This document shows positions 1 through 64,000 of a stretch of DNA of 64,000 nucleotides, in pieces. Source of the stretch: a virus. The number at the start of each line of letters is the position of its first letter. The first letter of the stretch is position 1. The DNA lies in the IMG/VR virus record IMGVR_UViG_3300021356_000015, positions 2,624-66,623 of that record, one strand, 5' to 3'. The notes under the pieces are model-generated. The model saw only the letters and a program-made list of their open reading frames with translations. It ran no database searches and was not told the DNA's origin. Both the position numbers and the translations under genes were made by a program.

Positions 1-263
1 GGATCAATTACATGAACCATCATACCCAACGATCTTCTACCCGTTGTTTTACCTTCATCTCCTGAACTTGTAAATCCTTCATGAGCAGCTATTACTCCTT
101 CATCATAAATTGGTATAGCATCTCTATCATCTAGGGTAGTTACAGTTTGATAACCGCCCTTTAAATATTGTGCTAGTAGGAGACCCTCAAAAGAAGAATT
201 ATTTTGATCAGGGGATAGCCACGTGTTAAATGCTATGTTAGAAATTGGATTATTAGTTGGCAT
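1..263 (-). CDS. Partial putative virion/tail protein (runs off window start)
   Basis: Read manually: ATG at 263 gives MPTNNPISNIAFNTWLSPDQ...LRGGYQTVTTLDDRDAIP...RRSLGMMVHVID, open to position 1; follows other late structural-like genes. Confidence 0.6.
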   Translation of the reverse strand, partial: MPTNNPISNIAFNTWLSPDQNNSSFEGLLLAQYLKGGYQTVTTLDDRDAIPIYDEGVIAAHEGFTSSGDEGKTTGRRSLGMMVHVID

Positions 264-278
264 GTCTTGATTATTTTT

Positions 279-1577
279 TTAAGAAATTACACAGTTATAT
301 GATACTGTACCTCCGACTCCGTTTGCACCGGTGTTATAGATCCACCAGTCAGCTCCGTTCCAACTAAATGCCTTTCTAGAAGCAAAGGCTACGGCTACAC
401 CGTTATTCACGTCTGCAAAGGCCTGAACTGAAGTTAAATCAGTAGCTATATTTTGATTAACTATCATATAAAAACGCGCAGACTCACCATTAGACGTTGC
501 CGGGAAATTAATAGTTCCATCTGGTATTTGAGTAGAATTTATAGCTGTAATATTAGGAATTTCAACTAGATCAGGTACATATTGTGAACCTTGATTATCA
601 AAGATATAGCCCATTGCATTTGTCAAAGCATTCGCAGTGCTATCTGTATCAAATGCTGCATTTACATAATATGTTGTAGCTGTTGTTATATCACTCACAT
701 ATGGTAATTCAACACTGGATACACTTCCGCCGTGTAGTAAGTAGATAGAATCATTAGTTCCACCACCTGAAGTAGCTGTACCAGTAGCTGAACAATTTAA
801 GACAGTTCCAGCGTTATCATAACTAGCCGGAGCTGTTATTTCAACCGAGTAAGTTGTAGTGCCGTTAACATATTGAGCTGGCGTAATAGCTCCTACTATA
901 CCGACAGTTGACGTTGCTGTTACATTTTGACCAACTGTTCCGTTTGGAATAGTAATGGTTGTATCGCTACAGCTAAAGTCATTACCGCCGCCAACGAGGC
1001 CAATCGAGTCATCTTGACAAGTATCTAACGTGGCTACGCCAGCACCTATGAATCCATTAGGTATTAAGATTGAAGCAGTGTATGTCGTTGCTCCAGCTTG
1101 AATCGTAGAAGGCGAAACAGACTGTAAAGTACCTTGTGAAACAGATGCAAAGTTAATAGAAGGTTGATCTATTTGACCAGTAGTCGTAGCTTGCATGGTA
1201 AACCCTGCATCAGTACACGTGAACTCTGGATCACCTCCACCTCCGTCTGTGTAATCGTCTACGGTTCCTGTACCATCAACTACACCACATGATGGATCAT
1301 TGACAGAACTGACTTCTACCTTATAAGTACCAGCGGGTAAACCCTGAGTACCATCTGTATTTTGATTTGGATCTTCATCTTGGTTTCCGAAGACATAGGT
1401 TAATGCAGTTGTTGAAGGACTAGGGTTTGACCAAGAATTATCAAAATTGGTAATAGTATTTGTGTCAAATTGTACCCAACTGCCGTTTACATCTACAAAG
1501 AGCGTGTATATGTACGGTCCCGAAGTATTTCCAGCCTGAACATTAGCTCTTACGCTTCCATTATTATAACTAGGCAT
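279..1577 (-). CDS. Putative virion structural/fibre protein (T/G/S/N-rich, beta-sandwich-like repeats)
   Basis: 432 aa ORF with two similar F[TS]C[TS]D modules separated by GGG linkers; late-type promoter at 1601-1608. Confidence 0.55.
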   Translation of the reverse strand: MPSYNNGSVRANVQAGNTSGPYIYTLFVDVNGSWVQFDTNTITNFDNSWSNPSPSTTALTYVFGNQDEDPNQNTDGTQGLPAGTYKVEVSSVNDPSCGVVDGTGTVDDYTDGGGGDPEFTCTDAGFTMQATTTGQIDQPSINFASVSQGTLQSVSPSTIQAGATTYTASILIPNGFIGAGVATLDTCQDDSIGLVGGGNDFSCSDTTITIPNGTVGQNVTATSTVGIVGAITPAQYVNGTTTYSVEITAPASYDNAGTVLNCSATGTATSGGGTNDSIYLLHGGSVSSVELPYVSDITTATTYYVNAAFDTDSTANALTNAMGYIFDNQGSQYVPDLVEIPNITAINSTQIPDGTINFPATSNGESARFYMIVNQNIATDLTSVQAFADVNNGVAVAFASRKAFSWNGADWWIYNTGANGVGGTVSYNCVIS

Positions 1578-1617
1578 TCTATATTGCTTTTATGTTTTTT
1601 TATATATCTTATTGATT

Positions 1618-3099
1618 TTACGCATTTACTGTAACCCTTTCTATATCTGTGCACTGATTATTAGATTCTTCCACTCTTATCCAAATATCTCCGCTTGAGT
1701 ATCCGGATAGAAGGAATGTTCCGTCTTGGTTTATTGTAACATCTTCTGCATCTGTAAATATGGTAGAAGGGTCAGAAGGATCTGTAGTTGAATACTGGAA
1801 CGTTAAATCTCCCCATGTTCCTTCAGGTAAAGTAACATAAATTCCAGTTTGGTTAGAGCTTAGTGAAATTTGAAAATCTTGGCATATTGACGGAGGAGGT
1901 AATTGAGAAGTACCACCAACTTCAGCTGTAGAAATATTTACACCGAATCCAACACATGCATCGGGCTCTCCTCCTGATTCAGTAGTACTCAATGTTACTC
2001 CAAAGTTACCGCAATCTAAAGTTTCTCCACCTGATGCTGTTGTACTTAACGTTACTCCAAAGTTACCGCAATCTAAAGTTTCTCCACCCGATGCTGTTGT
2101 AGTAACATTTACTGTAAATCCTTCACATGGATTTGGTTCAGAAGGTATGTCTATGACTACAAACTCTGCACAGAAAACATCTGCTGCTGAATCAACAACA
2201 TACACTGTGTACTCTCCGGCCTCTAAATTTTCAAATCTAAATGTAGGACCATTAGCCGTTTGAGGAGTAGGCGCTTTAACATCTCCATTAAATGTAAATA
2301 CAAGTTGAGAAGAGTCAGTCCAAGATCCGGAAAGAGTTAATTCAACCCAACCGTCTGAAGATCCAAATTCTATAGGTTGTGAAACGTTTGCTAGAACAAG
2401 ATCTTCAAGTTCACACGGAATAGGATCTCCTTCTCCTCCAGAATCAGAAGTTACTAGAGAAACTGAGAATCCTTCACATGGATTAAACTGCTCTGTAATA
2501 TTAGCAACTAATGTTAAGTCACAAACATAATCATTAACACCGCTATCGATTACATAAATTTGATATGTTCCTTGACCATATCCATTAAATACATATCTAC
2601 CTGCATTATCGATACTATCCCAAGTAACCGGAGTATTGTTAATGTAAAACTGAGGTACACCTTGTAAACCAAATAGCGATACAAGTATGCTTACGTCGTT
2701 TTGACCAGGCGAAGCTTGTCCGCTAACACTAACAAAACCACTTATATTACAAGCCTCTCCAGAAGTTGTATCTCCACAGCACGATGGAATCCAAATAAGT
2801 TCATTGTCACTAAAGTAACCATCTGCAGTATATCTAGCGTAATCTTCTGACTGTGGTGTAATTCTGTGTAAAACTAAAGACTTATCCACGTCTGCATCAG
2901 AAAGACTGGTATCAGCATTAGAACCAAATATCTTATATCCTCCCAAGGTCTGCTCCATATAGAGCATATTGTAGTCCATCTCCTCATGAGTTAGTGGACG
3001 ACCTAAAGTATGTGGTTGCAAAGAGTAGAACTTTCCTGTTGGATTGTCCCTGTGTAAACCGTGACTAAAATTATATTCTTCTATCCTTTTAATGTCCAT
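1618..3099 (-). CDS. Putative virion fibre/adhesin with SprB-like Ig repeats
   Basis: 493 aa; SprB-like motifs FENLEAGEYTVYVVDS and FNGYGQGTYQIYVIDS, plus short Cys-containing repeats; late promoter at 3127-3134. Confidence 0.55.
   Translation of the reverse strand: MDIKRIEEYNFSHGLHRDNPTGKFYSLQPHTLGRPLTHEEMDYNMLYMEQTLGGYKIFGSNADTSLSDADVDKSLVLHRITPQSEDYARYTADGYFSDNELIWIPSCCGDTTSGEACNISGFVSVSGQASPGQNDVSILVSLFGLQGVPQFYINNTPVTWDSIDNAGRYVFNGYGQGTYQIYVIDSGVNDYVCDLTLVANITEQFNPCEGFSVSLVTSDSGGEGDPIPCELEDLVLANVSQPIEFGSSDGWVELTLSGSWTDSSQLVFTFNGDVKAPTPQTANGPTFRFENLEAGEYTVYVVDSAADVFCAEFVVIDIPSEPNPCEGFTVNVTTTASGGETLDCGNFGVTLSTTASGGETLDCGNFGVTLSTTESGGEPDACVGFGVNISTAEVGGTSQLPPPSICQDFQISLSSNQTGIYVTLPEGTWGDLTFQYSTTDPSDPSTIFTDAEDVTINQDGTFLLSGYSSGDIWIRVEESNNQCTDIERVTVNA
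1981..2100 (-). repeat. 57-bp in-frame tandem repeat (GGETLDCGNFGVTLSTT[AE]S)
   Basis: gttactccaaagttaccgcaatctaaagtttctccacc occurs at 1994 and 2051; degenerate protein-level copies flank it. Confidence 0.9.
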
Positions 3100-3138
3100 G
3101 CCTGGATTGCGTGTTTTTCATCTCTTTATATATTCTCC

Positions 3139-3702
3139 TCACCCGCATGGATTTTTAGTTACTCTTGGCATATCAGCTCTTCTAGCATTGGCCATATAAA
3201 GTTCTATTAGATTAGCGTATTGTATGTTCTTAATTATCTCAATATATTCACATGGATCAGTATAAAGCTCTGGATCTTGAATATATGGGAAACAAACGTA
3301 GGATTCAAATAAACCCTTCATATAAACATTCTGCCTAAATAGATCTTTAAGAGCTTTTACACTTAAACCGTTTAATCTTGAACCTTTTCCAGATTCAAAT
3401 TCTCTTCTTAAATTGTTAATGAACATTGAAGTATCTTCTATGTCCTTAACTTTAAAGTTTAATAGCTCGAAAAAACCTTCGTTGCATGTTAAACAACCAC
3501 AATAGTTTTCACTTTTAGCAACAAATGGATAATTTTTATCTATGTAATCTTTAAGTTCTCTTGGGCTATTAAATCTGGGTAAAGTCTTAGTTCCGTATTT
3601 TGAGATGCGGTGAAGTAAGATAGATGAAACTCTATCGTCATTGTCATCTATTGTCTGTAAAGTATCATAGATGCCTAAGAGAGTCAATCTATCAAATATC
3701 AT
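3139..3702 (-). CDS. Hypothetical protein
   Basis: 187 aa ORF abutting the upstream gene; no recognised motif. Confidence 0.6.
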   Translation of the reverse strand: MIFDRLTLLGIYDTLQTIDDNDDRVSSILLHRISKYGTKTLPRFNSPRELKDYIDKNYPFVAKSENYCGCLTCNEGFFELLNFKVKDIEDTSMFINNLRREFESGKGSRLNGLSVKALKDLFRQNVYMKGLFESYVCFPYIQDPELYTDPCEYIEIIKNIQYANLIELYMANARRADMPRVTKNPCG

Positions 3703-4098
3703 TTATCCATTTATAATTTCGGTTAAAAGCCAAGTTAATATTGCACCTAAAGAGGTAATGATTGCTAAACCTACTCTTGTAAAGTTAGATTTCCATCTAA
3801 CAAGAGCCTTATGTTCTTCGAGTATCTCATCATACTGCTCTTCTTTATCCTCATGATCCTTTCTATAATCCGTATTCTTTTGAATTTGTACAAAAGCTCC
3901 ATCAAATGGATTTAATAGCATCTTTTTAAGCTCAGACATATCTTCTTTAATCTCCTTTTGATTCTCTGTTAATTGATCAATAGAAGAACTCATTTGTAGA
4001 TAAGTAGGATCCTCTAATTTTTGTCTTAAATTAGCAAAAGCCGCTATAAGCTCTTGTACCAGATCCTCGTTAGATTTCTTCTGGTCTTCGCTCATCAA
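3703..4098 (-). CDS. Coiled-coil protein with C-terminal transmembrane helix
   Basis: Heptad-rich body; hydrophobic C-terminus VGLAIITSLGAILTWLL. Confidence 0.6.
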   Translation of the reverse strand: MMSEDQKKSNEDLVQELIAAFANLRQKLEDPTYLQMSSSIDQLTENQKEIKEDMSELKKMLLNPFDGAFVQIQKNTDYRKDHEDKEEQYDEILEEHKALVRWKSNFTRVGLAIITSLGAILTWLLTEIING

Positions 4099-4823
4099 AG
4101 CTTGCTATTTTTTTGAGAGTTAATCCAATCAATACCTATTCTATTTTGAACAGGTCTTCCTAGCTTACGCATTATAGACTTTTCAACTGCATCGATTAAG
4201 TCAGCGTTATCATAGCTAGAATTATCAATTATCATCATATCGTTTTTACCAAAAAGCTTTTGGAATCTACCCATATTGTCTTGGACTTGTTGCCATAGAT
4301 TTTTAACCAAATCGTCTGGCAGCTTTCTAGCTCTGTTACGATTTCTTTCCATAGCAACATCAAGTGAAGTATTTACATAGACCATGTACGCGTCGTATCC
4401 TAAATCCTCATAAAGCTTCTTTAAACTTTCAATCTTGCCGTAATCTTTTCCTGTGCCATCGACAACTTGACCAAGTCTGCCAGCAATATAGTTATTTTGT
4501 TGAGTTTTAGTGATGCTCTTAGCTCTGTCTCTAATTTGCATAACTTTATCCCATTCTTGCTTATTCTTAGCATACTTTGCTAAATCACCAATGTGATAGC
4601 CTGCTTTCTTAAGCATGGTCTCAAATGCATTGTCATTGTTGACAAGCTTTAATCCTGTCGAATAAGACACTGATCCCATTTCACCTTTAGGGAATCCAAA
4701 TAGTTCTCCAGCTATGAAAGATTTGCCAGATCCTGGTCCTCCAGCCATAAAAAAGACTTTTAAGATACCTGGGTCGTTGACACCTTCATTCATAAACTGC
4801 TCTAGAGTCAATAAATGTTTCAT
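4095..4823 (-). CDS. Zeta-toxin/AAA_33-like P-loop kinase with capsid-targeting-like N-terminus
   Basis: FMAGGPGSGKS Walker A, VVDGTG, YVNTSLDVAMERNRNRAR; N-terminus MKHLLTLEQFMNE. Confidence 0.75.
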   Translation of the reverse strand: MKHLLTLEQFMNEGVNDPGILKVFFMAGGPGSGKSFIAGELFGFPKGEMGSVSYSTGLKLVNNDNAFETMLKKAGYHIGDLAKYAKNKQEWDKVMQIRDRAKSITKTQQNNYIAGRLGQVVDGTGKDYGKIESLKKLYEDLGYDAYMVYVNTSLDVAMERNRNRARKLPDDLVKNLWQQVQDNMGRFQKLFGKNDMMIIDNSSYDNADLIDAVEKSIMRKLGRPVQNRIGIDWINSQKNSKL

Positions 4824-4857
4824 ATTTAAACGCGTTTGTTTACAATATATATCAAAC

Positions 4858-4883
4858 TAAAAAGGACCCAATGGGTCCTTTTA
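4858..4883. terminator. Bidirectional intrinsic terminator-like hairpin
   Basis: aaaaggaccca-a-tgggtcctttt inverted repeat flanked by A/T tracts. Confidence 0.7.
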
Positions 4884-4914
4884 TGTCAATCTTCGTATTC
4901 TCCGCTCCAATAAT

Positions 4915-5022
4915 TCATGATGTTAAAATTAAAATCATTAAAGTAACTAAAAAGCCTATAAATCCAAAAGCGACGGCCTTTTCTGAAAAATCAGTTTGCT
5001 CTTTTCTACGACCTTGATTCAT
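4915..5022 (-). CDS. Small membrane peptide (35 aa)
   Basis: MNQGRRKEQTDFSEKAVAFGFIGFLVTLMILILTS; ATGA overlap with the upstream stop. Confidence 0.5.
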   Translation of the reverse strand: MNQGRRKEQTDFSEKAVAFGFIGFLVTLMILILTS

Positions 5023-5606
5023 CGTTCAGTGCTAAAAAAGAAAACTTGAAAAAGACGGCCATCGTTAATGTCTTGTCCAAAGTAGTCAAGTGAAGTGTGG
5101 AACAAATCTCCACGATACATGATAAGTTTGTTGAACTTGTTACCGATGAAATCTACCATCTCCCACTTAGTCATGTCTTGAGAGTCCTTGTAGATAATCT
5201 TCATCATATCTTCATCATAAGTTCCGTCTGGATTTCTTGGAGCTCTATCCAATCCAGTTGGTTTATGCTTAAATAAACCAGTGCCTCCTGTAACTGGAGC
5301 ATCTGGAGTCAAGTAAAGAACTCCAGCCCAATTATTGTGTTGATCTGCATGGACCCAGCTACGATCTCTAGAGGTAGTATATTGGAAAGAACCAGTATAA
5401 GTATCAGGCCAGTAAGTAATTTTGCCCGCTAGCGGTTCAATAGCTTGTTGAATTAGCTTATAGGCGCTGCCTCCTTTTTTAGCTACACTTTTTGTTCTTT
5501 TACCGGGATAATTTCCCTGAACTTCAAAATCCAAACCAAGAGCCATATTTCTGGTCTCCATAGGATCGTTGTAAAATTCGTCGATTACTAGTGAATTAAG
5601 TCTCAT
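5019..5606 (-). CDS. 2OG-Fe(II) oxygenase-like protein (DUF6445-like)
   Basis: NYPGKRT, HxD (WVHAD), AGVLYL, GT.LF, distal H (LFHTS) and RLFQVFF. Confidence 0.75.
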   Translation of the reverse strand: MRLNSLVIDEFYNDPMETRNMALGLDFEVQGNYPGKRTKSVAKKGGSAYKLIQQAIEPLAGKITYWPDTYTGSFQYTTSRDRSWVHADQHNNWAGVLYLTPDAPVTGGTGLFKHKPTGLDRAPRNPDGTYDEDMMKIIYKDSQDMTKWEMVDFIGNKFNKLIMYRGDLFHTSLDYFGQDINDGRLFQVFFFSTER

Positions 5607-5627
5607 TATTTAGATATGTTTAATTAA

Positions 5628-5772
5628 AACCTAAGACTTAGCGGGAATCTTTTTGTAGTGCCTTTCACAGCGTTGTTCTACAAAACCTACCCACTTTGAT
5701 AGTTTATCTGAGAAGCCGGCGTTTCCTTTCAATCTTAGGCGCTACTAAGCGACGTATCGCCTTTCGCGTTGC
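5628..5772 (-). ncRNA. Unidentified multi-stem structured RNA / long 5' leader
   Basis: Nested pairings CCTAAGAT/GTCTTAGG, AGTGGG/CCCGCT, TTTTGTAG/CTACAAAA and GCGA-TACG-TCGC; no ORF; directly downstream of an AAAC-N17-TATAA promoter. Confidence 0.5.
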
Positions 5773-5777
5773 TCTAC

Positions 5778-5804
5778 TTATATAACCTAAGATTTAAAAG
5801 TTTC
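5778..5804 (-). promoter_or_regulatory. Putative middle (ECF-type) promoter
   Basis: GAAAC-N17-TATAA. Confidence 0.7.
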
Positions 5805-6036
5805 AGTCTTCTATGCAAATAATTCCGCTATGTGTATCAACTATAGAGGAATCTTGAGTAGCAACTTCCAATACTGATTCGGAGTGAGCTGCACACTTAA
5901 TGCCAGAAGAAGAGTTAGATTCTTTCATGTCAGCAAATGCCTTAGCCTCTTGAATCATAGATTCACTAGGAGCACTGCAAGTTGTGCAAACCACACAAAA
6001 GAAAGCCGAAGCCGATAGTAAAGTTATCTTATTCAT
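5803..6036 (-). CDS. Small putative lipoprotein/secreted protein
   Basis: Hydrophobic N-terminus ending in Cys (MNKITLLSASAFFCVVCTTCS). Confidence 0.5.
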   Translation of the reverse strand: MNKITLLSASAFFCVVCTTCSAPSESMIQEAKAFADMKESNSSSGIKCAAHSESVLEVATQDSSIVDTHSGIICIED

Positions 6037-6037
6037 C

Positions 6038-6403
6038 TTACTGTTGCTTGTTTTTAAATTCTATCCACTCTTCAAGATTATCTGAGTTTCCAGTTGGCTC
6101 ATATACATTCACCTTAATGACTGTATCTTGTTGCTGGTTATATTTATCTTCGATCGACACTAAATCTACCGAAATTGCGATTTCTTTACCATGGACCTCT
6201 AAAATTAGATATTCTCCATTTACTGACATGCCAACATAATGAGCTACACTATCAGGTAAAGCTTCAGCTGTTTCTGGTTGATAAGGATTAGTTCCGTTAA
6301 AATAGCGAGGACTCCTTATCATAACCTGATTCTTACATGCGTAGAAACCAAATATGACGCTAAAGAAAGCTACCGCAGCTATCAATCTCTTAATTGCTTC
6401 CAT
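6038..6403 (-). CDS. Putative lipoprotein
   Basis: Signal peptide with lipobox-like FYAC followed by KNQ. Confidence 0.6.
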   Translation of the reverse strand: MEAIKRLIAAVAFFSVIFGFYACKNQVMIRSPRYFNGTNPYQPETAEALPDSVAHYVGMSVNGEYLILEVHGKEIAISVDLVSIEDKYNQQQDTVIKVNVYEPTGNSDNLEEWIEFKNKQQ

Positions 6404-7613
6404 TTACGTATATTTTAGTTACAGATCGAGTACCGTTGTGATACTCAATGCTTAACATATATATTCCGGAAATCATAGGTAAGTTTTCATTGACTTGCTT
6501 ACCGTGAATATCATAGTAAACGTAATTTTTAACTTGTTCGTTTTGAGTTAACTCTTGAACATTAACAATAGGAGATCCAAAACAATCATAACCTGGATCA
6601 GCATATTCACAGCTACCGTCATCGTAAATTGCATCTTGATCGTAGTTACACGCTTCTGAATCTATACATCCTGTTTCAGTACCGTCGCAAAAATCATTGT
6701 CAATGTGCTGTTGTCTAAATGCCTCCATTCTTTCGTGCATTCTTTCAATCTGGCCTATAGTAAATCCGGTCCTACAATTTCCGCTATAGTATCCCATCAT
6801 ATTAGTTGGACTTTCACCGCATGCTGAAGAACACCCAAACCAAGGTATAGTTGGCTCAGTATCACATATGTAATCACCCTGTGTATCACAATTAGTTTCG
6901 GTTTGTGCTTCTTCGCAATTACTGTATGTGGACCACCCATTTGCAAAGGTATGCAATAATCCACACCAATGGCCTACTTCATGTGATAAAGTTGTATTTT
7001 GATTACTTGAATTTGTAATATGATCTCCAAAACCAAAACGCCCGGTTCTAATCCATATGCCAAGATTAGAAGGAGGAGTACTTGTAAATCCAGAAAAACC
7101 AGATGTCCATGGAGCAACAAATATTTCCATGTAATTACTTACACTATAACTATGTGCATTTTGAAGGCCAATATAGAAATTATTATCTGTTATATTTCCA
7201 AGTGAACCATCATATGGTTCATAATCATTTAAATCGTGATATAGTATACCGAACGATTGAGCACCAGTAAGTGTCTCGTTAGAGATACAAAAATCAATAA
7301 ATGTATCATTATCATCTTCTGTCAAGCCTGAAAAAACTTGATTTAAGTGATCGATAGCTTCAATGACTATTTCTTGAGTTAAGTGTGATCCTTCTCCATA
7401 TGCTTCACCTTCGTGAAATATATGGACGATCACTGGTATCGTTTTTTGTTCAAAGGAAGATCTGGAATATGTGATTCCAGGTAACGCTCGCATTGCGAAG
7501 GTGCTATCAGCTGATATGTCTTTAAGAATCATATGCTCATGGCCACACGGTGACTGAGACATAAGATTAAATGTAGCCAATAGAATTGTTAAGAGAAGTG
7601 TTAAACGTTTCAT
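6390..7613 (-). CDS. Secreted M43 (pappalysin/ulilysin-like) zinc metalloprotease with T9SS-type C-terminal domain
   Basis: Signal peptide MKRLTLLLTILL (start likely 7613), IPVIVHI, HEVGHWCGLLH, Met-turn NMMGY, GCIDSEACNYD repeat, C-terminal YYDIHGK...SGIYML...KIYVN. Confidence 0.8.
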   Translation of the reverse strand: MKRLTLLLTILLATFNLMSQSPCGHEHMILKDISADSTFAMRALPGITYSRSSFEQKTIPVIVHIFHEGEAYGEGSHLTQEIVIEAIDHLNQVFSGLTEDDNDTFIDFCISNETLTGAQSFGILYHDLNDYEPYDGSLGNITDNNFYIGLQNAHSYSVSNYMEIFVAPWTSGFSGFTSTPPSNLGIWIRTGRFGFGDHITNSSNQNTTLSHEVGHWCGLLHTFANGWSTYSNCEEAQTETNCDTQGDYICDTEPTIPWFGCSSACGESPTNMMGYYSGNCRTGFTIGQIERMHERMEAFRQQHIDNDFCDGTETGCIDSEACNYDQDAIYDDGSCEYADPGYDCFGSPIVNVQELTQNEQVKNYVYYDIHGKQVNENLPMISGIYMLSIEYHNGTRSVTKIYVNGSN

Positions 7614-7617
7614 GGTA

Positions 7618-7670
7618 CAATATACCATATTTATTTCAATCCTGAAAATATTTTAACACTTTTAACATTT
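7618..7670 (-). promoter_or_regulatory. Putative early (host-sigma) promoter
   Basis: TGTTAA direct repeats upstream of GGTATATTG; same layout near 10890, 11580 and 39100. Confidence 0.5.
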
Positions 7671-7671
7671 G

Positions 7672-7742
7672 AGGTTCGGGATGGACTTGCACCACCGTAA
7701 AAGGCTTTGCGAGCCTTCACCTAACTACTCGGACACCGAACC
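7672..7742 (-). tRNA. tRNA-Cys(GCA), atypical C33
   Basis: Acceptor GGTTCGG/CCGAACC, U73 discriminator, anticodon arm AAGGC-TCGCAAA-GCCTT. Confidence 0.8.
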
Positions 7743-8129
7743 GTTTTCGATCTTAGATCTATGCTTATACCACTTAACTAAGTGAGAAGCTGTGCTATAA
7801 TTTGTAGCTAATGGACAGTTATGCACATCACATACTCTCATCAACATAGAGATATCAACATCATGAGCATGTTTACCAAGAGGATCTCTAAAGAAAATAA
7901 CCAAATCGATTTCAGATCTGGTGACCATAGCTGCAATTTCAGCGTCTCCTCCCATTGGACCACTAGCAACTCTTTCTACCTTCTCAATACCGGCGTGAGC
8001 GACGTGATTACCTGTTGTTCCAGTTGCAACTATAGAGACACCTTCTGCATTAAAGAAATTAAGTCTCTTTGAAACGAAGGCGACCATATCTGCCTTCTTA
8101 TTATCATGTGCTATAAGTGCTATCTTCAT
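7725..8129 (-). CDS. mgsA: Methylglyoxal synthase
   Basis: IALIAHDNKK, ATGTTG, SGPMGGD, FFRDPL, HDVDI and LATN motifs all intact. Confidence 0.95.
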   Translation of the reverse strand: MKIALIAHDNKKADMVAFVSKRLNFFNAEGVSIVATGTTGNHVAHAGIEKVERVASGPMGGDAEIAAMVTRSEIDLVIFFRDPLGKHAHDVDISMLMRVCDVHNCPLATNYSTASHLVKWYKHRSKIENGSVSE

Positions 8130-8142
8130 AGAGGTAGTATTG

Positions 8143-8217
8143 TGGGCGATGAGGGATTCGAACCCCCGACCTCCTCGGTGTAAACGAGATGCTCTGAACC
8201 AACTGAGCTAATCGCCC
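8143..8217 (-). tRNA. tRNA-Val(TAC)
   Basis: Cloverleaf GGGCGAT..., anticodon loop TTTACAC, T loop TTCGAAT. Confidence 0.95.
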
Positions 8218-8226
8218 TCCTAAGCC

Positions 8227-9264
8227 TTAGCTTATAAGATGCGGCTTTGCCTCTGCAAGACCCGCATTAGTTACTGCGTTGTACTCAACCTTGGACCAGT
8301 ACTCGCTAGTAGTAGATGCTCCAGTGTATGAGAATGCTGACTTAATACCATCGATAAGACCAGCAAGGATAAACTTAACTCCACCCTTGAAAGGTACAGT
8401 AGTAGATTCTCCTTCAACGTTACGTTGCTTTTGATTGTGAGTAATCTTAGTCTCAAGAGATGCAGATCCTCTGTAACGCTTGTAAAGACCACGTGCATTT
8501 TCTAAGATAGCACCTGGTGATTCCTTAGTTCCTGAAATTAAGGATCCAACCATTACGCAATCTGCTCCAACTGCGAGTGCCTTAGCAATATCACCAGAGG
8601 ACTTAATACCTCCATCTGCCATGATAGGCACATCTCTAAAGTTACCTTCGACGCAGTCAAGGATTGAGGTCACGTTTGGAACACCGAATCCAGTCTGAAC
8701 TCGAGTTGTGCATAGAGAACCACCTCCGATACCAACGCGAAGGCCATCAGCTCCCCAATTAACTAAGTCTCTTGCTGCCTCTTCGGTTGCAACGTTGCCT
8801 GCGATTACATCGACAGTTGTGTGTAGGTTTTCCTTAAGCGTTGCGATTGCAGTGCGTACGTTAGCGTGGTGACCGTGCGCAACGTCGATTAAGATGATTT
8901 GGCATCCAGCTGCGCAAAGCGCTTGTGCGCGCTCAAGATAATCATCGACTGCCCCAACTGCAGCCATGATCGGAAGATCCCAGCAAGATTCAGGTGAGTT
9001 TTGTTGAAAGTGCTTGACTTTTGCGACTTCAGCTGCTTGATCTTCGATGCTCATAAAACGGTGAATACATCCAACACCTCCCATCTCCATCATTGCGATA
9101 GCCATCTCGCTTTCACAGACAGTGTCCATGCAAGATGCTACGATAGGAACTCGAATCTTATAATTACGAGAAACGTTGGTTGTTAGATCAATATCTTGGC
9201 GTGTGACAATATCAGAGAACTTGGGAATCAACTGAATATCATCGTATGTTAGTGCTTGCTTCAT
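8227..9264 (-). CDS. guaC: IMPDH/GMP reductase family enzyme without CBS domains (GMP reductase more likely)
   Basis: LTYDDI, DVAHGH, GIGGGSLCTTR catalytic Cys loop, MADGGI; flap GSAS...NVEG lacks the IMPDH Arg-Tyr dyad. Confidence 0.8.
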   Translation of the reverse strand: MKQALTYDDIQLIPKFSDIVTRQDIDLTTNVSRNYKIRVPIVASCMDTVCESEMAIAMMEMGGVGCIHRFMSIEDQAAEVAKVKHFQQNSPESCWDLPIMAAVGAVDDYLERAQALCAAGCQIILIDVAHGHHANVRTAIATLKENLHTTVDVIAGNVATEEAARDLVNWGADGLRVGIGGGSLCTTRVQTGFGVPNVTSILDCVEGNFRDVPIMADGGIKSSGDIAKALAVGADCVMVGSLISGTKESPGAILENARGLYKRYRGSASLETKITHNQKQRNVEGESTTVPFKGGVKFILAGLIDGIKSAFSYTGASTTSEYWSKVEYNAVTNAGLAEAKPHLIS

Positions 9265-9283
9265 GCTTTATTTAATTTGAAAT

Positions 9284-9310
9284 TTATATATGGTTGATTT
9301 AGTTTGTTTC
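9284..9310 (-). promoter_or_regulatory. Putative middle (ECF-type) promoter
   Basis: GAAAC-N17-TATAA upstream of guaC. Confidence 0.7.
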
Positions 9311-9312
9311 AT

Positions 9313-9340
9313 AAAAAAGGAGCCAATTTCTTGACTCCTA
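9313..9340 (-). terminator. Intrinsic terminator after tRNA array
   Basis: AGGAGTCAA-gaaa-TTGGCTCCT followed by TTTTT. Confidence 0.7.
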
Positions 9341-9366
9341 TAAGCTGATCGCTTGCATGGCATGTG

Positions 9367-9437
9367 TTCCCCGACCAAGACTCGAACTCAGACTAGCTGG
9401 ACCAAAACCAGATGTGCTACCATTACACCATCGGGGA
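9367..9437 (-). tRNA. tRNA-Gln(TTG)
   Basis: Acceptor TCCCCGA/TCGGGGA; anticodon loop TTTTGGT. Confidence 0.9.
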
Positions 9438-9451
9438 ATTCAATGTATCTA

Positions 9452-9691
9452 TCACTGAACGAATGTCACTTCGTTGATCTGAACAAAAACATCTTCAATC
9501 TCCTCGTCTGTCGTCTGATCGAATACGACTGATTCCCATTTCATTCCTCGTGGGGAGACAGGAGCATTGAATCGAATGTAGAATTCATCAAACTCAACAA
9601 AGCCTTCCATAGGGTGACCATATTGATTAGTGAATTCGGCCGTGGTCTTGTGACCATCTTTAAGTTGATAATTAACTTTAGTGACGTACAT
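9452..9691 (-). CDS. Hypothetical protein
   Basis: 79 aa ORF preceded by an AAAC-N17-TATAA promoter (9711-9737). Confidence 0.6.
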   Translation of the reverse strand: MYVTKVNYQLKDGHKTTAEFTNQYGHPMEGFVEFDEFYIRFNAPVSPRGMKWESVVFDQTTDEEIEDVFVQINEVTFVQ

Positions 9692-9743
9692 TTTGTTTTG
9701 TTTACGATACTTATACTTAATGATACTTATTTGTTTCTCTTTG

Positions 9744-9818
9744 GGTGGCTAATCGGTTTCGAACCGACGACCTCCGGAACCACAATCCGGCGCTCTAACC
9801 AGCTGAGCTATAGCCACC
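9744..9818 (-). tRNA. tRNA-His(GTG)
   Basis: Encoded G-1 and C73; anticodon loop TTGTGGT. Confidence 0.95.
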
Positions 9819-9819
9819 A

Positions 9820-10005
9820 TTAACCAAGAATATACCAAGGCGGAATTTGACTCTTACGCTTTGGTAGTCTCTTGAACTTTCTTACGTGAGGATATTTAAT
9901 ACCTTTGACTTCAATGTCAACTGTACGATTGCTGTTCTTTTTGATAATGACGCCTTCTTCCAAAGCGCCAAATACGTAGAACTCTATTTTATCTCCTACC
10001 TTCAT
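9820..10005 (-). CDS. Small SH3-like/KOW-like hypothetical protein
   Basis: MKVGDKIEF...GVIIKKNSNRTVDIEV. Confidence 0.5.
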   Translation of the reverse strand: MKVGDKIEFYVFGALEEGVIIKKNSNRTVDIEVKGIKYPHVRKFKRLPKRKSQIPPWYILG

Positions 10006-10019
10006 CGTATTAAATTTAG

Positions 10020-10101
10020 TGGGGGTAGATGGACTCGAACCACCGATGTCTTACGACGGCTGATTTACAGTCAGCTGCAATAGCCACTATGCGATACCCC
10101 C
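10020..10101 (-). tRNA. tRNA-Tyr(GTA)
   Basis: Anticodon arm GCTGA-CTGTAAA-TCAGC; long variable arm. Confidence 0.95.
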
Positions 10102-10178
10102 GGATCCGCAGCTTAGTTTTGGGTCGTTCTCAAACTAAGCCACTTGACAGACAGCGCGACCAGTACTTCTGCCCATTT

Positions 10179-10255
10179 TGGCGTCCCCTCTAGGGCTTGA
10201 ACCTAGGACCCTCTGATTAACAGTCAGATGCTCTAACCAACTGAGCTAAGGAGAC
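10179..10255 (-). tRNA. tRNA-Asn(GTT)
   Basis: Anticodon loop CTGTTAA; G73; encoded CCA. Confidence 0.95.
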
Positions 10256-10261
10256 GTTTTG

Positions 10262-10335
10262 AGCCGCTAGAGGGATTCGAACCCCCGACCCGCTGATTAC
10301 AAATCAGCTGCTCTGGCCAACTGAGCTATAGCGGC
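10262..10335 (-). tRNA. tRNA-Thr(TGT)
   Basis: Acceptor GCCGCTA/TAGCGGC; loop TTTGTAA. Confidence 0.95.
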
Positions 10336-10342
10336 ATGGTCT

Positions 10343-10369
10343 TTATATATACACGATCTAGTTTGTTTC
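10343..10369 (-). promoter_or_regulatory. Putative middle (ECF-type) promoter within tRNA array
   Basis: GAAAC-N17-TATAA. Confidence 0.7.
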
Positions 10370-10431
10370 GATGCCGGGGCCCGAAAGCGGTGCGTAATGC
10401 TTCCGGACCCCTGCGTTCGCCTCACACGCAG

Positions 10432-10505
10432 TAGCCCCTCTGGGACTCGAACCCAGGACCCTCTCATTAAAAGTGAGATGCTCTAACCAACTGAGCTAAG
10501 AGACC
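10432..10505 (-). tRNA. tRNA-Lys(TTT)
   Basis: Anticodon arm TCTCA-CTTTTAA-TGAGA. Confidence 0.95.
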
Positions 10506-10722
10506 ATGATCGAGATAAGCTGCACCTGTCGGCTCAGATCAGTGGCATACGTGTCTTACCTATCTCTACCTTGATTGTTATGACTCCACAAGGTATCGGA
10601 GCTGCCTATCATATAACAAACTTTAGGAATTACCTTAATAGACATAGCAATTCTTGCAACCTCCCTTATATTGTCGCCTTAAGATCTATATGAGGTATCA
10701 ACCTTAGGCCTTTAAATATTAG

Positions 10723-10796
10723 TAGGGACGACGGGATTTGAACCCATGACCTTGACTGTATAAGAGTCCTGCTCTAACCAACTGAGCTACGTCCCC
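10723..10796 (-). tRNA. tRNA-Ile(TAT)
   Basis: Acceptor GGGGACG/CGTCCCT, A73; anticodon arm GACT-CTTATAC-AGTC. Confidence 0.85.
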
Positions 10797-10856
10797 ATGT
10801 TGATCGCACCTGATGAATTTGTAGAGGTGCAAGACTCGAAAAAAACTAGACCGAGA

Positions 10857-10867
10857 TGTCAAAGAAC
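10857..10867 (-). promoter_or_regulatory. rrn-type boxA antitermination element heading tRNA array 1
   Basis: GTTCTTTGACA between the promoter and the first tRNA. Confidence 0.7.
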
Positions 10868-10940
10868 TTTCGTTCGATAGATACAAGGCTAATATACTAA
10901 ACCTTGCCTAAAGTTTAAAATTTTGGAGTGTTAAAATTTG

Positions 10941-11546
10941 TTAAATTTTAGCCATAGCCTCCATGATAAGCATCTTACCGCGGCGAATACGATTCTTAAC
11001 GGTTTGGAGGTTGACACCATGCTTGATAGCGATGTCTTCGTACTTCATGTTATTGAGAAGACGATCTTCAATGATGTCTCGGTACATTGGCTTGAGACCT
11101 TTAATGCAAGTCAAGGCCAAAGCATATTGTTCCATCAGTTGATTCTCTTCTTCGAGATAGTCTTTCTCGGTACGTTGCTCATAATCGTTGAGCAACTCGT
11201 CGATGGTTTCGTTAACGCCATTAGAGGCAGAGACTTCTACGCCGAAGTCTTTCATACCATCGATACTGTACTTGCGATTGCGCTCGCGAATCCATCCAAG
11301 AGACTCGTTGAAGGCAATGCGATACAGCCAAGTAGTAATTTGATATTTAGGATCGTATTGATCGATCTTAGTCCACATCTTGATCAGAGTATTAGCCAAG
11401 ATGTCTTCGGCTGCTTCTGCATCTTTAACTACATTCATAATATAGTTACGAAGACCTGGTTGAACTCGCTTGTACAGCAAGTTAAAGTCTTTTTCAGATC
11501 GAGTAGCCAAGAAGTTTTCTGCAAGTTCGCGATACGTGCTCTGCAT
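10941..11546 (-). CDS. ECF-type sigma-70 family RNA polymerase sigma factor
   Basis: Region 2 AEDILANTLIKMW...ITTWLYRIAFN; region 4 LKPMYRDII...MKYEDIA...NLQTVKNRIRRGK; start likely MQSTY at 11546. Confidence 0.9.
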   Translation of the reverse strand: MQSTYRELAENFLATRSEKDFNLLYKRVQPGLRNYIMNVVKDAEAAEDILANTLIKMWTKIDQYDPKYQITTWLYRIAFNESLGWIRERNRKYSIDGMKDFGVEVSASNGVNETIDELLNDYEQRTEKDYLEEENQLMEQYALALTCIKGLKPMYRDIIEDRLLNNMKYEDIAIKHGVNLQTVKNRIRRGKMLIMEAMAKI

Positions 11547-11577
11547 GTAAGTTTGTTTAGAGGGGTGAAAGTTACAT

Positions 11578-11635
11578 GGTAAATATACCACAAAAAATTT
11601 AAACGGGAAACTTTAAATGTTAAAAATCGTTAAAA
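11578..11635 (-). promoter_or_regulatory. Putative early (host-sigma) promoter of ECF sigma gene
   Basis: TTAAC repeats followed by GGTATATTTA, resembling the Bacteroidota -7 element TAnnTTTG. Confidence 0.5.
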
Positions 11636-12135
11636 GTTTCCAAAAGTCGCTGTAGTTCTTGAGGCTTATAGCCCCAAAGATCGGTAGACGCATTGATAAT
11701 TCGCTTCTTAGGATCTGACTTGTACTTTTTACCGGGATAGCCAATAACTGAGTAGTACCCATTGGATGACCCTGGCCATTCCTGCATGGGCCAATAAGAC
11801 AAGCTACACTCATAATCCTTAAGAGGAGTAATGCGATTCATTAAGTATGTCTTGGTCGGTAGAAGCTTTTTATTATTCAACAACATAACTGCTTCATCGT
11901 GCTCCGCAGGCAATAGTCTAATAGTTCCCTTGAGTCGTTGTAGTGCGTCTTGTGCAGTCTTGGGATCCCAAGCGAAGTTTCCTAAGTGATAAACTAAATC
12001 TTCGTCTGTGACCACTGAATTCCAATTGCCAATCAACTCGTTAGTCATATTGTCAACGTCCTTAAATGGCCTCTTAAACTTAGAGATTGCGTTGGGTCGA
12101 CCCAACTGTAAGTTAGAAGTCACATATACTTTCAT
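11620..12135 (-). CDS. Calcineurin-like metallophosphoesterase homolog with degenerate metal ligands
   Basis: Family scaffold (RPF..VD.M...LI.NWNSVV...D.VYHLG) but SNLQ, LGNF, AEHD, SYWP and IGYP replace SDxH, LGDF, GNHD, HYP and GHxH. Confidence 0.75.
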   Translation of the reverse strand: MKVYVTSNLQLGRPNAISKFKRPFKDVDNMTNELIGNWNSVVTDEDLVYHLGNFAWDPKTAQDALQRLKGTIRLLPAEHDEAVMLLNNKKLLPTKTYLMNRITPLKDYECSLSYWPMQEWPGSSNGYYSVIGYPGKKYKSDPKKRIINASTDLWGYKPQELQRLLETFNDF

Positions 12136-12165
12136 GTATTGTTATATAAAAATATTGAGGTATGT

Positions 12166-12825
12166 TTATGAAACGCTTAAAGATTCTAATGAATAGTCTA
12201 AACTTCTTGGATCTTTATCACCATATTCTGTGATGTAATTATAGTAACACAATACATCTTTCTCAAATGCAAATTCTTGGGGAGCTAAGCTAAAAAGTTT
12301 AGTTATAAAGAATCCATCTGCACAATAGCCGTCTCCATAAAAACAATCGTGTTTTACTATTAAGTCTCTGTCAACAAAATATTGTGCGCAATCAATTTTT
12401 CCGACTTTTACGTTTTCGGGTTTAGCTGTTCTGATGTCTAGGCCTGAAAAATCAAATCCTCCTACCCACTGAGAAAAAATCAAAACTTTTTTATCAGAAT
12501 ATTCTAAAACCTTTTCATAAAAGTTCTCATGAATAATATTATCGTCGTCTAGTATGTAAATATATCCCAAATCTATCACGTCAGCGATAAGCTTATTAGT
12601 ATAATAGTGCTGACATTTAAAATCACCGCAATGATTGAAATACAGATAAATGTTTTCTTTCAATAGACTCTGCATTAATTGCTTATCTATTGTATTAATT
12701 TTTGCCGTATCAAAAATGATATGCCAATCTATGCTTATTTGATCTGGCACATTGCTGAAAATTGATTTTTTAACCTGTTCTAGGTTTTCAGCCCTTGTGC
12801 ATCGTGTAATAATGTTTATCTTCAT
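12166..12825 (-). CDS. Glycosyltransferase family 2 (GT-A)
   Basis: IITRCTR N-terminus, YILDDDN DxD motif, KIDCAQ, ADGFFI. Confidence 0.75.
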   Translation of the reverse strand: MKINIITRCTRAENLEQVKKSIFSNVPDQISIDWHIIFDTAKINTIDKQLMQSLLKENIYLYFNHCGDFKCQHYYTNKLIADVIDLGYIYILDDDNIIHENFYEKVLEYSDKKVLIFSQWVGGFDFSGLDIRTAKPENVKVGKIDCAQYFVDRDLIVKHDCFYGDGYCADGFFITKLFSLAPQEFAFEKDVLCYYNYITEYGDKDPRSLDYSLESLSVS

Positions 12826-12855
12826 GTAATGTTATACGTAAACTGTAAAATAAGT

Positions 12856-14811
12856 TTATTGTACATCATAGATGCAACGAACCGACATGCCATGGCCTTT
12901 AGAATTACTTGTTTGCCAAAGGTCATTATATCTAGCAATACCATTCTTTGTATCTAAAATGGCTCTTGACCAAGCACTTTCTCTTCTATTTCTTTTTAGT
13001 GAGAAATGTGAGTCTGAAGTCCAATAAGTTGCTATTAAGTCTTGGCCGTAATAAGCACCGTCAATATCTTTGATAACTCCAGCATAAACTGGATTGAAAT
13101 CACTAGCGAAGATAATACTATGCATATCTTGTGCTTCGCCTCTATTTCCAGTAGCATTAAGTTCAGCTGCATTCATACCTATATTCTCTTCAAGTAATTT
13201 CCAATCTAAATCACTAGGAACTCTCCAACCTATAGGACACACGCCTTCATCAATAGCATACCAATTATACAAGAAACCTAAAGTATCTACATCACTTAGA
13301 GGATTGTAATATGCTCCTACTTCATCGTTTCTCCATTCAGATCCCTGTCCTAACTCGTTAATAGAAGCTCCAGAAGTGTATGTTGTTGTTCTTAAGTTTT
13401 CAGCAAACCAACATTGATTTCCCACTAGAGTTAAATCGTAAGTGTAGCCATTATAATTTTCAGTAACGCAATCTTCGGTGTTATCACATATACCATTGTT
13501 ATTTAAATCTTCTGCGCAGTCTCCGCCACAAACACCAATTGCATCTAGTTGGTTACCGTTGCAGTCGCAGTCGCCTACAGGAATATCAGTGCATCCACAC
13601 TGATATATTGCGCCCTGGCCATTACAAACCCCACATGCATCAAAAGAACCTATACAATCATCTACATCGTCGCAAATACCGTCGTCGTCTGAATCAGATT
13701 GACAAGTTCCATTACAAACTCCCAAAGCATCTAATTCTCCAACGCAGTCGTCTACATCGTCGCAAATACCATCTGAATCAGCGTCGGTTTGACAAGATCC
13801 TCCGCAAACACCTATAGCATCTTCATAAAGACATGACCCATCATCAACGGTTGCTAATGCGTTATAATTACATGCGTTGGAGTCAGTACAACCTTCGTTT
13901 GACCCATACAAATTATTACCGTTTGCAAACATAGCTTGCCTATATTGATCTCCCCACGTGTGCATTCTGTCTATTTGACCATCTGTAAACTTTAAATTAG
14001 AGCATCCATGATATGACATTATATTTTCAGGATCTGCACCTTCATTATTAGTACCAACATACCCTAAACACACAACGCTACATCCTCCTAAAACCCCAAT
14101 TTGAGGAGGGGTGTCACAAACCAAGTCTCCTTGAGTTAAACAATTACTTTCTTGACTAGCTTCTAAACATGAAGGATAACCATAATAATAAGTATCATAT
14201 GTTTGCCCTTGGGAAGTTTGTTTGTGAAAAGAATGATATAATCCTAAAAAATGACCTACCTCATGGGCATTGGTTTTACTAGTCGTACTTTTAAAATACA
14301 GAGGATCTACAAAATATCCAGGTACATAGGTAGGATGCAAAAATGTAAATCCAGCAGCGCCCCCAGACATTTCAATAATATAAACGTTTAAATATTGAGA
14401 ATTTAAATAACCAAACGTATTCCAGAAATATCCAGCTGAATCAGCAATAGTCAAATAAGAAGCATTCACATAGAATTCTGTACCGTAATCGTTTAGATCT
14501 ATGTTTCTATATCCATTAAAAGTTTGATTAGTTAATGGATCTACAAATGTATTTCCATCTGGATTACGATCAGCTAATACAAATGTTATTTCTGAATCAG
14601 TTTGATCTGTTGTACCTATTCCTGATTGAAATTGAATATTTAAAAGATCTACAGCATCAACTACCTGAGAGTAGCTAACGTTAGACCCATACCCTAGAGT
14701 ACTTGTGTTATCATGTAGTACATTTACAACAAGAGGTATTATTCTTTCTTGAGAAAGAATTGAATTACACATCGTTAAGCAAAACAATGCAAGTGTAGTT
14801 AGATTTTTCAT
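12856..14811 (-). CDS. Secreted M43 metalloprotease with Cys/Asp repeats and FISUMP (Fib_succ_major) domain
   Basis: Signal peptide; [11 protein letters not shown]; NIMSY; DAIGVCGG...DGICDD repeats; [12 protein letters not shown]...LYNWYA...[13 protein letters not shown]...SVRCI. Confidence 0.85.
13490..13895 (-). repeat. Cys/Asp-rich repeats (DAxGVC[GN][19 protein letters not shown])
   Basis: Near-identical nucleotide copies tctacatcgtcgcaaatacc near 13661 and 13751. Confidence 0.85.
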
Positions 14812-14823
14812 AGTATTTTACAA

Positions 14824-14853
14824 AAATAAAGCGGGTTTAATCCCGCTTTATTT
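14824..14853. terminator. Inverted repeat, terminator-like
   Basis: aaataaagcggg-tttaat-cccgctttattt. Confidence 0.55.
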
Positions 14854-14875
14854 ATCTTGTTTTTATAAGTTTATC

Positions 14876-17800
14876 TTAGTCTTCTAAAATACATCTAACT
14901 GAAAGACCGTGACCCTTACCCTCACTAGTCTGCCATAGATCGTGATATCTGCCAATAGCTGATAGATCTTGATCTGCAAAAATAGCTCTAGACCATGCGC
15001 TTTCACTGTATCTTGGTCGTGTAGTAAAGAAAGAGCTTTGCGTCCAGTAATAGCCTGCATTTCCAAGTTGTCTAAATTGACCGTCAATGTCAACTCTTAA
15101 ACCTCCAAAATCACCAGACCAACCTGTTGTTCCATTTGGACCAATAGCATCGCCAGTTAATGTAGAAATACCTCTATATCCGGTTGAATTTAATTCAGCT
15201 CTAGGCATACCTGTAAAGTCTTCAAGGTCTTTAAAGTCTTTATCAGTAGGAACTCTCCAACCTGCTGGACATACACCTTGTTCAACTGCATACCAATTGT
15301 ATAAGTATCCATATTGATCATCATTACTAATATCATTATTATATCTCGAGAATGCTCCAGAAGTTGCATCTGACCAAGCTTGATTGCCTGTTATTTCGGG
15401 AATTGGTTGACCCGAGGTGTACTGGCGAGTTCTTAGGTTTTCAGTAAACCAACATTGGTCTCCTATTTGTTCAACGTCGTAAGTATAGTTATCCCAAGTT
15501 GGAGATAAACAGCTTAGAAGTTCAGCTTGTTGAGCAACGTCACAAATGCCGTCACCGTTTACGTCAAACGCACAATCACCTCCACAGATACCTATTGCGT
15601 CTTCAACTTGACCAGCACAGTCGCAAGCGCCTTCAGGTATGCCATTACCTCCGCAGACACCACACTCATCACGTACTAGAATAGCACCATCGCTAACGTT
15701 AGCAGTAGGATCAAAATTACAAAGTAAAATTGGATTTAAAGAAGTAGATTCTTCATTAATGTCTTGATAAGGCAAAGAGTATATAGTTCCACCTACTCTA
15801 ACTTCGGGGGCTTCAGCTCCAGAAACACATCTAACAGGGTAATAAGAAGTTACCCATGCGCCATAAATTTCGGAACGAGTACAATAAGGCGGTTGGCCAC
15901 AAGATGGTGTAAAGCTATTATATGTAAGACCATCTGAATAATAATCAACAGCACGACCGTTACTTATAAAATTAGGTTCTTCATATTGAGGAAAATTAAA
16001 TCCTGGAACAGCATTACCCGATAGTAATTGAGTAGCTGGAAAATACCAATTTCTTCTTCCATCTATGTCTTTCCATGCTCCCACTGCACCCCAGCCGTCT
16101 CGACCAGCGGTCTTAGAAATTTGATACGGATCTGATCCAAATCCATCTGGATCACTGACTTGAAGCGCACTATTATATGTACCGTTAAATCCAAATTCAT
16201 TTTGACCATAAAATGTGTTACCTGATGGGCCCCCCCAGCCCCATTCTACAACATCAGCTGCGGATACAGTTAAAGCGCTACGAGGAGATTGACCAACTGC
16301 ATCAGCAAGCAATTGAAAGTCAGAAACACTGGCTACTCTAAATCCTTCTGGGCAAATATTCTTTTGGTTAGGATCGTTAGGGTTATCATAAGCCAAGTAG
16401 TTGTAATAGAAGCCCCAGAAATTATCTCTACTGTTAGGTGCATCCCATTCTTCTTGACTAACGAATGCATTATATGGATTCGTTGTTGAGTTGGTAGCTA
16501 ATCTTGGGTCTATATAAGCTGCAAAAAGACTATCTGTGTCTCTAAAAACTTCAGCGTATGTCGACATGTCAGTTGAATCCATTCTCATGATGGGAGTTCC
16601 GTCACTATATACTGATGTCTTAAGATTTTCTGCAAACCAGCATTGATTACCAATAGATACCAAATCATGATCTGTTCCATCAACAGTTATAAATGTTATA
16701 GGATTTCCGTTTACGTCTACACAGTTATTTGCAGCTGAGACGGTATCAATAGCAGCACTAGGATAGCCCGGTGTGTTTATTTTTGCCCAGTATCTTTGTC
16801 CTTCTTGAAGACCGTCAAACCTGGTTTCAGTAACAGCCTTTCTGTATATGTGTTCGTCATGAACATAAGATAAAGATATTATTGTATCTTTAACAACATT
16901 AGCAAAATTTTCATCTGAGGCTAAAAGTATGTTTATATCCCCGGCCTCTACTGTTCCTTGAGACACTGCTTCTATTGAAGTAGTTATAGTACCGGGTTCT
17001 GAAACTTCAAAATCAAAATTTACATCTGCTAATGCAAAAGGATCATTTAAATTAGCATCGTCGCAAAATCCATTATTTCCTCCAGTATAACACTGCTCAT
17101 TAGATACAAAGCCTTCAGGAACATCAAATCTATACATGAGAGGATACGGTAAAGTATCAGGTTGAGTTGTTAGATAAACATCAGTATCTATAGAAGTAAT
17201 CTTTGAACCCATGCCATTAAATCCTACAAAATCAACTCCATTTTGAGGATTACTAAGGTGATCTAACCATGTATCATCCATGGAATAAAGAACATCCGTT
17301 CCATTCAAGAGAACGTTAAAGTTACACCCGTCTAAACAAGATTCGTAGACTAAGTGAGAAACTTGACCTGCTCCAGGACCATCAGTTAGCGCGTATCCAT
17401 CAAAGAATCTAAGAACGTATTCTCCTGGCTCTAAATACCAAGTATTAACAACTTCCCATGAATCATTTGATCCTGTTGCATTATAATATGTAATAAACGG
17501 GTACGTATTTCCATAGACATCGTTGCCATACTTATCAAACTTATAGGTTTCTGATGCTTTGGTTTTATTTGTAAGAAATGAGTTAGACCACCATTTTCTA
17601 CCATCCATAACTATTTCATCAGTATCTACATTATAAATGTCAAATTGCTTAAACATCCAAAACGCTCGCTTATAGTTAGAGGTTATAGATATAGAACCAT
17701 CAGCTTGTCTATCCAGTTGATATGTCTTTGTATTATCTCCTAAGTATGAATCAACAGGAGATTGAGAAACAGAGGCCGTAATTGACCAAGTTCCTACATC

Positions 17801-19141
17801 CTTTATTTGTACTTCTGGAAAAGAAACGTTAAATACTTGCCCTGCTCCAATTGCCACTAAATCGTCTTGGTTATATGAATATTGAAATGATTCAGATCCA
17901 TTAGTTACTTGTAAATCAATTGAATATTGAGATTCTGTAAAATCTCCGCTATTTTCTAGTACGACGATAGGCTTAAATTTATTGATTCCCGTTCTGTCTA
18001 TAGAAACGTCTACTCCAAGGTTGTTTACAGCCACTGCTGTGGTAATCCAAGCTTGATTGGCCAATTCGGTTCTTACATTTTGTAGAGTTGCTCTCATTCT
18101 ACAAACTTGATCTTGAGTGAAATGACGCTTACACTGCGGAGAAGTATCGTCCATGTAATTGTGAACGTCTGGATACTCATCTAACTCTGTGTCATAAAAG
18201 TTTTGAGTTTGACCCCCTCCAACAACAGGAGCTCTAGATGAACAAACATTACTACAGTTTCTAGGAGTGGGAGGAGTATCACAGCATCTATCACCCTCTG
18301 TATTACAATCTACCTCATTATTAGCATCTTCTGGGGTAGAAGTATCGTACCATGTTTGATAAAGTCCTAAATAACTACCTACTGCTTCAGTAAGGCCAGC
18401 ATTCAAGCCTGTTGGGGTAGATGAAGCCAAATTTCCATAGCCGAATCTATTTGCTTGAATTACAATTCCGTCTAGGTCAGATAAATTAACGGAAGGAAAT
18501 GTTCCAAACATCATTGTTCCACAACCCGCATCGTTATTGTCAATTTCTGGAACTACCCAAATATTCAAATAATTTTCTCTAGGCCAACCTGTTGCTTGTT
18601 TTATAGCTAGTTCATTAGCCGCCATCCCTGGAGATTCTGCAGCTTCTCTGACTAAACCATTTTCTACAAAACCAGCATCAAAAGAAAAGTCATGTCTAAT
18701 AATACCAGTTGTTGGATTTCCATCTGCATCACGATGTGCTAAAACAAATCTTATACCAGCATCTAGGGATGTGGCTACTCTATCATCCCCTTCCAACCAA
18801 TAAGGAACCCAAGTATTATCAAATCTGTCATTTAAATTTTGCAAAGTTGTTAATACATGCTCTCTTGCCACATTGGCTGTTAGAGAAGGCTGAAGAGCAT
18901 AATTTTCTTTCCATTGCACTTCTGCATAATTAGCAGTTAAGTCAACGGGTTCTCCTTTATGAATAATATGAAATACTACAGGAATTTCATAAATATCTGA
19001 ACCATCTCCGCAATTCTCAAAATTTTGAGATATTAAGTTTTCAGCGGCTTGTATGCCAACATCATACGTTAATCTATCAACTTGAGAATAACCCGAGATG
19101 GCTAAAATCATTATCAAGAGTAAATTTAATACTTTTTTCAT
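14876..19141 (-). CDS. Large secreted protein: inactive M43-like domain, Ig-like domains, two FISUMP domains
   Basis: Signal peptide; IPVVFHII and YLNIWVV but TEAVGSYLGLYQ in place of HExxHxxGxxH; two G[ND]QCWF.ENL.T...CP.G.RV domains; Cys repeats. Confidence 0.8.
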   Translation of the reverse strand: MKKVLNLLLIMILAISGYSQVDRLTYDVGIQAAENLISQNFENCGDGSDIYEIPVVFHIIHKGEPVDLTANYAEVQWKENYALQPSLTANVAREHVLTTLQNLNDRFDNTWVPYWLEGDDRVATSLDAGIRFVLAHRDADGNPTTGIIRHDFSFDAGFVENGLVREAAESPGMAANELAIKQATGWPRENYLNIWVVPEIDNNDAGCGTMMFGTFPSVNLSDLDGIVIQANRFGYGNLASSTPTGLNAGLTEAVGSYLGLYQTWYDTSTPEDANNEVDCNTEGDRCCDTPPTPRNCSNVCSSRAPVVGGGQTQNFYDTELDEYPDVHNYMDDTSPQCKRHFTQDQVCRMRATLQNVRTELANQAWITTAVAVNNLGVDVSIDRTGINKFKPIVVLENSGDFTESQYSIDLQVTNGSESFQYSYNQDDLVAIGAGQVFNVSFPEVQIKDVGTWSITASVSQSPVDSYLGDNTKTYQLDRQADGSISITSNYKRAFWMFKQFDIYNVDTDEIVMDGRKWWSNSFLTNKTKASETYKFDKYGNDVYGNTYPFITYYNATGSNDSWEVVNTWYLEPGEYVLRFFDGYALTDGPGAGQVSHLVYESCLDGCNFNVLLNGTDVLYSMDDTWLDHLSNPQNGVDFVGFNGMGSKITSIDTDVYLTTQPDTLPYPLMYRFDVPEGFVSNEQCYTGGNNGFCDDANLNDPFALADVNFDFEVSEPGTITTSIEAVSQGTVEAGDINILLASDENFANVVKDTIISLSYVHDEHIYRKAVTETRFDGLQEGQRYWAKINTPGYPSAAIDTVSAANNCVDVNGNPITFITVDGTDHDLVSIGNQCWFAENLKTSVYSDGTPIMRMDSTDMSTYAEVFRDTDSLFAAYIDPRLATNSTTNPYNAFVSQEEWDAPNSRDNFWGFYYNYLAYDNPNDPNQKNICPEGFRVASVSDFQLLADAVGQSPRSALTVSAADVVEWGWGGPSGNTFYGQNEFGFNGTYNSALQVSDPDGFGSDPYQISKTAGRDGWGAVGAWKDIDGRRNWYFPATQLLSGNAVPGFNFPQYEEPNFISNGRAVDYYSDGLTYNSFTPSCGQPPYCTRSEIYGAWVTSYYPVRCVSGAEAPEVRVGGTIYSLPYQDINEESTSLNPILLCNFDPTANVSDGAILVRDECGVCGGNGIPEGACDCAGQVEDAIGICGGDCAFDVNGDGICDVAQQAELLSCLSPTWDNYTYDVEQIGDQCWFTENLRTRQYTSGQPIPEITGNQAWSDATSGAFSRYNNDISNDDQYGYLYNWYAVEQGVCPAGWRVPTDKDFKDLEDFTGMPRAELNSTGYRGISTLTGDAIGPNGTTGWSGDFGGLRVDIDGQFRQLGNAGYYWTQSSFFTTRPRYSESAWSRAIFADQDLSAIGRYHDLWQTSEGKGHGLSVRCILED

Positions 19142-19154
19142 TTTTATGTGTGAT

Positions 19155-19697
19155 TTATTTAATTACAAATTTAATATTGAAATCCTTCCACAGGAGATCT
19201 ATAAATTCTGATTCATTGGTACTACCTACTGAATTAGCAATACGCTTATCATCGGTGGTATCAATAAACAGATAAATGACAAAATCAAAGTGAGTTGAGT
19301 AAATCATAGATTGGCCAATACCAGACCTGAGCGCTGATCCGCTCTCTCCTTTCTTGAATTCAATACCAATCTTAAGACCATCGGTTTCTAAAACCATATC
19401 GGGTCTATTCTGTGTACCCATAAATAAAACGTGATTCACAGTAGTATTTACGTTTCCTTCCCACTTTAAGTTCTTCTTAACAACTTCCTTAGCTCGATCC
19501 TTAGAAAGGCCTTTTTCTTCGACCATTCTTTCAGCTAAAGCGTCAACAAGATGAGGATAGATGAACTGCTTGATACTGTCCTCGTTCTTGTTTCTATAGT
19601 TTATAGTATGAAAGATATCGTTGTGGGTCATAGCCTCACTGACCATGTCCAACAACGATACTCTCTTCTTACTCTTACTTGCTTGTCTCATCTGCAA
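19155..19697 (-). CDS. PD-(D/E)xK nuclease-like protein
   Basis: RPDMVL...IEFKK...GIGQSMIY (QxxxY) motif order. Confidence 0.65.
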   Translation of the reverse strand: MQMRQASKSKKRVSLLDMVSEAMTHNDIFHTINYRNKNEDSIKQFIYPHLVDALAERMVEEKGLSKDRAKEVVKKNLKWEGNVNTTVNHVLFMGTQNRPDMVLETDGLKIGIEFKKGESGSALRSGIGQSMIYSTHFDFVIYLFIDTTDDKRIANSVGSTNESEFIDLLWKDFNIKFVIK

Positions 19698-20205
19698 TAA
19701 GTTCTACGTCTTCTTCGCTGATTTCTTCAGCTCTAGACGCTTTATCTATCTCTGCATCTATCTTTGCAAGTTCAGCGTGTACTTCTTGAATCTCAGCGTT
19801 CATCTCAGCAAGCTCAGACATAGCAGAAGTAACGGTCTCTCCGACAACGGTCAACATCTTGATAAACTTTCTAGCACTCTCAACGCCTGAACCTTCAACA
19901 TTCAATAAAGCCTGATACAAACCGTTAAGCTCGTGACCTCTAAGAGAAACTTCAACTACTCCATCGCTATCGGACTTCGCCAGTGCCGTAGATTGCTCCT
20001 TAAGCTTATCATACAATGTAACTAGAACGGCTGCGTTCTGAGTCTTCCATGTATATCCCTTGTTAAGGTGATCCATAATAGTTTTAAGCATTTTTCTGTC
20101 TTCTAAGTTGATAACGAAGGCATGCTCTGCCTGGTGGACTTGAAGCTCTTCAGCTTTCTTTTCAAGCTCTGTCCTACGAGCCTTTAAATCTTCTAGATTT
20201 TCCAT
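19675..20205 (-). CDS. Coiled-coil hypothetical protein
   Basis: 176 aa helical ORF; late promoter at 20235-20242. Confidence 0.6.
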   Translation of the reverse strand: MENLEDLKARRTELEKKAEELQVHQAEHAFVINLEDRKMLKTIMDHLNKGYTWKTQNAAVLVTLYDKLKEQSTALAKSDSDGVVEVSLRGHELNGLYQALLNVEGSGVESARKFIKMLTVVGETVTSAMSELAEMNAEIQEVHAELAKIDAEIDKASRAEEISEEDVELIADETSK

Positions 20206-20243
20206 TTTTTTAAAATTTTAAAAAATTAACTTTTTATATATTC

Positions 20244-20717
20244 TCAAAAATCATCGTTCTTGATACGAATATCGAAATCACTAAATTTATCGAACTGATC
20301 GTCGTCAGTTGACATTCTACGCCAGATAGAGTCGTTAATATCATTTCTATCATTTAGTCTTTTGACTCTTGTCATTCTAGGAATATCTAAGTAGATGACA
20401 ATACATCTATCTCTATATTCTTTAGGTAACATGTCCAAACCATCTTTGGACATAATCATAACGTCGGCCTTTTCAAACTCTTCAATTGAAAGACCATACT
20501 TCCAATTATTGAATTCCATCCACTCTAACATTTTGCCAGATTCTATGATCTGGTCAAATTGTTCTTCTGATACAAAATAATAATCCTCGCCTTCTTTTTC
20601 ATTTTGACGAGGTTGTCTAGTAGTGTAACTAATACCAGACACAAATCCTTTACTTTCTATCTTCTTCTTTAAGTGGTCCTTTCCAGATGCTGCTTTCCCT
20701 ACTAAAATAAGTTTCAT
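20244..20717 (-). CDS. gmk: Guanylate kinase
   Basis: GKAASGKD P-loop, SYTTRQPRQNEKEGEDYYFVS, WKYG. Confidence 0.9.
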   Translation of the reverse strand: MKLILVGKAASGKDHLKKKIESKGFVSGISYTTRQPRQNEKEGEDYYFVSEEQFDQIIESGKMLEWMEFNNWKYGLSIEEFEKADVMIMSKDGLDMLPKEYRDRCIVIYLDIPRMTRVKRLNDRNDINDSIWRRMSTDDDQFDKFSDFDIRIKNDDF

Positions 20718-20746
20718 TGCTTAAGTTTGTATTTTTATGGACTGCG

Positions 20747-21154
20747 TTACTCACTGTTTAACGCACCATAAACTTCTCGCAAAAAACCTATTTCTTCCTT
20801 GTCTTCGAAGCCTATTATTCGAAGATCTTGATTTAACTCGTCGACAATAGGCTCTAGAAAGCCTTTGTCTATTAGCTGAGGCCAAATTTCATTTAACCGC
20901 TGCTTTTCGAAAGTTTCAGTGTTGTTCAACATGTCACGCTTCATGCGCTCCAAATCGTAACCTTGCCCATAAGTATATGGATTGATTATATCAGCGAGGC
21001 GTTGAGCAGCCTCCTCATTATCTAAAGTTTCAATTAGAGATTGTATGTCATCGATCATAATTTCACTGATCGAATCATTAAACTCATGCATCTCCTTTGA
21101 CCACGGCTTTGTAATCTCAATGCCGTATTTGTAAATCTTAGGTATCTTAGACAT
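20747..21154 (-). CDS. Hypothetical protein
   Basis: 135 aa ORF, operonic. Confidence 0.55.
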   Translation of the reverse strand: MSKIPKIYKYGIEITKPWSKEMHEFNDSISEIMIDDIQSLIETLDNEEAAQRLADIINPYTYGQGYDLERMKRDMLNNTETFEKQRLNEIWPQLIDKGFLEPIVDELNQDLRIIGFEDKEEIGFLREVYGALNSE

Positions 21155-21383
21155 TTTTACTTGATGATACTACGTAAGTTTGAATCGCTTCCGGATCATT
21201 TATAACTCTTTCAATGTCTATCTTAGTAAAGCCAAGCTCAGCTAAGAATTGACAAGCCCTATCGAACGCTGGTTCAGGTATACATCCCCAAACAACATTG
21301 TCATTAACAATACTGTTTACATACAGGTGTTTAAATTTGTCTTCAGACATACCTGTATAATCTATCTGGTTAAATGTATTCAT
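21147..21383 (-). CDS. Hypothetical protein
   Basis: 78 aa ORF overlapping its neighbours. Confidence 0.5.
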   Translation of the reverse strand: MNTFNQIDYTGMSEDKFKHLYVNSIVNDNVVWGCIPEPAFDRACQFLAELGFTKIDIERVINDPEAIQTYVVSSSKNV

Positions 21384-21516
21384 CTTCGTCTTCGATCCAG
21401 TCTTGCCAATTATTGGACTTCTTCTTGGGCTTTTGATTATTCTTCTTCTCGCTCAGTTTTCGTTTGCGATCTACAGGATCCACATCGAAGTTGCGAGTCT
21501 TTCCCTTCTTCTTCAT
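21370..21516 (-). CDS. Small basic protein (48 aa)
   Basis: MKKKGKTRNFDVDPVDRKRK...WQDWIEDEDEYI, read manually. Confidence 0.45.
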   Translation of the reverse strand: MKKKGKTRNFDVDPVDRKRKLSEKKNNQKPKKKSNNWQDWIEDEDEYI

Positions 21517-21531
21517 TTTTAACTAAGTTTT

Positions 21532-21690
21532 TTAGCTAATGGTTGAATACCAAATTCCTTTGTTTTCTTGGTTATTTATATGATAAGGAACTGTCACTGT
21601 TTCCTTGGTTTCTTGTAAAAGAATAACAGCCTCTTCTGCTGTAACTTGATTTTGTTCAATTAGTCTTTGAACTATCTTTGCCCTTGTCAT
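21532..21690 (-). CDS. Small SHOCT-like protein (52 aa)
   Basis: MTRAKIVQRLIEQNQVTAEEAVILL..., read manually. Confidence 0.5.
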   Translation of the reverse strand: MTRAKIVQRLIEQNQVTAEEAVILLQETKETVTVPYHINNQENKGIWYSTIS

Positions 21691-21699
21691 TACGCTATA

Positions 21700-22362
21700 T
21701 TATGGTTTTCTAATTATGTAACTTGAATTCCAGTCACTTGTTAAATCCATTTGTAATTCTTTGAATTCTATAAATTCATTTACTGCTGGATTAACTCCAA
21801 AAACACCGGCATATTTAATATCTTCATTACCATCAATGCTTGATTTTGCCATCCATCTTTCTCCGTCTGCAAATATGTACTTGTTTTTAGTATTTGGTAT
21901 ATTTGGACTTGCATTCCAATCAAAAAGTAAATAATCATGTCCACACATAAAACCACCGGATTTAAGTTTTGGCCACCATATTTCTAAATCTTGTTTAACA
22001 TATTCATATGCATGATTTCCATCAACATATACAAAATCTAAAGAATTATCAGAAAATAGATCAACTGCTTGATGGCTAAAAGATCTAATCATAATTGCTC
22101 GGTCTTCATATCCTTCAATAGAGTTTACCGTATCTTGTAGAGGAGATTCATGATGTCTATTATTAGTTGAATCTAAATAATCATCTTCATCAATACTTCT
22201 CCAAGGATCTACCAAAAATAAAGTTCCATCCCAACCGTCTAATAGTGTTTTTGAAAAATGGCCTTTAAAAACTCCAATTTCTACGCCAATAGATGCGCCT
22301 GAATCTTGTAAAAGATGAGGAATATACTCTTCTCTTGTTTGATTTAGTCTATTGTTTTTCAT
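21700..22362 (-). CDS. Class I SAM-dependent methyltransferase (Methyltransf_24-like)
   Basis: GVEIGVFKG, VDPW, LDFVYVDGNHAYE, LKSGGFMCGHDY. Confidence 0.85.
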   Translation of the reverse strand: MKNNRLNQTREEYIPHLLQDSGASIGVEIGVFKGHFSKTLLDGWDGTLFLVDPWRSIDEDDYLDSTNNRHHESPLQDTVNSIEGYEDRAIMIRSFSHQAVDLFSDNSLDFVYVDGNHAYEYVKQDLEIWWPKLKSGGFMCGHDYLLFDWNASPNIPNTKNKYIFADGERWMAKSSIDGNEDIKYAGVFGVNPAVNEFIEFKELQMDLTSDWNSSYIIRKP

Positions 22363-22384
22363 CTATAAATTGTGTTAAATTATG

Positions 22385-22469
22385 CGGAGAGGGAGGGATT
22401 CGAACCCCCGGTACCTTGCGGTACGCCGGTTTTCAAGACCGGTGCAATCGACCACTCTGCCACCTCTCC
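22385..22469 (-). tRNA. tRNA-Ser(TGA)
   Basis: GGAGAGG acceptor, loop CTTGAAA, long variable arm, G73. Confidence 0.95.
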
Positions 22470-22481
22470 GTAATGTATATA

Positions 22482-22724
22482 TTACTCGCCTTCGCCTACC
22501 ACATAGACAGTTTTAGAGCTAACTAAACCTATCATGTTTTCCTTCTCAATTGCAGTATTTATTCTCTTTGCTGCTTCCTTAGCATTTTTAAGAGACGTAA
22601 ATCGACCAGCGTGTTCTTCTTTTACTAGTCTAATGCCCAAAACATAACGCTTTTCTACTAACGTATAAACCTTTTGACCATTTTCAAACGTATACTCCTT
22701 TACTTCTACTTTGTGCGAATTCAT
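22482..22724 (-). CDS. Hypothetical protein
   Basis: 80 aa ORF between tRNAs. Confidence 0.55.
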   Translation of the reverse strand: MNSHKVEVKEYTFENGQKVYTLVEKRYVLGIRLVKEEHAGRFTSLKNAKEAAKRINTAIEKENMIGLVSSKTVYVVGEGE

Positions 22725-22747
22725 TGTAGTTAAGTGATAATAATTAG

Positions 22748-22821
<74 letters not shown>

Positions 22822-22836
22822 ATTTTGTAAGGTTTG

Positions 22837-22916
22837 TACGGGCGGAGAGACTCGAACTCTCACTCCTAGGAACTAGTGCCTAAAACTAGCGCGTCTACCA
22901 ATTCCGCCACGCCCGC
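22837..22916 (-). tRNA. tRNA-Leu(TAG)
   Basis: Anticodon arm CTAGT-TTTAGGC-ACTAG; variable arm. Confidence 0.95.
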
Positions 22917-22929
22917 ATTTTGTCATCAT

Positions 22930-22940
22930 TTTCAAAGAAC
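22930..22940 (-). promoter_or_regulatory. rrn-type boxA element heading tRNA array 2
   Basis: GTTCTTTGAAA just downstream of the promoter. Confidence 0.7.
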
Positions 22941-22945
22941 ATATC

Positions 22946-22972
22946 TTATATAGTGTCCTTTGACCAAGTTTC
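22946..22972 (-). promoter_or_regulatory. Putative middle (ECF-type) promoter
   Basis: GAAAC-N17-TATAA. Confidence 0.7.
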
Positions 22973-22979
22973 AAAAATA

Positions 22980-25900
22980 TTAAGACAACTTAGATTGAGC
23001 CGCTGGTTCCAAGTCTGTAATAGTAATCTTAGCTTGACCAGATACCAATAGATCGACGAGCTCTTGCATTGCAGCTGCACCGTCTCCAGATCCAGAAGAA
23101 GAACCTCCACTGCCAGAAGTAAGGCCAAGTTTGTTAGAGAAGCCATCAACTGCTTTAGCCATAGCTTGACCAACAGTTTTACTACCTTCAGCTTGTGCAT
23201 TTACTGTACCTTCAAAATCAGCTATCATTGCTGCCAATTCTTGAATAGCCTCGGTTAATTTTTCACCAAGCTCTTCCATTGCGTTCTTTCTGCCATTTTG
23301 GTATAGATATGCAAGCGCTTTAAACATGTCTGTCGTGGCATTAATAGCTTCAACATCCATTGTATTACTAGAGTTAGAGATATCGGCATATGATTTGGCT
23401 ATCTTTTCTAGTGCAGTAGCCTGAGAGTTAAATGAAGATCTAGCTAACTGACGAGCCATCTTATGTGCCCATTCAATACCATCTATATTAACTTTGCCCA
23501 TCTTATCCATTGCTGAAGCAATTTGTGTCATAGGCTTGGACATAGCTACTATAGCTTCACTACTTGCGGCCATCACTTCAAACATTCTAACAAATGCATC
23601 AGATCTCATTAACAACATAGAAGCTGATATGCTAACTATCGCAGGTGCAATGCCCAGTAACATAGCATTGCCCTGATTAGTTAATTCAGACGCTGCTATA
23701 GCATTAAAGACCTTAGCGATTTCTTGTAATATTTCAGCGGGTAAAGCCGACATAGTAACCAACGCTGCTGCAGCCATTTTCATGCCTAATCCCATTTCCA
23801 TAGCTTTAACTGACATACGGTGCATTGAAATAGATATTGCATCAATAGGATCTACTAAAACTCTCCAATCTACTTCATTGAATAGTTTTATAACTGAATC
23901 GATATACTCTTTCTTTAAGGAATTTAAGGCTGCGACCATTCTTTCCATTCCAGCAGCTACCTTAGTAACTCCCATTCCAGCTAAATTAGCGTTAACCGCA
24001 AGAATAGTCATAGAGCTAGCAACTGATGCAACTGGAGTAAAGATTGAACTCCAAGAAACATTAGCAAATAAAGCTTCTAGTCTTTTGGGTGCATTGGGAT
24101 CTAAATTGCTAAGAGCTGAAACCATATCTCTTATAGGAGGTGCCATCTCTTGAACAGCTTTTACGTTAGCTTGCTTTGGGGTTAGTTGCATCAATGAGAA
24201 GAACTTGTTAAGAACTTCCATATTTTGACCCCCTTGTAAGAATGAGAATGCATCTCCTAATATTCTAATAGGCTTAGCAACTTTTTGAAGTTGAGGAGCC
24301 ATCCTAACTATATCTTCTAAAATATCTAAAGGACCTTTTGACTTTTCTCCGCCAAAAAACTCTGCAACTCCATCAAAGAAAGCTTTACCTACATTTGCTA
24401 CCGAAGCAAATAGTCCTCCAGCCGCTACACCTGCAGTTGCACCCGCTAAAGCTAGTAGAGAAACTGAAATTGCTATGATGCCACCTGCCAACGGGAGTAA
24501 ATTCTCCACACCTATCTCATTCTTAAGTCTAGCTAAAATATCAACTATGCCATTCACGGGAGCTAACATAGCTTCAGTAAGCATCTTAGCAACTCCTGAT
24601 ATATCGGGCATTTTACTAAAGATCCAAGCTACAACCCAAATACCAGCTGCGATAACTATCATACCAACCACGCCAAGAAGTATAGCTGCAGCTCCTATGC
24701 CCGACATGGCAATAGCTCCTAATATCAAAACAGGTATACTAAATAAAACTATGCCCAATGCAACACCCATTGACCAACCAATAGGCAACTCTGTAAAATT
24801 ACTAGGAACTGCGCTTAAAATCCAAGCTATGGCCAAAATACCTATTGAAATAACTATGGCTCCTAATACACCTTGAATCATGGTTCCCATACTAACAGCC
24901 TTTGTTAAAATACCAATTAAGGAAATACTAACACCAAATACTATTAAAGCTAAACCTGTTTTTAAGGTCCATGTGGCATCAGGGGGAGCTCCATATCCTC
25001 CTCCTAATCTCTCATATACATCAAATATAAATGCAGTGCCGACTATACCTAAAGCCACGAAAATAGAAGCAGCAGCTGCCTTTGCTAAGTCTTTTAAGGA
25101 AGTACCCCTAATTCCTCTTACCAAACCAACAAATGGTAAAGAAAATACTAATAGGGCTAAACCAGCTTGTAAAGACCATCTCCAATCTGGAACTTTCATG
25201 TCCTTTGGAAGAAATTGGAATATTAAAGCTGTTAATACTATTGCACCGGCAATAAAGACCATAGCTCCAGCTGCCATCGCAACTTCTTTAGGCCCAGCTC
25301 CCTTAACTGAATCTATAATTAATTTAAAGCTATATGCTGCGCCAACCAAAGCTAATCCGATTAAGAAAACAGTGGCATAAACCCATCCATCTTTTATAGG
25401 AATTACGCCTTGTAATAACACGGATGCTACTACTATTCCAAGCGCAATAAGAGGAATTGCTGCTGATGCCATAAGAACATCTTTAAAGGATTTACCTTCT
25501 ATCTTTTCTAAAATTTGAGCATATGCCCATGCCGCCCCGGTTAAAGCTATACCAACTAAAAATGCTGTTACTAATTTCTCACCAGCAACTGGCATTACAA
25601 GTTGGAAAATCCAAGAAGCTGCTGCAATACCAGCAGCAAGACCAACTATAGAAATTAAAGTTGCGCCCATTAAAGTCCATATTCCGCTAAAGTTAGTCGC
25701 TGAAAGAGACCCTAATTCACCGGCATCAACTGAATCTGTTGATTTCATTTTACCCAAGGCATCAGCTATTTTAACGAACGCAGGAGCCATAACTAATAAA
25801 GCTGCAGCCATAAGAACGCCAGTTAGTAGTTGCATAGGAGACACGGGCATAATTAATTGCATTATCCAAGAAGATATAGTTAGCGCCGCTACCATACCCA

Positions 25901-26453
25901 ACATAGAAAGTAGAGTTGCTCCAGCTGTGGCAAATATAGCCGAAGGATCAGTTTTAGAAGCTGTAATTCCTTCATACGATACACTTGCTTCTCCGCTTAA
26001 TTTACCAAGTGTTTCTACCATCTTAACAAACCCAGGAGTTAATAGCGCTATAGTTGCACCAACTACCACCGCAGTTCCCAATTGTGCAAGAGATACTTTA
26101 GCTATTAAGCTAAATAAGCTTGCAGAAGCTACAAGTGCTGCAGATAAACTAACCATCATAAAGGCAGCTAATCCTGTATCTTTTATATCAAGTGGTTTAA
26201 ATCTAGCGGCTTGATCTAGGTCGTCTGTTTGTTTACCTCCTCCACTATCGTTCTTAACCTGATCCTTCATTATACTCTTAATATCTCCAAGAATAGTGGT
26301 TTGCTTTTTAAGCTCATCTACTGTTTCTTTTTGAAGAGACTTAACGTCAACAGTTAACATTTCTATACTAGTCATTTGCTGAGTTCTCTCCTCAGCCACT
26401 GCTTCTAGTCTGTAAATAGGGCTTAAGATAGCCTGAAACTGCTTTTCTGTCAT
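22980..26453 (-). CDS. Tape measure protein
   Basis: 1157 aa, Ala/Gly/Leu-rich helical and hydrophobic repeats; downstream of tube and gp26-like genes; late promoter at 26493-26500. Confidence 0.75.
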   Translation of the reverse strand: MTEKQFQAILSPIYRLEAVAEERTQQMTSIEMLTVDVKSLQKETVDELKKQTTILGDIKSIMKDQVKNDSGGGKQTDDLDQAARFKPLDIKDTGLAAFMMVSLSAALVASASLFSLIAKVSLAQLGTAVVVGATIALLTPGFVKMVETLGKLSGEASVSYEGITASKTDPSAIFATAGATLLSMLGMVAALTISSWIMQLIMPVSPMQLLTGVLMAAALLVMAPAFVKIADALGKMKSTDSVDAGELGSLSATNFSGIWTLMGATLISIVGLAAGIAAASWIFQLVMPVAGEKLVTAFLVGIALTGAAWAYAQILEKIEGKSFKDVLMASAAIPLIALGIVVASVLLQGVIPIKDGWVYATVFLIGLALVGAAYSFKLIIDSVKGAGPKEVAMAAGAMVFIAGAIVLTALIFQFLPKDMKVPDWRWSLQAGLALLVFSLPFVGLVRGIRGTSLKDLAKAAAASIFVALGIVGTAFIFDVYERLGGGYGAPPDATWTLKTGLALIVFGVSISLIGILTKAVSMGTMIQGVLGAIVISIGILAIAWILSAVPSNFTELPIGWSMGVALGIVLFSIPVLILGAIAMSGIGAAAILLGVVGMIVIAAGIWVVAWIFSKMPDISGVAKMLTEAMLAPVNGIVDILARLKNEIGVENLLPLAGGIIAISVSLLALAGATAGVAAGGLFASVANVGKAFFDGVAEFFGGEKSKGPLDILEDIVRMAPQLQKVAKPIRILGDAFSFLQGGQNMEVLNKFFSLMQLTPKQANVKAVQEMAPPIRDMVSALSNLDPNAPKRLEALFANVSWSSIFTPVASVASSMTILAVNANLAGMGVTKVAAGMERMVAALNSLKKEYIDSVIKLFNEVDWRVLVDPIDAISISMHRMSVKAMEMGLGMKMAAAALVTMSALPAEILQEIAKVFNAIAASELTNQGNAMLLGIAPAIVSISASMLLMRSDAFVRMFEVMAASSEAIVAMSKPMTQIASAMDKMGKVNIDGIEWAHKMARQLARSSFNSQATALEKIAKSYADISNSSNTMDVEAINATTDMFKALAYLYQNGRKNAMEELGEKLTEAIQELAAMIADFEGTVNAQAEGSKTVGQAMAKAVDGFSNKLGLTSGSGGSSSGSGDGAAAMQELVDLLVSGQAKITITDLEPAAQSKLS

Positions 26454-26501
26454 AAAAGTAAACGGAATCTCCGTATATTATTTTAATCTAATTATATATC
26501 C

Positions 26502-26531
26502 AAAAAGAAAGGGGCTTTAAGCCCCTTTCTC
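26502..26531 (-). terminator. Intrinsic terminator
   Basis: AGAAAGGGGC-ttaaa-GCCCCTTTCT-TTT. Confidence 0.75.
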
Positions 26532-26828
26532 TTATAGTTTAGGAACCGATAGATTTGGTACCTTCATATTTGGAATCTTAGGCATGCTTGTATTATATGC
26601 CTCATTTTGTTTTTCATTTTGCTTATTCTCTTCCTTAAGATGTTCAACTAAGTCTTTGACTAAATAATGGAATTCATAATACTCCAAGTTGTCAAGTTCT
26701 GACGGTTGAATGTGTAACTTAAGATAAAGATAGAACTTAGTTTTAAAGAAGTTCTCCAGAGAAATCTTGAATAATGAAAATAGATTTGATGCCGTCGCGA
26801 AAGTTAATAGGTACAGAGGCCTCCTCAT
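26532..26828 (-). CDS. Baseplate hub/tail assembly chaperone-like small ORF (gp51-like); true start uncertain
   Basis: LENFFKTKFYL...QPSELDNLEYYEFHYLV resembles the small ORF following gp26 in T4-like phages; overlaps the gp26 end in the +1 frame. Confidence 0.6.
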   Translation of the reverse strand: MRRPLYLLTFATASNLFSLFKISLENFFKTKFYLYLKLHIQPSELDNLEYYEFHYLVKDLVEHLKEENKQNEKQNEAYNTSMPKIPNMKVPNLSVPKL

Positions 26829-27711
26829 CCTCTACGACAACCTTCATTTCTGGTTGGATGCCGATTTTCATTTTTTCAGCCAATCTATATAATAGAGTGT
26901 ACTTTTTATTGTCCCAACCATTCATATCTACCTCGATATCAAATATCTTCTTTTGATTAAAGTTTCTCCAATCTGTAGAAATAAATGGAATAATTTGAAT
27001 AAGAGATTGATCGATATTAATTCCTTTCTCTTGTCTTTCTTTAATATACTTTGTAACTTCTTGCATAACGCCAATTGAAGGTGGCTTCATGAAAATTTCA
27101 CCGTATGATCTGGTTTGAATTACAAATCCTCTGGCAGCCTCATCGTAATACTTTTCAATATCTCCTGGAATCTCAAAGTATCTAAAGTAATCTCTCTTAA
27201 TTTCAATATCATGAGAATTACCGCTTGGTGCCGTGAAATTAACCTTTAATGCATTTTCAGGTTCTGGAAAAGTTAAGTCTCTAACCGATAAGATAATAAA
27301 AAATCTATCTTCTTCACAAATGTCTTTAAAAGAAACTCTTTTACTAGCGCATGACACGTTTGTACAAGACTGAACAATAGAATTCAATTTTTCATCTATA
27401 TCAAGTAAATTATTCTCATCCATTGTTGAGAAGTGTCTAATTTCTGCAACCTTAGCAGATCTAATTTTTATTTCCATATCCTTTGGGTAAAATCTGCCTC
27501 TTGATGGTAAGTCTTCCATGCTTAGATTATACCATCCCAAGTGAATATCAGAAGGCGCTGCTTTTTCAGGTCCATAGTTGTCCATATTTACAGAACCTAA
27601 ACCTTGATTGGTTATAGTTTCTTCAATAACATCAGCCTCTTCGACTGTAGTGGCCTGTGCTTCTTTTTCGGCTAGTATTCTTTCTAGCTCTTTTTCGTTA
27701 TTATCGCTCAT
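26743..27711 (-). CDS. gp26: Baseplate hub assembly protein (gp26-like)
   Basis: LPSRGRFY...IKIRSAKVAE...DRFFIILSVR; C-terminal DGIKSIF; position next to the tube gene. Confidence 0.7.
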   Translation of the reverse strand: MSDNNEKELERILAEKEAQATTVEEADVIEETITNQGLGSVNMDNYGPEKAAPSDIHLGWYNLSMEDLPSRGRFYPKDMEIKIRSAKVAEIRHFSTMDENNLLDIDEKLNSIVQSCTNVSCASKRVSFKDICEEDRFFIILSVRDLTFPEPENALKVNFTAPSGNSHDIEIKRDYFRYFEIPGDIEKYYDEAARGFVIQTRSYGEIFMKPPSIGVMQEVTKYIKERQEKGINIDQSLIQIIPFISTDWRNFNQKKIFDIEVDMNGWDNKKYTLLYRLAEKMKIGIQPEMKVVVEDEEASVPINFRDGIKSIFIIQDFSGELL

Positions 27712-27716
27712 TTCCT

Positions 27717-27944
27717 TTATTTTGATTTAAGGTTTTTAATGTTTTCTCTAGTTATAGACATTTGTTGTGGAGTTCTTTGCTTAATCTCGCGCTGTATTAA
27801 TTCTCTGATAAATGCACTAACAGATATAGGCCTTGACTCACTTTCAATTGCTTCATTTAATATGATTCTATTAACTAGATTTACCTCGTCCTCAGTTAAG
27901 AGAACTTGTAATTTCTTTGTTAATTTATCTCGCTTATTCGACAT
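27717..27944 (-). CDS. Ribbon-helix-helix-like small DNA-binding protein
   Basis: KLQVLLTEDE...SVSAFIRELIQREI. Confidence 0.55.
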   Translation of the reverse strand: MSNKRDKLTKKLQVLLTEDEVNLVNRIILNEAIESESRPISVSAFIRELIQREIKQRTPQQMSITRENIKNLKSK

Positions 27945-27976
27945 AATATATTGATATTGTAATATATTTATTCTTC

Positions 27977-28018
27977 AAAAGAATAGGAGAAGCCTCAAGG
28001 ACCTCTCCTTATTCTTTT
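27977..28018. terminator. Terminator-like hairpin after tail tube gene
   Basis: aaaagaataggag...ctccttattctttt. Confidence 0.55.
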
Positions 28019-28025
28019 GACTTTA

Positions 28026-28586
28026 TTAGTTTAGCTCTTCGCTAAAGACGTCAGCTCTCCAAGTTACTTCTAGAGTTTGAGCATCTGCTGAGCCATAATC
28101 TAGAGTACCTGTGAATCCAAGGCCTGATGTCATAAAGCAATCTTCAAGAGTTACCTTTCTGTAAATATCACCCTTTCTGTCGAATTGAACGATAATTATA
28201 GTACCTGTGTAATCTCTCTTTAGACCCATTTCACCAGTATCTGGGTTGTATTGAGCTCTGTACCATTGTCTTAGCGTTTTGTAAACGTAAGCTTGGTTAG
28301 AATCATTTAAATTTAGTGAGAAGTTAACCGTAACGTCAAGCGCAGTTCCATCTGGCATACCAGCATATGATCTGGTAGCAAACTTATACTTTTGCTCAAT
28401 TGCTGCGACTTCTCTATGAATACCTTCTAGTCCTGAGATTGAATTAACATGCTGTAGTAACATATCAGTTCCATCGACGACATCTGGTGCAAGTATAGTA
28501 ACCTCAAATAGGTTAGCCTGTACTGGCTCAAATTGTCTGCCTTTCTTACTAGTTTGGTCTTCTCTATAGTGTGGTAAACCTGCCAT
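28026..28586 (-). CDS. gp19: Tail tube protein
   Basis: FEPVQANLFEV, RSYAG, GLKRDY, LDYGS...VTW; immediately after the sheath gene. Confidence 0.85.
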   Translation of the reverse strand: MAGLPHYREDQTSKKGRQFEPVQANLFEVTILAPDVVDGTDMLLQHVNSISGLEGIHREVAAIEQKYKFATRSYAGMPDGTALDVTVNFSLNLNDSNQAYVYKTLRQWYRAQYNPDTGEMGLKRDYTGTIIIVQFDRKGDIYRKVTLEDCFMTSGLGFTGTLDYGSADAQTLEVTWRADVFSEELN

Positions 28587-28621
28587 TTTTAATTTGTATA
28601 TTTTGTTTTATATATCACAGA

Positions 28622-31573
28622 TTATGAGAAGTTGCCTGTTGCAATCTCACCAGTGTTTAGAACAGTGACTCTAGATACTAGAATCTCTAGACCTTTAACT
28701 GGCTCGACGTAGGTATCTAGGATACCCATGTTTGCATCAATTACCTCATTTGTGTTATTTGTTGTGTCCATAATGTTACGGTAGTCGTAAACGCCTCCGT
28801 CCTTCTTGATCGCCTCCATAAATGCGTCAGCTAGAGTCTTGATCTCAAGTCTAGTTTGAGCAGTATTGAACTCGAACAAGTAGTTTTGTAGAATTGCAGC
28901 TAGACCGTCCTCAATGTAGATAAGAGCCTCTCTAACGTGAGCTGAAGAAAGAGCTGAAGTAATCTTCTGCTGTGCAGTCTTGTTGCCTTTAACAACTAGA
29001 CCAACTCCTCTCTCAAATACAATTGGGTTAATACCGAATGGCTCAACTACGTCTCTATCAAGCTTGTCGAATGAGTATTCAACGCTTTGAACGTCAACGC
29101 CTGTTACAACGCCTCTTCTTGGGCCTGCAACGATAGACCAAGGCAATGCATTGGTGTACTTATCGATGAAGTTGTTAGAAACATATGCCGCTGGTGGAAT
29201 AATCTTTCTCTTACCGTTCTCAATAACGACTAGACCGGGACCATAGTAGAATCCATAGTTAGCGCCTTCTAGAACCTCAGGCATCTTATATAGCCTTGAT
29301 GGGTTTTGATCTAGATTACCTCCAGTTCCGATGTACTTAGTCTTAAATACGTCGTTACCATCAACAAATGATGGGTTAGAGCACTTTCTAAGTTCTGTAA
29401 CCATAGGTGCGTTCAAGATAGCAGAAGCATTCTGTCTCTCTCTAGCAAGTTGGCAGAACTCAACCTTATTGAAAATTTCATTGTTCTCTAAAGAGCCGAA
29501 AGTATCAACTAGGTATCTGTAAGTGATAGCATCTTTATCTACTAAAGTATTAGCAAATCCTTTATCATCGCCAGGAACTAGCATTTCTAGTAGATCTTTG
29601 ATCAATTTTGTTTGAATTACACTACCTGATAGAGGGAATGTCTTATAAGAAGCTGTAGCTTCGTCATATGACTTGAATGCAAAAGTTGGATATTGACCTT
29701 GAGTAAAGCCGTGGTCTCTATGACCAACGATTGTTACGGTGTGTAATGTATTCTCAGGTACATCTGCATCAGGAGCTGACTCTCTTACTATTTGAAGTAT
29801 TCTAGATAGCTTACTTCCATTTGTAGTAAAGTATTGTCCAACTTTTATATTGTCATTAAATTCAGGAATTGAAGAAGAAGGTAACTGAATTGTAGAAAAC
29901 TTCAATACACCTGCAGCCATTGGCTCACAAGTCCAACCTAATAGTGGATCTTCGACTATTTCTGGGAATTCAATTGCTCTGGTATTTAATCCAATAGAAT
30001 AGTAGAGAATTTGAGCAGCTTGAGCGTTTCTAACATTAGAACCAGCAGGTAAACCTCCGCTAACATCAAGAGCTCCTAGAATTACATCTAAACCAGTGGT
30101 AACATCTACTTCTAATACGATTTGAATAGTACCTGCGTTATTATTAGAATTTACTACTCTATAGTAATCTCCTTGACCTGTAAAATCTATAAATTGACCC
30201 ACTGTTGGTACAGCATTTTCTCCAACGACGTTGGTAAATCTAACTGTGTTATTATCTGGGAAGCTTACATTAGCATCAGCTGATTGGAATGAAAACGGGG
30301 TAGCTGCTGCTCCATTATCTAAGTTTTGAATAACAGGCTGACCTGATAGAGTAATTTCAGTAAAATTGCCGTTTGCATTGTATGATACATCATCTATTTG
30401 AGCGTATTCTCCGCCAACAGATGAATCTAAGAATTTACCATTTGGTAAATTAGCTAAAGAACCATCGTTTTCTAAGTTACGACCATATACCGTGATGGAT
30501 GTATCACTATTAGTAACAATAAGTGCTGAATTAACATCTATAGCAGTAGATGCAATTGTATTGTTTGCAACATCTAAATCAGTAGCTTGTTCTATAATAT
30601 GAGAAAGTACCTCATAGTCTTGATAAACATCAAATGAATCTCCTACTAAATCTACATAAGATGTAGCATCTTCGTTAATTGCACAGAAAAGACCCGTCTT
30701 TCTAGTTTCTAGGTTAATTAGAGCTTCAATGTACATTTGTCTACCTTCTAGATCTATAAAATCGGGTATTAATGAACCTGTATAGTTAGCAATTAAAGAA
30801 ACTTCTCTTAAATTAGCAAATGCAGCTAGCTTATCCTTTTCCAATCCGTTTTCATCAAAATATGCTCCGTAAACTGGATCGTTATTTAATTCAGAAGCTT
30901 CGAATCTGCCTTTAAAAACAAGAACGTCAACCATGTATTCTGAGATGTAGTCTAATGGATCAACTCCTTCTGGTTGATTACCTTCGCCATACCATTCTCT
31001 TGCTGTAATTTCAAAACCTCTTGTATCAGCAGCTTGTCTTACAATAACTGTGATTGGATCTTGCTTAATATTGACAAAGTTTAAAGTTCTGTCCTGCATA
31101 CCGGCAGTAGCATCTCCTAAACCATATGATTCTTCAACGACTTTTAGAAGTTTATCGTCAGTTGGAACCCAAAATCTTTCTGTGTCGTGGAAGCTTGCAA
31201 AGGTAGAATCTCCATTAGTAGAAGAAAGACCTTGCTTAGAACCGTTTGTAACGATAGACGCCCAAGAAGCCGTGTCTGTTTCTGCGACGTTAAGTAGGTT
31301 AACTGCTAGGATTGGTCCTCTTGAAAGAGCCTCTAGAGCAGATCTGTGGAAGTACATTCCTCTTCTCTCTAGGTTCTTATCTACTGAACCGAAAGCTTGG
31401 ATAAACTGCTCTGTGTTTTCAATGAATACTGGAGTATTATAAGGACCAGTTAGTGAGTGACCAACGACCAATCTAATAGTCTCCTGAGGAACATTTACCG
31501 TTTGTGATTTATCAAACTCTAGTCTGTAAACACCAGAGCTCTTAAACTGTTGTAGTTCGGGACTTATTGCCAT
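28622..31573 (-). CDS. gp18: Tail sheath protein (enlarged, 983 aa)
   Basis: SSGVYRLEFDKS, GPYNTPV, PPAAYVS, PWSIVAGPRRG, INPIVF, GNKT, FEFNTAQTR. Confidence 0.95.
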   Translation of the reverse strand: MAISPELQQFKSSGVYRLEFDKSQTVNVPQETIRLVVGHSLTGPYNTPVFIENTEQFIQAFGSVDKNLERRGMYFHRSALEALSRGPILAVNLLNVAETDTASWASIVTNGSKQGLSSTNGDSTFASFHDTERFWVPTDDKLLKVVEESYGLGDATAGMQDRTLNFVNIKQDPITVIVRQAADTRGFEITAREWYGEGNQPEGVDPLDYISEYMVDVLVFKGRFEASELNNDPVYGAYFDENGLEKDKLAAFANLREVSLIANYTGSLIPDFIDLEGRQMYIEALINLETRKTGLFCAINEDATSYVDLVGDSFDVYQDYEVLSHIIEQATDLDVANNTIASTAIDVNSALIVTNSDTSITVYGRNLENDGSLANLPNGKFLDSSVGGEYAQIDDVSYNANGNFTEITLSGQPVIQNLDNGAAATPFSFQSADANVSFPDNNTVRFTNVVGENAVPTVGQFIDFTGQGDYYRVVNSNNNAGTIQIVLEVDVTTGLDVILGALDVSGGLPAGSNVRNAQAAQILYYSIGLNTRAIEFPEIVEDPLLGWTCEPMAAGVLKFSTIQLPSSSIPEFNDNIKVGQYFTTNGSKLSRILQIVRESAPDADVPENTLHTVTIVGHRDHGFTQGQYPTFAFKSYDEATASYKTFPLSGSVIQTKLIKDLLEMLVPGDDKGFANTLVDKDAITYRYLVDTFGSLENNEIFNKVEFCQLARERQNASAILNAPMVTELRKCSNPSFVDGNDVFKTKYIGTGGNLDQNPSRLYKMPEVLEGANYGFYYGPGLVVIENGKRKIIPPAAYVSNNFIDKYTNALPWSIVAGPRRGVVTGVDVQSVEYSFDKLDRDVVEPFGINPIVFERGVGLVVKGNKTAQQKITSALSSAHVREALIYIEDGLAAILQNYLFEFNTAQTRLEIKTLADAFMEAIKKDGGVYDYRNIMDTTNNTNEVIDANMGILDTYVEPVKGLEILVSRVTVLNTGEIATGNFS

Positions 31574-31630
31574 ATCTTTTGATTTGTTTTTTTACTTTTT
31601 GTATATATCCGTCTTCTTAGGTGTTTTTAC

Positions 31631-33457
31631 TTATATCAAGTCATAGATATCATATTGTAAATCACCTGCATCCTGAGAGTCTCTATATAAAACTTCTTCC
31701 ATCTTAGCATGTTTACTTTCATCAATAAAGTCTAGTAATTCTTCTATATAGTCTGCATAGTCAGTAGTATTAAAAAACTCAGTGGCTGTAATAGCTGTCA
31801 TTATAATGTCGTCGTTGCCCATTTGAGCGCCATAAGAACCGTTAGGCAACGTACCAAATAGACTTGCTTCTTTAACAGTTTCTTCATCAGTAAGCTTAAT
31901 TCTATTTGTTTTATGTAGTTTAGCAAAATTTTGACAAAAGATAGCTTTATTATCAGAACGTAATTTAATACCAGGCTTTAAAGTTTTAGAGTCATGTCTA
32001 TGCTTAAAACGAACTATCATATCATCGTCAAAGTCATTTCTTTGAGGGAAAATAGATCTTAAGTATTGCAAGAGAACAGTACCATATGTATTGTATTCGA
32101 TTATCATCTTAACGTTCTCAAAGTAAAATATATCTATAGCTAAAACATATAGTATTTTGGCAAAATCTTCAATAACGTGTTCGTTAGATCTAAAAACACA
32201 CACTTGTTCTAATTTAAAGAAATCGTACATAGCACCGGGATTATTAGAATGCTCAATTTCTCTATCGTCCATGGGATTTACTTTAAAAACATTAATGACT
32301 GAATAGTCACCTCCATTACCTTCTGCAATATCAACTGTAAATAACCAATAGTTTTCACTATATCTAGCATCTTCGGTATCAAAATCAGGGTGGAAGCCTA
32401 AGAATCCTTTAGTATCAAGCTTAGCAGCATCAAATTCTTCCATATCATGCCAAACATACTTTTGCATTCCCTTACGCATGACCTTCATGTCAGCTGGATC
32501 CAATAATAGATTAGATGAACTAACGAACTCATTACCATATTGACGATTAAACGCCTCTATAGAACCTAAGTTCTTAAGTTCCCTTTCATACCAAGCGTCA
32601 TCTCTATCAGGGTGTTGCCACCAATCAATACGCATCGGCGTATACTCATTATCTCCTCTTTCAGCTGCACTATAAATTTGATAGAACTTGTTAAAGCCGT
32701 TAGGAGTTGAAGTAATATTAATTCTTGAAATCTTAGAAGCCGAAAGCGTAGGATAAACGTTTTCGTAGAAAGTATCAACAATCGTATGGTGAATATGTGC
32801 AAACTCGTCTAAGTACAAGTTGTGAATGGTAAAACCAATACCGGCCTTAGCTGTTGTGGCTTGACCAACTAATCGACATCCATTATCACACTTGACGTTC
32901 ATAACATCATACTTGATGATACCTGGCTTCATAAAGAAAGGTAAGTTCTCAATAACAACTTTGGCTTTATCTATGATTTCCTTGGTTGTCTCACTCTTGT
33001 TAGCAAGTAACAGTGTATTCTTATCATTATGAAAAGTTAAATACCATGCATTAAAGATAGATGCCGTGACTGTCTTACCCATTTGTCTAGATGCCAAAAC
33101 AATATTGAATCTATCATGTTGAAAGTTCTTAAGCATGACCTTTTGGTAATCACGAAGCTTAACTCGTTGAATACCCTCGTCAGTCATAACCACTGCATAC
33201 TTTTCTGCAAAGTAATTGATATCAGCTGCACATCTGGCTAACTCAGCTATTTCTTCATCAGTATACTCAAAGACGATGTTGCCCTTCTTTAAGAATTGCT
33301 TACCTTCATAAAAAGGCATCTTGACCTTGGGTCTGTAACCCTGATCAAGCGCAAGCATAAGGTCATTGATCTGCTTTGTCGACCATATAATTCTTTCTGA
33401 GTCTACAGAGCTTTCTCCCTTTGGAATCCATTTATTATCTCCAACGTAATCGCTCAT
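31631..33457 (-). CDS. gp17: Terminase large subunit
   Basis: LRDYQ, ASRQMGKT, YLDEFA, TSTPNG, VDIAEGNGGDYS, GNDDIIM. Confidence 0.97.
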   Translation of the reverse strand: MSDYVGDNKWIPKGESSVDSERIIWSTKQINDLMLALDQGYRPKVKMPFYEGKQFLKKGNIVFEYTDEEIAELARCAADINYFAEKYAVVMTDEGIQRVKLRDYQKVMLKNFQHDRFNIVLASRQMGKTVTASIFNAWYLTFHNDKNTLLLANKSETTKEIIDKAKVVIENLPFFMKPGIIKYDVMNVKCDNGCRLVGQATTAKAGIGFTIHNLYLDEFAHIHHTIVDTFYENVYPTLSASKISRINITSTPNGFNKFYQIYSAAERGDNEYTPMRIDWWQHPDRDDAWYERELKNLGSIEAFNRQYGNEFVSSSNLLLDPADMKVMRKGMQKYVWHDMEEFDAAKLDTKGFLGFHPDFDTEDARYSENYWLFTVDIAEGNGGDYSVINVFKVNPMDDREIEHSNNPGAMYDFFKLEQVCVFRSNEHVIEDFAKILYVLAIDIFYFENVKMIIEYNTYGTVLLQYLRSIFPQRNDFDDDMIVRFKHRHDSKTLKPGIKLRSDNKAIFCQNFAKLHKTNRIKLTDEETVKEASLFGTLPNGSYGAQMGNDDIIMTAITATEFFNTTDYADYIEELLDFIDESKHAKMEEVLYRDSQDAGDLQYDIYDLI

Positions 33458-34116
33458 TAAGTTTCGATATCTTCTATTTCAGCGTCTTCTATATCTTCAC
33501 CTGATTTGGCAATACCAGCTTGAATTTGTGCCATCAAGTCTTTTGTACCTCTCATAATATTTGAGTTATCACTACTTCCACCCGCTTCTTCTATTTCAGC
33601 CTCGCCAACTCTCTTGTTATAAATCTCTACGTCACGTGCAATTCTTTTAGTAGCCTCTTCAGCTGCCATCAAATACATGGTTTGTGACTTAATGATATCA
33701 AGCATTGATTTTTGTAGAGTAGCTAAAACTTCGAACATTCTTGGAGCTAATTCACCACCATCGATGGTCTCAAGTAAAGTAGTCAAAGCTCTTTCGCCAG
33801 CTTGTAACTGATAGATGAGAGAAGCCATCGTCATCTCGTCCATTTTCTTCTTAGCTGCGATGTACTCATCTTTCTCGATGATATCTGCATCAAGATAAAA
33901 CTTCATCAAGCTAGTGATAGTCTTTTGAGCTTGCTTACTAGCTTTGCCCTTCATTTCAGTATAGTTTACCGATGGCATTAATGGTTGATTCATCATAGGC
34001 AAATCAGTAGGATCAGAATCTATGTCAAGCTCATCGCCTCCTCCACCTATTAAATCATCTAACTCCTTCCGTATCTCGTCAGCTTGTTCAGAGATTGTTT
34101 TCTTGTTCTCGCTCAT
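33457..34116 (-). CDS. gp16: Terminase small subunit
   Basis: PRMFEVLATL and GTKDL motifs; directly upstream of terL. Confidence 0.75.
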   Translation of the reverse strand: MSENKKTISEQADEIRKELDDLIGGGGDELDIDSDPTDLPMMNQPLMPSVNYTEMKGKASKQAQKTITSLMKFYLDADIIEKDEYIAAKKKMDEMTMASLIYQLQAGERALTTLLETIDGGELAPRMFEVLATLQKSMLDIIKSQTMYLMAAEEATKRIARDVEIYNKRVGEAEIEEAGGSSDNSNIMRGTKDLMAQIQAGIAKSGEDIEDAEIEDIET

Positions 34117-34174
34117 ATTATGATATTATATTCTATATATCCCTAGTTACCAAACTAAGAGAATATAGATTAAA

Positions 34175-36196
34175 TTATCTGCCTTGGCTATACTTTCTAA
34201 GCATGATGCTTGGTATAGCGTTGTCAGTTAAAATGTTAAGGTGTGAATCTCTAACAACATATTGCTGTAATACGTTTGTGTGTTGTTCAGCTCCAATAGT
34301 TTTGGTAAAGATTCTGATGTTAGTCATATGCATGTAACCACCTCTTAGAGTGTATTGCTTATTGGTTTCCCAAGTTAGGCCAGCAGGAATAGTCGTAGTT
34401 TCATTAAACATTAGTTCTAACCTATTAGGCGCATTTTGTGGTAAACCTTCGTTGACTTCATCGTTTAGTCTGTAAATATTTACAGACATTTCATTGTATT
34501 GATTACTTATGTTGATAACCATAGAGAACCACATGGTATCTGTAGCCTCAAAGAATGGATTATTAGGATCGTCTATGGCTCCAAAATCATATGTGTAAAC
34601 TTGATCGTTAAGCGTCACCCTAAACTCAACTCTTGAAGTTTCGATCATGATGCCCTTATCACCATCTAAACCATCTAATATAGTTTGATGTGTATTTGCA
34701 AATGTAGTGTTTAAGGTTGGCTTAAACCATCCGGTATAGGCTAAATTATTATCAGCTGCCAGCGAGGAGTTTAGGTTGTAGATAATGGCTTCATCAAATT
34801 CAAATGCGTATGAACCATCCTGTTGTTCTACTTTGTCGCCCGCCGTTGTTAGGTCATAATAGTTTCTAGAAATGACTGTCCATCTATTTCTTAAATCTAT
34901 GTCAGCGATCTTTAGCTTTTTATGAATAGCTGATCTGATTCCGTCTTGTACAACGTGGAATACTGTTTTATATTGTTGAGGCTTTGTAACCTTCTCATAC
35001 TCTTCTTGAATCTCTTCACCAAATACTTCTTCTACACCAACGACTAAATCATCAACTGTTTGCTCGACAACTTCGTCAGTATGGATGCTAGAAGTTCTGT
35101 CCTCGTATTTCTTAAGTTGAACTCTCCAATATGTTAAGCTTCTATTGAACTCATCCGCAAACGTAACAGAGACAACTTCATACATTCTATTATTGAATGG
35201 GAAAAATAAGTAGTCTCTACTTCTGGGCGACGGTCCAATGCCAAATGCATTGTTGAATTCAGTCTTGGTAATATGAATCTCAAAGTTCTCGAAGCCCATA
35301 CCAAAGATATCATAGCTAAACTCTTCAGTTGGGAATTCGTTATCGGGCACCATAATCTTAACCATGCCCTCCTCTACCACATTGTAAAGAGAATACTCCA
35401 TTAAGATTACGTCCTTAGACCTTTGATCTGGCTCTACTCTAAAGTAACGCACTTCATGACCCCATATAGAAGTAGAAATATCTGTGATTTGCTTGTAAAG
35501 ATTAACTGGTCTTTGTAGCTCGTATGGATTGAATATGTTAGTCTCGCATTCAACTGTAATGCCTTCACAGCCTACAAAAGCCCAAGGATCTTCACAATCT
35601 GCACAGAATTGAGGACATGCTTCTATCGTTCCATCAGCAGTTTCAAGTTCATATGTTACACTCAATATACTCAACGATTTAGTAGCACCGCCAACGGACA
35701 TTCTATCGACAGTAGCTCTAACATCCAACCAAAGAGGTAGAGTAGAATTAAAGTTTAGAGTAAATAAGTCACCTGGGTTTGAATCTTCTGTCAAAGGTCT
35801 AAACTCAGACATTTCTCCACCATTGGCATCTTTATTTTGAGACCACCTGTATTCGTAAACAAACTTATTGTTTTCGTTAGTCTCTTCATAGAACTTGAGG
35901 TCACCTGCTGTAAAAGTAGGAATCTCTTCAACTTCAAATTGAGTACCGTTGACAGAAGCAATAGTAAAATACTGGTTACCTACGATGATTCTTTCTCCAA
36001 CATTCATCGTAATGTTTTGAGTAGCTTGAACCGTCGTAGAGCCTTGTGTAAATAATAGGGTTATACCATCAGTCCTAGTTGTAGTTAAACCCGCAACTAT
36101 TTGCCAACCTAAAACTCTTAGAATGCCGTTATACGGCTCCTTAAGTCTAGCTATTAAAACGTCTCCTACTTCATTTGCTGTAAAGCCAGTTACCAT
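34175..36196 (-). CDS. Neck protein gp14-like with additional domains
   Basis: Central WGHEVRYFR...FGMGFENFEIHI...F...PRSRDYLFFPFNNRMYEV; C-terminal LamG-like region. Confidence 0.65.
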   Translation of the reverse strand: MVTGFTANEVGDVLIARLKEPYNGILRVLGWQIVAGLTTTRTDGITLLFTQGSTTVQATQNITMNVGERIIVGNQYFTIASVNGTQFEVEEIPTFTAGDLKFYEETNENNKFVYEYRWSQNKDANGGEMSEFRPLTEDSNPGDLFTLNFNSTLPLWLDVRATVDRMSVGGATKSLSILSVTYELETADGTIEACPQFCADCEDPWAFVGCEGITVECETNIFNPYELQRPVNLYKQITDISTSIWGHEVRYFRVEPDQRSKDVILMEYSLYNVVEEGMVKIMVPDNEFPTEEFSYDIFGMGFENFEIHITKTEFNNAFGIGPSPRSRDYLFFPFNNRMYEVVSVTFADEFNRSLTYWRVQLKKYEDRTSSIHTDEVVEQTVDDLVVGVEEVFGEEIQEEYEKVTKPQQYKTVFHVVQDGIRSAIHKKLKIADIDLRNRWTVISRNYYDLTTAGDKVEQQDGSYAFEFDEAIIYNLNSSLAADNNLAYTGWFKPTLNTTFANTHQTILDGLDGDKGIMIETSRVEFRVTLNDQVYTYDFGAIDDPNNPFFEATDTMWFSMVINISNQYNEMSVNIYRLNDEVNEGLPQNAPNRLELMFNETTTIPAGLTWETNKQYTLRGGYMHMTNIRIFTKTIGAEQHTNVLQQYVVRDSHLNILTDNAIPSIMLRKYSQGR

Positions 36197-36588
36197 TACT
36201 TTTTAGCAATATTTTTCTTGACTTCGTCCTCTGGCTTATAAACTTCTCCCAAAATCCAGCTTGTTACAAAACCAGATAGAGAAACAAAATAGACTGTCAA
36301 ATCATTTAAGTTTTGATTGTACCACATGGTCAATCCACCAGCAAGAGCCCATAACAGCGTTACTATGTATATCATAGCCTCTCTTCTTGAAGTTGGACCC
36401 TTTTTAAAAACACTAGTTTTAACAGAAGGTTTCTTAGTCTCTGACCAAACATAGACACCAACATAAGCAGTTAGTGAACCGAAATAGACTGAAAGCTCAG
36501 ATAGAGTTGTATCTCTAAAAGCCCCTAAAGCTCCTAATATAACCCAAAGAGCAACTACTAAATAAACAAGACCTTCGCGTTTTCCCAT
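36196..36588 (-). CDS. 4-TM membrane protein with internal duplication (holin candidate)
   Basis: Two copies of RE..[VI]Y.V..LW...G....L..L.VYF.SL..[YF]V. Confidence 0.6.
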   Translation of the reverse strand: MGKREGLVYLVVALWVILGALGAFRDTTLSELSVYFGSLTAYVGVYVWSETKKPSVKTSVFKKGPTSRREAMIYIVTLLWALAGGLTMWYNQNLNDLTVYFVSLSGFVTSWILGEVYKPEDEVKKNIAKK

Positions 36589-36613
36589 AGTGTTCGACTT
36601 TCTTTTATATATC

Positions 36614-37255
36614 TTAGTCGAAATCAGTCACTAATAGCAATTCTGGGTTATCCGTGTGGTATTGATCTATTTCTGCCAAAATGGCATTAACCGGAGTTGC
36701 GATTTCACTAGAGTTGTTCTTGGCCAAAAGAATATCAAGCTTGGTCATCAAATCCTCAACCTTAATGATTGTGAACTGTTGGTTTTGCTTTAATATATGT
36801 GCCTTATGCAATATAGTATTGATAAGAGGCAATTGAGCTGGATTAAAGATATCAAACATTCTCAATGTACCTCTAACAACCTTGACAGAATACTTGATCG
36901 TTTTCATATCATCGATATCAACAACGCGATTATAAGCTACGTTAGAGTTAAGCGTAAACTTAACCCATCTTAGTCCTAAAAGATCTTCCAACATTTTCCA
37001 TAAGAAGTAAACTGAAGTTGCCTCTTTGTGGACTATGGAACTGTGCAAAGATTCAACTCTATTAATCTCCTTTCTAAAGTGAGCTAATAGAATCTCTTTA
37101 AGTGAATCGCTGGAAACTAGAATAGAATGCTTACTCAATTTTTTATGAGCTTCGCTATTCTTAAGTATAGCCCAAATGCGATTATCTACTGAGTTGTACC
37201 GATATAGAGTAATATCAACTACCTCAGCGAAAGTATCCTTATTTTCCGTAAACAT
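36614..37255 (-). CDS. Hypothetical protein
   Basis: 213 aa ORF in the replication operon. Confidence 0.6.
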   Translation of the reverse strand: MFTENKDTFAEVVDITLYRYNSVDNRIWAILKNSEAHKKLSKHSILVSSDSLKEILLAHFRKEINRVESLHSSIVHKEATSVYFLWKMLEDLLGLRWVKFTLNSNVAYNRVVDIDDMKTIKYSVKVVRGTLRMFDIFNPAQLPLINTILHKAHILKQNQQFTIIKVEDLMTKLDILLAKNNSSEIATPVNAILAEIDQYHTDNPELLLVTDFD

Positions 37256-37667
37256 TGATTTGCTCCTCTATCTTTTTAAGATCGGAGTAAAGCTGATCCT
37301 TTGCAAACATAATGAGTTCTTGATACTCTCGCTTGCCTATCTCATTCTTATCTAAGTATAGTTGGACTGCTTCTTCCGATGGAATATATTTATCAGGCTT
37401 CTGTTTAGCAGCTTTTTTGGTTTTGGTGTAAAACCAACCTGGAACCGATTTAAATCTACTAGCAACCATAGACCAACAATCAACGACTGAAGCTCCATTG
37501 ATCCCATTAACGTTGAATTCGTTTGCATTAGCTGGATACTTAATAGCAAAGAAGCGATTAATCATAAAGTGATGTCGCTTCTTACTATGTTGCTTAAGTT
37601 TATTATAATCGGCTCGCTTCGTGAACATGATTTTCACGAAGTCAAAGAGTTTAGTTTCGTCTAGCAT
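37239..37667 (-). CDS. gp62: Clamp loader small subunit (gp62-like)
   Basis: LFDFV...FMINRFF...ANEFN...W.YTK; near gp44. Confidence 0.6.
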   Translation of the reverse strand: MLDETKLFDFVKIMFTKRADYNKLKQHSKKRHHFMINRFFAIKYPANANEFNVNGINGASVVDCWSMVASRFKSVPGWFYTKTKKAAKQKPDKYIPSEEAVQLYLDKNEIGKREYQELIMFAKDQLYSDLKKIEEQINVYGK

Positions 37668-37816
37668 TATTTAACCCATTCGTGATATGCAAAAGTATAA
37701 GCTTCTACTTCGTTAAGCTGAGGATTATCTTGCATCATCTTATTGGCCCAAACTTTAACTTCAGTTTGAAGACCATAAGCAGATGCTTCTTTCAAGATAA
37801 GCTCTATCGTTTCCAT
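37667..37816 (-). CDS. Small hypothetical protein (49 aa)
   Basis: METIELILKEASAYGLQTEV...AYHEWVK, read manually. Confidence 0.5.
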   Translation of the reverse strand: METIELILKEASAYGLQTEVKVWANKMMQDNPQLNEVEAYTFAYHEWVK

Positions 37817-37826
37817 ATCTTTATAC

Positions 37827-39095
37827 TTAGAATAAGTCACTTAGTTTCTTGGTCTTAGGGTTAGAGTCATGTGGCTTCTTGGCATCAACCTTCTTGATAG
37901 GCTCTTCAGGAATTTCCATGTTAGCGAAAGGATCAACCGAAGCTGGAGCTGAGCTACCCTTCAACCAATCAGTGCCTTCAAGAATCTTATCTTTGTCGAG
38001 CAAGACCTCAATGTTATCAACAGCACCTTCCCATTCTCGATCGATAGTCTCATAGATGGCATTTTGAATGGCATCTGGAATAGTCTTAGTGTGAAGCAAC
38101 ATAAGAGAGATGTTACTGTTTAGATTTGCTTGAATCAAAGCCAAGTTACTATGACCAACAACTCGATAGATGATATCACCAATAGACTCTTTGACTTCTT
38201 TAGAGAAAAGATAGTCGATCTTAAAATCATCGTTCTCTTTCAAGAACTGAGAAATAATCTTATCTGCAGTCTTGTCAGTGATAGAGTAGTTGCGAAGCTT
38301 GCCGTTCTTCATCTCCTTTTGCCAAGTAACAACCGAAGGAATATTGTCTGACTTATCGCCGACCAAGATCTTCTTCAAGATAAACAAGTCACAGTCAACC
38401 TCGGTGATTTCAACCTTGTTGTCTTTGACCCACTGTAAGATATCGCCTTGATAACGATCGCGCATCATATGTTGACCGCCCATATTGAAGAGCATATCAT
38501 CATTTGACAGATCAGAAGAAGCTGAAGCTTCCATAGCTTGAGTAAAGCCTTCGAAGGCATATAAGCTCTTCTTTGTATTGTAGTACCAAATGGTATGAGC
38601 ATCATTGGCCTCAGAATAATTAACCAACTGAATCAAGTCACGGTCACCAGTCCAAACGATACATGATTTACCACGGCCATTAAGCATTGTTGACCAACCA
38701 AAAAGTACATCGTCTGCCTCAGCGCCTTGAGTCTGGTGGATAGTAACACCCTTGCTCTTTAGAATCTCTTGGAACTGCTCGTAAGTACCGTAGACTGCAT
38801 TCCAATCTACATCAGATGATTGCTTTCTAGTGCCTTTATAATCACTCTCAGGATATAGATCCTTACGCCACGATTTAGAGTCAACTGCAATGACAACATC
38901 GTCAACGAAGGCGTTAAGCTTGCGCATCTCAGAGGCAAAGTCAATGCACAACTTGCGCATAAATTGAGCGCGAGCTTTATCATCTCCTAAGAGCTTACCT
39001 GATTTTGGTTTAGGCATCACAAAGAGCCTGCTAAAGACGAAGTAGTTTCCGTCTATTAATAGAGTATGTTTTCCCACCTTCATTTCTTCTTTCAT
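37827..39095 (-). CDS. rnh: T4 RNase H-like 5'-3' exonuclease (FEN family)
   Basis: LLIDGN, DSKSWRK...YKGTR, EADD, TGDRDLIQL, GDKSDNIP. Confidence 0.9.
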   Translation of the reverse strand: MKEEMKVGKHTLLIDGNYFVFSRLFVMPKPKSGKLLGDDKARAQFMRKLCIDFASEMRKLNAFVDDVVIAVDSKSWRKDLYPESDYKGTRKQSSDVDWNAVYGTYEQFQEILKSKGVTIHQTQGAEADDVLFGWSTMLNGRGKSCIVWTGDRDLIQLVNYSEANDAHTIWYYNTKKSLYAFEGFTQAMEASASSDLSNDDMLFNMGGQHMMRDRYQGDILQWVKDNKVEITEVDCDLFILKKILVGDKSDNIPSVVTWQKEMKNGKLRNYSITDKTADKIISQFLKENDDFKIDYLFSKEVKESIGDIIYRVVGHSNLALIQANLNSNISLMLLHTKTIPDAIQNAIYETIDREWEGAVDNIEVLLDKDKILEGTDWLKGSSAPASVDPFANMEIPEEPIKKVDAKKPHDSNPKTKKLSDLF

Positions 39096-39143
39096 TTAAA
39101 TATAACGAATTCAAGATTAACTTGAAAGCATTTTAACATTTTT

Positions 39144-40100
39144 TTACGAACGAATTATCGTTTGTATGTCATAAACACAACTTAACATTGTAATTACCGG
39201 GTCGATCACATCAACTCTTTGAGCCTGGTGTTTAGCAACCGAAATAATGACTTGTGGAATATGTTTATTACTTTGAGTTTGTTCTTGATTTATGTATTCA
39301 ATAAATTCTTCTCCAAGTGACTGAAGGACATCATCGACTCGATTAGCATAATTGCTAACCAACATTTGATAGTTTTTAGCTGGATCAGTCTCATTAAATA
39401 TCAACTCAAATACATCTTTAAAGACTGAGTTGAATCGCTTGACGTCATCGACCGCAATCGTAGTAGTGCCTTGAGTCTTAAAACCTTGTAGCTTATTGAG
39501 AGTACTTCTAAGGTCAGGGAAGTTTCTACGAACGAACTCGACAAGAGCATCCTTCTCGATAGTCAAGCCTTCTTCCTTACAGATGTGATAGACTCGCTTG
39601 ATATACTTCTTGGTCAACTCAGATTCTTCTTGCTTGTCGAAGTCAAAGTTAATGACCTCGAATCGACTCAAGACAGGATCTGGAATCTTGTTGATGTAGT
39701 TACAAGTAGCAATGAATCGACTGTTAGAAGCAAACTGCTCCATCGTAGCACGCAAAGCCTTAAAGAATTGATCAGAAACTCCGTCAACCTCATCGAGAAT
39801 TACAACCTTAAATGCACCCGGATCATCCATAATAGAGACAGTAGAACAAAAGTCAATGATACGTGTACGAATCACATCGACCGAAGTATCGGTTGATGCG
39901 TTAATGTAAAGATACGGTAGATTAAATTGATTAACGACTGCTTTAGCTGTTGAAGTCTTACCAGTACCAGGTGAACCTGCAAAAAGCATGTTTTGAACTA
40001 GGCCATCTTTAAACTTAGTCATAACTCGATCTGGCAAAATGAGATCGTCTAGATTTTTAGGTCGGTACTTTTCTGTAAAGAGCTGATTGATCGATTGCAT
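39144..40100 (-). CDS. gp44: Clamp loader AAA+ subunit
   Basis: EKYRP, GSPGTGKT, ILDEVD, SRF, PDLRS. Confidence 0.95.
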   Translation of the reverse strand: MQSINQLFTEKYRPKNLDDLILPDRVMTKFKDGLVQNMLFAGSPGTGKTSTAKAVVNQFNLPYLYINASTDTSVDVIRTRIIDFCSTVSIMDDPGAFKVVILDEVDGVSDQFFKALRATMEQFASNSRFIATCNYINKIPDPVLSRFEVINFDFDKQEESELTKKYIKRVYHICKEEGLTIEKDALVEFVRRNFPDLRSTLNKLQGFKTQGTTTIAVDDVKRFNSVFKDVFELIFNETDPAKNYQMLVSNYANRVDDVLQSLGEEFIEYINQEQTQSNKHIPQVIISVAKHQAQRVDVIDPVITMLSCVYDIQTIIRS

Positions 40101-40117
40101 ATTTATAGCTTTGTAAG

Positions 40118-40145
40118 TTATATGCTTAAAGGCACAAATTGTTTA
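40118..40145 (-). promoter_or_regulatory. Putative middle promoter of clamp loader operon
   Basis: TAAAC-N18-TATAA. Confidence 0.55.
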
Positions 40146-40160
40146 CGTGATAGATATTAT

Positions 40161-40667
40161 ATGATAGATTGGAGAAGGATTAAGATAGAAAGGACAAATG
40201 GGCCTTACCCAAAAAATCGTTACGGTGTTATACTAAGAAACTTGTTGAAGGTTCATAGAAAGTTTCTAGTTGAACATAGACACATAAAAAGATGGGCCGA
40301 AAGCGATCAGTTTATAGAGTGTGCCATAAAAATGCAAAGACCTGGGCAGCGCGATGCCGCCTCAGTTAGGCTTTACTATGACTGGGAAAATGAGAAGCCT
40401 GTCAGCTTAGAAGAGTTTAAGGAAGTGACCAACTACATAGATTGGCAATGCGCTATAAGCCTAAGACCCATCAAAGCCAAGTTTATGAATTTTGATTTAG
40501 AAAACTTTGTCCATCCAGAGTATCACGATACTTTGAACGCCCCAATGGTGGACAGTCGTATACTTAAAAGTTCAATTGAGTTTCGCAAGAAATGCAAAGA
40601 ACTCCTGCTCAATGAGAGACAGGAGTTCCTTAAAGTTGCAAAGAAAGGCGCTAAACGCCGTCTTTAA
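40161..40667 (+). CDS. Hypothetical protein; only plausible plus-strand gene
   Basis: Fills the gap between gp44 and the head gene with no minus-strand ORF; likely start MIDWRR at 40161. Confidence 0.7.
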   Translation: MIDWRRIKIERTNGPYPKNRYGVILRNLLKVHRKFLVEHRHIKRWAESDQFIECAIKMQRPGQRDAASVRLYYDWENEKPVSLEEFKEVTNYIDWQCAISLRPIKAKFMNFDLENFVHPEYHDTLNAPMVDSRILKSSIEFRKKCKELLLNERQEFLKVAKKGAKRRL

Positions 40668-40670
40668 TAT

Positions 40671-42344
40671 TTATAGTAATCTTTTAAATCTATCAGCAAT
40701 AGAGCCTGATTTAAATGCATATGATTCTGTAACGTTTTCATAATTAAAAGATTCTTGAGGTAAATCTCTAAGTTCTTGTTGCTTTTCGGTTTTTTGATTT
40801 TTTAAAGATTCTATCTCTGATTCAAGCGCGGTCATTTCTTGACCTAATGAATCGTTTTCTCTAAAATCTTGTTCTATTTGATCCATTTGATCTCTAAGAG
40901 CTTGCAATTGCTCTTGATGATCGTCTGCTCGATCTGCTTCTGGAGTCGACCTTAAAGAGTCATATTCTGACTGAACCCTTGCATATTCTTGACCAGCTTC
41001 TGAATTTTGCATTTCTTCTCTTTTAGAGTCTAAATCTGCTTCTTTATCAGTTATTTGTTGATCTAGATCGTCAATTTCCTGTTGTATTTGTTCTGCTGTA
41101 CGCTCTTCGCCGCCATCGTCTGCTGGATCTGGTTCTGAACTTGAATCATCTTCTTCATCGTCTGATGATCTTACGCCTGCTTCTGCTTTAATAGCCTTAT
41201 ATTTTGACTTTAACTCCTCTGCTCTCTCATTAAATTCAGCCAGTGCATTTGAAGCATCGACGTCGTCTTCATATCCAAAAGCGTCCTTCATTGTCTTTTT
41301 GCTTAAAGCTTGGTCTGCATTGATAAATCTAGTACTAGCATCGCTCGCTGCTTTCTTTTCTTCAGAAGTAGATTCTTTAGTTAGATTCATCTTATCGGAG
41401 AAATCAAGATATGCATCATTAAATTCCTTAAGTTTATCCAAAGCATCTTTTTCATCCCCTTGAGCATTTGCTATTTTATCGTCTAATTCAGCCTGAGCTT
41501 CTTCAGCATCAGCCTTAGCTTGTGCTAGACGCTCATCGGCTTCTTTAGCATCCTTTTTAGATCTTTCTAGTTGATCTGCTTCTAACCTCTTTATTCTATC
41601 TTCGTCCTCTATAAATTCATCCCATGCATTTCTTTCTGCCTCAATATTTGCATCCTCTATATTTCTATCTATAGTTAGCTTTTGAGCCTCCCATCTAGCT
41701 GACATTATAGGAGACGTAATTTTATTATCTCCCAATAATTTGGTAATTGCAGACTGTGCATCTGCAGAGTCTCTATCAAATTTTTTGTCTTTATCTTGCT
41801 TTTCTCTGTCTATCTTAGCTGAAACTTGAGTCTTTAATGTTTCTAATTTTTTATCTCTTTGCATTCTTAGCCTTTGTTTCTTAGCTGGATCTTTCTCGGC
41901 CTTAATCGCATCATTAAGCTTATCTTTAATTTTATCAAGAGCCACCTCTACCTTTTCTGGCTTCTCTTCAGCAAATTTTAAAGCAAATACTTTTTTATCA
42001 GTATCTATAGACGCTTTGGTAGCCGCCATTTTTTTGTAAGATGCACCTAGTTTTGCAGCAGCTCCCATATCTTTAAACATTTGCATCATCATTTCACCAG
42101 CTGTGGCTTCATTAAGAGCATTATTTAAAAAATCATTAGTAATAGAATCAATAGCTTCGTCTATATTCTCATCAATTTGCTTGGACAATGTCTCTAGATT
42201 ACCTAAAATATTGTCTACGTCATCTAAGATAGAAGTAGTGTTTGATGGAGTAGTTACTGCTCCCTTTGAATCGATTGTAGTTTCAGTGTTCTTCTCTGCA
42301 GAAGTAAACTCCTCAAACATTTTTAGCTTGTTCTTTAGTTTCAT
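40671..42344 (-). CDS. Acidic coiled-coil internal head protein candidate
   Basis: N-terminal LKMFEEF motif; late promoter; immediately after the capsid gene. Confidence 0.6.
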   Translation of the reverse strand: MKLKNKLKMFEEFTSAEKNTETTIDSKGAVTTPSNTTSILDDVDNILGNLETLSKQIDENIDEAIDSITNDFLNNALNEATAGEMMMQMFKDMGAAAKLGASYKKMAATKASIDTDKKVFALKFAEEKPEKVEVALDKIKDKLNDAIKAEKDPAKKQRLRMQRDKKLETLKTQVSAKIDREKQDKDKKFDRDSADAQSAITKLLGDNKITSPIMSARWEAQKLTIDRNIEDANIEAERNAWDEFIEDEDRIKRLEADQLERSKKDAKEADERLAQAKADAEEAQAELDDKIANAQGDEKDALDKLKEFNDAYLDFSDKMNLTKESTSEEKKAASDASTRFINADQALSKKTMKDAFGYEDDVDASNALAEFNERAEELKSKYKAIKAEAGVRSSDDEEDDSSSEPDPADDGGEERTAEQIQQEIDDLDQQITDKEADLDSKREEMQNSEAGQEYARVQSEYDSLRSTPEADRADDHQEQLQALRDQMDQIEQDFRENDSLGQEMTALESEIESLKNQKTEKQQELRDLPQESFNYENVTESYAFKSGSIADRFKRLL

Positions 42345-42406
42345 ATTGATAGTTTATTATATTATCGTTTTTGTATATATCCTCTCGTCTGGCCTAAATT
42401 TGAAGC

Positions 42407-42435
42407 AAAAAGAAAGCCCGCATTCGCGGGCTTTC
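42407..42435 (-). terminator. Intrinsic terminator after major capsid gene
   Basis: GAAAGCCCGC-gaat-GCGGGCTTTC-TTTTT. Confidence 0.85.
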
Positions 42436-42466
42436 CTTATAATGTATTGAATTCTAATCTTTAAGA

Positions 42467-43939
42467 TTATAGCTCTAGATTATTAACATTGAATGAGATG
42501 TACTGAGTCTCTGGGTGGAAGCCAGCCTCAACTAGTGCGTAGCGAGACTTAACTGCAACCTTAGGAGCCATAGTACCCTCAGCGATAGTCTGTACTGATT
42601 CAGCCATCAAGTAAGGCATGAATACTAGACCAGGACCGTTACCGTCGCCCTTACGACCGACTAGAACGTTGTGACCTTGAGCGTCGCCTTCGAATGGTAG
42701 TAGAGGATCAGTGTAAACATTGATACCTGCAACAGATCCAACTGGGTAGATTGCACCTGCAACCTGGTTGAATGTGTTAGCCATTGGGTTTGGTACGAAA
42801 CCAGCAACACCTTGTAGAGCTGAAGCCAATTTAGCGTCAACAACTGCGAAGTTACCAGCACCTCTTCTGCCTCTGTTAGCAATCAAGTTAGCAGCAGCTA
42901 GAATGTTAGTTAGAACTCTTCTGTGTGCTTCACCTCTGGTTTCACCAGGGTATGCAGCAGCTGCAGCAGTTAGATTTAGTGTGCCTTCAGCGTTTGCTGT
43001 AGCGTTTAAGAATCCAGCAGCACCTGCGTTAGTGATAGCAAGAGCTCTCATAGCACCAAGGATGTGAGAGTTGATAGACTGAGTTAACTCGTTAGTTAGA
43101 ACTGACTCAACCTGAGCAACAGCGTCAACGCCGAACTGCTTTAGGTCTTGAACCTGCTCACGAGTAACAGCAGCTGCAACTTGGAAAGTTTCAGCAGCAA
43201 CTGACTTGCTGAATAGGCTCATGCCCATTAGTCTGTCAGCTGTTGATTCACCAGTGTTTCTGTCGTATGGAGTAGCGAATCCAGGCTCGTTAGCTCCACC
43301 TGCGTTAGCACCAGAGAAACCGATGATGTGATCGTCAAGAGCCTTAACTAGCTCAACTGCATCATCAAATAGATTAGCAACTGTAGTGATACCCGCCTGA
43401 GCTGGATCGTCAATAGCATCTTGACCAGCAGCCTCAACTCTGTAGATGTCCTTACCGTCGATTCTTGATGCACCAACTAGAGTACCGTAAGATGGGTCAA
43501 CAGGAGCACCGTCAGTCTTGATGTAAGATGGCGCTTCAGCGTTATCAGTTCTACCTCCAGCGTAAGTGAAGTCTAGGTAAGATAGAAGACCCATAGGACC
43601 TGCCATAGGAACAACAGGAACTAGATCAAGACCGATAGTCTGAGCAGCTACCTGCATTGCCAATGGTAGTAGGGTTGGAGCCTTATCTCCTGAGCCAGGA
43701 GTACCTGCTGCTGCACCAACGTTGGCACCTTGAGTAGGTAGAACTACGTCTCCCATACCTGTTAGGTTCATTGGACCTGGGTTGTTTGACAAGGACATGA
43801 TGTTTGCGTCCTCGTATAGCTTGTGATTGTGGCAGTATTCGCTCATCCAAGCTAGCTTGTTGGAATCAGTGATACCAGTAGCCTCCTCGATAATTGGAGC
43901 CCAAGTATTTCTGATTTCCGCTTCATTAATTCTTTGCAT
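42467..43939 (-). CDS. gp23: Major capsid protein
   Basis: WAPII, PMAGPMG, QDLK, RGRRGAGNF, GLVFMPY, PKVAVKSRYAL. Confidence 0.97.
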   Translation of the reverse strand: MQRINEAEIRNTWAPIIEEATGITDSNKLAWMSEYCHNHKLYEDANIMSLSNNPGPMNLTGMGDVVLPTQGANVGAAAGTPGSGDKAPTLLPLAMQVAAQTIGLDLVPVVPMAGPMGLLSYLDFTYAGGRTDNAEAPSYIKTDGAPVDPSYGTLVGASRIDGKDIYRVEAAGQDAIDDPAQAGITTVANLFDDAVELVKALDDHIIGFSGANAGGANEPGFATPYDRNTGESTADRLMGMSLFSKSVAAETFQVAAAVTREQVQDLKQFGVDAVAQVESVLTNELTQSINSHILGAMRALAITNAGAAGFLNATANAEGTLNLTAAAAAYPGETRGEAHRRVLTNILAAANLIANRGRRGAGNFAVVDAKLASALQGVAGFVPNPMANTFNQVAGAIYPVGSVAGINVYTDPLLPFEGDAQGHNVLVGRKGDGNGPGLVFMPYLMAESVQTIAEGTMAPKVAVKSRYALVEAGFHPETQYISFNVNNLEL

Positions 43940-44039
43940 AATTAATTTTTTCTTTTTTTGCGGTTTATTTGAATTTCGACATTTACTTGGGCTTTCTGCT
44001 TCTGTCGCCCTATCGTCGATAGTTTATTATATATTCTTA

Positions 44040-44489
44040 TTATTTTTCTCTACGGGCTTTATATTCACTTTCAGCCTTTTTCTGTAGCTTAGCAATTAAT
44101 TTAATTGCATCAGCCAAAAGAAGATTATCCCAATCAACCTTAACTCGATGTGAATCGCCATAAGGATCTGAAAACCACTCTATGAAACCTTTACCCCAGC
44201 CTGCTATACCATAATCAAATGGGCCATCATCTGTATTGATTCCCATTGCGCCTTGGATGGCATCCATGGTATTAAAGGTAAACAAAGGGCCGTCCCAATC
44301 AGGAGGATTAGTTTGAACTGTATAATTTGTTTGATACATTTGCTTGCCGTCAGCATCTTCTTCGGCAGCATATTGTAACATTTTCTTAGCAAACCCCGGA
44401 TTGGATTTTACTTTATCATTAACGTCTACTGTCTTTTCAGTAATAAGATGCTCTTTAGTAAACTGTTCAAAAAGTTTTACGTATTTCAT
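44040..44489 (-). CDS. Head/internal protein with capsid-targeting-like N-terminus
   Basis: MKYVKLFEQFTKEHLITE; lies in the head module. Confidence 0.6.
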   Translation of the reverse strand: MKYVKLFEQFTKEHLITEKTVDVNDKVKSNPGFAKKMLQYAAEEDADGKQMYQTNYTVQTNPPDWDGPLFTFNTMDAIQGAMGINTDDGPFDYGIAGWGKGFIEWFSDPYGDSHRVKVDWDNLLLADAIKLIAKLQKKAESEYKARREK

Positions 44490-46435
44490 TACTTTTTAAA
44501 TCTCTTCTTTAGTTCGTCAGCGTAAGTAGAAACGTCGTACATTGGCTTAGTCTCTTCTTGAACTGACTTGTTTTCGTTGACCATCTCTAACTTCTGCATA
44601 ACAGCCTTAGACTCTCTTAGGTCTCTAGTCTGCCAGAAGTTTGAAACTTGATACTCGGTATTTAGAGTAAAGTACTTAGACTGTGCTAGGATCTGTGCCT
44701 GCTTAGACTCAGATAGTGCCTCCCACTGTTCTTTGTACTCAGATGGCATCGCCTGTAGAACGAAAGGCTCAGCGTTTCTGTTCTCAACGATCAACTGTGA
44801 AGACTCGATTAGAGAAACAATCTGTGCTTCAGTCATGAAGCCACGCTTTGCAACAGCTTGTCTAACCTCCTTCTTAGCATCCTCGTTCAACTCGTTGTAC
44901 TTAGACTGAGTAGAACCTGAAACGATTCTAAAGAATGATGGGTTCTCGTTCTCTTTGATTAGCGCCTTCTCAACTAGAGTGTCAAGCTTAGAGCTGATCT
45001 CAGTCTTGTAAGCCTCTAGCGGATCGTGAGCACCTTCTTCACCAACATCGGACTTAGCCGGATCTTCTCCGTCCTTAGTTTCATCTTCAACCTCAGAGTC
45101 TGACTTCTTAAGGTCAGCCTTTAGATCCTCAGCATCTGTTGTTGCATCTTTAATATCATCAGAAACTTCACCTTCTTTAGAGTTATCTCCGATCTTGTCG
45201 TCGTCAAGCTCATCGATGTCCTTACCAGCTTCAGTACCTTCTTCTTCAGTAACTAGGTTCTCGTTGATAGACTCAGCAATGTACTGTGCGTATTCAGTAA
45301 CTGACTCCAAGTTCTCTTTCAAGTAGTCAACGTACTCGATCAACTTGTCATTCTCAGTGAAACCTTCGTTGCTAGCCTCAGCGATGTAGTTAGCGTACTC
45401 CTTCAACTTGTTTACTGACTCAGCAACAGTCTCAGTGTAACTAATGGACTCTTCAACCTTCTCAGCGATTTTCTCAGAGTATTGAATACCTTGATCTGCC
45501 TTCTCAGCAATGTGCTCTGAATATTGAATAGACTGATCTAACTTCTCAGCAACGTGCTCAGCGTATTGAATACCGTTGTCAGCTTGTTCAGCTACATATT
45601 CGGTGTACTGAATGTTCTTGTCTAATTGCTCTGCCAAGTATTGTGTATACTCAGAGATTCTATTAACGTTCTCAACTAAATGATCGTTGTGAGCGATAAC
45701 TTCTTGGATTTGTTCTGTAATTGAAGTGTTATCAGAACCAGTCTTGACTTCGTCGATAGAGTCCTTTAGAGTCTTAATCTCTTCAGCCAAGTACTCTGTA
45801 TACTTATTGAAGTCATTTGCGTTTACAAATTCTTCCATTTTTTCTGTATTGTTTTGATTTGAGTTTGTTGTTTCTAATACTTGAGGTGTTCCGATTTCGT
45901 AGATGAATAGATTATCATCGTTAGAAAAGCCGTAAGACTCATTTACTCTTGAGAGTTCGGCATTCTCGAAACCAGGATCTGCAACTAGATCGTATGTAAA
46001 TAGCTGCTTGATTTTTACCTTTCCGCTAGACTCCACAGTACCTGCAGCTCTAGAAGAAATTTGCAACGGAACACCTGCATCAACCAAAGCCTTAGCTTGT
46101 CTACCAGCGTCAGTATCAAGTAGTCTAATTCTACCTCTTACTTGCTTAGAGTCTCCATCATAAAAAAGTTCCTCGATCACATGAGAAACATTCTTCAATG
46201 AGATATCAAATTGTTGCGGGTGGTCCAATTCGCCTAGAAGTTTAGACGACTTGATTTTATTTTGTAGTGCTTCAATTTGGGGAACGTATTCATCCTCTGT
46301 ATAAATACGATTATTCTTGTTCTTAGAGTCAATCTCTCCAAAAACACCCTCTAGCACATAGTCTTTAGATTCACCAGCAACTGCTAAGCTACCAGACGAT
46401 CTCTCGACTATCAATAAATTTTTTAAATCTGCCAT
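44489..46435 (-). CDS. gp21: Prohead protease fused to scaffold/core protein (gp21+gp22-like)
   Basis: NKNNRIY, LGELDHP, VSH, ISSRAAG, YDLVADPGF, followed by about 450 aa of acidic helical repeats. Confidence 0.9.
   Translation of the reverse strand: MADLKNLLIVERSSGSLAVAGESKDYVLEGVFGEIDSKNKNNRIYTEDEYVPQIEALQNKIKSSKLLGELDHPQQFDISLKNVSHVIEELFYDGDSKQVRGRIRLLDTDAGRQAKALVDAGVPLQISSRAAGTVESSGKVKIKQLFTYDLVADPGFENAELSRVNESYGFSNDDNLFIYEIGTPQVLETTNSNQNNTEKMEEFVNANDFNKYTEYLAEEIKTLKDSIDEVKTGSDNTSITEQIQEVIAHNDHLVENVNRISEYTQYLAEQLDKNIQYTEYVAEQADNGIQYAEHVAEKLDQSIQYSEHIAEKADQGIQYSEKIAEKVEESISYTETVAESVNKLKEYANYIAEASNEGFTENDKLIEYVDYLKENLESVTEYAQYIAESINENLVTEEEGTEAGKDIDELDDDKIGDNSKEGEVSDDIKDATTDAEDLKADLKKSDSEVEDETKDGEDPAKSDVGEEGAHDPLEAYKTEISSKLDTLVEKALIKENENPSFFRIVSGSTQSKYNELNEDAKKEVRQAVAKRGFMTEAQIVSLIESSQLIVENRNAEPFVLQAMPSEYKEQWEALSESKQAQILAQSKYFTLNTEYQVSNFWQTRDLRESKAVMQKLEMVNENKSVQEETKPMYDVSTYADELKKRFKK
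45390..45660 (-). repeat. 14-aa tandem repeats (IQY[ST]E[HY][IV]AE[KQ]xDxx) in scaffold domain
   Basis: Visible in the translation, at least 6 copies. Confidence 0.8.
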
Positions 46436-46493
46436 TATATGGGTCTATTTTTGTTATATATCTGCTTTCTTTGTAGTAAAAATCACTAAATGA

Positions 46494-46832
46494 TTAGATA
46501 CCTAATCCGCCGTCATCTTCCTCTGCCTCTTTCTCTTCTTTCTCTTTCTCTTTTTCTTCTTCAGCCTGTTCGGCACCATAGTCGTTAAAGGCTTTTTTTA
46601 TAGCCGACATAGCCTCTATAGAGAAAGATCCCTCACCATACTTATCGTAAAAATATTGCTCGATTTCCTTCTCTGTATCAGAAGAAATAATGGCTCCTAG
46701 AATCTCTTGAGCAGAAATCTTTTTACCCTTTACAGTAATAACTGAATCTACTTCTACCTTAGAGTCATCTCCTGCCAAAACTGAATCTTTGGTCTCTTTT
46801 ATAAATTGTTCAAATAATCTTAAGTATTTCAT
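46494..46832 (-). CDS. Prohead core protein candidate with capsid-targeting-like N-terminus
   Basis: MKYLRLFEQFIKE; between portal and protease (gp67/68 position). Confidence 0.6.
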   Translation of the reverse strand: MKYLRLFEQFIKETKDSVLAGDDSKVEVDSVITVKGKKISAQEILGAIISSDTEKEIEQYFYDKYGEGSFSIEAMSAIKKAFNDYGAEQAEEEKEKEKEEKEAEEDDGGLGI

Positions 46833-46843
46833 GTTTAGTTAGG

Positions 46844-48442
46844 TTAGAAGCCTAAACCCATGTCATCATCGGGTACTGGTGCTTCAGCGTCTTTTTTGCT
46901 TGTTTTTGATTTAGCAGCATCGTTAGCCGCAATATCGTCAGGTGTTAAGTTGAGGTAACGCTTAACCAAGAATTCCATATCGAAGTAATATTCTTCTTCC
47001 ATAGTTTCTTGGTTAGTTATCATCAAGCTGTCTCTCATAGATGAGATAAAGTCAAGTCTGCGCTCCATGATTTCCATGGTCTTAAGTTCTGCAAATGCAT
47101 TATCCTCGTTAAATTTCATAGAAACTTGAGTTTTAAACTGAGGATCCTCAGCAAATTCAGGATACTTCAAGCACATTTGAATATAAAGCGGCTTGACAAG
47201 AATCTCTTGGAATACAGAGCGAAGTCTATTGATGAACTTACTAAACTTAATCTCGTCTCTAATCATACCATCGGCCGCTAAGTTAAAGTCTCCGCCTCCA
47301 TCTTCATACAAGAATCTAGAGTAAGGAATCTTAGAAACATGCTTTAGTTTATCTGAGAAGTACTTAAGTGCCTCAGTGTCTGATAAGTCTGGACCCTCAC
47401 CTCCAAGAGTTTCGATCTCTGGTTGGTCTCCGTCTTTAGAAGGTAACCAATACTCTTTGTTGAACTGAAGCATAGGCTTGCCATCAGTGGCCAATGTACC
47501 TGAATCCCAATCAAAGTCAACTGTCTCTTTATATGAGTTCATAAGTTGAGCAAGTGATTGCTTAGCACGAGTCTTAGACTTACCTCCAACTGGAATAATA
47601 AACTTCATTCTAAATGAAGCGTTTGTTACAGCCCAGATAACTCTAGTATGCTCCATAATTCTTAGTAGGTTAAACGCCCTAATCAAACGCTCAACGTAAG
47701 AAACTCTAGAGGCGGTAGTGATCGAAGAATATGACAAGTAAATGATTTGTGAATCATAAAGCTTTCTCTCTTTCATTGGGTCATCCTTAAACTGAACCCA
47801 AACTTTCTTACCATCGTCTTGATTATATCCAGGGATCAAGGTCGTTGGATCTAACTCTTTAAATCCAATAATCTCAGTTTGATCTTGATTATAAACTATC
47901 TCAAATGCCAAATAACCATCTATCAAAAATTTTCTAAAGAAATACCAAGCCGATTGGTCTTGGTTAAAGCCAAAGTAATGATAAATCTGATTAAAGTATC
48001 TAACTAAATCCTTATCGACTTTGTCAGAAACTTCCATACCTAAAATTTCAGGTCTTGCGAAGAAGTTTTTCTCGTCATACACGATGGTTTCATCACATAG
48101 AATATCTAAAATATCTTCAATCTCATCGTGCAATGAAAACTCTCTAAGCTCGTCTCTTTTAGCAACATAGTCTTGGTCAAAGAATGGAATATTCTTTCTA
48201 AGCTGCATGTCAGTAAGCGACATAGCCGCAAATGCCGAGTAGATATCATCATTATCTACACCTAATGGGTTAATTTGACCGTAGCCGAAAAGATCCTCCA
48301 TAGGACCTATAGCTTGCGATTGACGTATGACAAGGTCATCGTACCTCATACCAAAGGACGATAGCGTCTTTAGTGAGTCACGCAACCTAAATGGCCTTCT
48401 GCCAGTGCTCAAAGGCCCGTTTCTGTCTGTAAATCCTGCCAT
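46844..48442 (-). CDS. gp20: Portal protein
   Basis: FLIDG, NLLRIME...IWAV, EYWLP...EIETLGG, KIPYSR, RDEIKFSKFINRLR. Confidence 0.97.
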   Translation of the reverse strand: MAGFTDRNGPLSTGRRPFRLRDSLKTLSSFGMRYDDLVIRQSQAIGPMEDLFGYGQINPLGVDNDDIYSAFAAMSLTDMQLRKNIPFFDQDYVAKRDELREFSLHDEIEDILDILCDETIVYDEKNFFARPEILGMEVSDKVDKDLVRYFNQIYHYFGFNQDQSAWYFFRKFLIDGYLAFEIVYNQDQTEIIGFKELDPTTLIPGYNQDDGKKVWVQFKDDPMKERKLYDSQIIYLSYSSITTASRVSYVERLIRAFNLLRIMEHTRVIWAVTNASFRMKFIIPVGGKSKTRAKQSLAQLMNSYKETVDFDWDSGTLATDGKPMLQFNKEYWLPSKDGDQPEIETLGGEGPDLSDTEALKYFSDKLKHVSKIPYSRFLYEDGGGDFNLAADGMIRDEIKFSKFINRLRSVFQEILVKPLYIQMCLKYPEFAEDPQFKTQVSMKFNEDNAFAELKTMEIMERRLDFISSMRDSLMITNQETMEEEYYFDMEFLVKRYLNLTPDDIAANDAAKSKTSKKDAEAPVPDDDMGLGF

Positions 48443-48464
48443 TTTTACAATATTGTATTCAGTT

Positions 48465-49076
48465 TTATATATTCTTCTTTCCGAGGTGGTTTCTAAACCT
48501 CCACTTTATTGAACCAACCGTAGCTCCATTTAAATCTATGAAATCACAAAGAGTTATTCTAGGCCATTCTTCATATGCTACGACGGCTTGATTAGCCTTT
48601 CTATTTGGAATGTATTTTCTAATAGCAAAATCAAACCCAAATTGCTCTAAAAATGCAGAAGCTCCTTCATATGTTAAGGAAAGATGTCCTTGAGCCATAG
48701 CATTATTTGCTCCTACTCCCATAGTTTTTGATTTTATTGATCCTTCTAATCGATCATATACAAAGTCTAATAATTCTTCTTTTACCATCACCGGCAATAA
48801 ATTTAAGTTTATACCTAAATCATTATTATCCTTTGAGTTTAAAGCTAAAACTACTGGATTTCTATCCCACCATTCTAAACTATCTTTATATTTAGGGTCG
48901 TCATATCTAAAAACATATATCTTACCAGGTAAAAATCTAGATGATGTCTTAGCCACAGCCCTCTCATTCATTTTTTTTCTGGAAGTCTCAAACCAATCTT
49001 CAGCCTCTTTTCTAGCTAATCTTTTGCCTCCAGCCTCTCTAGATAATTGCTTTATTGTTTTTTTGATATATCCCAT
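48465..49076 (-). CDS. gp2: DNA end protector protein
   Basis: PGKIYVFRYDDPKYK..L.WWD.NP.V, GINL.LLP. Confidence 0.8.
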   Translation of the reverse strand: MGYIKKTIKQLSREAGGKRLARKEAEDWFETSRKKMNERAVAKTSSRFLPGKIYVFRYDDPKYKDSLEWWDRNPVVLALNSKDNNDLGINLNLLPVMVKEELLDFVYDRLEGSIKSKTMGVGANNAMAQGHLSLTYEGASAFLEQFGFDFAIRKYIPNRKANQAVVAYEEWPRITLCDFIDLNGATVGSIKWRFRNHLGKKNI

Positions 49077-49549
49077 TACTTCAAGCTATTTTCAGTAAGA
49101 ACGATGAATCTCCATCCTCTATCTTCTGCCCATCTTTTGGCATATGCATATTTATCTCTATTCTTGATGTATTGCTCTGCCAAAAACTTGTATGACTTGA
49201 GAGCTTTCTTAGAGTTCTTCTTAGGAGGTTCTGGTTTCTTGATTTGGGCTTCCGGTTTTATCTCTACCAAAAAGTCTTCATATGAATCTCCTTTTTTAAC
49301 TCTCATAAAGAAATCTGGATAATACCTATGCTCTTTACTGTCTAAACTTGACCAATATTTAATCTCTACTGGTTCACTAGACCATGTCAAAACCTCATCC
49401 TTAGTATCGCACATAATCATAAACTTTCTTTCCCAAGAGGATCTATAGATGATAGGTGTTTTACCAGAATATTTTTCAGGGTTCTTAGGGTTAAAGTAAC
49501 CTTGTATGAACCCTGAATTTTTGGTAGGCTTGACATTCTTGATAGACAT
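49076..49549 (-). CDS. gp4: Head completion nuclease (TnsA-like)
   Basis: QGYFNPKNPEKY.G, YRSSWE, WSSE, HRYYPDF, VEIKP. Confidence 0.92.
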   Translation of the reverse strand: MSIKNVKPTKNSGFIQGYFNPKNPEKYSGKTPIIYRSSWERKFMIMCDTKDEVLTWSSEPVEIKYWSSLDSKEHRYYPDFFMRVKKGDSYEDFLVEIKPEAQIKKPEPPKKNSKKALKSYKFLAEQYIKNRDKYAYAKRWAEDRGWRFIVLTENSLK

Positions 49550-49920
49550 CAGATGTTGAATAATCCTCCTTCACCATCTGATGAATTGGATCTATCGATT
49601 GAAAGAGTGTCTTTGTATTTTTGAGGATGAATCTTATTCCATCCTTTAGCATAGCCTCGCTTAGCTATCTCTGTGAAGTAAGCGAATGCATTAGGGTAAT
49701 CTGGATTGAAGTTTCTCCAGTACTTGAGTAAATCTAAAATAGCAAACTGAAGACAATCTTGTCTATCATCTTCGTTTAAGTAACTTAGTTTTCTGATAGC
49801 TCTTTCTGCTATCATGACCAACATCTTTTCAGCCTTCGGCGTCAGTTTCTCTTGTTCCTTTGATTTTACTATCTCGTCATATAAGTCCCTATTGTTTAAG
49901 TAATTCTTTTTTCTAGGCAC
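49549..49920 (-). CDS. gp55: Late transcription sigma factor
   Basis: NYLNNRDL...IAE...LKYWRNFNP...NAFAYFT. Confidence 0.85.
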   Translation of the reverse strand: MPRKKNYLNNRDLYDEIVKSKEQEKLTPKAEKMLVMIAERAIRKLSYLNEDDRQDCLQFAILDLLKYWRNFNPDYPNAFAYFTEIAKRGYAKGWNKIHPQKYKDTLSIDRSNSSDGEGGLFNI

Positions 49921-49946
49921 GTTGATATTGTTAATTTCATTTAATA

Positions 49947-49973
49947 TTATACGAAAAAAGGCCGATTTGTTTA
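49947..49973 (-). promoter_or_regulatory. Putative middle (ECF-type) promoter of gp55, overlapping a terminator hairpin
   Basis: TAAAC-N17-TATAAT; hairpin AAAGGCCGG...TCGGCCTTTTTT spans the -35 element. Confidence 0.7.
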
Positions 49974-50005
49974 AAACCGGCCTTTAACATAATCTTGTTT
50001 ATAGC

Positions 50006-51178
50006 TTAAACTGTTTCACCAACTGCTAGCTCAATAAATCTTTTTTCAACTTTGAATGGTCTATCTTCTACAAAGAAGGTAATTGGATCTTCTGATCCGG
50101 CTGCAGCATATGCAACTGCATCAACCATAACTTCATCTCCAGCCGAAAGTCCCTCGATTTCGACTTCAATTGTACCTGGAACATATCCATCGTTTCTAGT
50201 AATACCTTCAGTTTCTAGAACTTCGATCTCTTTTGTTAATCTTTCAATCTCTTGGTTAATCATGTGATCTGCTTCTTTAATCTCTTGAATAGCCTTATTA
50301 GCTCCTGCTAAATCACCTCTTTTATCTTTCAAGAAAGAAATCATTTCATATAGGTTAGAAATCTTTTCATCAATTTCTGCCTTATTTTGATTAGCTGCAT
50401 CTATAACATCTTCAAAAAGGTTGGTAACATCAACTCCAGTATTTTCTAAAACATATTCTATTGCTTCAGTAATCGCCATATTTGTCAATTTTGAAATCTT
50501 AGTAGCAGAATTAAATCTATAAACATATGCTGTGTTATCTTTTCTCATAACCGAATAAGAAACGGTACCTTCTGTAATCTCTGTAACAAATGGTAATTCT
50601 TGATATGCCTTAAAGTTTCTAGCTGCAATTTCAAATAGGCTTAAATATTGCTTATGTTCGTACACAACGTGGCCGGTTGCAAAAATATGCTCTGCAATGT
50701 TTTCATCTAAAATCTCAGTTGTATTAATATATGCTTTATTGTTAGACGCGTCATACGTAAAACTTGTTACCATAGGCATTCTGTTAGACTCTGATAGCTT
50801 ATTGTCGACTTCTGCTAATTCATTTTCTATATCTTCTAGAACTGATGTGTTGTTAGCTAATTTAACCTCTTTCTTCTTTTCAGTCAAGAACTGCTTCATC
50901 TCTGTTAACTTAAAGAAGTTATCAGAGTTATCTAAGCTGGTTTGGTCAGCTTGCTTAACAAACATGTTGTTACGTAGGTCATAGTATGCTTTAATTCCTG
51001 ATTCGCTAACATCAAACGTATACATTGCTTCCACTAATGCTTCAAAAGTTCTATCAGTGTTTCTTACTTGTACTATTTGATTTTCATTAACGGCGAAACT
51101 TGTTCCAGAAGTGTGGAATTGAGCTATACCTTGATCTCCTAAAACTGGAGAAAATACTCTATTATTTGAATTAGTCAT
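50006..51178 (-). CDS. Hypothetical late (probably virion) protein
   Basis: 390 aa; late promoter at 51202-51209. Confidence 0.6.
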   Translation of the reverse strand: MTNSNNRVFSPVLGDQGIAQFHTSGTSFAVNENQIVQVRNTDRTFEALVEAMYTFDVSESGIKAYYDLRNNMFVKQADQTSLDNSDNFFKLTEMKQFLTEKKKEVKLANNTSVLEDIENELAEVDNKLSESNRMPMVTSFTYDASNNKAYINTTEILDENIAEHIFATGHVVYEHKQYLSLFEIAARNFKAYQELPFVTEITEGTVSYSVMRKDNTAYVYRFNSATKISKLTNMAITEAIEYVLENTGVDVTNLFEDVIDAANQNKAEIDEKISNLYEMISFLKDKRGDLAGANKAIQEIKEADHMINQEIERLTKEIEVLETEGITRNDGYVPGTIEVEIEGLSAGDEVMVDAVAYAAAGSEDPITFFVEDRPFKVEKRFIELAVGETV

Positions 51179-51207
51179 ATCTTAAATTTTATGATTTTCT
51201 ATATATA

Positions 51208-52059
51208 TCAACCGAAATAGTTCTTCTTATCGAACGGGAGTCTAGTAGCAACTACTTTATACTTTTCTCCAACTGGAGGTAATTGCTCATCTGGTACATC
51301 ACCGTTTGTAGAAACTTTTCCAGTAGGACCTCCTGCCGTCTCTGCACCAATAGAGAACATTCTATTTCCAACATGTCTTTCAGTTGAGTAATCAAAAGAT
51401 GGAATAAATGAATTAACTTCTAGCGAGAATGTAACTTTATGATTTCCTTTATCATCAAACCCATACTCTATGGGTCTTTCTATACTATAATCATCTGGCA
51501 TAGCATAGTAAGCCGCGAGTCTATAAAGCCCCTCTTCGATGTGGCCAACTTCTACGTTATAGTAATTAGACTTATACATTTTTTTAACTATAGCCTCAGT
51601 CACTTTAAAAAGGTCCAATTGACTTGATAGAAGTAGTTCAACGTCCATACCTATAACAACAGGAATCATCTCAAACTCTGAGACGAAGCCCTGCATCTCT
51701 CCGTTAGCATCTAACTTTGAGTAGTGGCCAATGTTTCTCTTGTTAACCAATTTACTTGGATCAATATTAAGAGAAGTTAAGTTAACCAAACCTCTTGGCA
51801 CCTTATCATAGTTACCGTCTGCCTTATCTAAATCAGGGTCACAACCAACGCCGTTGATTGTTGAAAACAAAAAATTATCTCTTAAAAAGTTCTCATCGCC
51901 CGTAATAGAGTAAAAGAAAGGCACATCGACAATTACCCTCTCATCATTGGATATTTGCCTAAAGAAGCTTAACTTGTCGTTTAAATCTGAAAGTAGTCCA
52001 ATAATAAGATGCCTGACAACTGAATCGTCCTTGTTAAATTTAAGGTTATAGCTGGCCAT
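51208..52059 (-). CDS. gp15: Tail terminator/sheath stabiliser (gp15-like)
   Basis: VRHLII...VPFFY...VPRG...DPSK...PV...[MV]EL pattern. Confidence 0.65.
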   Translation of the reverse strand: MASYNLKFNKDDSVVRHLIIGLLSDLNDKLSFFRQISNDERVIVDVPFFYSITGDENFLRDNFLFSTINGVGCDPDLDKADGNYDKVPRGLVNLTSLNIDPSKLVNKRNIGHYSKLDANGEMQGFVSEFEMIPVVIGMDVELLLSSQLDLFKVTEAIVKKMYKSNYYNVEVGHIEEGLYRLAAYYAMPDDYSIERPIEYGFDDKGNHKVTFSLEVNSFIPSFDYSTERHVGNRMFSIGAETAGGPTGKVSTNGDVPDEQLPPVGEKYKVVATRLPFDKKNYFG

Positions 52060-52074
52060 GCATTTTTGTTAATA

Positions 52075-53448
52075 TTATAGGTAGCGTTGAGCCATTCTCT
52101 TCCAGTTAGAAAGTCCGGCCATCTTAAAGCCAGCAGCCTTAACGAAGGTTCTCATAGAAACGTCATCAGCCTCTTTCATAAACTCATAGATTTCTTCCTT
52201 CTCATTGATAGGCATATCCTTAGGCTCTAAGTGTGGTAGAAGCTTTCTCATTCTTTCCATCAAAGTAGCGTCGTCTGGGTTAACGTCAACTAGAATAGAT
52301 CTAGATCTGATGGCCCCGTCAGGGTCAGCCTTATCTTTGTCCAAGTTAGAGATGAAGATGACTCTACCTGAGAACTCGAAGTATGCTGGCACTAGGCCGT
52401 TTTCAAGTGCTTCATATTCACCCTGTGGGTCAAGCTCGAAATCCTTTGGATCGAAAACCAAGCTAGACTTCTTTAAGTATGAAATCTTTCTAATCTTCTT
52501 GGTGTCAAGAGCAGCCTTCAACATGTTACGACCGTTCTCGTCCCTAAACACAGCGTCACAGTCATCAAAGATAAGAGTTTTATCTCTATATTGGTACATC
52601 TTCTTGTACATCATAATAACTGAAACAGCACCTGAGATTAACATAAAGTCGTCTTCTTCAACTAGACCTTCATCCTTCATTGCTCTCTCAACGTTATAGG
52701 TCTTACCTGTACCTGCTCTACCTGAAATGAATAGAGAGTTAAATGCTCCAGCTGCAACTTTTCTTGAGATTTGGTAGATATCCTCCATAGTCTCTTCCAA
52801 GAACTTAACTTTATCAGATAAAGTCTCTTCGTTTACCGCAACCACTGGGTGATCCTTAGTAGTTACAGGTGCATTCTTTCTGATGTTAAGAATCTTATAG
52901 TAAGGAACTCCGAGATCGACCGAAATTTGCTTAGCCGATTTTCCAGCCTTAAGCTGCTGAGAAACCATTTTAACTTCTTCTGTAGTTAGCTTAGCAGAAG
53001 CTTCGTTTACCATAGACTCGTTCATTGCAGCCTCAGCTTCAGCAGCATACTTTTTATCGCTGATAATTTTTGCTGTCTCGGTAACTAGCTGTACGATTGG
53101 AAAGTTCTCTGATGAAAATACAAAATCACACTTAGTGTTAGGTCCAATTTGAGAGTAGTACTCAATTTGGCCAACAATTCCAGGTCTATTAGCGTTGCTA
53201 TTTGCAACAACTCTTATTGCTGGAAAGCTACCCTTATCACTAACAGCTATATTTCCCACGGTCTCAGCACCGTCAAATAAAGCTATTTCGTCAAATTGAA
53301 TAGCTTTAAAGTTCATCTTAGTATGCTTGTTCATGTAAGCAAAAATAAGATCAGCAGCTTTACGTAGTTTTGGGTCTGAAGCCATAGTGATAGCTTCGTT
53401 AACTGAATTTGATTCGTTTACAAATTGATTAAAGTCTAAATAACGCAT
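52075..53448 (-). CDS. P-loop ATPase with HTH and capsid-targeting-like N-terminus
   Basis: GRAGTGKT, LIFDDCD, LKAALD, IFISN, IRSRS; N-terminus MRYLDFNQFVNE; late promoter. Confidence 0.75.
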   Translation of the reverse strand: MRYLDFNQFVNESNSVNEAITMASDPKLRKAADLIFAYMNKHTKMNFKAIQFDEIALFDGAETVGNIAVSDKGSFPAIRVVANSNANRPGIVGQIEYYSQIGPNTKCDFVFSSENFPIVQLVTETAKIISDKKYAAEAEAAMNESMVNEASAKLTTEEVKMVSQQLKAGKSAKQISVDLGVPYYKILNIRKNAPVTTKDHPVVAVNEETLSDKVKFLEETMEDIYQISRKVAAGAFNSLFISGRAGTGKTYNVERAMKDEGLVEEDDFMLISGAVSVIMMYKKMYQYRDKTLIFDDCDAVFRDENGRNMLKAALDTKKIRKISYLKKSSLVFDPKDFELDPQGEYEALENGLVPAYFEFSGRVIFISNLDKDKADPDGAIRSRSILVDVNPDDATLMERMRKLLPHLEPKDMPINEKEEIYEFMKEADDVSMRTFVKAAGFKMAGLSNWKRMAQRYL

Positions 53449-53478
53449 TTATGTTATATTCTTTGTTTGCTTTATATA

Positions 53479-54351
53479 TCAAAGACACGACATGTATCTT
53501 TCACCTCTATCACACAGGATAGTCACTATAAAGTCAATATCATGGCTTTTAGCATATCTTACTGAAGCAAGAACATTTGCGCCAGCTGAAATGCCAACAA
53601 AGTACCCCATTTTTGCCAACGTTTTAGCCATTTCTTTGGCATCTTCTGTAGATACAACTTCAATGTCATCAACCTCATCCAATTCAACTAGGTATTTAGA
53701 GCCATCACCAATTCCTTGAATGCCATGAATGTTGGGTTCTCCTCCTGACATGACAGGAGACTCAGCAGGCTCAACAGCTACAACTTTAATGTCATGGTAC
53801 CACTCCTTTAAGTATCTTCCTGTTCCCATGATGGTACCTCCGGTTCCAGTGCCCGCAACAAATGCTTGAGGGATCCAGTCACTTGCATCAACTTCTTTTC
53901 TAATTTCAGGACCTGTCGTATCATAATGAGCATCGATATTCCACTGAGTATGGAATTGATTACAGTTAAACCAACCGTGTTCTTCTGCTAATTGGTCTCT
54001 AACAACAATGGCCCCTTCAAAGTCACCTGCTCCAACTTCAATCAATTCTGCGCCATAGTATCTAAACATCTGCTTACGCTCTTCACTCATGTTAGAAGGC
54101 ATAACGATCTTCATCTTATAACCTCTTAAAGCCGCAAACATAGCAAAGGCAATGCCTGTATTTCCACTAGTGGCTTCAACTAGAGTATCACCTTGAAAGA
54201 TTAGACCTCTTTCTTCAGCCTCTGTAATAACTCGTGAAACCAATCGATCCTTAACAGATCCGCTTGGATTTAAAAACTCTGCCTTGCCCAAGATGGTGAC
54301 ACCATCTACTTTGAACTTGATAATGGGGGTGTTTCCTACGTATTCAATCAT
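53479..54351 (-). CDS. cysK: Cysteine synthase (PLP-dependent)
   Basis: VGNTP, KAEFLNPSGSVKDR, EATSGNTG, GTGTGGT, IQGIG, GISAGAN. Confidence 0.93.
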   Translation of the reverse strand: MIEYVGNTPIIKFKVDGVTILGKAEFLNPSGSVKDRLVSRVITEAEERGLIFQGDTLVEATSGNTGIAFAMFAALRGYKMKIVMPSNMSEERKQMFRYYGAELIEVGAGDFEGAIVVRDQLAEEHGWFNCNQFHTQWNIDAHYDTTGPEIRKEVDASDWIPQAFVAGTGTGGTIMGTGRYLKEWYHDIKVVAVEPAESPVMSGGEPNIHGIQGIGDGSKYLVELDEVDDIEVVSTEDAKEMAKTLAKMGYFVGISAGANVLASVRYAKSHDIDFIVTILCDRGERYMSCL

Positions 54352-56022
54352 TTATTCTATTGTTTCTATTGCGAACTTTGAAAAACCATTCTCACGGTAG
54401 ATCTGCAGTTTCTTATCGAAGATCTCGTGTGGTAGAACCGTGTGGTTGATAACGAATGTATTTATCTTGTGTTCCGTGATGACCTGTTTGAGTATCTTGA
54501 GTATGTTGTGTACTCCGTCATGGTCTACGGAACTTAGTAGCTCGTCTAAGAACAATAGGTTGATTTGAGGGAACCTTAGCTTAAGTATTTTTATGATGGC
54601 TATAACGATGATAAAGTCCGCCTTCTTTCTCTCTCCAGTCGAAAGAGTCATGGGGTTAATCTCCTCACCCAAATGATTGATGATACAATTGAACTTCTCG
54701 TCGAATCGCATCTGAAATGGCAAGTGCATGGTCTGAGCCATAGCTGCAATGTTAGTGTTGAGACCTGGCAAAATAGTCTTGACTGCAAGGTTCTTGACGC
54801 CATCGTCTCCTAAGACCTCTTCAACTATTTCCATAAAATTGAACTCTCCGTCCAGCTCGTCTCTCTTAGTAGACTTTTCCTTTTCTTTTTCTTCGAACTC
54901 CTTTATTAGGTTCTTAAGGTGCTGAAACTCTTCTTCATCAGTAGAAGTAGAAAGCTTAGTGAACTCAGCCTTCATACTCTTCATCTGATACTTAATATCA
55001 GAAACTTTAGATTCGATACTACTCTTCGAATCTTTTAACCCCTTCATATTATTAGATAAAGCGTCCATAACCTGCTTAAGCTGCTTGATATCATTGGTCT
55101 TATCCTCGATCTGTGAGTTAAAGTCTTCTAATCTTTGATTGTGCCAATCACTATCAAGCTTAGTCTCGCAAGCTGGACAGTGTCCCTTCTCATACAGATC
55201 TACCTTCTTCTTCAAGTAATCTATGTCATGCTTAATATAAACAGCTTCTGCTCGACTTGACTCGTACTGATCCTTATCATCTCCGAGCTGTTTCTCAATC
55301 TTTGATTTATCATCGAGCATAGACTTGACTTCTTCTCCCATAGAAAGCAACATCTCTCTAAGAGACTCCAGCTTCTTCTTGTTCTTCTCGCTCGATTCTT
55401 CAATGAGAGTATTAAGCTTAAACTTAACTGATGATATAGAATCTAAAATTTGGTTAAGCTCTGCTTCATGTGCGTCTATGTCTATCCTAACAGACTTTCT
55501 CTCTTCCTTAATGTTCTTTTGCATGTCATTAAGTATTGAGAAGCCGAACATTCTATCGATAATCTGCTTCTTATCAGAAGGCGTCATAGTCAAGAAAGAC
55601 TTAAAGTCGTTGATAGAAAGGATAATGATATTCTTGAAGACATGGTATGGTATACCGTAAACTTCTTCCTCTAAGTAATCTTGAACCGATCTCTTACCTG
55701 CTTTGTCGAACTCTACCCCATTGATAAGAACCTCGAATCGACTTGGATCCAAACCTCTTTCTATCTCAACATGAGAGTTGCCACACTGTAGCTTGATTCT
55801 AACCCAAAGGTCACCGTTAATCCTGTTAGGTAAGTCAGAAAGTCTTACGCCTTCGACTTTACCATACAGTGCAAATATAATAGCGTTGGCAACCGTAGTC
55901 TTACCGTCGCCATTCTTACCAAGTGTCAAGAATAACTCTGACTTATCCTTGTCGAAATTTAAGGATTGAACTTGATTACCATATGATGCAAAATTTTTAA
56001 ACTCTATGGAAGATATTCTCAT
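54352..56022 (-). CDS. gp46: Recombination endonuclease ATPase subunit (Rad50/SbcC-like)
   Basis: GKNGDGKT, CPAC zinc hook, LSTGE, FLDE. Confidence 0.95.
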   Translation of the reverse strand: MRISSIEFKNFASYGNQVQSLNFDKDKSELFLTLGKNGDGKTTVANAIIFALYGKVEGVRLSDLPNRINGDLWVRIKLQCGNSHVEIERGLDPSRFEVLINGVEFDKAGKRSVQDYLEEEVYGIPYHVFKNIIILSINDFKSFLTMTPSDKKQIIDRMFGFSILNDMQKNIKEERKSVRIDIDAHEAELNQILDSISSVKFKLNTLIEESSEKNKKKLESLREMLLSMGEEVKSMLDDKSKIEKQLGDDKDQYESSRAEAVYIKHDIDYLKKKVDLYEKGHCPACETKLDSDWHNQRLEDFNSQIEDKTNDIKQLKQVMDALSNNMKGLKDSKSSIESKVSDIKYQMKSMKAEFTKLSTSTDEEEFQHLKNLIKEFEEKEKEKSTKRDELDGEFNFMEIVEEVLGDDGVKNLAVKTILPGLNTNIAAMAQTMHLPFQMRFDEKFNCIINHLGEEINPMTLSTGERKKADFIIVIAIIKILKLRFPQINLLFLDELLSSVDHDGVHNILKILKQVITEHKINTFVINHTVLPHEIFDKKLQIYRENGFSKFAIETIE

Positions 56023-57137
56023 ACGTCACTTATATCATAATCATACACACATCTAGTGTATAAATCTTTTAACTTTTCCTTAAGCCTTTGTTTCATATCA
56101 TCATCATGCGACATACTATCAACATATGCGTTACATAAAGTCATGATATTGTAGTTTTTGTACATCTCTTCTATCTCATCGATGTCGTAGAAGTCCTTGT
56201 CAATATAATCTTCTTCATTGTAGATTGTTGGATCAAGGCGACGACTTATGTCTTGAATCTTATTGACTAAATGAGATAGTGAGTTAGTAGTGGCTATACT
56301 GGATGGCACAAATAGATCCACAAAGTTATTCTCAATTTGGCTCTTGAATTGACCCAAAGGCATATCAAAGATCTGGGTTATATTGTACTTAAGAAACTTA
56401 GGTGAAATATGATTCTCATAGAAAGTCTCTTCCATGGTCTCTAAATCAACCATGTAGAAGCCCTTTATATTACCTCTATCTGACCTGGTTAATTGGTATG
56501 GCGTTCCAACTAAAAGTACTTTACCTTGTTCTTGTCTATAGTGAATGTGGCCTGAGTAAACTCTTGTAAACTTAGCATACGCGTTAGCTGATGTACCATG
56601 TTCGTTTTTAACCTTTGCGTTTAGTTTAGCACCAGCTACTTCTGAGTGGCAAAATACTATATCTGATGTCATATGATCTGCCAAAGTTTCTGCCTCATGT
56701 TCTTCATCTCTTCTCCATGGCATCAACAAAATCTTTTTATCATGCCACTCATAAGTTTGACAATCAGTGTAAACGTGAACGTTAGGGATCCACTTAAGAG
56801 AATCAATAGACGTTATCTCATTCGACTTCTTAGCCCAAATATCATGGTTGCCTACGATGACGTGAACTGGCAATATTTGACCAAGTCTTTCGAATAGGTT
56901 AACCGCATAGTTTAAGACTCGGATGTTGATCGATTGTCTATTATCGAAAGTGTCACCTACTTGAACTAATACATCACCGGGCTGAACATGCTTCTCAAGA
57001 GTTGGGATAAAGTGATTCTCAAAGAAATCCCTTTGAATATCTAGCCACTCTAAAGAGTTTGCTCTAACACCAAAGTGAATATCTCCAAGTATCCAAACTC
57101 TCTTTACTGGTTTACTTAAAGTAGAGTTGTCTATCAT
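56019..57137 (-). CDS. gp47: Recombination endonuclease nuclease subunit (Mre11/SbcD-like)
   Basis: GDIHFG, GDTFDNR, GNHD, CH, SGHIH. Confidence 0.95.
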   Translation of the reverse strand: MIDNSTLSKPVKRVWILGDIHFGVRANSLEWLDIQRDFFENHFIPTLEKHVQPGDVLVQVGDTFDNRQSINIRVLNYAVNLFERLGQILPVHVIVGNHDIWAKKSNEITSIDSLKWIPNVHVYTDCQTYEWHDKKILLMPWRRDEEHEAETLADHMTSDIVFCHSEVAGAKLNAKVKNEHGTSANAYAKFTRVYSGHIHYRQEQGKVLLVGTPYQLTRSDRGNIKGFYMVDLETMEETFYENHISPKFLKYNITQIFDMPLGQFKSQIENNFVDLFVPSSIATTNSLSHLVNKIQDISRRLDPTIYNEEDYIDKDFYDIDEIEEMYKNYNIMTLCNAYVDSMSHDDDMKQRLKEKLKDLYTRCVYDYDISDV

Positions 57138-57574
57138 TAGAATAGCTTTTTAATGTTCTTCTTATCAAGAATGTTTGTCTTTTTGTCAAGCTCTGCAACA
57201 AGTTCCTCCTTGTATGCGTTTGACAAAGAGTTGTAGAATTTAGATGGGTTGATATCGAAGTAAACGCACATCTCGCTAAAGATGTCAATAAGTGTGTAGT
57301 CTTTGGCTATCTCGTCAATGATATACCCATAAACTTCGTTAATGTCGACCTTCTTAAGTTTGGCTGTTTTACCCTGTTCATCAACTTCGTTAAAAACCTT
57401 AAATCTAGAAACCTCGATTAACTCGTGAATGTCTCTAGCTATCATCTCAACCTGTATCTTCTCCTCTTCAGATCTTAGGTCCTTGTGGACTGGATCCAGA
57501 TCGAATGTAAAATTGGACAAGTACTCAAACTCTGGACTGTCGAAGTTATTGTCAAATATTTTATCTCTTCTCAT
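57137..57574 (-). CDS. Hypothetical protein
   Basis: 145 aa, translationally coupled to its neighbours. Confidence 0.6.
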   Translation of the reverse strand: MRRDKIFDNNFDSPEFEYLSNFTFDLDPVHKDLRSEEEKIQVEMIARDIHELIEVSRFKVFNEVDEQGKTAKLKKVDINEVYGYIIDEIAKDYTLIDIFSEMCVYFDINPSKFYNSLSNAYKEELVAELDKKTNILDKKNIKKLF

Positions 57575-57575
57575 T

Positions 57576-58892
57576 TTAAATACTGTGTAAATTGCTGTTC
57601 GTTATATCGTCGGTCTCGGTCAATCTCATGTAGTTGTAATTAATATTCAACTTACACTTGACACCTTTGCCTTCTCCATCTCTAATCTTCAAGATCTTCA
57701 ACCAATATTCCTCGCTCGCTCTCATCAAATCATCTTGAATAATACCTAACATAACATCTGCTGTATGAGATAGACCTGCTGATTCTGCAATGTCTGTCAT
57801 AGTGATATCAGATGCGTTATAGCCAGATCGAGTAATCTGAGTAGCTGTAACTATAAGCCAGTTATTTCTGATGCCCATAGCTCTCAAATCCTCTGCAATC
57901 TGCTTGATTTTCATATATGTGTTTTCAGTATTTTGGTTTCTGTAGTTAGCCAAAATATTGATGTAGTCAATAACCACTGCGCCCAACTTGATTTGTCTCT
58001 CCTCCTCAATTTGATTTAGATAAGCTTCAATGTCAAGAACAGTAGCTTGAGAAGTTGGAAATTGCTTAACGAATAGTTGACCAGGCGGAGTAAAGCCATC
58101 GCCCACAGTTTCTAGCCTTCTCTTAATGTATTCAGAGTTCTTGGCCTTCTCAGCATAGTCATTAATAGGTACACTAAGTAGGTTAGAACCGATACGCTTG
58201 ACAAACTTGTGAGCTGCCATCTCAGCAGTAATCACTGCTGTATTTGTACCCATCTTGACAAAGTTAGCTGCGTCATTGGCCAAGTAAATCGACTTACCAA
58301 TGTTTTGCTCACCTGCATAAACGATTAGATTTCCACCCTTATCATAGCCTCCTCCCAAAACTCTATCCAAGAAGTTGTAGCCTGTAGAAACTTTCTCTTC
58401 TTCTCTTTGTGAGTGTGATTCTACATCAAAGAAGTCAAGACCAAGGTCAGAGTTAAAGTTAAGGTTGTTGCGATCGTTGATGAGTCCCTTAACTTTGGTA
58501 ATAATCGACTCGGCGTTCTCTGGAGTTACCTTAGTTGTCTTGATAAACTCAATAGTGTCAATAAGAGATGTGTCAAAGTTTCTCCACTTGATCCATGATT
58601 CTGCCGTACCAGTTAGCCATTCTTCATCATATTGATCGAGGTCTACATCGAATATCATGTTTAAGATATCCTCACTTACCTTTTCTCTAGCTTTATCTGA
58701 CCTTTGAATAAGTAGCTTAAGTTGGTCCTTCGAAGGAGTCTCGTTAAACTTAGCATAAAATGCATTGGCCAAGTAACTTAACGTGTCAATTTCATCAGAC
58801 GTATAGAATCCCGTCTTAATAGACTGCAAGTACTTTGGCTTTTCAAGTGAAAGCCTAAAGAATGTCTTTTCAAAGTCTTGACCGAACTGCAT
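57576..58892 (-). CDS. gp41: Replicative DnaB-like helicase
   Basis: GEQNIGKS, AEM, IDYINI, AEDLR, TATQ..R.G, ESAG, KIRDG. Confidence 0.93.
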   Translation of the reverse strand: MQFGQDFEKTFFRLSLEKPKYLQSIKTGFYTSDEIDTLSYLANAFYAKFNETPSKDQLKLLIQRSDKAREKVSEDILNMIFDVDLDQYDEEWLTGTAESWIKWRNFDTSLIDTIEFIKTTKVTPENAESIITKVKGLINDRNNLNFNSDLGLDFFDVESHSQREEEKVSTGYNFLDRVLGGGYDKGGNLIVYAGEQNIGKSIYLANDAANFVKMGTNTAVITAEMAAHKFVKRIGSNLLSVPINDYAEKAKNSEYIKRRLETVGDGFTPPGQLFVKQFPTSQATVLDIEAYLNQIEEERQIKLGAVVIDYINILANYRNQNTENTYMKIKQIAEDLRAMGIRNNWLIVTATQITRSGYNASDITMTDIAESAGLSHTADVMLGIIQDDLMRASEEYWLKILKIRDGEGKGVKCKLNINYNYMRLTETDDITNSNLHSI

Positions 58893-59191
58893 TATTCAAA
58901 TGGGTTTATTAGTATTTTATATGACTCCTTACCTTCTTCTTGATTGACTTGTTCGATCAATCCTTCATTTAAGAGATCCTCAATAGAAGCTTTGAGATGC
59001 TCTCTTTCTGTATCGGGAAAATGATACTTGTTTACTGCGTGAAGAGTAAACTTACCTTTATATCTGTCTGGGTGCCTTTGACATAAAGTCACCTCGTGAT
59101 GCAGAACATCTAGTCCAGTTGGATAACCGTCAAGCGTTGATTCTATACCGAGGATATACTTTATAGGCAGCTTATCCTCATTAATTCTCAT
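58892..59191 (-). CDS. Hypothetical protein (winged-helix-like C-terminus)
   Basis: 99 aa; L..L.NEGLIE motif. Confidence 0.5.
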   Translation of the reverse strand: MRINEDKLPIKYILGIESTLDGYPTGLDVLHHEVTLCQRHPDRYKGKFTLHAVNKYHFPDTEREHLKASIEDLLNEGLIEQVNQEEGKESYKILINPFE

Positions 59192-60293
59192 CTTCAGCTT
59201 CGATTAACTCGTCTACATCAATCTCAGTGTTTGTACTGTAGTTGAATAGATTGTGAATCTTCTCATCAATCTTTTGTAGAATCTCTTGTGTAAATACTTT
59301 TTCAGTGAAGAACTCCGAGTTAGGAACTGTCTCATCAAGGTGCTTACAGATCCAATTGCGAGCTGACTTCTTAGGAACCTTTTGGCCCTTTTCAATCACT
59401 CCTTTAGTAATACCAATATCTTCCCAGTCAATGTAGTTTTCAAGACCAACAAAGCGATTCATGCCTTCTGTGTAGTGAAGGTGGAACTTGATGTTTTGTG
59501 GCTTGGCAAAACGATTCTTATTTGGTTTTGCAGTTACAATGATACCTGCTTTATCTCCACTTGAGTCCTTAAGTTGTGCCTTGTTCAAGAATAGAACGAT
59601 AGAAGCTGCGTATTCTGGTCCTGTTCCACCACCAGCAACTTGACGTGAAATAAAGTCTTGTGTTTGGTATGTGTGATTCGTAAAGATAAACGGAATCTTA
59701 AGATCGGCCATCGGCGTCATAATAATTCTAAAGATAGACTTAAGAATCTTAGAGCGGGTCATGTCAGCCTTCTCATTACCTGAAACAGCATCGTCAATTT
59801 CCTTTTGAGTTGCCAAGTTGCCTGCTGAGTCAAGGATAATCATGACCTTTGGAATATCAGCTCCATCTCTTTTAGCTTCTTGCATGCGACGCGTAATAGT
59901 CGTAACTGATTGTCTAAACTCTTGAACTGTATTGACAGGTTGATAGTTAACCTTAGTTGTATCAATACCAAACTTGGTCATGGTTGACTTATCGACAGCG
60001 GCCTCAGAATCATAGTAAATGATACTATAACCCATATCGATTGCTCGCTTGATTGAGTTTAGAACTAGGAATGTCTTACCAGTTCCTGAAGGACCAGCAA
60101 CTGAGCAAGATCTGTTGTTTGGCCAGCCTCCAAAAAGAGACCCTGAAATACATGCATTTAGATGATAGTTGCCAGTGTCAATCCATTCAGTAACTTCACT
60201 AAAATTAGATTGTTCCATAACAGAGCCTAGCGGGTTCAAATTAGCTAGTTCACTGTTAATATCATCGAAGCTAAATTCTTTTTTCTTTGCCAT
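59181..60293 (-). CDS. uvsX: RecA-like recombinase
   Basis: DTGNY.LN, GPSGTGKT, YDSE, ILDS.G.L, TNHTY, GGG.GP.YAAS, KNRF. Confidence 0.95.
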   Translation of the reverse strand: MAKKKEFSFDDINSELANLNPLGSVMEQSNFSEVTEWIDTGNYHLNACISGSLFGGWPNNRSCSVAGPSGTGKTFLVLNSIKRAIDMGYSIIYYDSEAAVDKSTMTKFGIDTTKVNYQPVNTVQEFRQSVTTITRRMQEAKRDGADIPKVMIILDSAGNLATQKEIDDAVSGNEKADMTRSKILKSIFRIIMTPMADLKIPFIFTNHTYQTQDFISRQVAGGGTGPEYAASIVLFLNKAQLKDSSGDKAGIIVTAKPNKNRFAKPQNIKFHLHYTEGMNRFVGLENYIDWEDIGITKGVIEKGQKVPKKSARNWICKHLDETVPNSEFFTEKVFTQEILQKIDEKIHNLFNYSTNTEIDVDELIEAEDEN

Positions 60294-60300
60294 GATTTTA

Positions 60301-60474
60301 TTATTTTTGTAGAGACTGTTCGTAATCTCTTAATTGTTGTAGTTCTTCTATTAATACTTGAGAACGTTCGTTTAGTTTCTTTATATCTGATTCAATAGAA
60401 CCCAATTCATCATGGATTCTCTTGTATTTAGCTATAATTTTAACTTGTTCAGGAGTTAATTTGCTGAGATCCAT
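60301..60474 (-). CDS. Small coiled-coil protein (57 aa)
   Basis: MDLSKLTPEQVKIIAKYKRIHDEL..., read manually. Confidence 0.5.
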   Translation of the reverse strand: MDLSKLTPEQVKIIAKYKRIHDELGSIESDIKKLNERSQVLIEELQQLRDYEQSLQK

Positions 60475-60616
60475 CGAATAAGTTTAATTGGCCTTTGACC
60501 ATGTTTTGACTCTCGAGAGCCTTTTTCTTTTCATAGTACATCATTCTAATCACTTGACCCAACTCCATGTTGTTTGGGTACTTGAGTACTAGCTGTTCTA
60601 ATTCTTGTAAATCCAT
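60449..60616 (-). CDS. Small hypothetical protein (55 aa)
   Basis: MDLQELEQLVLKYPNNMELGQVIR..., read manually. Confidence 0.5.
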   Translation of the reverse strand: MDLQELEQLVLKYPNNMELGQVIRMMYYEKKKALESQNMVKGQLNLFDGSQQINS

Positions 60617-60617
60617 G

Positions 60618-61823
60618 TTAAAAAAGTGATGTTGCGTATATTAGGTTTGTGTCTAGGGTCTGAAGACCAATAGCTTTCAAGACTCGGTTGAGTGGATCGA
60701 TCATAGACTTCTCAAACTGTACATCATAATCTACTGGAGGTGCAAACTCATATGGAAAATCACCTGGCAAATAAGAGAACATATCACTCAAAGCTGTGTC
60801 TGCACTGTGATAAATCTTAAGCTTCTCACCGTTACCTATTAAGCGATACTTATTCTTGTACTTCTTGTTTTGGTTGAGAAGATAGTTGTAGTAACCAGCG
60901 GCTTTCACGTTTGGCGGACACTTTAGGCCAAACTGAAGCTCGATCTGGTCATCAACGATATACTTGTCAATGTTATTGGTTCTCTTATTGAAAGAGATAT
61001 CATCTACATTACAAAGCTTAAATTGCTTCTTGGTTTCTTTCATAAACTGAACCAACTCTTGTAGATCCTCGGGCGAAGGCTTATCTTGCTTCTTAAATAG
61101 AATCTTAAGTGCTTCAACTAATTTTTCACGAGCAAACTTAGGAGTTGATGATTGAATAGTGTCGAAACCAATCGTCTTAACCTTCTTAAGTGGAGTGTGA
61201 CGATCAGTTGTTTCAAGCTTATCATCCCATGCAATGTTTTGAATGTACTTTTTCTTGCTCATCCAAATACCGTTATATGCAATCGTTTCAAGCTCAAAGA
61301 CTAGGAAGTTATCAGTGTTACGTGCATCTGCATATTTTTCCATACACTTAACAATATAGTCCTTAAGTCTAAAAGCATATATCTCTAAGATAAACTGATC
61401 AATAGAAAGCTTCTCTCCATTCCACTCGATAGCATTGTACATCTCTTCGAACTGAACGTAGCATGAGTCAGTGTCAATATAGATAACGGCTGGTCGCTCA
61501 GGCTTGTAACGAACTTTAATATCAAAGTGTTCGTGAACTGCAGTATCCTTAAAGAAGAACTCGTTGAAATACTTATTGAGTATCGTCTCTGAATAGAGAA
61601 TAGCGTTTTGTCCTTGCAAAGTGATGGACTCGGCAATATCGATGTTAAAGAAGTGAAACCACTTGTTACCGAATGCCCCGTAGATAGAGTTTAGAGCTAG
61701 TTTAACAGCTTGTTCATAAGCTGTATATTTGGCAGCTAACTGCTCATAATGTGCGACAAGAGCTTTCCCTTCATCGAGGGAAAGCTCTTCAATCGCTTTG
61801 TCTTCTAGTAGCTCTACATTCAT
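60618..61823 (-). CDS. gp43: Family B DNA polymerase, C-terminal subunit only (split gp43)
   Basis: KLALNSIYG (motif B), YIDTDS (motif C), KKKY and clamp-binding tail ATSLF; no exonuclease domain or motif A. Confidence 0.9.
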   Translation of the reverse strand: MNVELLEDKAIEELSLDEGKALVAHYEQLAAKYTAYEQAVKLALNSIYGAFGNKWFHFFNIDIAESITLQGQNAILYSETILNKYFNEFFFKDTAVHEHFDIKVRYKPERPAVIYIDTDSCYVQFEEMYNAIEWNGEKLSIDQFILEIYAFRLKDYIVKCMEKYADARNTDNFLVFELETIAYNGIWMSKKKYIQNIAWDDKLETTDRHTPLKKVKTIGFDTIQSSTPKFAREKLVEALKILFKKQDKPSPEDLQELVQFMKETKKQFKLCNVDDISFNKRTNNIDKYIVDDQIELQFGLKCPPNVKAAGYYNYLLNQNKKYKNKYRLIGNGEKLKIYHSADTALSDMFSYLPGDFPYEFAPPVDYDVQFEKSMIDPLNRVLKAIGLQTLDTNLIYATSLF

Positions 61824-61824
61824 A

Positions 61825-62574
61825 TTACGCAGTCTGACAAGTAGAAATAGTTAGGAGTGTCTCGGACTCATTAGATGAGAACACGACCTTTGAGTCAGAT
61901 ACGTAAACGTTTTGTTCTTCTTTATCAAGTAGGGACAGGTACTTCTTATAGACAGTCACGTCACCGTTACCAGTTGATTCTGGGTTGATAACAACGCTAA
62001 AGGTCTTACCCTTAACGTTAACACCGCTGCCGTTTGCATTGATAGAGAAAGTCTCGTCCTTATCAAGGCCAAAAAGATTCTTAACCTTACCGATCATGTG
62101 AGTGTCAAGCTCGAAGTTGAACTTGCTACCGTCTTTGCTGAAGATAGCAGAGATTTGATCCTTAGTCAAGTCCTTATAGCCAAGTGAAGGCTCAGAGCAT
62201 GCAAGAGTAATCTCAAGCTCGTCGTTAAAGATACGGAAGGTAGAAGCAACGAAGTCCTCTTCGTTCTCTACGAACTCGATCTCACCTTGAATAGCGTCGC
62301 TTTCAAAGTGCTTGATAGCTTCGATGACTTTACCTCCGTCAAAGAAAGCGATCTTCATCTCTTTATCACCTTGAGTCCAAGCATCGTCATCAATTTGAAA
62401 AACGTGACTTGTTTCAACAGAGTGATACTTAACTGCGTCTCGCTGTGGCAAGTAAACTGCAGATGTGATACGATTCTGATCCATCTTCATGTAGATGAAA
62501 GAATCAATGAGCTTAACTCGATTGATAAAAGAGGAAAGCGCATGTTGGTCAATACGATTAACTACTAGTTTCAT
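61825..62574 (-). CDS. Sliding clamp (gp45-like) candidate
   Basis: About 249 aa two-domain alpha/beta pattern next to the polymerase; likely start MKLVV at 62574. Confidence 0.55.
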   Translation of the reverse strand: MKLVVNRIDQHALSSFINRVKLIDSFIYMKMDQNRITSAVYLPQRDAVKYHSVETSHVFQIDDDAWTQGDKEMKIAFFDGGKVIEAIKHFESDAIQGEIEFVENEEDFVASTFRIFNDELEITLACSEPSLGYKDLTKDQISAIFSKDGSKFNFELDTHMIGKVKNLFGLDKDETFSINANGSGVNVKGKTFSVVINPESTGNGDVTVYKKYLSLLDKEEQNVYVSDSKVVFSSNESETLLTISTCQTA

Positions 62575-62622
62575 TTTGAAATAATTTATTCTTTCTACTA
62601 CCAAATATGCACTTTGTTTCAC

Positions 62623-62649
62623 AAAAAAGGGGACCCGGATGGGTCCCCT
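62623..62649 (-). terminator. Intrinsic terminator
   Basis: AGGGGACCC-atcc-GGGTCCCCT-TTTTT. Confidence 0.85.
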
Positions 62650-62673
62650 CAATTTACGAAAAACGTTACTTGA

Positions 62674-62880
62674 TTACTCGGCAGCACCTTCTTCGATTTC
62701 AGCTGGAGCCTCGTCCTTCTTAGCCATTGCTGACCAAACGACACCCAATAGAGTAACTAGAGCACCTACAGCCTCAGTTAGCCCAGCCTCATCAATAACT
62801 CCTTTTGCAACTAGTGCACCACCAGCAGCAGTTAAAGCGTGTCTGATGATACCGAAAATCTGTTCTTGTGTTAAAAACAT
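62674..62880 (-). CDS. Putative holin (Pam3-gp28-like), 2 TM
   Basis: QIFGIIRHALTAAGGALVAKG...GALVTLLGVVWS; late promoter at 62924-62931. Confidence 0.7.
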   Translation of the reverse strand: MFLTQEQIFGIIRHALTAAGGALVAKGVIDEAGLTEAVGALVTLLGVVWSAMAKKDEAPAEIEEGAAE

Positions 62881-63027
62881 GGTTTTATGGTTTTATTCGT
62901 AGACCCTTCATTGAGTCTTATCCTATATATCCTTTAAAAAGAGTGAGGCCAGGAAGTAGCGAACTCCTGGCCTCGGTTTCCGAGAACTATCCCGGTCCTA
63001 AGAAGAGGTCTTCAAACCTCAACTTCT

Positions 63028-64000
63028 TTATCCATCACAGCTTAGACAATCTGGATCTGTTGCCATAGCAGCGATGTCACCCCTTAGTACACTCTCAGTA
63101 CGCATGTAGTAGAGAGTCTTGATTCCTTGGTTATATGCTTCTAAGTGAACTTGGTTGATAAACTTAGGGCTTGCCTCCTTTGGGAAAGCTAAGTTTAGTG
63201 AAACTGATTGATCGACATATTGTTGTCTAACTCCAGCTTGCTTAACCAACTCAAGTTGATTTATCTCCTTAAATGTCTTGTAAACATCAGCCATTGGTAT
63301 AAAGTTGTCAGCTGCTTGTGGGACTTCTTTCAACTTATCAGTATGTATTGGCATACCCCACTCAGAATCATGTGATTCGCCAGCATGTACATAATAGTCT
63401 TTAATCCAATCAAGTCCTTGAACTGATCCGCCATCCATCAACATTTGATCCCAGGTTTCTTTAGTGTTCTTACCTATGTGGTCAAGTGCACTTTCCAAAG
63501 ACTTATTCTTTCTGATGAAAGTACCCTTAGCCGTTTGCTCAGTAAAGACATTTGCAGCCCATGGCTCAATGCCAGGTGAAACGTTACCGCTAAGCTTAGA
63601 GTTAGAAACTGTTGGAGCAACTGCCCTTAAGTGAGAGTTTCTCATGCCAGTGCCAACACACCAAAGTGGTTCACCATACTCATGAGCTAAGTCTCTACTT
63701 GCTTTTTCAGATTCTGTCTTGATCTGGCTAAAAATCTTTCTAGTCTCAAACTGCGACATTAGACCCTCAAATGGGATATTATTATTTTGAAGGTATGTGT
63801 GCCAGCCAAGAACTCCGAGACCAATAGCTCGACCTTTCTCAGCAGATCTAACAGCATTCTCAAAACCTCTCATATACTTAGCCTTAGTGATGAACTCTTC
63901 AAGAACACCATCCAAGAACCATGTTGCAGTATAAATTAGATCTGTGTCTTTCCACTCATCATACTTGGCTAGATTGACAGAACTTAGACAGCAAACAAAA
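63028..64000 (-). CDS. nrdA: Ribonucleotide reductase class Ia alpha subunit, C-terminal part (runs off window)
   Basis: VCCLSS upstream of the listed ORF start, RAIGLG, APTVSNS, PGIEP, DQSVSLN, KTLYY, C-terminal CxxC. Confidence 0.95.
   Translation of the reverse strand, partial: FVCCLSSVNLAKYDEWKDTDLIYTATWFLDGVLEEFITKAKYMRGFENAVRSAEKGRAIGLGVLGWHTYLQNNNIPFEGLMSQFETRKIFSQIKTESEKASRDLAHEYGEPLWCVGTGMRNSHLRAVAPTVSNSKLSGNVSPGIEPWAANVFTEQTAKGTFIRKNKSLESALDHIGKNTKETWDQMLMDGGSVQGLDWIKDYYVHAGESHDSEWGMPIHTDKLKEVPQAADNFIPMADVYKTFKEINQLELVKQAGVRQQYVDQSVSLNLAFPKEASPKFINQVHLEAYNQGIKTLYYMRTESVLRGDIAAMATDPDCLSCDG

Follow-up and report, generated by a model that had tools for sequence, protein, structure and literature searches.

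The early, middle and late transcription of the Bacillus phage SPO1 forms a cascade from the host sigmaA to gp28 and then to gp33/34, in which the promoter class of each tier drives the gene of the next sigma. T4 follows a different programme, from sigma70 to AsiA with MotA and then to gp55 with gp33 and gp45, and its middle promoters keep a sigma70-type -10. The T4 late promoter is described as an 8-bp element without a -35 box (PMC2988020). The occurrence of a second, fuller sigma in jumbo phages of the T4 type has been published before (PMC7824862, PMC4621102). Group 2 jumbo phages are reported to carry a 'fuller' sigma alongside gp55 (PMC7824862), while PhiM9 and P10VF, of the T4 superfamily, have an RpoE-type sigma gene alongside gp55; the authors of the PhiM9 study propose that its product may act late, in place of gp55/gp33 (PMC4621102). 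ECF promoters are typically described with AAC in the -35 box, which is TGAAAC for SigW of B. subtilis (PMC5758882).

We analyzed a stretch of 64,000 nucleotides, called the window below, which comes from an uncultured jumbo phage of the T4 superfamily and covers approximately one fifth of its genome. As in T4, core replication and morphogenesis genes are present in this phage. SD-like motifs were found before 4 of 52 genes in the window. The closest cellular relatives of the GMP-reductase-like gene were mostly from Chitinophagaceae and Bacteroidota MAGs (57-67% identity), and the closest named phages were Lak phages (Prevotella) and Tenacibaculum phages. SD sequences are reported to be absent from the phylum Bacteroidota, for which the sigmaA consensus is given as TTTG/TAnnTTTG (PMC6847099). 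On the basis of the few SD motifs and these gene affinities, we consider a member of Bacteroidota the most likely host.

The gene predicted to encode an ECF sigma was confirmed by Pfam matches to Sigma70_r2 (1.5e-12) and Sigma70_r4_2 (1.2e-09), i.e. to regions 2 and 4 only, and by NCBIfam TIGR02937 (sigma70-ECF, 73.4 bits, cut-off 42.9). The best NCBIfam subfamily was Sig70_bacteroi1, a Bacteroides expansion family (79.5, cut-off 126.4); no subfamily cut-off was reached. The protein was alignable to the solved ECF sigmas SigW, AlgU and RpoE, and in the 4.2 helix QTVKNRIRRGK of the phage sigma aligned with GTVKTRIHRGR of SigW. This helix was kept in the sigma homologues of genomes with a peak of N17 promoter spacing (the window, G001, L023 and LR756500). 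The sigma family spans at least 90 viral contigs. In each of the five near-complete relatives a single match exceeded the ECF cut-off and one further match was weak; the weak one in G001, a complete relative of 256 kb, corresponds to the gp55-like gene. Four sigma genes exceeded the cut-off in LR756500, therefore 'one sigma per class' fails in this genome. We did not observe any sigma match above the cut-off in PTm1.

Among the unique regions upstream of the sigma gene, 55 of 57 from the main clade and 4 of 4 from a distant group contained the box TATATT(T/A)(A/G), here class E. In none of these 61 regions did we find the two other classes described below, class M (within 150 nt) or class L. 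The sigma gene thus stands behind a distinct, host-like promoter, as had been proposed, and its predicted start at 11546 is correct because of the conserved promoter box at 11580-11587. Similar promoters had been predicted near 7620, 10890 and 39100: the second of these fits, but the box near 39100 is imperfect and abuts an ATG, and there is no such box near 7620. By count TATATTWR was not enriched in the window (21 vs 22.5 expected); the case for class E as a candidate promoter comes entirely from the comparison with relatives. The box matches TA..TT of TAnnTTTG and sometimes the final TG, and no AAC was found at -35 distance. Its last base is mostly A, a feature that speaks against the cascade proposed below; G at this position is described as 'nearly invariant' in F. 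johnsoniae (PMC6847099).

The 3' neighbour of the sigma gene is tRNA-Ile, and no anti-sigma gene was evident there. Proximal autoregulation is described as usual for ECF sigmas (PMC5758882). With class M in 0 of 61 upstream regions it is not seen here, which is another point against the proposal. A gene with its own class M promoter (12142-12168) precedes the sigma gene by 73 nt. Since the hairpin between them is only weak and AT-rich, read-through feedback from this promoter onto the sigma gene is possible.

The class M motif, (G/T)AAAC-N17-TATAA, had 9 sites in the window (0.65 expected; 0 of 100 shuffles reached 9), and every one of them is on the coding (minus) strand. Its N18 version had 3 sites, at 40118, 37821 and 21576 (0.57 expected; 0 of 100 shuffles reached 3). 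When spacings from 8 to 27 were compared on the minus strand of the window, N17 gave 9 sites, N18 gave 3 and every other spacing at most 1; plus strand counts were 0-1. The original prediction had listed eight of the N17 sites (all except 16687) and the N18 site at 40118, and each of them was present on the minus strand. Ten of the 12 class M sites are intergenic. For eight of these the distance from the end of the site to the start of a tRNA or gene is 6-29 nt; the remaining two (5778 and 37821) are 171 and 153 nt from the next called gene.

Enrichment was also found beyond the window. The sigma-bearing relatives (1.31 Mb) contained 300 N17 and 78 N18 sites, compared with 5-29 at other spacings and 0-19 on the opposite strand. 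The corresponding N17 count in G001 was 30 (0-6 at other spacings), and LR756500 had 33 reverse-strand N17 sites (control 10). When the -35 box was not imposed, the 5-mers located 17 nt upstream of RTATAAT were GAAAC in 73 and TAAAC in 29 of 547 cases, and the next best reached 9. The N17 peak was absent from PTm1 and T4. In Lak-B2 we observed no clear N17 excess (18/5 vs control 17/16), though sigma homologues are present (27% identity), and this observation does not favour the proposal either. The -10 box of class M is (A/G)TATAAt, with CGTATAA in some sites only; it is housekeeping-like, unlike the CGT-type -10 of B. subtilis ECFs, which is likewise a point against. When 7-mers in the intergenic DNA of G001 were scanned without bias, all three promoter classes were recovered, which together with the comparative data upholds the claim that three distinct classes exist.

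Of the 26 M-proximal genes in G001, 20 were scanned, and PHROG hits were obtained for 11 of them: helicase, thymidylate synthase, dCMP deaminase, SSB, NTP pyrophosphohydrolase, clamp loader, RNA-binding protein, polynucleotide kinase, gp55, phrog_1644 and one unknown. The class M regulon in G001 is DNA and nucleotide metabolism plus gp55. Two genes behind class M sites in the window, those for the clamp loader and the DUF6445 protein, have G001 counterparts in the same position.

The gp55-like ORF is real, as it matched phrog_234 'late sigma transcription factor' with E 9.5e-12; it also gave a weak sigma region-2 match, and the G001 homologue matches phrog_234 as well. The protein is short, covering profile positions 6-115 of 181, and therefore may lack the clamp-binding tail. 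Class M was found upstream of the gp55 gene in 40 of 43 unique regions of relatives and class L in 0 of 43, in agreement with the two-box motif predicted at this gene.

Class L, RATATATA, occurs 19 times in the window (10.4 expected), a modest raw count that 2 of 100 shuffles reached. Eighteen of the 19 boxes are on the coding strand, most of them 17-39 nt ahead of start codons, and the strand split in relatives was 380:4. The boxes precede the capsid, portal, protease, sheath and tube genes, as predicted for structural genes.

Table 1. Positions of sigma-type genes, promoter boxes and the associated hairpin in the window.
Feature	Position	Strand	Context
ECF-type (group IV) sigma gene, 201 aa	10941-11546	-	ATG at 11546; Pfam, NCBIfam, phrog_1740
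Class E promoter of sigma gene	11547-11640	-	TTTTAAC repeats, TTTAA-N11-TATATTTA; box 11580-11587, 33 nt ahead of ATG
Second class-E-like box, TATATTAG	10889-10896	-	92 nt upstream of tRNA-Ile
gp55-like late sigma gene, 123 aa	49549-49920	-	GTG start; phrog_234
Terminator-like hairpin	49954-49982	-	Stem 49974-49982/49960-49968, T-run 49954-49959; loop is the -35 box of gp55 promoter
Class M, TAAAC-N17-TATAA	49947-49973	-	gp55-like gene; TATAA ends 26 nt from start codon
Class M (N18)	40118-40145	-	17 nt ahead of gp44-like clamp-loader gene (39144-40100)
Class M-like (N18)	37821-37848	-	Adjoins small uncalled ORF upstream of 37239-37667
Class M	22946-22972	-	29 nt ahead of tRNA-Leu (tRNA-Leu/Arg/Ser cluster)
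Class M (N18)	21576	-	Motif match
Class M match	16687-16713	-	Within 1421-aa ORF; function doubtful
Class M	12832-12858	-	219-aa gene, ATG 6 nt past TATAA (near-leaderless)
Class M	12142-12168	-	Phosphoesterase gene (11620-12135), ATG 6 nt past TATAA; sigma gene downstream
Class M	10343-10369	-	7 nt ahead of tRNA-Thr (Thr/Asn/Tyr cluster)
Class M	9711-9737	-	Ahead of 79-aa ORF
Class M	9284-9310	-	IMPDH/GMP-reductase-family gene (8227-9264); terminator-like hairpin immediately before site
Class M	5778-5804	-	171-nt untranslated stretch, then DUF6445 gene (5019-5606)
Class L	48466-48473	-	23 nt ahead of portal gene (46844-48442)
Class L	46455-46462	-	19 nt ahead of prohead protease-like gene (44489-46435)
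Class L, AATATATA	44028-44035	-	88 nt ahead of major capsid gene (42467-43939)
Class L	31602-31609	-	28 nt ahead of tail sheath gene (28622-31573)
Class L	28609-28616	-	22 nt ahead of tail tube gene (28026-28586)
Other class L boxes	1601, 3127, 4846, 6458, 20235, 22476, 26493, 34134, 36606, 42374, 51202, 53473, 62924 (span 1601-62931)	-	6-54 nt to next feature; 62924 is 271 nt from next called gene

We consider it probable that the three promoter classes are serially read by three sigma-type factors, namely host sigma, ECF sigma and gp55. Right after infection, the host RNA polymerase holoenzyme would read class E, which has upstream A/T repeats and the form TTT..T(C/T)A-N11-TATATT(T/A)(A/G) and is similar to TAnnTTTG, the -7 element of the Bacteroidota primary sigma. 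Small early genes and the single ECF-type sigma gene would be driven by this class. The ECF sigma would displace host sigmaA on the core polymerase and read class M, T-(G/T)AAAC-N17(18)-(A/G)TATAA(t), with a start approximately 6 nt downstream. Genes for replication and nucleotide metabolism would in turn be expressed from class M, together with tRNA clusters and the gp55-like gene. Finally gp55, which is sigma region-2-like, would read the -10-only element of class L, (G/A)ATATATA, and head, tail and packaging genes would be expressed from it.

What was observed directly is the wiring of this scheme: three motifs that are conserved and biased in strand and position, and the promoter class that stands ahead of a given gene. 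As a sequential cascade implies, the sigma gene was behind class E in 59 of 61 regions and the gp55 gene behind class M in 40 of 43. The invariant (G/T)AAAC class, with the AAC of ECF -35 boxes, co-occurs with the sigma gene, a co-occurrence confounded by phylogeny. We infer the assignment of proteins to classes and the temporal order of the classes from such sequence features; contigs from marine metatranscriptomes were short and yielded no transcript 5' ends. Three features suggest that class M is read by the ECF sigma: the -35 box is TGAAAC, the recognition helix of the sigma is similar to that of SigW, and there are three sigmas for three classes.

Class M could also be read by the host primary-sigma holoenzyme, redirected by a non-homologous phage activator or appropriator with a MotA/AsiA-like function; GAAAC would then be the activator site, and the ECF sigma would serve a small or conditional set of genes. 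The TATAAT-like -10 of class M, shared with T4 middle promoters, the large number of functionally unassigned early ORFs that follow class E promoters in G001 and the missing autoregulation of the ECF sigma would all fit. We regard this explanation as unlikely, however, since Bacteroidota sigmaA is reported to read TAnnTTTG and not a TATAAT-type box (PMC6847099), and since class M has the exact ECF-type TGAAAC at ECF-type spacing. The universally conserved sigma would moreover be left without a visible class, as only three classes emerge. The search for motA and asiA that the original prediction called for gave no match to PF09010 and PF09158 (AsiA, MotA) in G000, the complete G001 and 4 other relatives, while the T4 positive control scored 143.9 and 232.1 bits.

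We give a lower probability to reading of class M by one of the host's own ECF sigmas (e.g. envelope-stress-induced), in which case the phage copy would be a paralogue stolen to boost or secure the regulon of that sigma. Bacteroidota genomes are reported to encode dozens of ECF sigmas (PMC13472631), and the best subfamily of the phage sigma, below its cut-off, is the Bacteroides expansion family. Conservation of the phage sigma in so many viral contigs and in all five near-complete relatives argues against this, its position behind an early-type promoter fits an essential dedicated role, and host ECFs are normally held by anti-sigmas.

The assignment could be reversed if the host were not from Bacteroidota: class M, written as TTGAAA-N18-TATAAT, would be the early promoter of a host sigma70-type factor and class E would be read by the phage sigma. 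The base ahead of the class M box is indeed T in 68% of sites, the -10 is TATAAT-like and the spacing is near-canonical. We find this reading improbable, because the invariant part of the box is AAAC and not TTG, and at orthologous gp55 promoters the base ahead of GAAAC is g, c or t. With class E before the sigma gene in nearly all relatives, nothing would start sigma expression. The genes driven by class M are those for replication and gp55 rather than the many small early-type ORFs, AAC is missing from class E at -35 distance, and the lack of SD motifs together with the gene affinities points to Bacteroidota.

Conservation of GAAAC as a terminator-hairpin loop or other RNA element is hardly credible, and was largely refuted when 213 unique class M sites were surveyed for stems: in most relatives the box does lie in a loop followed by a T-run at the gp55 locus (stem sequences differ, pairing is retained, and the loop is sometimes a G-C closed GAAA tetraloop), but only 6 of 213 sites overlap a stem of at least 6 bp with a T-run, 114 have no stem above 3 bp with an unchanged logo and distance to TATAA, and in the gp55 promoters of L113, L114 and L120 the box is not part of a hairpin.

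Taken as a whole, the original prediction of a cascade from host sigma through ECF sigma to gp55 is partly supported, and those of its parts that sequence can address are borne out by the comparative data.

Compared with B. subtilis SigW (TGAAAC-N16-CGTA), class M has an identical -35 hexamer and the spacing and 4.2 helix are similar; it differs in the -10, (A/G)TATAAt with CGTATAA in a subset only, and the phage sigma shows neither proximal autoregulation nor an evident anti-sigma nearby. The phage and T4 have in common the core genes of replication and morphogenesis, a gp55-like protein and, ahead of structural genes, a late-type -10-only element rich in AT. Unlike in T4, AsiA and MotA were not found, the middle class has an ECF-type -35 box, the late box (G/A)ATATATA is not the T4 sequence and gp55 is shorter. 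For PhiM9, P10VF and the group 2 jumbo phages, the passages cited here give no promoter class or wiring (PMC4621102, PMC7824862), whereas the classes described here would place the sigma between the host and gp55. As in SPO1, the promoter class of each tier appears to drive the sigma gene of the next on host core polymerase. Unlike in SPO1, the host is probably from Bacteroidota, the proposed cascade comes from sequence alone, the middle sigma is a bona fide ECF sigma, and the last tier is a T4-type, -10-only gp55 instead of a second two-domain sigma. In summary, this phage probably combines a sigma cascade of the SPO1 kind with a T4-like framework.

We observed that the motif (G/T)AAAC-N17-TATAA (class M) recurs in the window, as the original prediction had claimed. 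There were nine sites against 0.65 expected, all of them on the coding strand, and the N18 form was found at three sites against 0.57 expected. The main control was a histogram of box spacings, in which N17 was counted nine times, N18 three times and every other spacing at most once. In 1.31 Mb surrounding the sigma gene in 80 relatives there were 300 sites with N17, 78 with N18 and 5-29 with the other spacings; the opposite strand gave 0-19. The predicted genome-wide enrichment was also detected: in G001, an uncultured relative with a complete 256-kb genome and terminal repeats, N17 occurred 30 times on the coding strand versus 3 times on the opposite one (backward-pattern control 2/3; N14 spacing 2/1). 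When only RTATAAT was imposed (n = 547), the most frequent 5-mers located 17 nt upstream were GAAAC (73) and TAAAC (29), and the next best was counted 9 times. The extended logo was T-(G/T)AAAC-A/T-rich ... (A/G)TATAA-t. A pyrimidine-purine step resembling a start point lies 5-6 nt beyond it. Ten of the 12 window sites were intergenic, and 8 of these ended 6-29 nt before a gene or tRNA. The explanation that the GAAAC box is a terminator loop was rejected, as only 6 of 213 unique class M sites overlapped a stem of at least 6 bp followed by a T-run.

At two class M sites only 6 nt separate TATAA from ATG, which suggests that their messages are leaderless or nearly so. Downstream of the site at 5778 there are 171 untranslated, GC-richer nucleotides before the DUF6445/phrog_1644 gene; they may represent a structured leader or a small RNA. 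An Rfam search identified the 12 tRNAs of the window only and gave no match in this leader. The homologue of this gene in G001 likewise follows a class M site, from which it is separated by 79 nt.

The sigma gene had been predicted to lie behind a separate promoter type. A host-like class E box, TATATT(T/A)(A/G), was present in 55 of 57 unique main-clade upstream regions; both exceptions differed by one base, and the distant group (sigma 37-38% identical) carried the box in 4/4 regions. Neither class M (0/61) nor class L, (G/A)ATATATA (0/61), was detected upstream of the sigma gene in the unique regions. The gene of the gp55-like late sigma was preceded by class M, again as predicted, in 40/43 unique upstream regions. 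The three regions lacking it contain an overlapping upstream ORF, and class L was found in 0/43.

Further, we identified 26 class M sites located at most 120 nt from a gene start in G001. We scanned 20 of these genes, omitting five ORFs of 51-87 aa and one 101-aa ORF crossing a locus boundary, and 11 had PHROG matches: DNA helicase, thymidylate synthase, dCMP deaminase, single-strand-binding protein, NTP pyrophosphohydrolase, clamp loader, RNA-binding protein, polynucleotide kinase, the gp55-like gene, phrog_1644 and one family of unknown function. In T4 terms this is a middle-gene set. In the window, class M stands before the genes of the clamp loader and gp55, two tRNA clusters and the GMP-reductase-family and phosphoesterase genes, in agreement with the prediction of tRNA, metabolic, clamp loader and gp55 targets.

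Proximal autoregulation of sigma was rejected, since class M occurred within 150 nt upstream of the gene in 0/61 regions; the nearest site in relatives lay 566-7611 nt upstream. In the window phage, unlike most relatives, a class M promoter precedes the sigma gene by 570 nt. The two are separated by no more than a weak AT hairpin, so read-through could provide positive feedback on sigma.

At the gp55 promoter, the -35 box is the loop of a terminator-like hairpin whose T-run makes up the promoter spacer. The overlap is kept in relatives (loci L081-L160), in which the stems differ yet still pair. In three relatives the terminator is located further upstream, separate from the promoter.

We compared 7-mers in intergenic and other DNA of G001 with no prior motif assumed. 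The top word was ATATATA, with 53 of its 73 copies in the intergenic DNA that makes up 7% of the genome, followed by TTATGTC, GTATATT and TATAA-type words. The predicted association of RATATATA with structural genes was confirmed in the window, where the box is found 17-39 nt ahead of the genes for capsid, portal, protease, sheath and tube and of other large genes. The raw count of class L was modestly over chance (19 vs 10.4 expected), and its strand split was 18/19 on the coding strand in the window and 380 vs 4 in relatives. In G001, class E is a long cassette, nearly identical among copies, AAAATAA-N7-AAATATTTTTTTATGTCAA-N11-TATATTTAC..AATTAAAACAA..ATG. There are about 45 copies by eye, 60-70 nt each, mostly ahead of small ORFs, and one of them precedes the sigma gene. 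In the window, TATATTWR was not enriched by raw count, so class E could not be claimed from this window alone. Of three further promoters predicted to resemble that of the sigma gene, the one near 10890 has the box, the box near 39100 is imperfect, and the region near 7620 has none.

Roughly a dozen of the G001 cassettes (e.g. 231634, 212849, 188354, 21527) carry a GC-rich hairpin, AAGCCCAAA-TTTTTTAG-TTTGGGCTT, in place of TTATGTCA, followed by a T-run, again an arrangement of a terminator fused to the next promoter.

Coordinates of the features in the window (strand and remarks where reported)
Feature	Coordinates	Strand	Remark
Untranslated stretch behind class M site 5778	5607-5777
Secreted-protease-like gene	6390-7628
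Metabolic gene with MGS-like domain	7725-8129		inside tRNA cluster
IMPDH/GMP-reductase-family gene	8227-9264		inside tRNA cluster
Class E box	10889-10896
ECF-type sigma	10941-11546	-	family scans
Class E box of sigma gene	11580-11587
Class M site, 6 nt from ATG	12142-12168
Class M site, 6 nt from ATG	12832-12858
Secreted-protease-like gene	12856-14811
Class E box, imperfect	39097-39104
Clamp loader gp44	39144-40100		PHROG/Pfam/NCBIfam scans
190-aa ORF, TTG start	40095-40667	+	no Pfam match
Stretch without minus-strand ORF	40101-40670		570 nt
gp55-like protein	49549-49920	-	transcription gene
gp55 promoter/terminator overlap	49954-49982	-
Family B DNA polymerase match	60618-61823		e.g. 498-841 of 856 in profile
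275-aa ORF	61825-62652		no Pfam match
Hairpin, class L box and small ORF	62653-63027
Class L box	62924-62931

The contig carrying the window is 66.6 kb long, with an estimated completeness of 22%, and nearly all genes of the window are on the minus strand. Genes were identified by PHROG, Pfam and NCBIfam scans. Besides the clamp loader, the replication and repair genes comprise a gp41-type helicase, UvsX, a gp46/47-type nuclease and the C-terminal part of a family B polymerase. Morphogenesis is represented by terminase, sheath, tube, gp23-type capsid, protease, portal, gp2-like end protector and gp4-like head closure. A near-identity DNA search of the phage collection matched tRNAs only; hence there is no close annotated relative. 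By capsid protein, the nearest named record is an uncultured 462-kb phage (51% identity), followed by Prevotella Lak phages (39%) and Tenacibaculum phages (31%). Many uncultured relatives exist: sigma was found on at least 90 viral contigs and gp55 on at least 512 stretches.

Several regions of the window stood out. The polymerase match is confined to the C-terminal part of the profiles, and the gene may be split between this reading frame and the adjoining upstream ORF. Upstream of the polymerase region there is a strong terminator-like hairpin, then a class L box and then a small uncalled ORF for a hydrophobic Gly/Ala-rich peptide; a late-type promoter heading a replication gene block is unexpected. 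Between a 557-aa gene and the promoter of the clamp loader, the stretch without a minus-strand ORF could represent non-coding DNA, a divergent gene or a decayed mobile element. Of the two secreted-protease-like genes, both of Bacteroidota flavour, one has Peptidase_M43 and Fib_succ_major domains and the second weakly matches a Bacteroides metzincin lipoprotein family.

Four observations favour a Bacteroidota host. SD-like motifs precede only 4/52 genes, and the leaders are A-rich. The nearest cellular relatives of the GMP-reductase-like gene are mostly Chitinophagaceae/Bacteroidota MAGs (57-67% identity). The best NCBIfam subfamily of sigma, although under its cut-off, is a Bacteroides expansion family, and the nearest named phage relatives infect Prevotella and Tenacibaculum.

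Five near-complete relatives each gave a single match above the ECF cut-off and, besides it, one weak match; in G001 the latter is the gp55-like gene. Together with the host primary sigma, this gives three factors for three promoter classes, and we infer that class E is read by the host sigma, class M by the ECF sigma and class L by gp55. With AAC in its -35 box, class M shows the hallmark of ECF promoters. The phage sigma can be aligned to ECF sigmas of known structure; its recognition helix, QTVKNRIRRGK, resembles that of SigW, GTVKTRIHRGR. The helix is kept in the homologues of the window, G001, L023 and LR756500, partly altered in the L074 group and altered in Lak-B2. In the consulted sections of PMC6847099, the Bacteroidota primary sigma has the -7 element TAnnTTTG, which class E resembles, and sigmaA does not use TATAAT-type promoters. 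In such a host, class M therefore requires a non-host specificity factor, and the sole two-domain sigma of the phage is the obvious candidate. The T4 late promoter is described in the consulted part of PMC2988020 as an 8-bp element without a -35 box; class L is likewise -10-only, AT-rich and located ahead of structural genes.

We compared sigma and motif across genomes, with N17 counts given forward/reverse and controls in brackets: G001, one ECF match over the cut-off, 3/30 (2/3); LR756500, sigma homologue of 34% identity and four sigma genes over the cut-off, 12/33 (10/10); PTm1, no sigma match over the cut-off, 5/2 (5/4); T4, with its MotA/AsiA system, 0/1 (2/0); Lak-B2, sigma homologue of 27% identity, 18/5 (17/16). 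In the L074-L080 group (sigma 37-38% identical) the spacing peak was N17 = 6 and N18 = 12. This distribution is consistent with the motif being linked to sigma, but it is confounded by relatedness and ambiguous in Lak-B2. MotA and AsiA were expected to be missing, and neither family was found in G001, in G000, which was searched alongside, or in four other relatives; the T4 positive control scored 143.9 and 232.1 bits.

Among the listed forward KAAAC-N12-22-TATAAT matches of Lak-B2 (MK250021.1), 10/32 had N18 by hand count, which may hint at a related promoter class with an N18 preference in Lak phages. The totals were not above the backward-pattern control, and thus we make no N18 claim for Lak-B2.

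The wiring of the predicted cascade was observed in upstream regions, and its factors are assigned by inference; we consider the full three-tier sigma cascade somewhat probable. Points against it are the housekeeping-like rather than CGT-like -10 box of class M, a sigma with neither proximal autoregulation nor a visible anti-sigma, the last base of the class E box, mostly A and not G, and the shortness of the gp55-like protein. Twenty RNA runs contained part of 40001-50000, with best shares of 0.27-0.30 (one study, contigs only). Metatranscriptome contigs on 36001-52000 were short, mostly from the capsid region and uninformative on starts. One contig (49730-49995) crosses the gp55 promoter, with DNA carry-over possible.

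A broader proposal appears to us evenly balanced. In a clade of jumbo T4-superfamily phages that infects Bacteroidota and is widespread in marine and fresh waters, the MotA/AsiA middle mode would be replaced by a dedicated ECF sigma without anti-sigma or autoregulation, with gp55 among its outputs. This sigma would read a hybrid promoter in which TGAAAC serves as an ECF-type -35 box and TATAAT as a housekeeping-like -10 box. The unusual host primary sigma would be unable to read it, making the phage promoter system a built-in orthogonal one.

Published work already describes a second sigma, fuller in form, for T4-like jumbo phages (PMC7824862) and one of RpoE type for PhiM9 and P10VF; the PhiM9 authors suggested a late role for the latter (PMC4621102). 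The consulted sections of both papers give no promoter class or cascade position for these sigmas. In the main texts of openly accessible literature, we found no description of a phage ECF sigma tied to a T4-like middle class feeding gp55. If true, the cascade would place a phage ECF sigma between the host sigma and gp55, and would show how non-enterobacterial T4-superfamily phages without MotA/AsiA time their replication genes and activate gp55. In addition, the 'second sigma' of jumbo T4-like phages would gain a function, a phage ECF sigma a defined promoter, and Bacteroidota, a phylum poor in genetic parts, a compact, possibly orthogonal sigma/promoter pair. With motifs as sharp as these three, the expression class of hundreds of unannotated genes in uncultured relatives can be predicted. 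The cascade of SPO1 follows the same logic as the one proposed here, but here it is placed on a T4 chassis, with gp55 as the last tier.
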